Made by a program: the position numbers and the translations under genes
The notes under the pieces: model-generated
Told to the model about the DNA's origin: nothing
The model's database searches: none
Seen by the model: the letters and a program-made list of their open reading frames with translations, nothing else
NCBI GenBank assembly: GCA_036507075.1
Contig: DASXQR010000041.1
Span: 1 to 38,000, forward strand
DNA: 38,000 bases
Direction of reading: 5' to 3'
Origin: Acidobacteriota bacterium
GTDB lineage: Bacteria; Acidobacteriota; UBA6911; JACQSX01
Shown here: piece after piece, positions 1 to 38,000 of the stretch
Layout of the letters: each line of letters begins with the position of its first letter
Position numbering within the stretch: position 1 is the first letter of the stretch

Positions 1-3
1 CTC

Positions 4-27
4 AGACGCGGCATGCCGCGTCTCTAC
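4..27. repeat. GTAG-type REP-like palindrome (minus strand GTAG-AGACGCGGCATGCCGCGTCT)
   Basis: Perfect 20-bp palindrome agacgcggcatgccgcgtct at 4-23 followed by CTAC, the architecture of GTAG-family REPs. It lies at the window edge, so a partner copy cannot be seen. Confidence 0.65.
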
Positions 28-279
28 GGTATCGATCCAAATGTTACCGTGCACTAATTTATACATCTCCTTTTAGTTTATCTGTCTCACGTTTGTTGCG
101 AAACGGAAAAGGGTGTAGATTCGATTGCTAAAAGAATTCACTGCGAAGGCGCGAACTATAATTGGAAGCCTTTCCAATGATCATCGATAATCACGATACC
201 TGCCACAGTAAATGAATCAATTGCCTTCGCGCCTTCGCGGTGAGTTTTTCGGAAGATCAATGAAAAAAGAGGAGGGAAT

Positions 280-1899
280 ATGTCTCGTTCGTTGAAGGGA
301 TCGTTCAGGCAACATACGGGAAGACTCACCCGGCGCGATTTCTTCAGGGGCGGAAGCTTGCTGGCGTTTCCGGCGTTATTTGGCAAGACGGCAACGGCGG
401 TTCCCGAGCCGCCTTCAGGAGCGCTGCGGATAGGGCCGGATATTTACCAGTCGATTGGCGTTCGCCCCTTTATCAGCGGCACCGGTACGTTGACGGTCAA
501 CAGCGGATCACTCGAACTGCCTGAAGTGCGGGCGGCCATGGATGCAGCCGCCCGGCATATGGTTCAATTGGACGAGCTGATGGAGGCGGTTGGGAAACGC
601 CTGGCTGAACTGACGGGCGCGGAATGGGGAATCGTTACTGCCGGGTGCGCCGCGGCTATGACCCATGCGACCTCTGCCTGTGTGGCTGGCGGTAATCCGG
701 ACAAGCATATTCGATTGCCGAACACCGAGGGGCTCGGCAAAGACGAAGTGATCATTCCCAAACACTCTCGCAACAACTACGATGCGGCGATCCGCGCGGT
801 GGGAGTCCGGATCATTGAGGTGGACAACGCACAGGAACTGGAGGCTGCCATCGGGCCGAGGACGGCAATGATTTATATCTTTGCGGGCCCTCGCGCCGAT
901 GCCGGACCTCCGTCCTTTGAGGAAATCATCCGCATCGCGCGGCAGAAGAACATTGCGGTGCTGACAGACGCCGCAGCCGAAGTGCTGACGATACCAAATG
1001 TTCATCTGCAGCGTGGCTCCACTCTGGTGTGTTACAGCGGCGGCAAACAACTTCGCGGCCCGCAGTGTTCCGGTTTGTTGCTGGGACGCAAGGATCTGGT
1101 GAAAGCCGCGTGGATACACAGCGCGCCGCATCATGGATTCGCGCGAAACATGAAAGTCGGCAAGGAAGAGATCATCGGAGCGCTTGCCGCTGTAGAGTCC
1201 TGGGTGAAACGGGACCACAAGGCCGCATGGCAGAAAATGCTGGACGCGATGGACCATATTGCCAAGCGGGTTTCTTCCGTTCCCGGCGTCACAACGGAGG
1301 CGCGAGAGCCGCCCGGGCTTTCCAACCGAAGTCCGGTGCTGAGTGTCCGCTGGGATGCAGCCAGGCTCGGCATCACCGGCCAGCAGGTATCGCAAATTCT
1401 CGATGCCACCGATCCCCGTATCCTGGTGGGAAGTTCGCGAGGCGCGCAAAATGGAATCTCGATCACGGCTTTCAACGTCGCGCCCGGAGACGAAAAAGTG
1501 GTGGCGGACCGTCTCTATGCCGTCCTTTCGGCGACGCGCGACCTGAAGTCCCAGGAGCCCAAGCCACCGGTTGCTGACCTGACGGGCATGTGGGACGTTC
1601 ACATAGAATTTGCGGCAAGCACCGGTGAGCACTCCCTGTCGCTGCGGCAGCAGGAAGGGCGGATAGAGGGGATCCATCGCGGCGAGTTCGTGGCTCGCGA
1701 TCTTACCGGCACCATCGATGGCGACGCGGTTCAATTGCGCAGCAGTCTGCCGGAACGCGCGATCGGAAATGCCCTTTCGTTTACTTTCACGGGGAAAATC
1801 GAGGGTGAAACCATGTCAGGCGGACTTGATATGGGCGAATACCTGAAAGCGCGTTGGAGCGCCAAGAGGCACCGCTACGGGCAAGCTGAGCGTGTCTAG
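280..1899 (+). CDS. SelA/DgaE-like PLP-dependent enzyme (probable ammonia-lyase) with Tat signal and a C-terminal beta-rich extension
   Basis: RBS GGAGGG before ATG; Tat motif TRRDFF; SelA-family segments GVRPFISGTGTLTVNSGS, TDAAAE, YSGGKQLRGPQ (PLP lysine) and MKVGKEEI; about 110 extra C-terminal residues. Confidence 0.85.
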   Translation: MSRSLKGSFRQHTGRLTRRDFFRGGSLLAFPALFGKTATAVPEPPSGALRIGPDIYQSIGVRPFISGTGTLTVNSGSLELPEVRAAMDAAARHMVQLDELMEAVGKRLAELTGAEWGIVTAGCAAAMTHATSACVAGGNPDKHIRLPNTEGLGKDEVIIPKHSRNNYDAAIRAVGVRIIEVDNAQELEAAIGPRTAMIYIFAGPRADAGPPSFEEIIRIARQKNIAVLTDAAAEVLTIPNVHLQRGSTLVCYSGGKQLRGPQCSGLLLGRKDLVKAAWIHSAPHHGFARNMKVGKEEIIGALAAVESWVKRDHKAAWQKMLDAMDHIAKRVSSVPGVTTEAREPPGLSNRSPVLSVRWDAARLGITGQQVSQILDATDPRILVGSSRGAQNGISITAFNVAPGDEKVVADRLYAVLSATRDLKSQEPKPPVADLTGMWDVHIEFAASTGEHSLSLRQQEGRIEGIHRGEFVARDLTGTIDGDAVQLRSSLPERAIGNALSFTFTGKIEGETMSGGLDMGEYLKARWSAKRHRYGQAERV

Positions 1900-1985
1900 G
1901 GACAATAGCGTGATGGTTATATCTAGCGACTGTCGATTCGTCACATTGCATTTCAATGTGGCCGGCTTCCAGGAGGGTTAATGCT

Positions 1986-3302
1986 ATGAGACCGAAAGCC
2001 TCGCGTGCGGCAGTGTTATTTCTTGTTTTTTGCTGGACGAACAATCTTTACGCGCAGCAAAAATACGATCTCCTCTTGAAGGGCGGCCATGTCATTGATC
2101 CGAAGAACAAGATCAGTGCCGTTCGTGATGTTGCTATTGCGAACGGAAAGATCGCGGCCGTGGCAGCCAGAATCGATCCTGCTGAGGCCTTCAAGGTGGT
2201 TAACGTTTTGGGATTTTATGTAACGCCCGGCCTCGTAGATATTCACGTTCATGTCTTTGCAGCGACCGGCGAACGAGGCTCCTATGCCGGTGATAACAGC
2301 GTTTATCCGGACGGCTTTACTTTCCGCGCAGGAGTCACCACGGTTGCCGACGCAGGATGTGCAGGCTGGAGAAATTTTGAGGAGTTCAAGCAGCGCATTA
2401 TCGATCGGTCCAAAACTCGGGTACTGGCGCTCCTCAATATTGTCGGCAACGGCATGCGGGGCGAAAGGTTTGAGCAGGATCTGGCAGACATGGAATCCAA
2501 GCCGACGGCGGAAATGGCGCTTCGCTACAAGGGCTTGATTGTGGGTGTCAAAACAGCCCACTACGCCGGCCCGGAATGGGCACCGGTTGAGCGCGCCGTT
2601 GAAGCGGGTACGCTGGCGAATATTCCCGTGATGGTGGACTTTGGGGTCAATCGACCGGAGCGCCCCATGAGCGAACTGGTAACCCGCAAGCTCAGGCCGG
2701 GAGATATTTACACTCATTGTTATTCCGGGCTTCGCAATGAACAGGATGAGTCCGGCCGTGTGAACCCCGCGCTTTGGGAAGGCAGAAAACGGGGAGTGAT
2801 TTTTGATGTAGGCCATGGAGGAGGCAGCTTTGCCTGGCGGATTGCAGCGCCGGCCGTGAAAGCGGGGTTCCTTCCTGATTCCATTTCTACCGATCTCCAC
2901 ATCGGCAGCATGAATGCCGGCATGAAGGACATGCTCAACGTGATGGACAAATTTCTGGCGATGGGGCTGTCGATCGAAGATGTGGTTCTTCGCTCCACCT
3001 GGAATCCTGCCCGTGAGATCAAGCAAGAAGAACTGGGGCAGCTTTCTCCCGGTGCTTTGGCGGATATCGCAGTACTTCGGCTCGAAAAAGGCAATTTCGG
3101 CTTTGTAGATATTTATGGAGCCCGGTTGCGAGGAACGCAGAAGCTCACTTGCGAGTTGACGCTTCGAGATGGAAAAGTGGTCTACGATCTCAATGGAATT
3201 ACGCGCCCGGACTGGGACAAGCTGCCGCGCGATTATAGACAAACCGGCGATGCCAGGTGGGACGCCGTTACACCCGCGCCGATCCGCCGAAGCCCGCGGT
3301 AA
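1986..3302 (+). CDS. Amidohydrolase/deacetylase family metallohydrolase (dihydroorotase-like), secreted
   Basis: RBS AGGAGG at about 1971 favours ATG 1986; Sec signal MRPK...NLYA/QQ; motifs PGLVDIHVH, KTAH, YTHC, FDVGHGGGSF, ISTDLH, GALADIAV. This family commonly neighbours SelA-like genes. Confidence 0.88.
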   Translation: MRPKASRAAVLFLVFCWTNNLYAQQKYDLLLKGGHVIDPKNKISAVRDVAIANGKIAAVAARIDPAEAFKVVNVLGFYVTPGLVDIHVHVFAATGERGSYAGDNSVYPDGFTFRAGVTTVADAGCAGWRNFEEFKQRIIDRSKTRVLALLNIVGNGMRGERFEQDLADMESKPTAEMALRYKGLIVGVKTAHYAGPEWAPVERAVEAGTLANIPVMVDFGVNRPERPMSELVTRKLRPGDIYTHCYSGLRNEQDESGRVNPALWEGRKRGVIFDVGHGGGSFAWRIAAPAVKAGFLPDSISTDLHIGSMNAGMKDMLNVMDKFLAMGLSIEDVVLRSTWNPAREIKQEELGQLSPGALADIAVLRLEKGNFGFVDIYGARLRGTQKLTCELTLRDGKVVYDLNGITRPDWDKLPRDYRQTGDARWDAVTPAPIRRSPR

Positions 3303-3316
3303 GAAGTGAGCCGGTT

Positions 3317-3457
3317 TTTTGCCACGAAGCCACGAAGACACGAAGCTTTCATATTTATCTCGAAGAGGAAACTTCTCGAAATCCTCGATAATGTTCCGAG
3401 AAGTGCCACTTCTAGATTGATTTTAGACCTTCGTGGCTTCGTGGCTTCGTGGCAAAA
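3317..3457. repeat. Inverted-repeat element with (CACGAAG)x3 octamer arms between convergent genes; possible bidirectional terminator
   Basis: ttttgccacgaagccacgaagacacgaag (3317-3345) and cttcgtggcttcgtggcttcgtggcaaaa (3429-3457) form a 29-bp IR with 1 mismatch. There is an inner acttctcg/cgagaagt stem. Confidence 0.85.
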
Positions 3458-3503
3458 GGGCGCCAACCCCGGTGCAGGATCAGAGCGCCATGCCGAGGCG
3501 ACG

Positions 3504-4223
3504 TCACCGCTGCTGTGCCGGCGGCCTGAGGAACTCCGACGGCGGCAGCGCCCGGCGTGTAAACCTCGCCATGCGGATGGCTCCCTGAAAATAAAAAACT
3601 TTGTTGATCCGCATTCCAACCGAGGTATGCCCCGATCCATGAGGAGCAAGGTAAAGTTGGGCCGAGCCTTCCTGAACGCCGTCTACATAGTTTCTGAATT
3701 CCTGACCGTCATATACCGAGGCGACGTGGTACCAGGCTCCGAGCGGATGCAGCGCCTTCCGGTTCATCAGCGCTTTGCTCTCGGTTCCTGATTGGTTATA
3801 GCTGTCCAGAAACCATTGATCGCCGACCACGCGGATTTCAAACAGCATCCGGTTGCCTGTGTCAGCGCCGGTCTGAGGATCCTGCTCACTCAAGTGAAAC
3901 CACCGCTGCTCTGTCTGGCCTCCGTCGGGACGAAAGATGGCTTCCCATGTGAAAGTCTTGGCGCCCGCCAGAGGGTGGTTGTCAATGAACAGCGCATCAT
4001 CCACACCATCGAACCTGACAGCCTTGCCGACGGGCGAATCGATGACTTCGGGTTGCCCGAGTACTGTGGTCCTGTGGCCGCCAATGTTCTCCAGCCGGTC
4101 GAAGATCCACACGGCGCTCTCGGCAGGTTGACCCGAAAGTGCGCCGCTCTTAGAACCGCTCTGCAATGCGGCCAGAATGGCCAGTGCCACCACCGAGTCG
4201 CGGAGAATTGTTTCCAACGTCAT
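3504..4223 (-). CDS. LamG-like jellyroll (concanavalin A/glucanase-like) domain protein, secreted
   Basis: Hydrophobic N-terminus; GKAVRFDG, FTWEAIFRP, WYHVASVYDG, YVDG, FQGAI are typical Laminin_G_3 motifs; 4-bp ATGA overlap with the upstream cytochrome gene. Confidence 0.85.
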   Translation of the reverse strand: MTLETILRDSVVALAILAALQSGSKSGALSGQPAESAVWIFDRLENIGGHRTTVLGQPEVIDSPVGKAVRFDGVDDALFIDNHPLAGAKTFTWEAIFRPDGGQTEQRWFHLSEQDPQTGADTGNRMLFEIRVVGDQWFLDSYNQSGTESKALMNRKALHPLGAWYHVASVYDGQEFRNYVDGVQEGSAQLYLAPHGSGHTSVGMRINKVFYFQGAIRMARFTRRALPPSEFLRPPAQQR

Positions 4224-5026
4224 TGTGCCCTCCGCTTTGGTCGCAAAGAACTGAGATACCCGACCAGGTTTTCCAGTTCGTCTTTGGGAAGCTCCGCGTA
4301 TGCCGGCATTAGCGATTTCCTGGGCAGCTTGATCTCGTTGAGCTCACTCTTCATGAAAGACATCAGATTGCCGTTCACATCGCGCATATGGACCGAGTAT
4401 TCGTCTTCGTTAAGATGAATCCCCTTGCTGCTCTTCCCCGTTACGCTGATCACCTCCACTGTCCGATAGTCCAGCGGAATATCAGCGCTCGGCTCCAAAA
4501 GAGATTGGCGCAAATGCCGTACCGCGCGCTTCGCTCCAATGTCGGAAAGGTCCGGTCCCGAGAAGCCGCCTTTCCCGTCGATACTATGACAGAGGGCGCA
4601 GCCGTTGTCCCGGTAGACGAGCGCACCTGCGACGGCGTCGCCGGTGACGGGCTCGGGCAAACCTTGACGGCCCAATTGCTGCACGTACGCCACCATGCGC
4701 CAAACGTCGGCTTCCGGCGAATTGAATGTGCCCGGCATTTCCGTGTTGGGAATGCCGTTTCGTATGATGAGGAATATTTCACGGTCCGAGCTGCCGTGTC
4801 GAAACCGGCCTGTGTTCAAGGCGGCACCGCGGCCCCCCTCGCCGTTCTGGCCATGACAATGGCCGCAGCGCCCGGTAAACAGTCTGCGCCCGGATTCCAA
4901 GTCCGCCGCTGAGGAATATGGGTTTGCCTCAGGCAGGGAGGATCGAGGCTGGACTGCCGCTCTTTGCGCAGGCGTTGGCAGCACGAAATTCATCCAGCAC
5001 CACGCAATCAGAAATGTCTTTCGCAT
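4220..5026 (-). CDS. Diheme c-type cytochrome (putative heme-binding domain type), likely electron acceptor of the PQQ dehydrogenase
   Basis: Signal peptide; CGHCH and CALCH heme motifs; GIPNTEMP, GPDLSDIG and SLMP distal Met regions; lies immediately downstream of the PQQ gene. Confidence 0.9.
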   Translation of the reverse strand: MRKTFLIAWCWMNFVLPTPAQRAAVQPRSSLPEANPYSSAADLESGRRLFTGRCGHCHGQNGEGGRGAALNTGRFRHGSSDREIFLIIRNGIPNTEMPGTFNSPEADVWRMVAYVQQLGRQGLPEPVTGDAVAGALVYRDNGCALCHSIDGKGGFSGPDLSDIGAKRAVRHLRQSLLEPSADIPLDYRTVEVISVTGKSSKGIHLNEDEYSVHMRDVNGNLMSFMKSELNEIKLPRKSLMPAYAELPKDELENLVGYLSSLRPKRRAQ

Positions 5027-5038
5027 CCAAAGATCTGT

Positions 5039-6706
5039 TCACTCGAGTCCGAAAGCGATCAGCACGTCTCCAATCGGGATCGTGATCAACTGCTTGCCCC
5101 GGCTTAGAAATGTAATCGGGCTGGCATACACTCGATCGCCGCCGTTGAAATGCCAGAGCTCCTTGCCGGTACGAGCATCCAGGGCATAAAAGTTCCCGCT
5201 TGGCGTGGCCGAGAAAACCAAGTTCCCCGCCGTGGACAGCACGCCCGCCCACGGTGGCGACAGGATGCGGTGCTCCCACTGAATTTTCCCCGTCTCCGGA
5301 GTCATGGCGATAAGTTTGCCCCAGCTCTCCTCGGGCCGAAAACGTGCTCCCCCGCCGCCGCCACCGCCGAAGTAGGCCTCGCCCGGTTGGAACTCGAGCG
5401 CGTCAGTCTTGAAGAAACGACGCCGCTCCTCGCGCGCACTGACATAGAGGAGCTTCGTGTTGGGATTGTAGCTGGGCGACATCCAGTTGTTCCCGCCGTC
5501 CACGCCGGGCCAGATCGAATCGTTGCCTTCCTGCGTCGGCTCCTGACCGGGATTCACAACCGGACGGCCCTTCTTATCTATCTCCTTTGCCCAGGTCTGC
5601 TTCACATAGGGTTTGGCCAGCAGGAATTCACCCGTTTGACGGTCGAGGACATAATAGAAGCCGTTGCGGCTGGGCACGACGACCAGTTTGCGCAGGCGCC
5701 CGTCGAACGTCGAATCGAGCAGAACCGGAACCTGCGTGGCGTCCCAATCGTGCGTGTCGTGCGGAGTGAATTGGAAATACCATTTCAACTTTCCTGTGTC
5801 CGGATCCAGCGCGAGCAGCGAGCAGGAGTACAAGTTGTCTCCGGGGCGAACATCGCCGTTGTAGTCCGGTCCGGGATTGCCCGTTCCCCAATAGAGCAGG
5901 TTCAATTCCGGATCGTAGGAGCCGGTGATCCACGTCGACCCTCCGCCGTGCCGCCATGAATCACCTCCCCAGGTCTCCGAGCCCGGTTCGCCCGGCGCCG
6001 GTATGGTCCAGAAGCGCCAGGCGCGCTCGCCCGTTTTCGCGTCGTACGCATCGAGGAAGCCGCGAATGCCCCCTTCAGCGCCCGCGATCCCCGCGATCAC
6101 CTTGTCCTTGACCACCAGCGGCGCTGCGGTGGCCGTGTAGTTGAGCGCGGGATCCGCAATCTCCTTCTTCCAGAGCATGCGGCCGGAACGGGCATCGAGC
6201 GCGATCAGCTTTGCATCCAGCGTTGTGATGAAAAGCGTCGTGCCAAGGATCGCGAGTCCCCGGTTGACCTGCCCACAGCATGTGTAGAGGCCGGCGGGAA
6301 CTTTGTATTCGAAGGTCCAGAGTGCGCGTCCGGTTTCTGCGTCAAGCGCGATCACGTCGCTCGGAGGACGCGTGACATACATGAGACCATCCACGACAAT
6401 GGGAGTGGTCTCGACCTTGGGGCGATGCATCTGATAAATCCACCTGGCGCGCAGCCCGTGGACGTTCTCGGCCGTGATCTGGTTCAAACTGCTGTAATGA
6501 TGGCTGCGATAATCGCCGCCGTACGTCAGCCAGTTGGCGGGCTCCTCGGGTGCTTTGAGCAGCCTTTCATAAGTGACCGGCAGGCCCCGGGGCGATGGAG
6601 ACTGCGCAAGAGAAAGTGTCACCACAAAGACACAAAGGACACAAAGCGGCGCTAATGGGGTCAGGTCTTCATAATTCATTTTTGCTCGTCTAAATCGGAC
6701 GTCCAT
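5039..6706 (-). CDS. PQQ-dependent dehydrogenase, methanol/ethanol-type beta-propeller
   Basis: NWLTYGGDY, ETTPIVVDG, vicinal CC (TCCGQVNRG), GAEGGIRG, WGTGNPGP, PHDTHDWDA, repeated ALDAxTGxxxW. Start uncertain: ATG 6706 or 6679, both inside the MITE-like element. Confidence 0.9.
   Translation of the reverse strand: MDVRFRRAKMNYEDLTPLAPLCVLCVFVVTLSLAQSPSPRGLPVTYERLLKAPEEPANWLTYGGDYRSHHYSSLNQITAENVHGLRARWIYQMHRPKVETTPIVVDGLMYVTRPPSDVIALDAETGRALWTFEYKVPAGLYTCCGQVNRGLAILGTTLFITTLDAKLIALDARSGRMLWKKEIADPALNYTATAAPLVVKDKVIAGIAGAEGGIRGFLDAYDAKTGERAWRFWTIPAPGEPGSETWGGDSWRHGGGSTWITGSYDPELNLLYWGTGNPGPDYNGDVRPGDNLYSCSLLALDPDTGKLKWYFQFTPHDTHDWDATQVPVLLDSTFDGRLRKLVVVPSRNGFYYVLDRQTGEFLLAKPYVKQTWAKEIDKKGRPVVNPGQEPTQEGNDSIWPGVDGGNNWMSPSYNPNTKLLYVSAREERRRFFKTDALEFQPGEAYFGGGGGGGARFRPEESWGKLIAMTPETGKIQWEHRILSPPWAGVLSTAGNLVFSATPSGNFYALDARTGKELWHFNGGDRVYASPITFLSRGKQLITIPIGDVLIAFGLE
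6618..6646. repeat. Single arm of the 8/9-mer tandem repeat family (ACAAAG core) inside the PQQ gene signal peptide
   Basis: gtcaccacaaagacacaaaggacacaaag; same architecture as the arms at 3317, 12092, 21252 and 22998; reads LCVLCVFVV on the minus strand. Confidence 0.7.
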
Positions 6707-6751
6707 TCAAAATCCACCCAAAAATGAATTATGAAGACCTGACCCCATTAG
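6652..6751. mobile_element. 100-bp MITE/REP-like element with 33-bp perfect terminal inverted repeats and a 5-bp flanking direct repeat CGGCG
   Basis: ctaatggggtcaggtcttcataattcatttttg (6652-6684) and its exact reverse complement (6719-6751); cggcg at 6647-6651 and 6752-6756. Confidence 0.75.
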
Positions 6752-7947
6752 CGGCGAGCGGCGAGCTGCCTCTGGATCGAAGCGCGAACCGATGGCAGGT
6801 ATCGCAGAGCATTGGCATAGTAAACCTTGCGAAGCACATCGTCGGGCAGGCCGATACCGTAGATTCTCCAGCGGCCGTGCAGCGGCGCGCCAGTCGCCGA
6901 GCGAAGCTGGGCCGGATGATCGAAATGCTCGTCATAGGTTTCCAGGAACCTCCAATGAGGCACCCAGAACTCTTCGATCCCACGGCCGGGATTGCCGTCG
7001 GAGCCGAAGAGGATCCGGTCCTGATACTTGAGGAAGAACGCGCGAATCATTCGGGGAGCCCGGCCCAGGTCCTGAACGGTCGCCGAGATTTCAACGTCGG
7101 CATTAGGATACTTGTCCAGCAGCGCGGCCACTTTATCCATGTCGTAGTACAGCATGGCCATGTGCGCGTTGACAAAGCGAGTCCTGGGATGCCTGGCGTG
7201 CATGTTCTCGCGCGCCTTTTCGATCACGTCGGGAGTCGGCTGGCCGGTCTTGTAGTAGTTCCCTTCCGGGTTGCTGCGCCAAAGGCCGGCTTCATACCGT
7301 TCATTCTCGGGGCCGATAGGTAGAAAGCGGCCATACGAGTCGCTTATATGGATCATGACGGGCTTGCTGTGCCTGGCACACATTTCCCAGACAGGATCGA
7401 ATCGCGGGTCATCGGCCTGGATGTAGGTGCCGTCGGGATTCTTCAGATCGAGCCCCAGCACCTTGTTGATTTTCAGCCCCGCAGCGCCCGCCAGAAAACA
7501 GCGCTCCAGTTCCGCGGCGGTCCTTGCCGGCCAGCCCGGCGTATTGATCCCTTCAAAGTTCAGCCTTGCGAAATGAATGATGCGGTCCCGGAACGGCTCG
7601 CCCACCTTCATATTCTGGTCGAAGGTCTTGCCAAATCCACCGTCCATGTTGCAGATCACGCCGATACCGGTATCGTCCATCAGCTTGATCATTTTTTTAT
7701 AATCTTCGGCAGTCCTGACTCGCCCGCCATGGAAGTGGAAATCGATCGCCGGAAACTTAGCCCGTGAAATGTGGGTCCTGGGGAATTTCATCAGTGCCTT
7801 GGGCATGGTCGGCACTTCTGGCGAAGGTTGAAAGTCGGGATGCGAAGGAAACCTCGGGGCCTGGGATTTCGGGACGCCCGTCTGACCGGAGGAAGTGAAG
7901 CTGCAAATTGCAATCAGCGATGCCAAAAATGGCAACCAGCGACGCAT
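6748..7947 (-). CDS. Amidohydrolase_2 family protein, secreted
   Basis: RBS AGGAGG before ATG 7947; signal MRRWLPFLASLIAICSFTSSG/Q; IDFHFH, AGLKINK, PVMIHISD, VNAH, ILFGSD, LRKVYYANA. The stop codon TAA lies inside the MITE arm. Confidence 0.88.
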   Translation of the reverse strand: MRRWLPFLASLIAICSFTSSGQTGVPKSQAPRFPSHPDFQPSPEVPTMPKALMKFPRTHISRAKFPAIDFHFHGGRVRTAEDYKKMIKLMDDTGIGVICNMDGGFGKTFDQNMKVGEPFRDRIIHFARLNFEGINTPGWPARTAAELERCFLAGAAGLKINKVLGLDLKNPDGTYIQADDPRFDPVWEMCARHSKPVMIHISDSYGRFLPIGPENERYEAGLWRSNPEGNYYKTGQPTPDVIEKARENMHARHPRTRFVNAHMAMLYYDMDKVAALLDKYPNADVEISATVQDLGRAPRMIRAFFLKYQDRILFGSDGNPGRGIEEFWVPHWRFLETYDEHFDHPAQLRSATGAPLHGRWRIYGIGLPDDVLRKVYYANALRYLPSVRASIQRQLAARR

Positions 7948-8097
7948 GGTTACACCTCCTGTTTGGAAAGGGGAGTATTGTGACACAAGGCAACCTGGAA
8001 ATCATATCGGAACGTCCCGATCACCGCAGAGGCGGTGAATGCAACGTGCGTGTGTCCGGCCGCAAATGATAAATAGAAAGGAAACCAGGAGACCCTT

Positions 8098-8378
8098 ATG
8101 ACCAAAATCCTGCTTGCCTTCGCTCTTCTGCTGCTTCCCGGTTTGCCATCAGATGACGTCGCCCGCCCGATGCGACCAAGCCGAACGCGGTCTACAATCC
8201 GGCCGACTGCGATTTCCGCCTCAAGCCCGGCAGCAAGGCCGTGGACAAGGGCGTGCGCCTACCCAATGTAAACGACGACTTCACCGGGCAGGCGCCCGAC
8301 CTGGGAGCTCTGGAGACCGGCAAGCCGCTCCCCGTGTACGGCCCAAGAATTCCGATCAAGCAGCCATTTTCCCAGTAA
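8098..8378 (+). pseudogene. Remnant of a secreted beta-helix-type protein: signal peptide joined out of frame to the C-terminal ~70 aa
   Basis: AGGAG RBS plus ATG 8098 gives MTKILLAFALLLLPGL. A different frame (8157-8378) reads PDATKPNAVYNPADCDFRLKPGSKAVDKGVRLPNVNDDFTGQAPDLGALETGKPLPVYGPR...*, with the DFRL..S.A.D.G...PDLGA.E cap typical of right-handed beta-helix proteins. It is absent from the ORF track. Confidence 0.75.
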
Positions 8379-8416
8379 AGCTGGAGTGGAGAGTTTGTGC
8401 AGACCGCGGCGTTGTG

Positions 8417-8511
8417 TTTACCGCAGAGGCGCTGAGCACGCTGAGATTTCGCGGAGGGCTGGGTTCCAGACTCTGCGTGTGCTCGGCGGTCTCGGCGTCT
8501 CGGCGGTGAAA
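8417..8511. repeat. Inverted 8/9-mer tandem repeat element (GCAGAG/GCTGAG core) between convergent 3' ends
   Basis: tttaccgcagaggcgctgagcacgctgag...cgcggag pairs imperfectly with ctctgcg...ctcggcggtctcggcgtctcggcggtgaaa. Confidence 0.75.
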
Positions 8512-8570
8512 GCTCTGGTTCACGTTAAGCAGCCCGGGACTACAGCCTTACAAGCAACTGTTACAGCTCT

Positions 8571-11500
8571 CTAATAATAAAACTTTGCCGCGAGTTGGAG
8601 CGCGCGGGCGCCAGCGGCGGTGGTGATTCGGCCGAAGTTGCTGCCGCCGAAGGCGGTGTTCGGGTTGCCAAACTGCGGACTGTTTGTCACGCTGTAGGCC
8701 TCCAACCTCAATTGCAGGCGTCTCTGTTCCGCGAACTGGAAGTTCTTTGAAAGCGTCACGTCCTCGTTTATGATGCTCGGTCCCCGGTAACTAGACAGCG
8801 TCCGCGGCGCCGTTCCGAGCTCGTCAGGCCCGACCTCCTCAAATGCTTTCAGGTTGAAGTATCCGTTAATCTTGCTCTTTACCGACCCGGGCAATCTCGG
8901 ATCGCCGATCAGGTTGGGACGCTGGTCGCCCTGCCACAAGTTGTTTTCGTCTTGGACGATTGCCAGCGGCGTGCGCGAACTGGCCGTAATGATCGAGCTC
9001 AACTCCCATCCGCCGATCACAGCGTCAAGGATTCTGTTCATGTTCTTTCCAAACGTCCGGCTCCGGCCCACCGGCACGTGATAATCGAAGCTGAGGACGA
9101 ATCGCTGCGGCACGTCGAATATCGACAAAGAACGCTCGTTGCGCAGATGCGTCAGGTCCTGGAGGCTCGACTGCCCGGCGATAAAGTCCACATCGGTACC
9201 GGCTACGTCGGAATCGCTGATCATCTTAGAAATCGTGTAGTGCGCGATCACGCTCAGGTCATGAGAAAACCGCTTCTCATACTTCATCTGCAACGCGTGA
9301 TAGATCGAATTACCGTTATTGGGAGTCGCCCGATAACCGCCCACCGAGCCCGAGTACTGCGGGAAGGGCCGAAGCAGCCGATCCCGCGTCACCGTCGGAG
9401 CGCTCAGGATCGATCTCGGATCGGTGATGACCCCAAAGAACGGATTCGGCACCTGTTTGCTGAGGTCATCCTGCCCGATAGGCCAGTACTTCGGATCAAG
9501 GTTGTTGAGATCTGACAGGTAGTCCCCTGTCCCGAAGTACAGGTGTGTGCCCTTGGTGCCGACATAATTGAATTCCACCACGCCGCTGCCCGGGACCTCC
9601 CGCTGGATCGATAAATTCCACATCTGGTACTGCGGGTTGTCATCCTTGCGGAAATTGGCGCCGGCGTCGAGACCGAGGAACGCAGCCGGATCGCGGCCGG
9701 GAGGAAGAATCAAACCGTTCGGCCACGGGTTGGAAAATGTGGCGTACCGGGTGAAGTTCCGGTCACGGCTCCACTGGATCGGGGTGTCAATCAACCCGAA
9801 GGCCGATCCCACCTCCCCTTTGATCGTGTGGCGGGAGGTGGTGTAGAAGATACCGTACCCGCTGCGGATCGATGTTTTGTCATTGAAAGCATACGCGAAG
9901 CCGATTCGCGGCTGGACGTTGTTATAGTCGCCGTCGAACGGGCTCCTGGTGTCGTCGTCCACGAACTTCATCGCGCCTTTCAGATTGGGATACACCGCCT
10001 TCATCTTATCGGCGATCGGAGACGGCGCTTCGGTGTCAAACCAGTTCAGACGATTGAAGCGATCGGTTCGGGGAATGTCGAAGTCATAGCGAACGCCGCC
10101 ATTCAACGTCAGCTTCCGAGTAACTCTCCATTCATCATTGATGAATGTCCCGAAATAACCGGAAGCCTGGCAGGTTGGATAGTCGATGGTCAAGACTCCG
10201 CCGCTGCCCCAGCCAAGCAGCGCTGAGGCGATGGCATTGCCCTGGCTCGAGCTGCTCACGATCGGGTTCAGCGCTGTCTGATTGCGGGTGAAGTTAAATC
10301 CACCCTGCGGTGTGTTCGGCTGGAAATAATTCTCATGAAGCTTGCGGTACTCGGCGCCGGTCTTGAGTGTGTGACCCCGAACGATTTTCGTGATCGCGCC
10401 CGATGTCTGGTAGACGTCCTCGAAGCGGTGAATGATCGCAAATCCGCCTGCGCCGAGCGCCAAATAGCCAGTGGGGTTGAATCTTGGGAATGCCAAAACT
10501 CCGGCGGTCTGAATGATTTTGGGCAGGCCCAACGTGGTCTGGTCGAAACCCATGCTGAGCGGGTCCCGTATCGACTTTACCCGCAGGGCGCCGGCACGCC
10601 CGGTGATGATCGTGGTCGGGCTGTGGGTCCTCGTGTAGTCGACGATGAAGTTCTGGTTTCGGTTTCTTCCCGGATTGATGTTGGCGGCGATGTTGCCAAT
10701 CAGGTTGGCCGGATTACTGGAGCCCCAGTCCACGCTGTACCGGACAGTAAACCGCTGCTTCTCGGAAACGTTGTGATCAATCTTGGCATCCATCTTGTGG
10801 CCGACGCTCTCATTGACCCCTTGGGCGAAGAAATTGTTCACGTGCGTAAAGGCATTGCCGTTCGAAGTGGGCGCAGGATACAACTTGAGAAATCTCAGCG
10901 TGATCGGATCTTGTCGCTGCAGCGGAACAATGTTTCCCGGGAACTGGGTCCGCACCCTTACACCGCTCGCATTCACAACAAGACTGTCGGGATCGTAGAC
11001 CGGCGACAGATTGCCATTGGCAAGACGCGTATCGGAAAAGTCACCTGCCAACTCCTTGGCCGTGGGAACAGTGGTCGTGGTTGTGGTGGCGGCAAAATTC
11101 TTGAAATAGTCAAAAGTCGCAAAGAAAAAGGTCCGGTTCTTCCCGTTGTACAACCCGGGGATAGAGAAAGGGCCGCCGATGGTTCCGCCCAGGTTGTCGC
11201 GCTTGCCGTTGGCCAACCTAACCCCGTTCCTGTTGGAGAACCAGTTGTTGGCGTTCAATTTGTTATCGCGACGGAAGTAGTAGCCGACACCGTGGATCTC
11301 GTTGGTTCCGCTCTTGGAAACCATGTTGATGATCGTGCCGCCCGTGTTTCCATATTCGGCGCTGAAGTAGTTCGTCTGAATCTTGAATTCCTCGATGACG
11401 TCTATTGTGGGCGTGTACTTCACGTCCGTGATGCCCCCGTTCTGCTCGATGCCGGTCAGCGCCCCGCCGTCCAGCATCACCTCCGAAGCGTTGTTGCGAA

Positions 11501-12041
11501 CTCCGTTGGAAATGAAGGCAACGCCGCCGGTCGCTCCGGTAACGCCGGGCGCCAGAGTCACCAGTGAAAGCGGGTTGCGACCCTGGTTCGGCACGGAGCT
11601 GATGATCTTGTTTTCCACCACCTGGCCCAGCGTTGGCGAAGTCGTATTGAGCAGAGGCTCGGACGCCGTGACCTGCACGCTGCTGGTCACTTCACCGACC
11701 GATAGCTCGACATCGACTTTGGCCTGCTGTGACACTTCGAGCCGGAAGGGACCCTGCGAGGCTTTCTTGAATCCGGGCACTTCCACCGTGAGGGTATAGC
11801 GTGCCGGGGGCAAGGTCGGGAATACATACCGGCCGGCCGAATCGGACAACGTGGAATATTCAACATTGCGATCAGCGTCGGTGACGGTGACGGTGGCGCC
11901 CGGCACTGCCGCTCCACTGGAATCGGTAATCGTTCCCTGGATCGATCCCGTATAAGACTGAGCCCATGACGGGACCGGGAATGACAGGATTAACAATGAC
12001 AGAACTGAGAACAAGCAGAAGAACTTCGGGCGGTTGGGCAT
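8571..12041 (-). CDS. TonB-dependent receptor (Oar-like) with N-terminal carboxypeptidase regulatory-like domain
   Basis: Signal ending SWA/Q; GSIQGTITDSSGAAVPGATV; plug GRNPLSLVTLAPGV, EFKIQTNYFSAEYG, KSGTNEIHG; C-terminal LQLAAKFYY; ATG 12041 follows a purine-rich RBS. Confidence 0.93.
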   Translation of the reverse strand: MPNRPKFFCLFSVLSLLILSFPVPSWAQSYTGSIQGTITDSSGAAVPGATVTVTDADRNVEYSTLSDSAGRYVFPTLPPARYTLTVEVPGFKKASQGPFRLEVSQQAKVDVELSVGEVTSSVQVTASEPLLNTTSPTLGQVVENKIISSVPNQGRNPLSLVTLAPGVTGATGGVAFISNGVRNNASEVMLDGGALTGIEQNGGITDVKYTPTIDVIEEFKIQTNYFSAEYGNTGGTIINMVSKSGTNEIHGVGYYFRRDNKLNANNWFSNRNGVRLANGKRDNLGGTIGGPFSIPGLYNGKNRTFFFATFDYFKNFAATTTTTTVPTAKELAGDFSDTRLANGNLSPVYDPDSLVVNASGVRVRTQFPGNIVPLQRQDPITLRFLKLYPAPTSNGNAFTHVNNFFAQGVNESVGHKMDAKIDHNVSEKQRFTVRYSVDWGSSNPANLIGNIAANINPGRNRNQNFIVDYTRTHSPTTIITGRAGALRVKSIRDPLSMGFDQTTLGLPKIIQTAGVLAFPRFNPTGYLALGAGGFAIIHRFEDVYQTSGAITKIVRGHTLKTGAEYRKLHENYFQPNTPQGGFNFTRNQTALNPIVSSSSQGNAIASALLGWGSGGVLTIDYPTCQASGYFGTFINDEWRVTRKLTLNGGVRYDFDIPRTDRFNRLNWFDTEAPSPIADKMKAVYPNLKGAMKFVDDDTRSPFDGDYNNVQPRIGFAYAFNDKTSIRSGYGIFYTTSRHTIKGEVGSAFGLIDTPIQWSRDRNFTRYATFSNPWPNGLILPPGRDPAAFLGLDAGANFRKDDNPQYQMWNLSIQREVPGSGVVEFNYVGTKGTHLYFGTGDYLSDLNNLDPKYWPIGQDDLSKQVPNPFFGVITDPRSILSAPTVTRDRLLRPFPQYSGSVGGYRATPNNGNSIYHALQMKYEKRFSHDLSVIAHYTISKMISDSDVAGTDVDFIAGQSSLQDLTHLRNERSLSIFDVPQRFVLSFDYHVPVGRSRTFGKNMNRILDAVIGGWELSSIITASSRTPLAIVQDENNLWQGDQRPNLIGDPRLPGSVKSKINGYFNLKAFEEVGPDELGTAPRTLSSYRGPSIINEDVTLSKNFQFAEQRRLQLRLEAYSVTNSPQFGNPNTAFGGSNFGRITTAAGARALQLAAKFYY

Positions 12042-12091
12042 GATCTTCTCCCTTCTTGCAAGGACGGACAATCAACGGCGCTTCGGGAAAA

Positions 12092-12111
12092 TTCACCACA
12101 AAGACACAAAG
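12092..12111. repeat. Partial ACAAAG-core repeat arm supplying the RidA C-terminus and stop codon
   Basis: ttcaccacaaagacacaaag; the tcaccacaaagacacaaag core also occurs at 6619-6637; the minus strand reads F-V-S-L-W-stop. Confidence 0.7.
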
Positions 12112-12554
12112 TTTCCGGGAATCCCGCCGGCCGCCGCAATGGTCGTGTGCACGGGAGGCTCGGACCCAAAGCGGCCCCGGAACATCTCGTTCATGCCATC
12201 GTAGTCCTTCAAGTCGTTTAGATAGACGTTGCACTTCAGGACCTTGTCCATAGACGAGCCGACACTCTCGAGACGCTGCTGGATCTGATCGAGCACGTGC
12301 TTGGTGTGCGCTTTGATATCGCCTTCAAAATGAGCGCCGATGCCCGCGATAAACAGCAGGTTGCCGTTGGAAACAATGCGGCTGAACAAAGGCGGCTTCT
12401 CCGGTTTTCGGCCATCTCTGTAGTGGACTTTCTTGACCGGCTTATCCTGGGTCGCAGGCTTGTCCTGAGCCGCCGCGGGAACCGCCGCAGCCGTGGCAGC
12501 CGCAGCCACAGTCACTCCCCGCCCGATAAAACTCCGTCGATTTGTTTTGTTCAT
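12093..12554 (-). CDS. RidA/YjgF family protein with Tat signal; C-terminus appears truncated (possible pseudogene)
   Basis: NRRSFI Tat motif plus an Ala-rich h-region; GNLLFIAG, VLKCNVYLNDLKDYDGMNE, PPVHTT. The usual Arg is His and the terminal VEI strand is missing. Confidence 0.8.
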   Translation of the reverse strand: MNKTNRRSFIGRGVTVAAAATAAAVPAAAQDKPATQDKPVKKVHYRDGRKPEKPPLFSRIVSNGNLLFIAGIGAHFEGDIKAHTKHVLDQIQQRLESVGSSMDKVLKCNVYLNDLKDYDGMNEMFRGRFGSEPPVHTTIAAAGGIPGNFVSLW

Positions 12555-12635
12555 TCAGAACTCCTTCAATTGTCTTTTCATTAACCGGATGCGCCCATGC
12601 TGATGGAGAAAACCGCGCAAAGTCAACTCCCGATC

Positions 12636-13754
12636 TCATACTTCCGAATTGACGGCCTGAATCAGTGCTTTGATATAGCCGTACCCAAAAGCAAAGGACT
12701 GGAGTCTCCCGGGGTCGTCAGCATGTTGGGGCATATGATCCGGACAGATCGCGCCCGGAAATTGCCCGTCTCTTAGAATTCGCATGATCTTGAAAAAATC
12801 CATGTCGCCTTCATCGGGGAACACTTCGGCAAAATTGTGAAGCCCTCCGCGGATGTTGCGCATGTGAATCTGATGGATTTTTCCCTTTTCGCACAAATAT
12901 TGGACAATCGGTAAAATCTCTGCGTTCGGGTTCCTTAACCCCTCACCGGTTGTTCCCAGACACAATTGGAATCCATTGTGCGGGCTGTTCACAATTGATT
13001 CATATCGTTTGATTGCTTCAAACACGGATGGAGAGTCCCAGTTATCCGCGCCCTGATAGCCGGGCGGAAGTCCGGGTGGATCATAAGGATGGCAGGCCAT
13101 TCGTACGTCGTATTGTCTGGCCGCCGGTATTACCTTTTCCAGGAAATAGGCGATGCGTTCCCAGTAATCTTCGGAGCTAACCCTCCCCGAAGGTCCAACA
13201 GGCAGGCTTTCCCAATTGTCCTCAAGCTTAAAGGCGGCGTAGACAGCTCCGCCTCGCCCTGGTGTTTGCCCGTTTCGCCGTATCGGTATTACGGTCCAGT
13301 GATAAGTTATGATCTTTACGCCCACTTGGGCAGCCTTTTGAATATTGCCGATTATGTCGTCTAGTTTTCGATCCCGCTCCAACCCCTTTCTCAAAGTAAT
13401 ATAGTCAGCATCCATTCTTATGGCTTCGAGAGATACGCCATACTTATCGCAGTTATCCTTCATCATTCTCAGTTCATCAAGATCCCATCCTCCGTCGGGG
13501 GCACGTTTTGGCATCTGCACCGTTAGATGCCTGACTCCGTAGCGCAGGTTGTACTCCAGGTTCTCCTTGGACGTGATACCGGCCCGGGGACCTCCTGCCA
13601 CGCTATGGTAGTCGCCGCCAACATGCATCAGAGTATTTTTCCTTGGAGCGCGCGCTGCCTGCACTGAAGCTGTCTTCGAGGTTGCAGCGCCGGCCACGCC
13701 GGCGCTGATAATTCCACCGAGCAGCTTTTTACCCAGCTCTCTTCTTCTCATCAT
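12636..13754 (-). CDS. Mannonate dehydratase (UxuA)-like sugar-acid dehydratase with Tat-like signal
   Basis: RRRELGK N-terminus; YWERIAYFLEKVIPAA, MACHPYDPP, NGFQLCLG, IHMRN, EVFPDEGDMD, ICPDHMP, FAFGYGYIKAL. Confidence 0.85.
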   Translation of the reverse strand: MMRRRELGKKLLGGIISAGVAGAATSKTASVQAARAPRKNTLMHVGGDYHSVAGGPRAGITSKENLEYNLRYGVRHLTVQMPKRAPDGGWDLDELRMMKDNCDKYGVSLEAIRMDADYITLRKGLERDRKLDDIIGNIQKAAQVGVKIITYHWTVIPIRRNGQTPGRGGAVYAAFKLEDNWESLPVGPSGRVSSEDYWERIAYFLEKVIPAARQYDVRMACHPYDPPGLPPGYQGADNWDSPSVFEAIKRYESIVNSPHNGFQLCLGTTGEGLRNPNAEILPIVQYLCEKGKIHQIHMRNIRGGLHNFAEVFPDEGDMDFFKIMRILRDGQFPGAICPDHMPQHADDPGRLQSFAFGYGYIKALIQAVNSEV

Positions 13755-14161
13755 AGACGTGGAGTATCGACCTTGATGGACCGACCGGCCCTCTTGCGCT
13801 GCTCACTATCCAGAGTCACAAGCGGAATGCCGAGTTGATATGCCACGGCAACGTAAGCGGCATCGGCGCCGCGCAACATTAAATCCGCTGCCAGCCGAGC
13901 TGCAAGCTCTGCAAACGATGCATCCAATGCCACGAGACGCAGCGAGCCAAGCTGCAGCATACCCTCGACTGCCTGGTGCGCCAGGCCGGGCTTTCCGGTT
14001 TGCCTGGAGACAGCCCCCGCCACTTCCATCAGCACGATCGCTGGAGCGACGATCGGTTGTCCGTGTGAAACTCGTTCACCCAGCCACCTGGTACAGACTG
14101 CGTGGTGCACATCACCTGCGACGAAGCGGCTGACCCACACACTCGCATCCACAACGACCAT
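13751..14161 (-). CDS. vapC: Type II TA toxin, VapC/PIN domain
   Basis: VVDASV, MEV, RGADAAYVAVA, LVTLD acidic PIN motifs; 136 aa, directly downstream of an antitoxin. Confidence 0.9.
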   Translation of the reverse strand: MVVVDASVWVSRFVAGDVHHAVCTRWLGERVSHGQPIVAPAIVLMEVAGAVSRQTGKPGLAHQAVEGMLQLGSLRLVALDASFAELAARLAADLMLRGADAAYVAVAYQLGIPLVTLDSEQRKRAGRSIKVDTPRL

Positions 14162-14164
14162 TGA

Positions 14165-14422
14165 CTATCGTCGCCCCTGCCGCACCGCCTTTGCCGCGTT
14201 GATTTTTCTGGGCCAATGCCTGCCGATTTCGGCGGCGAGCTGGTCCAGATTTGCCCACACCGCTTTTTCTCTCCTTAATACCACATGAGCCGGTCTTACG
14301 GGCGTGAGCTGAGCGACAACTTCCCCGCGATAAGTAATGCCAATCGGTTTTCCAGCCTCCCGGAGCTTCCGGATGACGCGGCTGGTCTCATTTTTCAATT
14401 GCCGCACGCCTATCGTCTTCAT
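14165..14422 (-). CDS. Type II TA antitoxin, Phd/YefM family
   Basis: MKTIGVRQLKNETSRVIR...IGITYRGEVVAQLTP is the prevent-host-death signature; 85 aa, upstream of vapC. Confidence 0.9.
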   Translation of the reverse strand: MKTIGVRQLKNETSRVIRKLREAGKPIGITYRGEVVAQLTPVRPAHVVLRREKAVWANLDQLAAEIGRHWPRKINAAKAVRQGRR

Positions 14423-14428
14423 AGTTTT

Positions 14429-14480
14429 ATGTACCTACATTTGTAGCTACATTATCGGACCTTGGAGGCCTTCGAAGCAA
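14429..14480 (-). promoter_or_regulatory. Putative TA promoter and autoregulatory operator
   Basis: Minus strand TTGCTT-N18-GATAAT, overlapped by the imperfect 24-bp palindrome atgtacctacatttgtagctacat (14429-14452), which contains the perfect palindrome TGTAGCTACA. Confidence 0.6.
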
Positions 14481-14496
14481 ATGTTCAATTGTTTAC

Positions 14497-15759
14497 TTAC
14501 CGCTTGCGTGTCTTCACGTGCCGGTCAAACCAGTCGAAGGCGTCGGCCTGCATTTGCCGATCGAATTTGTGTCCGCCCGGATAAAATTTCGATCGGTACA
14601 TGTCAGGCGCACCGCCGCGCCGGAAGGTTTCATGCAACATCTCGTCGGCCCGTTTCATCTCCGCCACGGTGTAAAGCGGGTCCTCGGTACAGTTAAGGAC
14701 CATCGTTGCCGCCGGCGCGCGCAGGGCCAGAATCTCCGGAAAATCCAGCTCTCGCGGGAGCAGAGGCACATAGGTCATCCAGGTGTGTGTGAAACATTTG
14801 TCCAGAAGAAAGTCACGCCAGGTTGTCATAAAGCCGACAGCGATCGCGCAGCGAATGCGATTGTCGAGGCCGCCGAGGAAAACGGTTCGCATCCCCCCGC
14901 CGGACAGACCTGCGCAACCAATGCGCGAAGCGTCCACGTCGTTACGTTTCGCCAGCACATCCAGCGCTCGCTGGTCTTCCGGGACGTAAACGCCGGGCCA
15001 GGTTGTTCCGGCACTCAAGAGGCTCTTTTCCATAATGTGTTCATGTGCCCCGGCGAAGGCGTTGTATTTGTTTACGCCTTCCACGTCGTCCGGTTCAGGA
15101 TCCCCTGCGCCCTGCCGGATGCGCTCGGGCACATCGGCTGCCAAGACTCGCCGGCTGGCGAACGGAAAGGTGTCATGAACGAGCACGGCATAGCCGCGCT
15201 TTGCAATTTCATTTGCCCAGGCAACCCCTTCGTAATAGTGCTCCTGGTGCTGCAGTTGTATTTTCCAGGAGTTCCCGTCGATCCTTGCTATCTTTCGCCA
15301 ACCGAGAAATTTATTCCCGGCATGGTCATGCAGGCCCAGTATTGCCGGCAGGCGTTCAGTGGAGCCGGCCGGCTTCAGGAAGACCGCTTCGGTCCTGGGT
15401 CCGGCAGGCAACTGCCAGGAGAGCCGTTCGACATGCAGGCCGTCATAAGTGCCTTGAAATTCAACCCGGACCTGCGGTGCTCCGCCAAGATCGACTGGAG
15501 CGATACGCTCCAGCACGCGCCGGCGGGCCACGGATCTCCAACTGTCAAGGTTCTTCCACTTTCCTGTTCGGAAGGAGAGCGAGGATGGACCACTTCCCAG
15601 AACCTTATCTGCGAGCCACGGTCCGTATATTCCCGTCATATTGGGGCGCATCGGCGTTTGCTGAGGATCGCTCTTTTCAGAGCGAGGCCCTTGTGGATCA
15701 ATTCTCCGCCCAAACAGCAACGCGGTCGTTAAAAGAACAACAAAGAAGAGAGAGCGCAT
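14497..15759 (-). CDS. Secreted alpha/beta hydrolase (dienelactone hydrolase/acetyl esterase-like)
   Basis: Signal peptide; LPAILGLHDH, GYAVLVHD, nucleophile elbow GLSGGG, EDPLY, YPGGH. Confidence 0.85.
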   Translation of the reverse strand: MRSLFFVVLLTTALLFGRRIDPQGPRSEKSDPQQTPMRPNMTGIYGPWLADKVLGSGPSSLSFRTGKWKNLDSWRSVARRRVLERIAPVDLGGAPQVRVEFQGTYDGLHVERLSWQLPAGPRTEAVFLKPAGSTERLPAILGLHDHAGNKFLGWRKIARIDGNSWKIQLQHQEHYYEGVAWANEIAKRGYAVLVHDTFPFASRRVLAADVPERIRQGAGDPEPDDVEGVNKYNAFAGAHEHIMEKSLLSAGTTWPGVYVPEDQRALDVLAKRNDVDASRIGCAGLSGGGMRTVFLGGLDNRIRCAIAVGFMTTWRDFLLDKCFTHTWMTYVPLLPRELDFPEILALRAPAATMVLNCTEDPLYTVAEMKRADEMLHETFRRGGAPDMYRSKFYPGGHKFDRQMQADAFDWFDRHVKTRKR

Positions 15760-15894
15760 ATAGATACCTCAGTGGCGACCGATCGCGGTCAGCCTTGCAG
15801 TCGGTCAAGGAGTCTTGCTTGTGATTTACACCCCGGCCCCTAATGGCTTCGATGACCGAAAGTCATTCTTCGGAGCGGGCTGCAGTGCTGTATT

Positions 15895-15993
15895 CTGCCA
15901 CGAAGGCACGAAGACACGAAGGTTTCTGTATTTACCCTAATGACCGATGACGCGTTCGGTTCCGGCTCTGCTGGGCTGTGCCTCTGCGGTGAA
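15895..15993. repeat. Degenerate or hybrid 8/9-mer repeat element (left arm CACGAAG type, right arm GCAGAG type)
   Basis: ctgccacgaaggcacgaagacacgaag at 15895-15921 closely matches the 3317 arm; gcctctgcggtgaa ending at 15993 matches the 8417-type terminus. Confidence 0.6.
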
Positions 15994-16098
15994 GCGCCGC
16001 CTCGGGGGGCGCCACCAAACTAGACCACTACAAATGTCCTGATAGAATATACAATCTCATCGAAGCCCGAAGCGATGCTTTCAACAAAAGGAGGCGCA

Positions 16099-16974
16099 AT
16101 GACTATGAAGCGAATTGTGTTTTCCATCCTTGTCTGTACGATCCCCTGTTTGACTCCGTGCCTGGCTCAGACGCAACAGACGCCGGCGAACCCTGCGGCG
16201 CGTATCTACAATACGGTGAAGCAGAAATTGAAGGAGGGCAAACAGGTTGTCGGGGGCACCGTGTCGTCGTCAGACCCGGAAATCTATTGCGCCATGGCCA
16301 ACGCGGGGTTCGATTACCTCTGGATCGAGATGCAGCACAGCCCGCTGAACTACCAGGAAGTGGCCAGAATGATCCGGGCATGTAAGGGCGCCCCTGCGAT
16401 TCCTTTTATTCGCGTGCCGGACGCGACAGAAGGCGATATTCAGAAAGCGACGGACATCGGAGCGCTGGGCATCATCATTCCCATGGTTGAGACTCTTGAA
16501 AAGGTCCAGGCGGCGGTCAAGTTCGCTAAATATCCGCCCCTGGGAAGCCGCAGCCAGGGCGGTGGCCAATATGGCGCGCTCTGGGGCGGTGACTACCGCC
16601 AGACTGCCAACGACAACGTCATGATTGTCGCCATGATTGAGTCACCGGCAGGGGTCGCGATCGCGGATAAGATAGCCGCCCTTCCCGGAGTCGACGTAGT
16701 ATTTGTCGCAAGCACGGACCTCGGGAGCTTTTCGGGGTATCGACAGGGTGACCCGCAATACGAAGCGCTTGTCACCAAAATCCATGATGCTACCTTGAAT
16801 GCCGGGCTGAAGGTCGGCGGACCGCTGGCTTGGAAGAACCGAAAGGGATTCAGCTTTTTTCAAGGTCCAGGCGAGACAAACCTGATACGAACAGGAGCGC
16901 AAATAACGCTGGGAACCACCGCTGCTTCCCGGCCAGGCGTTGCCCCAACCGAGGGGGCGGACCACAAGCAATAA
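16099..16974 (+). CDS. HpcH/HpaI class II pyruvate aldolase family protein with Sec signal peptide
   Basis: RBS AGGAGG before ATG 16099; signal MTMKRIVFSILVCTIPCLTPCLA/Q; GFDYLWIEMQHSP, PFIRVP, DIGALGIIIPMV, KYPPLGSRS, MIESPAG, PGVDVVFVASTDL. Confidence 0.9.
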   Translation: MTMKRIVFSILVCTIPCLTPCLAQTQQTPANPAARIYNTVKQKLKEGKQVVGGTVSSSDPEIYCAMANAGFDYLWIEMQHSPLNYQEVARMIRACKGAPAIPFIRVPDATEGDIQKATDIGALGIIIPMVETLEKVQAAVKFAKYPPLGSRSQGGGQYGALWGGDYRQTANDNVMIVAMIESPAGVAIADKIAALPGVDVVFVASTDLGSFSGYRQGDPQYEALVTKIHDATLNAGLKVGGPLAWKNRKGFSFFQGPGETNLIRTGAQITLGTTAASRPGVAPTEGADHKQ

Positions 16975-16977
16975 CTT

Positions 16978-17122
16978 TTGTCCGTGGTCCGTGGTCAGTT
17001 GTCCGTGGTCCGTGGGACCAATCACCACCGATTCTGTTCCACGAACCAGGGACCACGAACTACGGACAGCCGACCACCACTGACCACGGACAACTGACCA
17101 CTGACAACGGACCACGAACAAA
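16978..17122. repeat. Inverted heptamer tandem repeats (TCCGTGG/TCAGTTG versus CCACGGA/CAACTGA) between convergent genes
   Basis: Five heptamers at 16981-17015 and roughly ten degenerate reverse-complement heptamers at about 17039-17122. Confidence 0.85.
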
Positions 17123-17137
17123 CCGTGGTGAAAGATT

Positions 17138-17817
17138 CTAGAAGCGCATTCGATAATTGATGCTCACACTTCTGCCCGGGCCATCAATTCCCCAACTGAT
17201 TCCACGATACGGATGGTCGGCGATGTTTTCGAATGCAAAGTACAAATCAGAGCCTTCTCGGACACGATAACCGCCCCGCGCATGAATCAGGCCATAGCCG
17301 GGAAAGTAGGTGAAGAGCGGCGCAGATACAGCGGCACCCAGCACTCGATTCTGCACTTGTGAAAGAGTTTCGCCCGTCGGGATGAGGAGATCGTCGGCTG
17401 TTCCGGGCCGGCTATCAGACCCGTTCCCTATCAAGCCCCGCACCCGCGCTCCGTTATTGAAAAAGGAAGCGATGTTCCCGCGCGATTCGGCACGATCACA
17501 GAGACAGGCGTTACAACCGCATCCTGAACTGCAATCGGTACATTGCGAGTGCTGAAATCCTTCCGGCTGACGGAAACGACGTAAGAACCAGCGGCGACGG
17601 ATTCGAATCTAAAGGCGCCCCGCGCATCGGTGCGGGCGACCCGCAAAGGATGTCGCTGCGCACTGAGAAGAGCGACTGTTGCATCCACCAGCGGGCGTCC
17701 AGACGGGTCAGCAACACTGCCACTTACCGAGCCTGCGTCGCCCTTAATTTGCCCCATACTACAAGTGCAGAGGATGAGCGAGATGAGCGCCGTAAGGGCC
17801 AACCGGGAGAAAGACAT
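17138..17817 (-). pseudogene. TonB-dependent receptor remnant with a large internal deletion and frameshift
   Basis: 17817-~17495 encodes a signal peptide plus carboxypeptidase-regulatory domain (GSVSGSVADPSG...TDARGAFRF...GSYVVSV). A second frame encodes the barrel end (GYGLIHARGGYR...FENIADHPYR...GPGRSVSINYRMRF*). The plug and most of the barrel are absent. Confidence 0.85.
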
Positions 17818-17865
17818 CCTGAGCCGTATAACACGAAAGGTATCAACGGGTAAACCCAGGTAATT

Positions 17866-17986
17866 TCTCAGAAAGGGCCTTGAAGTCGCATCCGGCCTGT
17901 GTCATTATCATCGATTAGAGCTTCTCAGAAATCTCTCAGAAAGATCGCGGCAAGAGCTTCTCAGAAATCTCTCAGAAAAATCTCAG
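17866..17986 (+). promoter_or_regulatory. TCTCAG direct-repeat array at 11-bp spacing; candidate winged-helix (OmpR/PhoB-type) operator
   Basis: TCTCAG at 17866, 17923, 17934, 17959, 17970 and 17981; exact 26-bp duplication agagcttctcagaaatctctcagaaa at 17917 and 17953; lies in a divergent intergenic region. Confidence 0.55.
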
Positions 17987-18128
17987 TTGCCTGTAAGGAC
18001 TTCCTGAATACCCGAAGGCTATGTTACGGCGGCGTTAGGTTCCTTCAGCCATTCTGGGTCGTCTGCCCGGCACAGGGGATGCCGCTCACCAGGGCTGAAA
18101 TGCAGTAAGACTACTCGGGGGGTTCCAA

Positions 18129-21100
18129 ATGTTATTCAAATGGGTACAGCGGTTCGTCGTCTTTTTCTTTGCCTGCGGTTTTCTCACAAGTTTCGGTGTG
18201 GCGCAGAAATTCTCGGATTGGTCAGGTCCTGCCAACCTCGGGTCAACTGTGAACACGGGATTTTTTGAGGGTTGTCCGTTCGTCTCAAAGACGGGTCTCA
18301 GTCTTTACTTTGCCTCAAACCGGCCGGGCGGACTTGGAGCTTTGGACATTTATGTTTCGCGCCGAGCCAGCGTGAACGATCCATGGGGACCTCCACAAAA
18401 TCTGGGACCCACGATTAACTCTACGCGCAGCGAGCAATGTGCGTTCCTAACTCCCGACGAAGACAAACTGATTTTTGTAAGTAATCGGCCGAGCGGACCC
18501 GGAGCAGGCGATCTTTATATCTCTTTTCGCAGCAACAAACAGGACGATTTCGGTTGGCAAGCGCCGCAAATCCTCACCGCACTCAACACTGCATTTGATG
18601 AATTCGGCCCCTGGGGATTTCAAAACCAGGCCACGGGAGTATTCACCCTGTATTTCAACTCAAACCGACCCGGCGGCTCGGGCGGTTATGACATTTACAC
18701 CAGCACACTCGGCGCTGACGGGAATTTCAGTCCGCCGGTGGTGGTACCCCAACTCAACACCGCCAGCAATGAAACGTTCCCCTCTGTTCGACCGGATGGA
18801 CTCGAATTATTCTTCGTATCCGATCGGCCGGGAGGCGTGGGAGGCTTGGACCTCTGGACGTCGACTCGCGCAAGTGTGTCAGATCCGTGGTCTGTTCCAG
18901 TAAACCTTGGGGCGGCCGTCAACAGTCCAGCCAATGACCAGGGCGCAGTCATCTCTTCGGACGGCAGCCGCATCGTTTTCTTTTCAAACCGGCCCGGCTC
19001 CATTGGCGACTTCGATCTCTACGAAATAACACGTCTCAATCTGCAGGCTCGGACCGGTCCGTTTTATTTTGCCCAGGCAGGAGGGGGCGGCGGCACATCA
19101 ACGACCATTACATTAGTAAACCCGTCGCCCACCCGCGCAGCCGCCGGGACGGTCTCGTTTTTTGGGGCTGGCGGTGGCCCACTCGGGTCTATTGTCAGTA
19201 ATCCTGTTGTTCCGTTTCAAATAGCGCCATCAGGTACTTTCGCCGTGCAGACCAATGCGCAAGCCGCGGCTACGGCCGGTTATGCGTGCATTTCCACCAG
19301 CGACACCGTGATGGCCTTCGCCCGCTACACTATTCCCGGGCTACCGGCGCTTGTCGTAGAGCCGTCAGCTTCAAACGCTTTCGTCTTCAACGCTCCTGTG
19401 TCAAGGGACTTATCGAGAGGAGTAGAAGTCGGCGTGGCCGTCGCCAACGTTTCTAATACGCCGGTTCGAGTGGCATTGAGTACCCGAGACAGCAGCGGAA
19501 GGCGGTTGCGTTCTCTGACGACGTCCATTACGCTTGGGCCCGGGGAACAGTTCAGCCGAAGCCTGCTGGAGCTGTTAGCCGCCCTTCCGGAGAAGTTCAC
19601 TGGCACGCTGGTCATCGAAGCGTTATCGCCGCTGCCGTCCCAGAGCCTTGCCGTCACGATTGTTCAATTCGGCGGCGGGGCCGTCAAAACGGTCCCGATA
19701 CAATCCACGGATGAGATATTTGATCCAGTGGGAGATTTCCTGCCTACCTACATTGGACCCAAGGCGGGAGACCTGGACGTCGTCAGCGCGCAGGCGACAT
19801 TTACCGGCGCCGAGTTCCTGTTTTCCGGGACGATGGACGCGCCCATTGGAACCACTCCCCGGGGTTTCTATGTGTGGGGAATCGATCGTGGTTTAGGATC
19901 CCAAAGGGCAAACTTTGCCCAACTGGGACTGCCGGACATCGTATTTGACCTGGTAGTCAGCATCACCCCAGGCGGGCCCATGCTTGTGAATGACCTGGAT
20001 GCCGGCATACGCACGCCCTTGCCGCCAGAGAACATTACGGTCAACGGCAGGAACATTCTGGTACGGGTTCCGTTGTCGCTGCTGCCGTCGAAGGGATTCA
20101 CGCCCCAAAACTATACGTGGAATCTATGGCCGCGCTGGGGCGGTATACCATTCAGCGACCCTCAGGTCTCGGATTTCGCTCCCAATAACCGTAATGCCAC
20201 GGTACGTACAGATAAGATAGTTGATCCGGTCGGAGATTTCGTGCCTACTTACGTTGGACCCCGTGGAGGAGACCTGGATGTAGTCAGCGCGCAGGCGATA
20301 TTCACCGGCACCGAGTTTCTGTTCTCCGGGACGATGGACGCCCCGATTGGAACTACTCCCCAGGGATTTTACGTGTGGGGGGTAGATCGTGGTGCAGGAT
20401 CACGCACCGCAAACTTTACGCAACTCGGATTGCCGGACATCGTGTTTGACCTGGTCGTCAGCATCACCCCAGGCGGGCCCATGGTTGTGAATGACCTGGA
20501 TGCCGGGATACGCACGCCCTTGCCGCCAGAGAATATCATTGTCAACGGTAGGAACATTTTGGTACGTGTGCCAGTGTCGCTGCTGCCGTCGAAGGGATTC
20601 ACGCCCCAGAATTACAAGTGGAATCTCTGGCCGCGGTGGGGCGGCGTACCATTCGGCGACCCTCAGATCTCAGATTTCGCTCCCAATAACCGCAATGCCA
20701 CGGTCCGTACCGATGAGGTGGTTGATCCAGTGGGAGATTTCCTGCCTACCTATGTCGGACCCCGGGCGGGAGATCTCGACGTGGTCAGCGCGCAGACGAT
20801 ATTTACCGGCACCGAATTTTTGTTCTCCGCAACGATGGACGCGCCCATTGGGACTACGCCCCCGGCTTTCTACGTGTGGGGAGTAGATCGAGGAATAGGA
20901 TCCCGCACGTCAAACTTTGCTCAACTGGGATTACCAGACATCGTGTTTGACCTGGTCGTCGTCGTCCGCCCTGGAGGGGACAGCGTTATCAATGATCTTG
21001 ATGCCGGAATCCGCGTTGCCTTAGCGGCAGCAAACATCACCATCAACGGCAAGAGTATTCTGGTACGGGTTCCATTGTCGCTGCTGCCGTCGAAGGGATT

Positions 21101-21221
21101 CACGCCCCAGAATTACGTGTGGAATCTATGGCCGCGTTGGGGCGGTATACCAATGAGTGATCCACAGATCTCGGATTTCGCTCCCAACAACCGTAACGCG
21201 GTGGTAAGTGCCGGCCCATAG
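18129..21221 (+). CDS. Secreted multidomain protein: PD40/TolB-like propeller, beta-sandwich region, three tandem 167-aa domains
   Basis: Signal ending GVA/Q; five repeats of WxxPxNLGxxxN...P...LYFxSNRPGGxGxxDIY; three copies of DPVGDFLPTYxGP...WNLWPRWGG...ISDFAPNN. Confidence 0.88.
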   Translation: MLFKWVQRFVVFFFACGFLTSFGVAQKFSDWSGPANLGSTVNTGFFEGCPFVSKTGLSLYFASNRPGGLGALDIYVSRRASVNDPWGPPQNLGPTINSTRSEQCAFLTPDEDKLIFVSNRPSGPGAGDLYISFRSNKQDDFGWQAPQILTALNTAFDEFGPWGFQNQATGVFTLYFNSNRPGGSGGYDIYTSTLGADGNFSPPVVVPQLNTASNETFPSVRPDGLELFFVSDRPGGVGGLDLWTSTRASVSDPWSVPVNLGAAVNSPANDQGAVISSDGSRIVFFSNRPGSIGDFDLYEITRLNLQARTGPFYFAQAGGGGGTSTTITLVNPSPTRAAAGTVSFFGAGGGPLGSIVSNPVVPFQIAPSGTFAVQTNAQAAATAGYACISTSDTVMAFARYTIPGLPALVVEPSASNAFVFNAPVSRDLSRGVEVGVAVANVSNTPVRVALSTRDSSGRRLRSLTTSITLGPGEQFSRSLLELLAALPEKFTGTLVIEALSPLPSQSLAVTIVQFGGGAVKTVPIQSTDEIFDPVGDFLPTYIGPKAGDLDVVSAQATFTGAEFLFSGTMDAPIGTTPRGFYVWGIDRGLGSQRANFAQLGLPDIVFDLVVSITPGGPMLVNDLDAGIRTPLPPENITVNGRNILVRVPLSLLPSKGFTPQNYTWNLWPRWGGIPFSDPQVSDFAPNNRNATVRTDKIVDPVGDFVPTYVGPRGGDLDVVSAQAIFTGTEFLFSGTMDAPIGTTPQGFYVWGVDRGAGSRTANFTQLGLPDIVFDLVVSITPGGPMVVNDLDAGIRTPLPPENIIVNGRNILVRVPVSLLPSKGFTPQNYKWNLWPRWGGVPFGDPQISDFAPNNRNATVRTDEVVDPVGDFLPTYVGPRAGDLDVVSAQTIFTGTEFLFSATMDAPIGTTPPAFYVWGVDRGIGSRTSNFAQLGLPDIVFDLVVVVRPGGDSVINDLDAGIRVALAAANITINGKSILVRVPLSLLPSKGFTPQNYVWNLWPRWGGIPMSDPQISDFAPNNRNAVVSAGP
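19710..21212 (+). repeat. Three in-frame 501-bp tandem domain repeats
   Basis: gatcc(a/g)gt(g/c)ggagatttc starts at 19722, 20223 and 20724, an exact 501-bp period. Confidence 0.95.
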
Positions 21222-21240
21222 CCCCCACGGCGCGAAGAAG

Positions 21241-21407
21241 GTGTGAAAACATTCACCACAGAGGCACAGGGCACACAGGGGAACTCTTAGTTTCTACTGG
21301 TCAGTTCCGATGTTGTGCTAGCAGAATCAAATACTTGCAATAGAGCTGGCAAGTTGAAGCTAAAGGTCTCTCTGTGAACCCTGTGTCCCGTGTGAATTTT
21401 TCCACAC
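21241..21407. repeat. Long imperfect hairpin with ACAGAG/ACAGGG 8/9-mer arms
   Basis: gtgtgaaaacattcaccacagaggcacagggcacacagggg pairs with ctctctgtgaaccctgtgtcccgtgtgaatttttccacac; inner stem ttagtttctactggtcagttc / gagctggcaagttgaagctaa. Confidence 0.75.
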
Positions 21408-21450
21408 GTGCCAACTTCCAGACACAGGCATGGCAGGAGGAATAAATTAG

Positions 21451-22965
21451 TTGATGTTGTTAACCAGACGACAAATGTTCAAAGTCGGCCTGATGGGTGG
21501 TTCTGCGCTTTTACTACCTAATTCGGCACATGATCCATCGATCATGTTTCCTCGTTCAAAAACCGCACGGCCGCTCGATGAGAATTTGGGCAGTCCTTCT
21601 GTTACGCCATTTACGAGGCCCCTTGTCATTCCTCCGGTGTTAACGCCTGTGGCTTCGGATAAATTCCGGGATTACTATGAGATTACAATGGGCGAGGCTC
21701 GAGCTGAGATCATTCCTGGAACATTGACGACCATCTGGGGGTATAACGGTCTTTATCCAGGACCCACTATCAAAGCAAGGAGCGGCCGGGAGATTATTGT
21801 CCGCCAGATTAATAACCTTCCAGAAACCATGTCCATACACTTGCATGGCGGCCATACCCCTCCGGGCTCGGATGGTCATCCTTATGATCTCATTGCCCCT
21901 GGCAGCAGCAAGGATTACTACTATCCCAACAACCAAATCCCGGCGACACTCTGGTATCACGACCACGCAGTGGATCTCACGGGCCGCCACGTCTATATGG
22001 GACTGGCCGGATTTTACATCATGACGGATGATTTTGAAGAGAGCCTGCGATTGCCGACGGGCGACCACGATATCCCTCTCATAATTCAGGATCGAATCTT
22101 CAACGCCGATGGATCGTTGAACTATCCGTTGAATGATCAAACCATTGTCGATGGTGTTTTAGGAGACAGACTTCTCGTAAATGGCGTTATTCAACCCCAC
22201 TTCGAAGTGGGGAGAAGAAAGATGCGCTTCCGGATAGTCAATGGATCGAACACGCGTTCCTATAGGCTGGCCCTGAGTTCCGGCCAGCCTCTGATACAAA
22301 TCGGGTCAGACGGAGGCCTCCTATCGCGGCCGGTTCCACGACTCTCTATCAATATCATTCCTGCAGAGCGACTCGATGTAATCATCGACTTCTCAGGCTA
22401 TCCCCCGGGCGCCAATGTCATTCTGCAAAATCTATTGGGCGTGGAACCTGGCTTGAGTGATGTTATTCAGTTCAGGGTTGTGCGAGAGGAGCCGGATGAC
22501 AGTTTTATTCCCTCTACCTTGCGCACGGTGGAACCTATACCAGAATCTTTAGCAGTCAGAACAAGAAGCTTTTCTTTGCGGGAAGCATCCATCAATGGCC
22601 GTCAACTGTGGACCATCAATGGAAACCTTTTCGATCCCGGGCGAATTGACGCTGCGCCTCGCTTGAATGATGTGGAGATCTGGGAATTTACCAGTAATTC
22701 CTATGACACGCACCCGATGCATATCCATGATATTCAGTGGCAGATCCTGGATATAAACGGCCAGAGGCCGCCTGCCGGAGATGATGGTTGGAAGGACGTT
22801 TTTCAAGTTCCTGCTTTAGGGCGAACACGTGTTATCGGTAAATTTACCGACCTTACCGGTATCTACGTTTTTCACTGCCACAAGCTTGAGCACGAAGACC
22901 ATGCCATGATGGCCCAATTCGAAGTGTTGCCTTCGGAAGGCAAGAGGAGTCGACTGCGTCCTTAG
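21451..22965 (+). CDS. Multicopper oxidase (CotA/bilirubin oxidase-like), Tat-exported
   Basis: TRRQMFK Tat motif; all four copper motifs present: HLHG, WYHDH, HPMHIH, HCHKLEHEDHAMM; RBS AGGAGG. The start may be ATG 21454. Confidence 0.93.
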   Translation: MMLLTRRQMFKVGLMGGSALLLPNSAHDPSIMFPRSKTARPLDENLGSPSVTPFTRPLVIPPVLTPVASDKFRDYYEITMGEARAEIIPGTLTTIWGYNGLYPGPTIKARSGREIIVRQINNLPETMSIHLHGGHTPPGSDGHPYDLIAPGSSKDYYYPNNQIPATLWYHDHAVDLTGRHVYMGLAGFYIMTDDFEESLRLPTGDHDIPLIIQDRIFNADGSLNYPLNDQTIVDGVLGDRLLVNGVIQPHFEVGRRKMRFRIVNGSNTRSYRLALSSGQPLIQIGSDGGLLSRPVPRLSINIIPAERLDVIIDFSGYPPGANVILQNLLGVEPGLSDVIQFRVVREEPDDSFIPSTLRTVEPIPESLAVRTRSFSLREASINGRQLWTINGNLFDPGRIDAAPRLNDVEIWEFTSNSYDTHPMHIHDIQWQILDINGQRPPAGDDGWKDVFQVPALGRTRVIGKFTDLTGIYVFHCHKLEHEDHAMMAQFEVLPSEGKRSRLRP

Positions 22966-22973
22966 TACTTATT

Positions 22974-23169
22974 TTGCAGAAATTCGCGTAATAGTTTTTC
23001 ACCACCAAGGCACCAAGACACCAAATGAGCCGAGGGGCAGGGAGAGACCGGTCAGATGAACATTTTGCAAGACCGGCGTTTATCAGGTCTGACCGGCCTC
23101 TCCCTGCCCCTCGACTACCTGGTGTCTTGGTGCCTTGGTGGTGAAGAATTGTTGCGCGAATTTTTGCAA
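22974..23169. repeat. 196-bp near-perfect palindromic element with (CACCAAG)x3 arms
   Basis: Arms 22974-23056 and 23088-23169 pair over about 82 bp with transition mismatches and one bulge; 31-nt loop. Confidence 0.9.
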
Positions 23170-23224
23170 TTAAGCACTGCGACTTAATGACGAACATAGT
23201 CGTAACAAGTTTTCACTACAGTTC

Positions 23225-25642
23225 ATGAGAACAAATAGAAATAGACCGGCAGCTTTCATATTTCATGGCGCAATCGTAGCAGCAACGGTCACGGTGGTGA
23301 TGTTGGCCTCTTTCTCTCTGCAGCACGGAAGTCCGAGGAGAGGTCCCGGGACTGACCGCCAGCCGGGCGATGTTGCAAGCCAACAGCAAAAACAACAAAC
23401 CAGCAAACCGCGCCGTCTCTACCGATCGGAAGGCACGCGCCGGATGGCTCAGCTATTGGCAGACCTTGGCAAGAACTATGATCAACGACTGATTGAACAA
23501 CGACCGGATTCGAATCTGGCCAGGTACGTCCGAAACATCAGGAAGCCTTTGGATCTTCGAAGCCGAACGTTATTAGAAGCCAAAGAAGGGTATGACCAGT
23601 TGCTGTTGGGTCACAGTAGAACAGCAGTGGACCTGTTTCGGCGTGTAAAGGAAACCGTTATACAGAATAAAGGCCTCTTTGATGACAATTTCTTCAGGGT
23701 TGTCCGAGACTATCTCGCCATTTCGTACCTTCGGATGGGAGAACAGGACAACTGCATTCACCGTCATAGTTCTGACTCCTGTCTGTTCCCGATTAGGGGC
23801 TCAGGCGTCCACAGTGTCAAAAATGGATCTCGCGCCGCAATTGAGGAGTATGCGGAGATTCTGAAGGACAATCCCGGAAATCTGACTGCCCGGTGGCTGC
23901 TCAATATCGCCTATATGACGCTGGGGAGATATCCGGGCGACATGCCAAAAAACTGGCTGATTTCACCAGACGTTTTCAAATCTGATTATGAGATTAAGCG
24001 CTTTCGTGATGTGGCCTCGCAATCGGGTGTGGATACTGCAGGGCTGGCGGGCGGGTGCATTTTGGAAGATTTCGATGGCGATGGCGATATCGATATTATG
24101 GTGTCCTCTTCCGGCCTTGATAAGGAGCGCGACCAGCTCCGCTACTTCCATAATAATGGAAATGGGACATTTGCCGATCAGACAGCAGAGGCAGGATTGG
24201 CGGGCATCATAGGCGGGATGAACCTGGTTCAGGCGGACTATAACAACGACGGATTTCCGGATGTCTTGGTTTTGCGGGGCGGCGGATTGCTTGGCACCCT
24301 GGCGCAACAGCCCCCTTCCCTGCTGCGCAACAACGGCGATGGCACTTTTGACGATGTCTCAGAGGCGGTCGGACTGCTCTCTTTGCAGCCGACCCAGACT
24401 GCGGCCTGGGCTGATTATGACAATGATGGTTGGCTGGATCTCTTTATGGGTGTCGAATCGAGTGCCGTCCCTTACTTCCAGTTGCCGCTGTACCAGGATT
24501 TACCCGAGCGAAAAGAACAGCCATGCAAACTGTACCATAACAATGGCGACGGCACCTTCACGGATGTTGCCGGTCAAGCGGGCGTGGCAGTACTTGGCTA
24601 TGTGAAAGGAGTGGCATGGGGAGATTACAACAACGACGGCCTCCCCGACCTGTTTGTTTCACGTATGTATGGACCCAACCTCCTGTTCAGGAATGATGGA
24701 AAGGACAGGGATGGCAAGTGGAAGTTCACTAATGTTGCTGCAATGGAGCCCTCGCAGAGCTTTGTGACCTGGTTCTGGGACTACAACAATGATGGCTGGT
24801 TGGACATATTTGTTTCCGGGTATTCCCTTCGCGGCATTGCTTACTCTGCCGGTCAGGTCGCTGCCGATTATTTGGGCTTGCCATTCACGGCCGAATTGCC
24901 TCGGCTGTACCGAAACAACGGGGACGGAAGCTTTCTTGATGTGAGCCGCGAAGTCAGACTCAACAGGGTGCTTTATGGAATGGGGGGCAACTTTGGAGAT
25001 CTTGATAACGACGGTTGGTCCGATTTGTATCTGGGAACCGGGGGTCCAGACTACCGGGCGTTGATGCCCAACCGCATGTTTCGCAACGCGGCAGCCAGAG
25101 TCTTTCAAGATGTTACAACATCCGGTGGAGTTGGACATCTGCAGAAAGGAGGAGGGATCGCTTTTGGTGACATAAATAATGATGGAAGTCAGGATATCTA
25201 TGCCGTGATCGGCGGCGAATTACCCGGTGATGCCTTTCAAAGGGCCCTTTTCCTAAACCCGGGATCTGCGAATCGTTGGATTACGTTGAGACTGGAAGGC
25301 GTCCAATCCAATCGTTCTGCAATAGGGGCACGCATAAAAGTAAGCATAAATACAGGGAACAAAATCAGAGATATTTATGCGATGGTGTCGAGTGGGGGAA
25401 GTTTCGGCGCATCCACGCTGCAACAGGAAATTGGCTTAGGGGAGGCAACTTCGATCCGGTCCATAGAAATCACGTGGCCCAGGACCGGAAAAGTTCAGAC
25501 CTTCAGACACATCAAGATGGATCAGATTGTTAAAATACGTGAGGGGGAGGAGAGGCCAGTCCGATTTCCTGAGCTTCAAAAAAAGCTAACGGCACGCGAA
25601 GCACAGAGCCACGTCCCGCAAGGGCGTGGCAGAACCCATTGA
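23225..25642 (+). CDS. CRTAC1-family FG-GAP/VCBS repeat protein with C-terminal ASPIC/UnbV domain
   Basis: Repeated DFDGDGDID, DYNNDGFPD, DYDNDGWLD, LYxNNGDGTF; C-terminal SNRSAIGARIKV...QEIGLG...IEITWP; N-terminal hydrophobic anchor. Confidence 0.92.
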   Translation: MRTNRNRPAAFIFHGAIVAATVTVVMLASFSLQHGSPRRGPGTDRQPGDVASQQQKQQTSKPRRLYRSEGTRRMAQLLADLGKNYDQRLIEQRPDSNLARYVRNIRKPLDLRSRTLLEAKEGYDQLLLGHSRTAVDLFRRVKETVIQNKGLFDDNFFRVVRDYLAISYLRMGEQDNCIHRHSSDSCLFPIRGSGVHSVKNGSRAAIEEYAEILKDNPGNLTARWLLNIAYMTLGRYPGDMPKNWLISPDVFKSDYEIKRFRDVASQSGVDTAGLAGGCILEDFDGDGDIDIMVSSSGLDKERDQLRYFHNNGNGTFADQTAEAGLAGIIGGMNLVQADYNNDGFPDVLVLRGGGLLGTLAQQPPSLLRNNGDGTFDDVSEAVGLLSLQPTQTAAWADYDNDGWLDLFMGVESSAVPYFQLPLYQDLPERKEQPCKLYHNNGDGTFTDVAGQAGVAVLGYVKGVAWGDYNNDGLPDLFVSRMYGPNLLFRNDGKDRDGKWKFTNVAAMEPSQSFVTWFWDYNNDGWLDIFVSGYSLRGIAYSAGQVAADYLGLPFTAELPRLYRNNGDGSFLDVSREVRLNRVLYGMGGNFGDLDNDGWSDLYLGTGGPDYRALMPNRMFRNAAARVFQDVTTSGGVGHLQKGGGIAFGDINNDGSQDIYAVIGGELPGDAFQRALFLNPGSANRWITLRLEGVQSNRSAIGARIKVSINTGNKIRDIYAMVSSGGSFGASTLQQEIGLGEATSIRSIEITWPRTGKVQTFRHIKMDQIVKIREGEERPVRFPELQKKLTAREAQSHVPQGRGRTH

Positions 25643-25708
25643 AGTTGGCCCCGAGGTAGCCCCCGCCACGCCCTTGCGGGAACGTGGCTCTGTGCTTCGC
25701 GTGCCGTT
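25588..25708. repeat. REP-like doublet: 43-bp inverted repeat whose arms are themselves hairpins
   Basis: aacggcacgcgaagcacagagccacgtcccgcaagggcgtggc (25588-25630) versus 25665-25708, with one extra A; overlaps the last codons of the CRTAC1 gene. Confidence 0.85.
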
Positions 25709-25844
25709 TACCCTTCATTTGGTCCGAACTTTGCAGGCCCTGAATGACCATCTCCAAATAGTCTCTCGCCCGCCGGGCCAGTTTGTTCACCCGCAGCCAG
25801 TATCCTGCTTCCAGAGCTGTGCTAAGATTAGTGTTCCTCTTTCC

Positions 25845-27881
25845 ATGTGCATTTTGTCCCGGTTTGTTCGAACGACAAAAGTGCCTCGCGCGAGTGTCTG
25901 CACTCTGTCGCAGTTAGTGGTATTGCTGCTCATCTGGGCTGCCGCGCCGCTGCAGTATCGCGCCGCTGCGTTGCCACCCGCGCCGACCAATGTACTGATC
26001 ATTACCGTCGACACGCTGCGGTCCGACTACCTGGGATGTTATGGCGGCCAAAAGATCGCGACGCCCAACATGGACGCCATGGCGGCAGGCGGCGTTCGCT
26101 TCCGCACAGCCATATCTCAAGCGCCTTTGACACTGCCTTCGCACTGCTCGCTGTTCACCGGTATGTACCCGCTGTCCACTGGCGTGCGCGACAATCTGGG
26201 CTATGCCTTGACGCCCGATCATCTTACGCTGGCGGAAATTTTTCGAAGGCAGGGTTACCGCACCGCGGCTTTTGTCTCCGCTTACGTGCTTCATTCCAAG
26301 TGGGGAATAGCCCAGGGGTTTGAACTTTATGACGATGTCTTCAAGCGCGGCAACGAGCGTACATCTTCGGAGTGGTCTGTGGAACGCAAGGGAGACGCAA
26401 CGGCGCGAGCCGCGCAGCAGTGGCTGGAAAACTCCACCAGCGCTCCTTTCTTTTGTTGGGTGCACTTCTTTGACCCGCATGACCCGTATGATGCGCCTGA
26501 ACCGTTCAGGTCGCGTTATCGTGATGACCCCTACGGCGCGGAAGTCGCTTATGCAGACTATACGGTCGGCCGGTTGCTGGATTCTCTGAAGCGAAGCGGA
26601 AAATACAAGAGCACCCTGATTGTTCTCACAGGTGATCATGGCGAGAGCCTGGGAGAGCATCAGGAACCCAATCACGGGTTATTCCTTTATGATTCCACTC
26701 TTTTGGTCCCACTGATTTTCAAATTGCCGGGCGAACCGGGCACATCGCGAACCGTGGACGATCCCGTTCAACTGGTGGATCTCGCTCCTACCGTGCTTCA
26801 GGCAGTGGGTATCCCGCGGCCCTCGCACATGCAGGGCCACGGCCGGTGGAGCGCAATTCTGGGCAGGGCTGAATCGACTGCCGCCACACCCGCATATTCG
26901 GAGACTTACTATCCGAACGAATTTGGTTGGAGCGAACTGCGTTCCTGGCGGACTAAAGATTTCAAGTTTGTGTTGGGACCCGATCCCGAACTATACGACC
27001 TGAAATCAGACCCCAGTGAGAGCCGCAATCTGGCCAAGTCCAACTCTGCACTGGCTGAAAAATATAAGGCTGCGCTGCGCGCGTTTGAGGCCAGATACAC
27101 CGACCTGAAAGCAACGCACAGCGCCCAGACACAATTGTCGGCACAGGATCTGGAGAGATTCCGGGCGCTCGGTTACATCAGCGGCGGCGGCGAGGCGCCA
27201 CGATCCGGCAGCACGGCTCTGCTTCGTCCCGACCCCAAGCAAAAAATCGCAGAGTATCTCCTGATTTCAAAGGCCACAACCTTAATCGCCCAGAGTCGTT
27301 TCCGCGAAGCGCTGGTGTCGCTGCGAGTTCTGTTGCAAAAAGATCCTTCCCTGCTCACGGCTCATTCTCTGGCCGGACAGTGCCACCTTCAACTGCAGGA
27401 TTATGATCAGGCGCAAACGGCCTTCGAACAGGTGGTGCGAGAGCAGCCGGATCGGGTTTATCCGCTGTACTACCTTGGACTGTCTCACTTCTATCGGAGG
27501 CAGTACGATCGCGCGGCGTCGCTGTTCGAGAACGTGGCCCGGCTCGATCCGCGATTTTTCCCTGCTTACAATTATCTCGGACTTATTTACAGCGACCTGG
27601 GGCAGACGTCAAAAGCAATTGACGCGCTTTCCAGCGCCGTGCGACTTGAAGAAAATACGCGGTCGCTGCAGATGCTTGGCATGCTTTATGCGAAAGAGAA
27701 GATGCTGGACAAGGCGGCAGAGACTTTTCGCAGAGTCACTGTGCTGGAGCCGGAAAACGCCATGGCTCATTTTCACCTGGCAGGCATTTACGCGCTGCAG
27801 GGACACAACGAACTGGCGCGTCGCGAGTATCAGACCGCGGTCAGGCTTGATCCAAAAATACGTGAGCAACTGAAGAAATGA
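25845..27881 (+). CDS. Sulfatase-like hydrolase (alkaline phosphatase superfamily) fused to C-terminal TPR repeats
   Basis: NVLIITVDTLRSD, PLTLPSH, HFFDPHDPY, GDHGESLGEH, ELYDLKSDPSE, ALGYI, then TPRs. The start is uncertain; the ORF-track start at 25626 lies inside a repeat. Confidence 0.88.
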   Translation: MCILSRFVRTTKVPRASVCTLSQLVVLLLIWAAAPLQYRAAALPPAPTNVLIITVDTLRSDYLGCYGGQKIATPNMDAMAAGGVRFRTAISQAPLTLPSHCSLFTGMYPLSTGVRDNLGYALTPDHLTLAEIFRRQGYRTAAFVSAYVLHSKWGIAQGFELYDDVFKRGNERTSSEWSVERKGDATARAAQQWLENSTSAPFFCWVHFFDPHDPYDAPEPFRSRYRDDPYGAEVAYADYTVGRLLDSLKRSGKYKSTLIVLTGDHGESLGEHQEPNHGLFLYDSTLLVPLIFKLPGEPGTSRTVDDPVQLVDLAPTVLQAVGIPRPSHMQGHGRWSAILGRAESTAATPAYSETYYPNEFGWSELRSWRTKDFKFVLGPDPELYDLKSDPSESRNLAKSNSALAEKYKAALRAFEARYTDLKATHSAQTQLSAQDLERFRALGYISGGGEAPRSGSTALLRPDPKQKIAEYLLISKATTLIAQSRFREALVSLRVLLQKDPSLLTAHSLAGQCHLQLQDYDQAQTAFEQVVREQPDRVYPLYYLGLSHFYRRQYDRAASLFENVARLDPRFFPAYNYLGLIYSDLGQTSKAIDALSSAVRLEENTRSLQMLGMLYAKEKMLDKAAETFRRVTVLEPENAMAHFHLAGIYALQGHNELARREYQTAVRLDPKIREQLKK

Positions 27882-29611
27882 TCTGTTCCGGGAATGGCAA
27901 GGAGCGCGTCGGCCGTGCAACTCCGGACGGTGGGGGAATGTTTTGTCGCTCGCCGCTCGCGGCTCGGGTTCGTCAGGCCGCCAGGGCGAATACCGGCGCT
28001 GGATGGTTCGCGGCGGGCGCAATTTTGTTTTCGGCCTTGTACGGACTGCTCCCCCTTTTACCGGCAGCGGAGGTCCCGGCATCGGCCGGGCAGAAACAAC
28101 GATCCGAAACGACCGCCGATTACTACCGGAAGTGGTTGACTCAGGACGTCGTCTACATCATCGCAGAAGAAGAAAAAAAAGTTTTTGAGAAACTCACCAC
28201 GGTCGAGGAGAAGGAAAAATTCATCGAGCAGTTCTGGTTCCGTCGCGACCCCGATCCGAACACGGCCGTGAATGAATTCAAAGAGGAGCATTATCGACGC
28301 ATCGCCTATGCCAACGAGAGGTTCTCGGTCGGGCAACCCGGCTGGATGAGTGACCGCGGCCGAATCTATGTCATCCACGGACCGCCCGCGCAGATCGAAT
28401 CGCATCCGGCAGGCGGCCATTACTCGCGCCCGAGCTGGCGAGGCGGGGGATTCACACAGACATACCCTTTCGAGGTCTGGCGCTACCGCTACATCGAGGG
28501 CATCGGCTCGGATGTGGAGGTCGAGTTTGTGGACCGAAGGTTGACCGGGCAGTATCAAATTGCCACCAGCCCTGAGCAGAAGGATGCGCTGCTGCAGGTC
28601 GGCCGTTCCGGGCCGACGCTGGCCGAAATGCTGCGGCGCGAGCGCAAGGGTGATCGTCCATATTTTTCACCGATCAACTCGGGTGACCGCTTCCAGCGGA
28701 TGCAGGACACGCCGTTTGAGCGCTATGCGACGTTTGTCAGACTCCAGCAGGCGCCGAAACTGAAGTTCCCGGATCTGCGCGAGCTGGTGAAGGTGAACAT
28801 CAGCTATCAGAATTTCCCTCTCAAAGTTCGGCCTGATTACTTCAGGCTCAACGAAGAACAGGTGCTTGTACCCATCACAGTGGAGATCGAAAACAAGGAC
28901 CTTACTTTTAAGGATGCTGAAGCGGGCCGCACGGCTAACGTTGCGGTATATGGAGTGCTCAGCACCATCAATAACCGGATCGTCGAAGAGTTCGAAGATG
29001 AATTGGATACTTTGTATTCTCCCTCCGAATTCGGCCGGGCAGCCACGGAAAAATCGATTTATCAGAAGGTAGTGGTTCTCGATCGTCCTTCACGATGCAA
29101 ACTGGACCTGATAGTAAAAGATCTGAATGGAAATCGGGTGGGCGTGGTCCACCAGCTCGTCGCCCCCCCTGCGTTCGATCCCGGCAAGCTTGCCGCAAGT
29201 TCGCTGCTTCTCTCAGACTTTATTGAACAGGTGGATGAAACCGGAAAGGAAAATCAAATGTTCCTGCTGGGGAATGTCTGGATCCATCCCAGCCTGAATA
29301 ACATCTTCTCTCCACGCAAGCCGATGGGCGCTTACCTGCAGGTCTATAACGCCGCTGCCGACCCGCTGACGCAGTCGCCCTCGCTGAGCATCGAATACAG
29401 GATTTCAAAAGGAAACAAGGCCTTGTGGGGGCTGTCGGATCAGTCCGGCGACTCGGTGCGGTTTTACTCCGATCGACGGATCGTCATCATTCGGGAACTG
29501 CCGGTGGCCGATCTGGCAGCGGGTATTTATCGGCTGGATGTGACAGTGCAGGACCGGATCAAAGGAGAGAAGCTTACGACGGGCGAGACGTTCAGTGTGG
29601 CTGCACCGTGA
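27878..29611 (+). CDS. GWxTD domain-containing protein
   Basis: YRKWLTQDVVYII, FIEQFWFRRDP, NEFKEEHYRRIAYAN, PGWMSDRGRIY, FEVWRYRYI; ATGA overlap with the sulfatase stop (alternative start 27938). Confidence 0.93.
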   Translation: MICSGNGKERVGRATPDGGGMFCRSPLAARVRQAARANTGAGWFAAGAILFSALYGLLPLLPAAEVPASAGQKQRSETTADYYRKWLTQDVVYIIAEEEKKVFEKLTTVEEKEKFIEQFWFRRDPDPNTAVNEFKEEHYRRIAYANERFSVGQPGWMSDRGRIYVIHGPPAQIESHPAGGHYSRPSWRGGGFTQTYPFEVWRYRYIEGIGSDVEVEFVDRRLTGQYQIATSPEQKDALLQVGRSGPTLAEMLRRERKGDRPYFSPINSGDRFQRMQDTPFERYATFVRLQQAPKLKFPDLRELVKVNISYQNFPLKVRPDYFRLNEEQVLVPITVEIENKDLTFKDAEAGRTANVAVYGVLSTINNRIVEEFEDELDTLYSPSEFGRAATEKSIYQKVVVLDRPSRCKLDLIVKDLNGNRVGVVHQLVAPPAFDPGKLAASSLLLSDFIEQVDETGKENQMFLLGNVWIHPSLNNIFSPRKPMGAYLQVYNAAADPLTQSPSLSIEYRISKGNKALWGLSDQSGDSVRFYSDRRIVIIRELPVADLAAGIYRLDVTVQDRIKGEKLTTGETFSVAAP

Positions 29612-29616
29612 ATCCG

Positions 29617-29750
29617 AATGCGGAATGGGGAATGCGGAATGCGGAATCGGGTCAACTTAAGTCTCGAATGAGATGACAGCGCGGCGCACGCCGCCCACCT
29701 TGCCACACAGTGCTGGCCTATTCCCTATTCCGCATTCCGAAATCCGCATT
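29617..29750. repeat. Inverted heptamer tandem repeats (AATGCGG versus ATTCCGC) between convergent genes
   Basis: aatgcgg aatgggg aatgcgg aatgcgg aat (29617-29647) and attccct attccgc attccga aatccgc att (29720-29750). Confidence 0.85.
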
Positions 29751-29791
29751 TGCAGCGGCCCTGCTGCTCAGTGCCATTACGGCGTTGCAGC

Positions 29792-32700
29792 CTACCAGAG
29801 GACTTTCAGCCCGAACTGGATCTCCCTTCCGGCTCCGGCGCTGGTGATTCGCCCAAAGCTGTCCGAGAGCATCAGTGTATCGGGAGAGCGAAAGTTGGTG
29901 TTGTTGAACAGATTGAAAAATTCCGCGCGGAATTGCATCCGGCTCTCCTCCGTTATCGGCATATGGAAGTCCCTTAAGATTGCCACGTCCCAATTTACGA
30001 AGGAAGGTCCGCGGCTCAGGCCTTTCGCTGCATTCCCGTAAGTCCCTATCCCCGGCAGCGCGAAAGCATCGACGTTAAACCAGCTGCTCACTTTCGAGTT
30101 GTTGGAGTCATGGCTTTTCTTCGGGTTGGTTACTGCCACAGGGTGCTGCTCCGAGCCATCGGAGGTTCCATTCAGCGCCCGGTCTTCTCCAATAAAAAAC
30201 TCCAGCGGTGGACCGCTGCTGTAACGGAAAATCGGGCTGAACGTCCAGCCGGAAGCCAGGCGTCCCAAGGGACCGCCGAGCGTCCTCCCGGCGTAGGGAG
30301 AAAGCAGAGCAGAGACGGCCACCACGTGCCGCCGATCGAACTCCGCCAGGCCGCGCTCGGATCGCTTGGGATTGAACGGGTTTGGCGTATCGCCGCCCAG
30401 ATTGTCCGTTGAATTCTCGTCGATGGCCTTCGAGAGAGTGTAAGAAGTCAGGACTGAGAATCCGTCCGACAGGCGCTTGTTCACTTCCACATCGAGGCCG
30501 TGATACCAGGAATCGAACATGCCGCTCAGCATCAGGTTGTAATACGCGCCATAGATCCCTTTGCCGTAGCGCACGCGCTCGTCCACATTCTCCAGCGTGG
30601 AGCGCGGATTTCCCTGCGCATCATTGCCCGGGATGAAAACCGCCGGGTTCCAGGGCCAGAACGACAGCAGCTTGCGGCCGATCTTTCCCACATAATCCAT
30701 CGACAGCAGCAGATCCGGATTTATCTGCCGCTGGAATCCGAGGTTCCAGTGCATCATGTAGCTGTTGCGCAGCCCCATGTCGGTCGAGAACGGATTCATG
30801 GGAAGGTCGAAGCCGCCTTCTTCAGGGCGAGGGTTCACGTTGGGCAGCGGTTGCGTAACTCCGGCTTTGGGAGCCGACAGCCTGCCGTTGGAAAAGCCCT
30901 GCGTGCCCGCAAACGGCGGATTCACCTGCGCCAGCGTGTCGGCATTGGCGGTGTCGTAGAACATGCCGAAACCGGTGCGGATACTGGTTCGCCCGTCGCC
31001 CGTTACGTCATAGACGATTCCCAGGCGCGGAGCAAAATTGTTTTTATCTGCGCGCACCAGGCCCGCGGGCAAATCAAAATTGGCGAACAAGTAACCGGGA
31101 GGAGCGTTCTTGAGCGGCGCCTTGGTTACATTCGTCTTGTCGATAGGGAATACGACCGAGGAAAGCCCAATTTCGCGGCGGTCATTCCAGGGTGAAGGAA
31201 GCTCATAGCGCATGCCAAGATTCAGTGTAAGACGGGGAGTAACCTTCCACTCGTCCGCGAAGTAGAGGCTCCAATACCAGGGCTGAAGCGTGTCATTCAG
31301 GCGCCGCCCGTAGCCGACCGAGTTCGAGCGCCATGCCCCGAGCAGGAAGTCAAGCATCACGTCACCCGAGCGGGCGCCGTTGAAGCTGAACGTGGGCGGG
31401 CTGAGCCATGACTGCCGGAACGCCAGGCGGAAGAATTCACCTCCGTACTTGAATGTGTGATTGCCCCTGGTCAAGCTCATTGCCTCATGGAAGTTGTAGG
31501 CGTCCTGCTTAAACTCGTCGTTGGCGCTGGCACGCAGAGAAAAGCGTCCGGACACGTTGAACTGCGGCGCTCCGTAATCGGTGTAATTCGGATAATCCAT
31601 CCCGAGCGACTCTGTGGAGCGAAAACGCGAGTTCTTCACCTGCTGTCTGGCGGGATTCGTTCCAAATGTAAAACTGTTCAGCAGATTATGCGAGAAGACG
31701 TATGTATGGGAGAATCCGACGTTGTGGAAGAGGGACTGCGTGCTCGATTCCATCCAGCCGGGAATATTTCCCTGAATGCGTGGAGGAAGCTCGTTCCTGT
31801 TGTAATAATAATGAACGAAGAAGTTCTGCTTGTCGCTGATCTGAAAATCACTGCGAATCATCACCAGCGCGTTGTTGTTGGGTGATGGATTGTTCGTCAC
31901 CAGACGCCCGTCAGGCGTATTGGGCGGCGGGATCAGTTGCAGGATCTTTACGCTCACGGGGTCAAACAGCGTGGTTGGGACCTGGTTGTTGGCGAACGAC
32001 TGGCCGGAGAATGGATTCCTCAGTTGCCTGCTGCGGCTGGAAAAATCTCCGGCACGCTCCGCTGCGGTAGGAGGGAATGCATTGGTGGCAGATGCCTGGG
32101 GCCGATCCCGAAAACCTTCATAGGTTCCGAAGACGAAAATCTTGTCTTTGATAATCGGACCTCCGGCGGCGGCGCCGAACTGGTTTTGAATGCGGTGGGG
32201 CTTCACCGTCTGGAAGAAACTGCGCGCATTCAAGCTGCTGTTGCGATGAAATTCCCAGATTGAGCCGTGCAAGGTGTTGGTGCCCGACCGCGTGGCGATG
32301 CTCACGATCGAACCTGCGTTGCGGCCTTCCGCCGCTGAGAAATTATTAGTCTTAATGCGGAACTCCCGCACCGCGTCGGGCGGCGGCGGATTCATCCCCG
32401 TGTTGCGGGAGGAGTGGTTGAAGTACGCCCCGTTCAGCGAGAAGTAATTCTGATTGGAGCGGCTGCCGTGCACCGTCAGTTTCGGGCCGCTGCGCGAGCC
32501 GGTCTGCACCTGGGGCGCCGACACGGTGGAAACACCCGGAATCAAAGATGCCAGCGAAATCACATTGCGGCCCGCCAGCGGCAGGTCGGTGATGCGCTTA
32601 TCGTCCACCAGGCCTGACATCTCTGCCGTGCGGGTGTTGACCATCAATGCATCGGCCTGCACGGTTACCGACTGGGAAACCTCTCCCACTTCCAACTGCA

Positions 32701-33034
32701 GATCTACGCGCACCGGCTCGCCGACGGCAAGCTTAATATTGGGCCGAACCGCTTTCTTGAAACCGGTCAGCTCTGCAGAGATAGTGTAAATCCCCGGGGG
32801 GAGCGCTTCAAAGTGGTAGAAGCCGCCGTCATCGGAAACCACTTCCCTTTCCAGGCCAGTCTCTACATTGCTGGCTTTTACGACGACTCCCGGGATCACC
32901 CCCTGCGTGGCATCGGCGATCCTGCCGTGAATGACCCCAGTCACCAACTGGGCCGGGACGGGAACGGACGAAAGGGCGATCAGAAGAAGACCGAAACCGA
33001 CGATGTGTCGATTCGACGTGCCTTGAGGATGCAT
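29792..33034 (-). CDS. TonB-dependent receptor (Oar-like) with carboxypeptidase regulatory-like domain
   Basis: RBS AGGAGG before ATG 33034; signal ending VPA/Q; LPLAGRN, EFRIKTNNFSA, RSGTNTLHG, NNFAPRLG, terminal IQFGLKVLW. Confidence 0.93.
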   Translation of the reverse strand: MHPQGTSNRHIVGFGLLLIALSSVPVPAQLVTGVIHGRIADATQGVIPGVVVKASNVETGLEREVVSDDGGFYHFEALPPGIYTISAELTGFKKAVRPNIKLAVGEPVRVDLQLEVGEVSQSVTVQADALMVNTRTAEMSGLVDDKRITDLPLAGRNVISLASLIPGVSTVSAPQVQTGSRSGPKLTVHGSRSNQNYFSLNGAYFNHSSRNTGMNPPPPDAVREFRIKTNNFSAAEGRNAGSIVSIATRSGTNTLHGSIWEFHRNSSLNARSFFQTVKPHRIQNQFGAAAGGPIIKDKIFVFGTYEGFRDRPQASATNAFPPTAAERAGDFSSRSRQLRNPFSGQSFANNQVPTTLFDPVSVKILQLIPPPNTPDGRLVTNNPSPNNNALVMIRSDFQISDKQNFFVHYYYNRNELPPRIQGNIPGWMESSTQSLFHNVGFSHTYVFSHNLLNSFTFGTNPARQQVKNSRFRSTESLGMDYPNYTDYGAPQFNVSGRFSLRASANDEFKQDAYNFHEAMSLTRGNHTFKYGGEFFRLAFRQSWLSPPTFSFNGARSGDVMLDFLLGAWRSNSVGYGRRLNDTLQPWYWSLYFADEWKVTPRLTLNLGMRYELPSPWNDRREIGLSSVVFPIDKTNVTKAPLKNAPPGYLFANFDLPAGLVRADKNNFAPRLGIVYDVTGDGRTSIRTGFGMFYDTANADTLAQVNPPFAGTQGFSNGRLSAPKAGVTQPLPNVNPRPEEGGFDLPMNPFSTDMGLRNSYMMHWNLGFQRQINPDLLLSMDYVGKIGRKLLSFWPWNPAVFIPGNDAQGNPRSTLENVDERVRYGKGIYGAYYNLMLSGMFDSWYHGLDVEVNKRLSDGFSVLTSYTLSKAIDENSTDNLGGDTPNPFNPKRSERGLAEFDRRHVVAVSALLSPYAGRTLGGPLGRLASGWTFSPIFRYSSGPPLEFFIGEDRALNGTSDGSEQHPVAVTNPKKSHDSNNSKVSSWFNVDAFALPGIGTYGNAAKGLSRGPSFVNWDVAILRDFHMPITEESRMQFRAEFFNLFNNTNFRSPDTLMLSDSFGRITSAGAGREIQFGLKVLW

Positions 33035-33149
33035 AACTGCCTCCTGACACAAATGCGGTGAATAATGAATTTAGCCGTTGTGGCGAACTGAAGCGATTGT
33101 GATCTCGGAACGTTCGACGGTCAAGAAAAATCTGTTCTCCAAAGCCGGT

Positions 33150-33294
33150 AGTGATTCAGTTGGCTGCCATTGCAGTACCGCGATCCGTAAGGTCGCGGCG
33201 AGCCGGATAGACGGTTCTCCGAAGCGACCGCGTGACTGACGCGCTGCGACCTTACGGATCGCGGTACTGCAATGGGCAGCCCAACTCGATCACT
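33150..33294. repeat. REP-like doublet (CAGTACCGCGATCCGTAAGGTCGCGG and its reverse complement)
   Basis: ccattgcagtaccgcgatccgtaaggtcgc (33167-33196) pairs perfectly with gcgaccttacggatcgcggtactgcaatgg (33246-33275); pairing extends imperfectly to 33150/33294 and includes the stop codon of the kelch gene. Confidence 0.85.
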
Positions 33295-35809
33295 TCTCTT
33301 TCCGATAACGCAGCGCACATACGGAGGCCTGGCCTTTGTCGCCTCCCGGTCCCAGGACCAGCAATACCACATCATTGCGCGGGTCGTAAACCATGGCGCG
33401 GTTCTGGCCTACCCTGTCAATGCCGGTGTCGCCTGCAAACGGAATATCAATCCTGCGCCATGTGTTCTCCCCGACCGAATACTCCCACATCGCCGGCGCT
33501 GACTTCTTCTCCGGGTCAGGACCATAAGTCAGGAATACGTCCTGCCGCGGAATGTACACCGCTTCACGACTGCAGGAGGGCACGCTGCGGGAAGGCGGTT
33601 CGACCTTTGGAACCAGTTTTCTCCAGGAGCGCGTCTGAAATGAAAAGGCCCACAACTCGTTGCGCTGTTCTCCGGCGCCATGAAGGAGCACCTGATCGCG
33701 CCGCGTATCATAGGCCAGGCTGGTCATCTCGTAAAGATGCTGGGGCGCAGGTGAACCTTTGCTCAGGCGTGTCCAGTTTCCGGTACCGGCATCCAGCAGA
33801 AAAATGGCCTTATTCTCCGGCTGCGATGTGTTCCATGGCAGCATATAGCCGGCATCGTTCAGACGTCCCGGCCAAAAAACGTCGACGCCCACCGCACCGT
33901 GCGGCGTGCTGAGCAATGTGTCCAGTCCTTCCGGAGCGGCGCCGATCCAGCGCCACTGCGCAGTGTCCGGGTCGTATGTCCAGGTTGTGTACTTCACATA
34001 TGAGCCAGGAGATTTGACCAGCGCGTCCGCCGCCGCCCATCGCAGCGCCGGGATCTCCTTCATTTTCGGAAGCGGCGGGTCGTAACCTTCCGTCAGCCGA
34101 ATGGGACGAACCATGATCATCTTGCGGCTCACCGGGTCGTAGGTGTAAATGCGCCGCCCGTGATCGGTCCACGGCTTGCCCTGGAAAGTTACCCCTGCCA
34201 GGCGCACACCGTGATCCCAGGCACGCTCCGGATATTCGGGCGCCGGATCGCGTCTCAGCCACGTATGCTCACGCACGCTATAGGCATCGACGTCGCTGCC
34301 GCCGTAGCCGCAGTGACCGCCTCCCCAGTACAGAATCAGCCCGCGATCACTGTCGAAGGTCGCCGAGCCCCAGGTGCGAGTGGGAGCATTCCTCGCGGGA
34401 TTAGAGAGCGGCGTCCACTGATTTACCGGCAGCGCCTGCAGTCGCTGCGATTGTTGCTGAATCTGCAGCGCTGCATCGAGGCCTGCCGTTTGCGGCGCCG
34501 TCTCGGCTTTGGGAATATTTTCAGGTGGCAGAGCTCTGCCTGCCGCAGAGAGAATCCCCGCAGGATCGATGCGGTACCCGTAAGTAGTGCGCACCGGATA
34601 AAGCACGTTGCAAGTGGTTCTGTCCCCCGGTGTGCGCGTGTTGGTTAGTAAGACGATCAGATGCCTTTCGGGATCGATGTCGGCGGTGATGTAAAAGCCG
34701 GTCGGCACGCGGCCCTGCAAAGAAAGCCAACGGTCACCCGCGACGTCGTACGCCCACATGTCTTCCAGGTCGCGGCGGTTGTAGCCGCCGCCCACAATGA
34801 CCCAGCCTGTCGCGGGATCGTACACGGTGAAATGGCCCGCACGCGCTTCCGGTCCGGACGAGGCGCGAGAAGCCCGCCACTCTCCACGGCGCAGATCGTA
34901 AATCCATGTGTCGGTAAGGTAGTGGCTTTGGGCATCGCCGCCGAACAAAACCAGGCAGTGATTCCGGGAGTCCAGCACCATGCGGGTATTCATGCGCGGC
35001 TCAGGTTGCGCCGAGAGATTCAATCGATGCCAGTTGGAGTCCTGAAAGCGGTAGGCCCACATTCCGGTGTAGCCGACCAGTCCACCCCGAGGACCTGGTT
35101 CGGCAACGTGGCCGCCCCCAAAAAGCAGAACTTCGTTCTGAAGCGGATTGAAGGCCAGCGAACCACCCACTACCGGCGGCGGGCTGGTGCTCGGCGCCAG
35201 ATCCGACCAGCGACGATGCGCGACGTCGTAGGCGGCCGTCAACCCGCCGGTGAAGTAGACGAGTGATTTTCTCGAAGGCACGTAAGTGACCTGGTCAAAA
35301 ACGATGTTGAGGTCCGGCCGTGGCGCTCCTTCCTGTTCTGCGGTAGGGCCGCGAAGAACCGTGCGCTCGCTCCCGGTGGTGATTCCGGAATATGTGCGGG
35401 GCACGTATGCCAGCGGCAGTTTTCGGTTCCACTGCTGCTCCCACTCCGGCGGAAGGTGATTGGACCAAACGCTGCGGTCGGGATCGAACCTGACCATGTC
35501 GTATTCGGGAATCTCCATCAGCGGTTGTTCCTGCAGCAGATCGGGATCTGAATTCATGAAGCCCCAAAGCAGGAAGCCGCCGCCATCGTCGGGTGCGTAA
35601 CGGACGGCACAGCCGCGCCTTCCTCCAGTCATGCTCTGGTGAAGCTCGGTCCAGGCATTCGGCGAAAGCTTAGCGGCGGCAAATTCAGGATGGGCGAACG
35701 GGGAAGCAGCGACCAGCAGCGTCACAAGCGCCGTCAAAATACCGGATAAGTTTGCTCTCCTTTTTCGGAGCGAATTTCTGCACTCGCCAGTTCTTAATCT
35801 CGGCAACAT
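33290..35809 (-). CDS. Secreted kelch-like beta-propeller protein (probably two propellers), function unknown
   Basis: Signal-like N-terminus; repeats LLFGG, LVLFGG...DTWIYD...W, IVGGG...DMWAYD...W, YWGGGH, YDP...W. Confidence 0.8.
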   Translation of the reverse strand: MLPRLRTGECRNSLRKRRANLSGILTALVTLLVAASPFAHPEFAAAKLSPNAWTELHQSMTGGRRGCAVRYAPDDGGGFLLWGFMNSDPDLLQEQPLMEIPEYDMVRFDPDRSVWSNHLPPEWEQQWNRKLPLAYVPRTYSGITTGSERTVLRGPTAEQEGAPRPDLNIVFDQVTYVPSRKSLVYFTGGLTAAYDVAHRRWSDLAPSTSPPPVVGGSLAFNPLQNEVLLFGGGHVAEPGPRGGLVGYTGMWAYRFQDSNWHRLNLSAQPEPRMNTRMVLDSRNHCLVLFGGDAQSHYLTDTWIYDLRRGEWRASRASSGPEARAGHFTVYDPATGWVIVGGGYNRRDLEDMWAYDVAGDRWLSLQGRVPTGFYITADIDPERHLIVLLTNTRTPGDRTTCNVLYPVRTTYGYRIDPAGILSAAGRALPPENIPKAETAPQTAGLDAALQIQQQSQRLQALPVNQWTPLSNPARNAPTRTWGSATFDSDRGLILYWGGGHCGYGGSDVDAYSVREHTWLRRDPAPEYPERAWDHGVRLAGVTFQGKPWTDHGRRIYTYDPVSRKMIMVRPIRLTEGYDPPLPKMKEIPALRWAAADALVKSPGSYVKYTTWTYDPDTAQWRWIGAAPEGLDTLLSTPHGAVGVDVFWPGRLNDAGYMLPWNTSQPENKAIFLLDAGTGNWTRLSKGSPAPQHLYEMTSLAYDTRRDQVLLHGAGEQRNELWAFSFQTRSWRKLVPKVEPPSRSVPSCSREAVYIPRQDVFLTYGPDPEKKSAPAMWEYSVGENTWRRIDIPFAGDTGIDRVGQNRAMVYDPRNDVVLLVLGPGGDKGQASVCALRYRKEK

Positions 35810-35934
35810 AGATCGCCCCGGTGGAATCGACTGCGAGGTTGCGCGGGAAGTCGAATTCCAACTGTAGTGGAGGTTGAATTATATGCTGATCAGATTGACG
35901 GTCCGAGAAAGAATAAGCGGTTCGATGCGAGTGT

Positions 35935-35967
35935 AATTCGTGAAATTCGTGAAATTCGTGTCCGTGG
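35935..35967. repeat. Single nonamer tandem arm (AAATTCGTG)x3
   Basis: aattcgtgaaattcgtgaaattcgtgtccgtgg directly after the mazF stop; the reverse complement has the CACGAA core of the 3317 family. Confidence 0.65.
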
Positions 35968-35969
35968 AA

Positions 35970-36314
35970 TCAGCGGCCGAGGACGACGTCAATTCCTGAA
36001 AGGACCAGGGCGATTGTCTGTTTTGCAAGTTTTCCGGTGCGGTCAGTAAGGAGAGATTTATCCAGAGTCACTATTTGTGAGACATTCGCCACCGATTCTT
36101 TTGGCAGTCCAGTGGAACGAGGAGAGAGTAGAACGTTTCCTGGAGCTTCTGCCCAGCGGATGTTGCTTGTCAGCGGAACACAGATGACCGTGGCAATCCG
36201 GCTGCGGTTGAGTGCGTCGCCCTGAACAACGATTACCGGCCTTCGAAAGCCAGGACCTGAGTCGGCCGGGGCCGGCAGATCCACCCACCAGATTTCACCC
36301 TGTGAAATTACCAC
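35970..36314 (-). CDS. mazF: Type II TA toxin, PemK/MazF family endoribonuclease
   Basis: QGEIWWVDL...PGFRRPVIVVQGDALN...VPLTS...TGLPKESVANVSQIVTLDK; overlaps the antitoxin stop. Confidence 0.93.
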   Translation of the reverse strand: MVISQGEIWWVDLPAPADSGPGFRRPVIVVQGDALNRSRIATVICVPLTSNIRWAEAPGNVLLSPRSTGLPKESVANVSQIVTLDKSLLTDRTGKLAKQTIALVLSGIDVVLGR

Positions 36315-36544
36315 TCGCTGCGCCCCAGAACGCGCCGCGAAGCGGCCGACACGAATTGATCAGGTTCTCCGCCGATGTCGGCACAGACACGGTCCATGGC
36401 TTCGGTAACATGGTCGGGCGCGTGGCGCGCTACATACTCGGCGATGGCTTGACTGTAAAGGTGGCTGCGTGACTTCTTCATGCGGCGCGCCAGTCGTTCC
36501 CCCTTTTCAAAGACATCGTCGGGAATCGATATTGCCGTTTTCAT
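36308..36544 (-). CDS. mazE: MazE/ChpI-like ribbon-helix-helix antitoxin
   Basis: MKTAISIPDDVFEKGERLARRMKKSRSHLYSQAI...SEW, directly upstream of mazF. Confidence 0.85.
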   Translation of the reverse strand: MKTAISIPDDVFEKGERLARRMKKSRSHLYSQAIAEYVARHAPDHVTEAMDRVCADIGGEPDQFVSAASRRVLGRSEW

Positions 36545-36580
36545 ACCAAAAGTATAACTGCTGACCGGCGCAGGAATCAA
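36545..36580 (-). promoter_or_regulatory. Sigma70-type promoter for a probably leaderless mazEF transcript
   Basis: Minus strand TTGATT-N18-TATACT-N6-ATG with no Shine-Dalgarno; an ATAC-N5-GTAT inverted repeat spans the -10 box and the start codon. Confidence 0.65.
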
Positions 36581-36605
36581 TAGCGGTTAGCAGGAAATAT
36601 CCAGC

Positions 36606-38000
36606 TCAGCTTGTGAGTGCCAGCTCGTATAAATATTCGGCGTGGGAGCGCACTGCGCCATCCATGCCTTGAATCTTCGGGTTCTTCGATTCGATTACGT
36701 AATACTCGTCGGGAGCGTGCGCGCCACTTCCATGGCCCAGGCCGAAATGACCCGCGGGCAGGCGCAGTGGCTCGCCGGTGAATACATATCCCGGCCAGGA
36801 ACCGGCGTTGCGAGGCAGCAGGACCGGATCGATCCCGCCGCGGCGGTACACGGCTGTTTCCGCGCGGATAATGGCCGCGTCGGCTGGCGTGGTGGTGGGA
36901 TCGTAGCCGCCGGTCATACGAACCTCAATATCGCCGAAGCCCTTCTTGGCAAGATGCGCTTTAAGCGCGGCGAGCGCTTCGGCCGCCTTCATGTCCGGCA
37001 CCAGCCGCAGGTCGAGCTTCGCTACGGCCTTGCCGGGAAGAATGGTTTTCCCACCGGGTCCGGTGTAACCACCTACGAGACCCTCAATATTCACCGTAGG
37101 GCGCGACATCAACAGCTCGAGCGCTTCTCGCCAGCTTACATCGTGCACCCAGTGCTCCACGCCAAGTGATTTCTTGGCAGCACCTTCGTCCAGCCGCCGT
37201 GCTGCTTCGGCGATCATTTTCTTTTCGGCGTCGGAAAGCGGGCGCACTCTATTGGTAAAGCCTTCGATTGCGGGTTCGTTGCCATCCGGTGAAACAAGCG
37301 CTGCCAGAGCTCCCACAAGGTGCCATGCAGGGCTGTCCAGCCGGGCTTTGTTGCTGGAGTGGACATCGCGACGCGGTCCGCGGCCCCAGCGCTGCCCGCT
37401 CGAAGTCAGTTCGACCTCAATAACCCCCTTCGCGCCAAACGTCATCGTCACTTCGCCATCCGGCCCCTGCGATGCCGAGGGCATGATGATTCCAACGCAT
37501 TTCTTCAGCGCGGCCTGCACCTCCGGCCGTCGCACAATTTGCGGAAAGTGCGGCGAGCCGATCTCTTCTTCTCCTTCGGCCACAAAAACCAGGTTCAGCG
37601 GGAGCTTTTTCCCCGCGCCGCGGATGGCATGCAAGGCGGCCAGGAAGGCGGCCTCCGGTCCCTTCTGGTTCACCGCGCCGCGGCCCACAAGGACCTTTCC
37701 GAGCCCGGGCTTTTCGACCAGATAGGCGTCGAACGGCGGCGAAGTCCACTCGGCCGGATCGACCTGCTTTACGTCATACATGAAATAGAGGCCAAGTGTG
37801 CGCGGGGCGCCGGCATCCAGTGTCGCGAAGACGCCCGGTTGGCCGTCGGTAGGCATCCTGGTTACGCGGCTGAATCCCGCCTCACGGAGCATGCGCATCA
37901 TCAGCTCGCAGCCCTCGGTCATGCCTTTGTTCTCGGCGGCAATGGACGGCTGTCGCACCCACTGCTGCAGGCGCTGCACGGCCTCGTTGTGCCGCTTGGC
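36606..38000 (-). CDS. M20/M25/M40 family metallopeptidase/hydrolase (5' end beyond the window)
   Basis: YFMYDVK, GRGAVNQKG, EGEEEIGS, DVHSS, KTILP, RLVPD, AHAPDEY; the frame stays open to the window edge. Confidence 0.9.
   Translation of the reverse strand, partial: AKRHNEAVQRLQQWVRQPSIAAENKGMTEGCELMMRMLREAGFSRVTRMPTDGQPGVFATLDAGAPRTLGLYFMYDVKQVDPAEWTSPPFDAYLVEKPGLGKVLVGRGAVNQKGPEAAFLAALHAIRGAGKKLPLNLVFVAEGEEEIGSPHFPQIVRRPEVQAALKKCVGIIMPSASQGPDGEVTMTFGAKGVIEVELTSSGQRWGRGPRRDVHSSNKARLDSPAWHLVGALAALVSPDGNEPAIEGFTNRVRPLSDAEKKMIAEAARRLDEGAAKKSLGVEHWVHDVSWREALELLMSRPTVNIEGLVGGYTGPGGKTILPGKAVAKLDLRLVPDMKAAEALAALKAHLAKKGFGDIEVRMTGGYDPTTTPADAAIIRAETAVYRRGGIDPVLLPRNAGSWPGYVFTGEPLRLPAGHFGLGHGSGAHAPDEYYVIESKNPKIQGMDGAVRSHAEYLYELALTS

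Follow-up and report, generated by a model that had tools for sequence, protein, structure and literature searches.

A mosaic of genes for enzymes with export signals in an Acidobacteriota genome, with a conserved deacetylase, PLP enzyme and RidA core that may act on amino-sugar acids

The window analysed here, a 38,000-nucleotide stretch at the start of contig DASXQR010000041.1 of the genome of a soil acidobacterium, opens on the plus strand with two genes of a core module: a DgaE-like PLP enzyme of the fold-type I DgaE/Cap15/SelA-like group with a Tat leader, TRRDFF (280–1899), and an amidohydrolase/deacetylase of the Atu3266/EF0837 (COG3964) type with a Sec-type leader (1956–3302). The minus strand follows with a second operon, Module B, in which a secreted amidohydrolase_2 (6748–7986; a lactonase role is a guess) is joined by an alcohol-type PQQ-dependent dehydrogenase with a vicinal Cys-Cys and a D-x-D motif (5039–6706), a dihaem cytochrome c with two CxxCH motifs (4220–5026), likely the electron acceptor of the PQQ enzyme, and a LamG/concanavalin-like protein with a hydrophobic leader (3504–4223). 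On the same strand lie a TonB-dependent receptor-like outer-membrane protein recognised by family search (8571–12071; tblastn of the genome gives 144 segments of this family), a RidA with a Tat leader that is orthologous to the core's third gene (12093–12554), a UxuA-like TIM-barrel with a twin-Arg leader and UxuA-type metal-ligand motifs (12636–13754) and an alpha/beta-hydrolase (esterase) with GLSGG and a hydrophobic leader (14497–15759). Between the last two sits a toxin-antitoxin-like insertion (13751–14422, minus strand: a PIN domain at 13751–14161 and an 84-aa upstream ORF at about 14168–14422), which is no part of the proposed pathway. An HpcH/HpaI-family aldolase with a Sec leader forms its own transcription unit on the plus strand (16075–16974). 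We find these ORFs at the positions and in the families reported in an earlier note on this DNA, and, as it stated, no kinase, PTS or inner-membrane transporter is present among the 21 main ORFs scanned in the window. The same note suggested, while calling it unproven, that ten of the genes form one pathway; in our analysis the 17 kb region is instead a mosaic, made up of genes that carry export signals but are conserved separately from one another. What the analysis shows is the gene content, the signal motifs and their conservation, a three-gene linkage and a broken local RidA.

Three proteins make up the conserved core, namely the PLP enzyme and RidA, both with Tat signals, and the COG3964-type deacetylase with its Sec signal; a TonB receptor frequently accompanies them. 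We examined 4 kb around each of 80 DgaE-like orthologues, which come from related genomes and are not independent samples: RidA is found at 53 loci, the deacetylase at 39, both at 37, a TonB receptor at 24 and neither partner at 25; where 4 kb is available on both sides, both partners are present in 30/59. Of 300 other genomes of the phylum, 15 contain the PLP enzyme in its closest form, and every one of these also contains the deacetylase; the deacetylase is present in 29 genomes, of which 25 encode a DgaE-like protein. One protein (P0135) is a natural signal-less fusion of PLP enzyme and deacetylase, at 47% to the window deacetylase. No kinase or PTS was seen among the recurring neighbour clusters scanned.

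Five enzyme types that are normally cytoplasmic had been noted to bear export signals, and this holds for their motifs and leaders, scored by motif heuristics, as well as in orthologues, where the same heuristics find the signal kept in 75/80 DgaE-like proteins, 39/39 RidA, 77/80 UxuA-like proteins, 40/41 amidohydrolases and 20/20 HpcH proteins. The T-RR-D-F-F of the DgaE-like enzyme (residue 17) and the N-RR-S-F-I of RidA match the Tat consensus, given in PMC13673990 as Z-R-R-X-hydrophobic-hydrophobic, the leaders of both are conserved, and the genome encodes TatC. The UxuA-like R-RR-E-L-G departs from the consensus by Gly at its last position; it is a twin-Arg leader that the 77 orthologues retain. 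Leaders of the amidohydrolase and HpcH reach 2.4 and 2.5 on the 11-residue Kyte-Doolittle scale, on which seven cytoplasmic-looking ORFs of the same genome give 0.36–1.6. A strict Tat rule matches 119 of 3998 ORF starts versus 13 internal positions, and signal-less members of the DgaE-like PLP family start directly at the catalytic domain; the leaders thus exceed chance. PLP enzymes are established Tat substrates, and Pseudomonas PvdN and PtaA, cited in the same article (PMC13673990), are a precedent for periplasmic PLP enzymes, although they tailor pyoverdine and are not catabolic lyases like the candidate described here. It should be noted that enzymes of this kind are exported throughout the lineage, which makes their grouping in a single island of secreted proteins less telling than it looks.

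The DgaE-like enzyme has its PLP-lysine motif SGGK at residues 253–256 and ends in an additional all-beta domain some 105 aa long, and D-A-A and S-G-G-K are invariant across 67 rows of its alignment. Its structure model (pLDDT 91.5) predicts a SelA-like fold-type I structure with a PLP lysine, closest among solved structures to Cap15 (8T7J; Z 38.9, rmsd 2.1, 351 aligned, 29% identity) and to D-glucosaminate-6-phosphate ammonia-lyase, DgaE of Salmonella (PDB 7LC0/7LCE; for 7LC0 Z 38.1, rmsd 2.4, 356 aligned, about 28% identity), with SelA well below both at Z 26 and threonine aldolases at Z 22–24. While fold and PLP-lysine motif are shared with DgaE, the window enzyme is not DgaE proper, scoring far under the family cut-offs (154.8 versus 600 for NF047797, 153 versus 385.3 for TIGR01437) and adding the Tat leader and the beta domain. 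DgaE is normally linked to a PTS; neither PTS nor KDPG aldolase is found beside the DgaE-like gene in the window, and the scanned clusters of recurring neighbours contain neither. The TIGR01437/TIGR03583 gene pair does resemble the window in pairing the DgaE family with the EF0837-type amidohydrolase family. Selenocysteine synthase was rejected as an identity (TIGR00474 25.2 versus 267.9); contig C100 carries the genuine selA.

The window deacetylase passes NF006689 (429.5 bits, cut-off 371). Its best solved relatives are 8JE0, 2OGJ, 8WZY and 2ICS, and from two of them, Atu3266 (2OGJ) and EF0837 (2ICS), it differs by its Sec-type leader and by a strand-end motif with Asp where 2OGJ has His (39/39 scorable rows), so that its site differs from those of the solved relatives. 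The local RidA was counted as a working part of the pathway; its Tat leader stands, but damage to the enzyme was overlooked. The conserved Arg, which aligns with solved Rid proteins and which we take to be catalytic, is changed to His (base 12148), and the last beta-strand is replaced from about 12109 by a REP-like repeat (12093–12111, minus strand), a 17-mer with 139 exact genome copies. Both features are retained in 38/39 orthologues. Lacking the active-site Arg and the complete last strand of an imine deaminase, the window RidA, about 9 kb from the core pair, is judged from its sequence to be probably an inactive pseudogene. Its decay makes the third core gene dispensable in at least this strain; contig C59 encodes an intact exported triple-RidA.

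Other genes of the region have identities of their own. In the UxuA-like protein four motifs (His, Cys, His, Asp-His), presumably metal-binding or catalytic, align with 3BAN/1TZ9 and the C-terminal Tyr motif does not; the protein scores below the cut-offs of the UxuA mannonate dehydratase profiles (NF003027 92.7 versus 191, TIGR00695 61.5 versus 199.55). HpcH belongs with the HpcH/HpaI class II pyruvate aldolases (PF03328 86.5 bits over 25; His, Arg, Glu and Asp motifs align), and it passed no named equivalog profile. The PQQ enzyme had been cast as a sugar oxidiser, which its profiles do not bear out: it passes the alcohol-type TIGR03075 (569.7 over 480), falls under TIGR04528 (560.5 under 650) and fails the sugar (glucose/quinate) type TIGR03074 (203 versus 832.65). 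Sequence comparison places it near the acido-empty-quinoprotein group, and its top PDB matches, the best being 6ZCV, are alcohol dehydrogenases. For amidohydrolase_2 there was no PDB match.

A cytoplasmic counterpart of the core exists in Pseudoalteromonas prydzensis, whose ong pathway for oxidised chitin (GlcNAc1A) comprises OngB, OngC, OngD, OngOT and KdgK (PMC9537276, PMC12017989) and, as PMC9537276 describes it, uses a deacetylase, a PLP deaminase and RidA with no phosphorylation beforehand. The core would likewise pass from deacetylase to PLP deaminase, with RidA and TonB receptors (trio 37/80, receptor 24/80 loci). In contrast to the core trio with its export leaders and a kinase on another contig, the ong enzymes are cytoplasmic, accompanied by kinase and SSS transporter. 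OngB resembles D-aminoacylases and OngC has fold-type III, against fold-type I for the window PLP enzyme, and the window deacetylase scores 60.7 versus 340 on NF006560. By analogy, the core likely works like the ong pathway, although its enzymes are unrelated and its place would be the periplasm. The conserved trio, the P0135 fusion and the ong analogue (PMC9537276) thus speak for the part of the earlier proposal in which a deacetylation-deamination module acts on an unphosphorylated substrate. Our literature search found no description of an exported deacetylase-PLP-RidA module.

We give a probability of about 0.5 to the reading that, within this mosaic, the core acts in the periplasm on an unphosphorylated N-acetyl-amino-sugar acid, yielding acetate, ammonia and a 2-keto-3-deoxy acid. 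N-acetyl-hexosaminate would be supplied either through a TonB receptor or by a dehydrogenase and a lactonase in the periplasm, and the two-metal amidohydrolase would remove its acetyl group. The PLP enzyme, which would fold and take up its cofactor in the cytoplasm before Tat export, would eliminate the hydroxyl at C3; the product would be an enamine/imine whose hydrolysis RidA would accelerate; in this genome the triple-RidA or spontaneous hydrolysis would take over. The keto-deoxy acid might then be cleaved by an exported aldolase or be imported for a cytoplasmic kinase and KDPG aldolase. Since a cytoplasmic KDPG aldolase gene adjoins a PfkB kinase gene on contig C72, the route could finish inside the cell.

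The scanned neighbours include no recurring glycoside hydrolase, and the genome (96% complete) gave no AA10 LPMO, so the identity of the sugar is drawn from analogy and from a small number of loci. Two Bryobacteraceae relatives (L040, L041) have an aldose epimerase, a cytochrome-PQQ fusion, a gluconolactonase and a Tat-leader fold-III D-serine-dehydratase-like gene with the core, and one also an RraA aldolase gene, so a fuller route is possible. Lactonase genes lie near the core at L217 and L220–L222, and a CBM9-like gene within 4.5 kb at 9 loci. These mutarotase, lactonase, CBM9-like and RraA neighbours indicate sugars and make it unlikely that the same exported module serves nitrogen scavenging or detoxification on a small N-acyl-beta-hydroxy-D-amino acid such as N-acetyl-D-serine, N-acetyl-D-threonine or a peptide- or natural-product-derived one. 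That possibility draws on Atu3266-type deacetylases, which reportedly accept alpha-acetyl carboxylates and N-acetyl-D-Ser/Thr, on other amide hydrolases near some loci, on the several paralogues that genomes contain (3 in this one and as many as 5 in panel genomes), which suggest several substrates, and on OngC, which deaminates D-Ser and D-Thr too (PMC9537276).

It is improbable that the PLP enzyme does other chemistry, either Cap15-like O2-dependent oxidation/decarboxylation or threonine-aldolase-like retro-aldol cleavage. Cap15, an O2- and PLP-dependent oxygenase-decarboxylase by the title of PDB 8T7J, equals DgaE in structural closeness, threonine aldolases come next in the ranking, and imines from an oxidase could also be RidA substrates; however, the likeness to Cap15 is of fold only, and RidA linkage is described as a classic mark of PLP dehydratases (PMC7688666). 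Biosynthetic-cluster genes are absent among the recurring neighbours. To our knowledge Cap15 is a biosynthetic enzyme, and we know of no RidA or deacetylase partners for it.

That all ten genes together turn N-acetylhexosamine into pyruvate and an aldehyde within the periplasm appears more doubtful still. All of them have leaders, genomes with a close amidohydrolase_2 have the closest-type PLP enzyme in 5/5 cases (base rate 15/300; three are of one genus), and one genome (G260) has both modules at 57–81% identity. PQQ dehydrogenases stand beside the core in varied arrangements, at 12/80 loci and at L217–L219 and L230, and a UxuA-like gene is near it in L090, L063 and L317. Yet a PQQ gene within 4 kb is found at 7/80 loci versus 5/119 Tat-like genes of this genome, the dehydrogenase is of alcohol type, PqqC was not found in the genome and RidA is broken. 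UxuA-like, HpcH, esterase and amidohydrolase_2 genes rarely or never adjoin the core. At UxuA-like loci, of which only 42 reach 6 kb, DgaE is nearby in 1/80, RidA in 0/80 and HpcH in 0/80, and these orthologues usually adjoin TonB receptors independently of the core. HpcH orthologues adjoin PQQ dehydrogenases, with a core gene at 0/20 loci (of 6–19.5 kb) and a DgaE-like gene in 1/13 genomes with close orthologues. The alpha/beta-hydrolase is unlinked to the core. Joint occurrence of DgaE, deacetylase, UxuA-like, HpcH and PQQ dehydrogenase genes was seen in 0/300 other genomes at the thresholds used. Moreover, UxuA and DgaE would each yield a keto-deoxy acid, and are therefore alternatives rather than successive steps; the UxuA-like enzyme, HpcH and the esterase would share one exported sugar-acid repertoire with the core, yet serve different routes.

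That the leaders are non-functional as export signals, or that the enzymes use phosphorylated substrates, is very improbable: the signals rest on motif heuristics, the UxuA-like motif strays from the consensus and DgaE proper takes a 6-phosphate, but nearly all orthologues keep their leaders though flanking sequence varies, the same family has signal-less clades (27 and 16 rows, SH-aLRT 99 in a quick tree), and PTS or kinase linkage is absent.

Returning to the core as an exported amino-sugar-acid module, one may tentatively go further, at rather long odds, and suppose that Acidobacteriota assemble complete ATP-free periplasmic amino-sugar catabolism out of exported modules that can replace one another, so that nothing but small acids and ammonia would have to be imported. 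The modules would be a mutarotase, a PQQ dehydrogenase (possibly lanthanide-dependent) with its cytochrome c, a lactonase, the deacetylase, the PLP lyase with RidA, and an aldolase of RraA or HpcH type. The two Bryobacteraceae relatives jointly encode nearly every step, and in this genome most of the parts are present, spread over several contigs. The module is directly testable, as it needs three small enzymes and substrates that can be obtained commercially; for this purpose relatives in which the core operon is intact (L049, L064) or the cluster is fuller (L041) are better suited than this window. Much of the nitrogen in soil, where Acidobacteriota are abundant, is held in amino sugars of chitin and cell walls; in the routes known to us, the sugar or sugar acid is imported first. 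If our reading is true, an exported deacetylase-lyase-RidA set would free acetate and ammonia outside the cytoplasm, RidA would gain a periplasmic job, and a function could be assigned to a widespread family now wrongly annotated as selenocysteine synthase and dihydroorotase.

The core of the window, a DgaE-like PLP enzyme (280..1899, +), a COG3964-type deacetylase (1956..3302, +) and, in relatives, a RidA with a Tat leader (window copy at 12093..12554, -), would act in the periplasm on an unphosphorylated N-acetyl-amino-sugar acid, releasing a 2-keto-3-deoxy acid, acetate and ammonia, within a region that is a mosaic; we give this reading a probability of about 0.5. From gene content we infer that the core follows the logic of the ong pathway, in which GlcNAc1A is turned into KDG in the cytoplasm, ahead of KdgK, by a deacetylase and a PLP deaminase of fold III, together with a RidA that is essential (PMC9537276). 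While the logic is alike, the window enzymes are unrelated to those of ong and carry export leaders.

The deacetylase scores above the NF006689 cut-off, with 2OGJ and 2ICS among its PDB matches, and in a homologous protein, P0135, a deacetylase and a DgaE-like domain are fused into 762 signal-less residues. A small N-acyl amino acid, rather than a sugar acid, is a rather unlikely substrate of the exported core. More doubtful still is that the PLP enzyme performs other chemistry, Cap15-like or retro-aldol. In structure comparison its fold is equally close to DgaE and Cap15, and by cut-off it belongs to neither. SelA identity was ruled out, as the true selA lies elsewhere in the genome. At its C-terminus the PLP enzyme has an all-beta domain (window 1560-1890) without a Pfam match; the domain's atlas leads are all below 0.9, OAA-type lectins at 0.82 being a weak one, and its single-sequence model (pLDDT 45) is unusable.

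Gene linkage separates the core from its neighbours. Among 80 loci of PLP-enzyme orthologues, RidA is present at 54, the deacetylase at 41 and a TonB receptor at 28, the common order being receptor, PLP enzyme, deacetylase, RidA; PQQ dehydrogenase is found at 12, cytochrome at 10, HpcH at 3 (two of them cytoplasmic-looking), a UxuA-like gene at 2, and amidohydrolase_2 and esterase (14497..15759, - in the window) at 1 each. In a set of 300 further genomes from the phylum, the DgaE-like gene occurs in 25 of the 29 deacetylase genomes, 16/26 with the UxuA-like gene, 20/50 with the PQQ enzyme and 6/28 with HpcH (1/13 for close HpcH orthologues), where thresholds were query-specific, 5-7 candidates were scored per genome and kin are not independent. 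Reciprocally, 80 loci of UxuA-like orthologues (window gene 12636..13754, -), many on short contigs, hold a TonB receptor in 21 cases, DgaE in 1 and RidA in 0. Core genes are absent from all 20 HpcH loci examined (window gene 16075..16974, +), and PQQ dehydrogenase accompanies 8 of them (exported HpcH-like aldolases; L176-L185, L194).

The window's four-gene operon behaves as a unit of its own. Another genome, G260, keeps amidohydrolase_2, PQQ enzyme, cytochrome and LamG in the same order with identities of 66-81%, its core trio lying on another contig, and the PQQ enzyme adjoins close orthologues of amidohydrolase_2 at 4 of 7 places. The PQQ enzyme lies within 4 kb of the core at 7/80 loci, versus 5/119 for Tat-like genes of the host genome, which is only about twice that rate. 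From the linkage and reciprocal counts it follows that the window is a mosaic: the core pair, the four-gene operon, a stretch of UxuA-like, RidA and receptor genes into which a toxin-antitoxin-like element is inserted, and genes standing singly. The gene calls and family labels of the earlier note hold in ORF and profile checks, and its linkage of deacetylase and RidA to the PLP enzyme is supported, as the core genes do co-occur; its association of UxuA-like, HpcH, esterase and amidohydrolase_2 genes with them is rare or absent, and a single periplasmic pathway of all ten genes is improbable. The insertion comprises a PIN-domain gene, whose stop overlaps the UxuA-like start, and a small upstream antitoxin-like ORF (13751-14422). 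At 17138-17817 are two short ORFs, one of them encoding a carboxypeptidase-regulatory-like domain, which resemble leftovers of a disrupted TonB receptor gene. Since a promoter and terminator scan of the window gave chance levels (8 versus 8.1 and 21 versus 21.1), its transcription units reflect gene orientation only; the listed datasets containing window DNA include no RNA dataset.

Leaders were judged from motif rules, from hydrophobicity and from how well they are conserved. Twin-Arg leaders occur in 75/80 DgaE-like orthologues by one rule (3 of the 5 misses scored as Tat by a second), 39/39 RidA and 77/80 UxuA-like orthologues. A hydrophobic leader is found at 20/20 HpcH loci and in 40 of 41 scorable deacetylases, the exception having a twin-Arg leader and 7 further rows being left out as fragments. 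Export is a lineage trait: the host's DgaE-like (3/3) and UxuA-like (4/4) paralogues all bear a twin-Arg leader, and of its further HpcH copies one has a hydrophobic leader and two have none. Signal-less members of the PLP family, which begin directly at the PLP domain, are numerous in the library search, and most fall in separate clades of a quick tree (89 rows; 64/150 library sequences excluded because they were fragmentary or had no anchor motif), in which the window protein sits in a 19-row group with 14 Tat leaders. It is very improbable that the leaders are nonfunctional for export or that the enzymes use phosphorylated substrates. Tat export of PLP enzymes is already described (PMC13673990).

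The window RidA itself is damaged: it has His where 38/39 orthologues keep Arg, and its final strand is substituted by a repeat with 139 exact copies in the genome. Assembly error is countered by a junction that is identical and gap-free in contigs of two runs, both of which may be the assembly's source; in contigs of related organisms the codon differs and the match ends at the junction. Elsewhere in the genome (contig C59, 50537-53140) a Tat DgaE-like paralogue faces a Sec-leader triple-domain RidA with all three Arg intact.

Gene neighbours in relatives make an oxidative entry step and cleavage in the periplasm plausible. The best locus for testing a full periplasmic route is L041 (638-10965), where aldose epimerase, cytochrome-PQQ fusion, gluconolactonase, PLP enzyme (71%) and Tat-leader fold-III enzyme follow one another, preceded by a deacetylase and another DgaE-like gene, every gene having a leader by eye. 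L040 resembles it with an extra exported RraA aldolase, both being Bryobacteraceae and thus about one observation; L217 and L220-L224, in other families, have lactonase or RraA neighbours. Where such steps appear in relatives, they use lactonase and aldolase families other than those that the earlier note assigned to them.

The host has a cytoplasmic KDPG aldolase adjoining a PfkB kinase. On contig C152 (127400-139400) two twin-Arg enolase-superfamily genes lie with a TonB receptor and an exported RraA-like aldolase, 50% to that of L040, as well as a gene similar to L224's lactate permease; the group is a candidate cluster for periplasmic sugar-acid cleavage and small-acid uptake. A gene for a fold-III D-serine-dehydratase-like enzyme with a Tat leader, 39% to that of L041, lies on contig C146 (18107-19345). 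On contig C82 (30913-32587) a cytoplasmic RidA adjoins a signal-less gene that appears by eye to be fold-III, a pair reminiscent of OngC-OngD.

The window PQQ enzyme (5039..6706, -) is alcohol-type by profile scores and PDB matches. Its D-x-D motif, which we take to be a sign of lanthanide use, reads D-W-D at 321-323, the counterpart of D-F-D in PDB 6ZCV. The hydrophobic core of its leader, LCVLCVFVVT, is translated from a copy of the genomic REP-like repeat that lies in frame (window 6606-6640, -); in the G260 orthologue the leader is of the usual Ala/Leu kind. PqqC was not found in the 96%-complete genome, one PqqC search's control also giving no match; a PqqB match is under cut-off and one PqqD-like match is weak. 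Amidohydrolase_2 (6748..7986, -) has no relative in the PDB search. The 96%-complete genome has two GH20 matches and none to AA10 LPMO.

The window is the entire contig C41 of a 6.1 Mb genome, 96% complete; secreted proteins predominate in its remainder as well, and its DNA is present in soil metagenomes. The closest DgaE-like relatives are nearly all from Acidobacteriota. No description of an exported version of the module was found in the literature searched, whose coverage leaves out most subscription papers.
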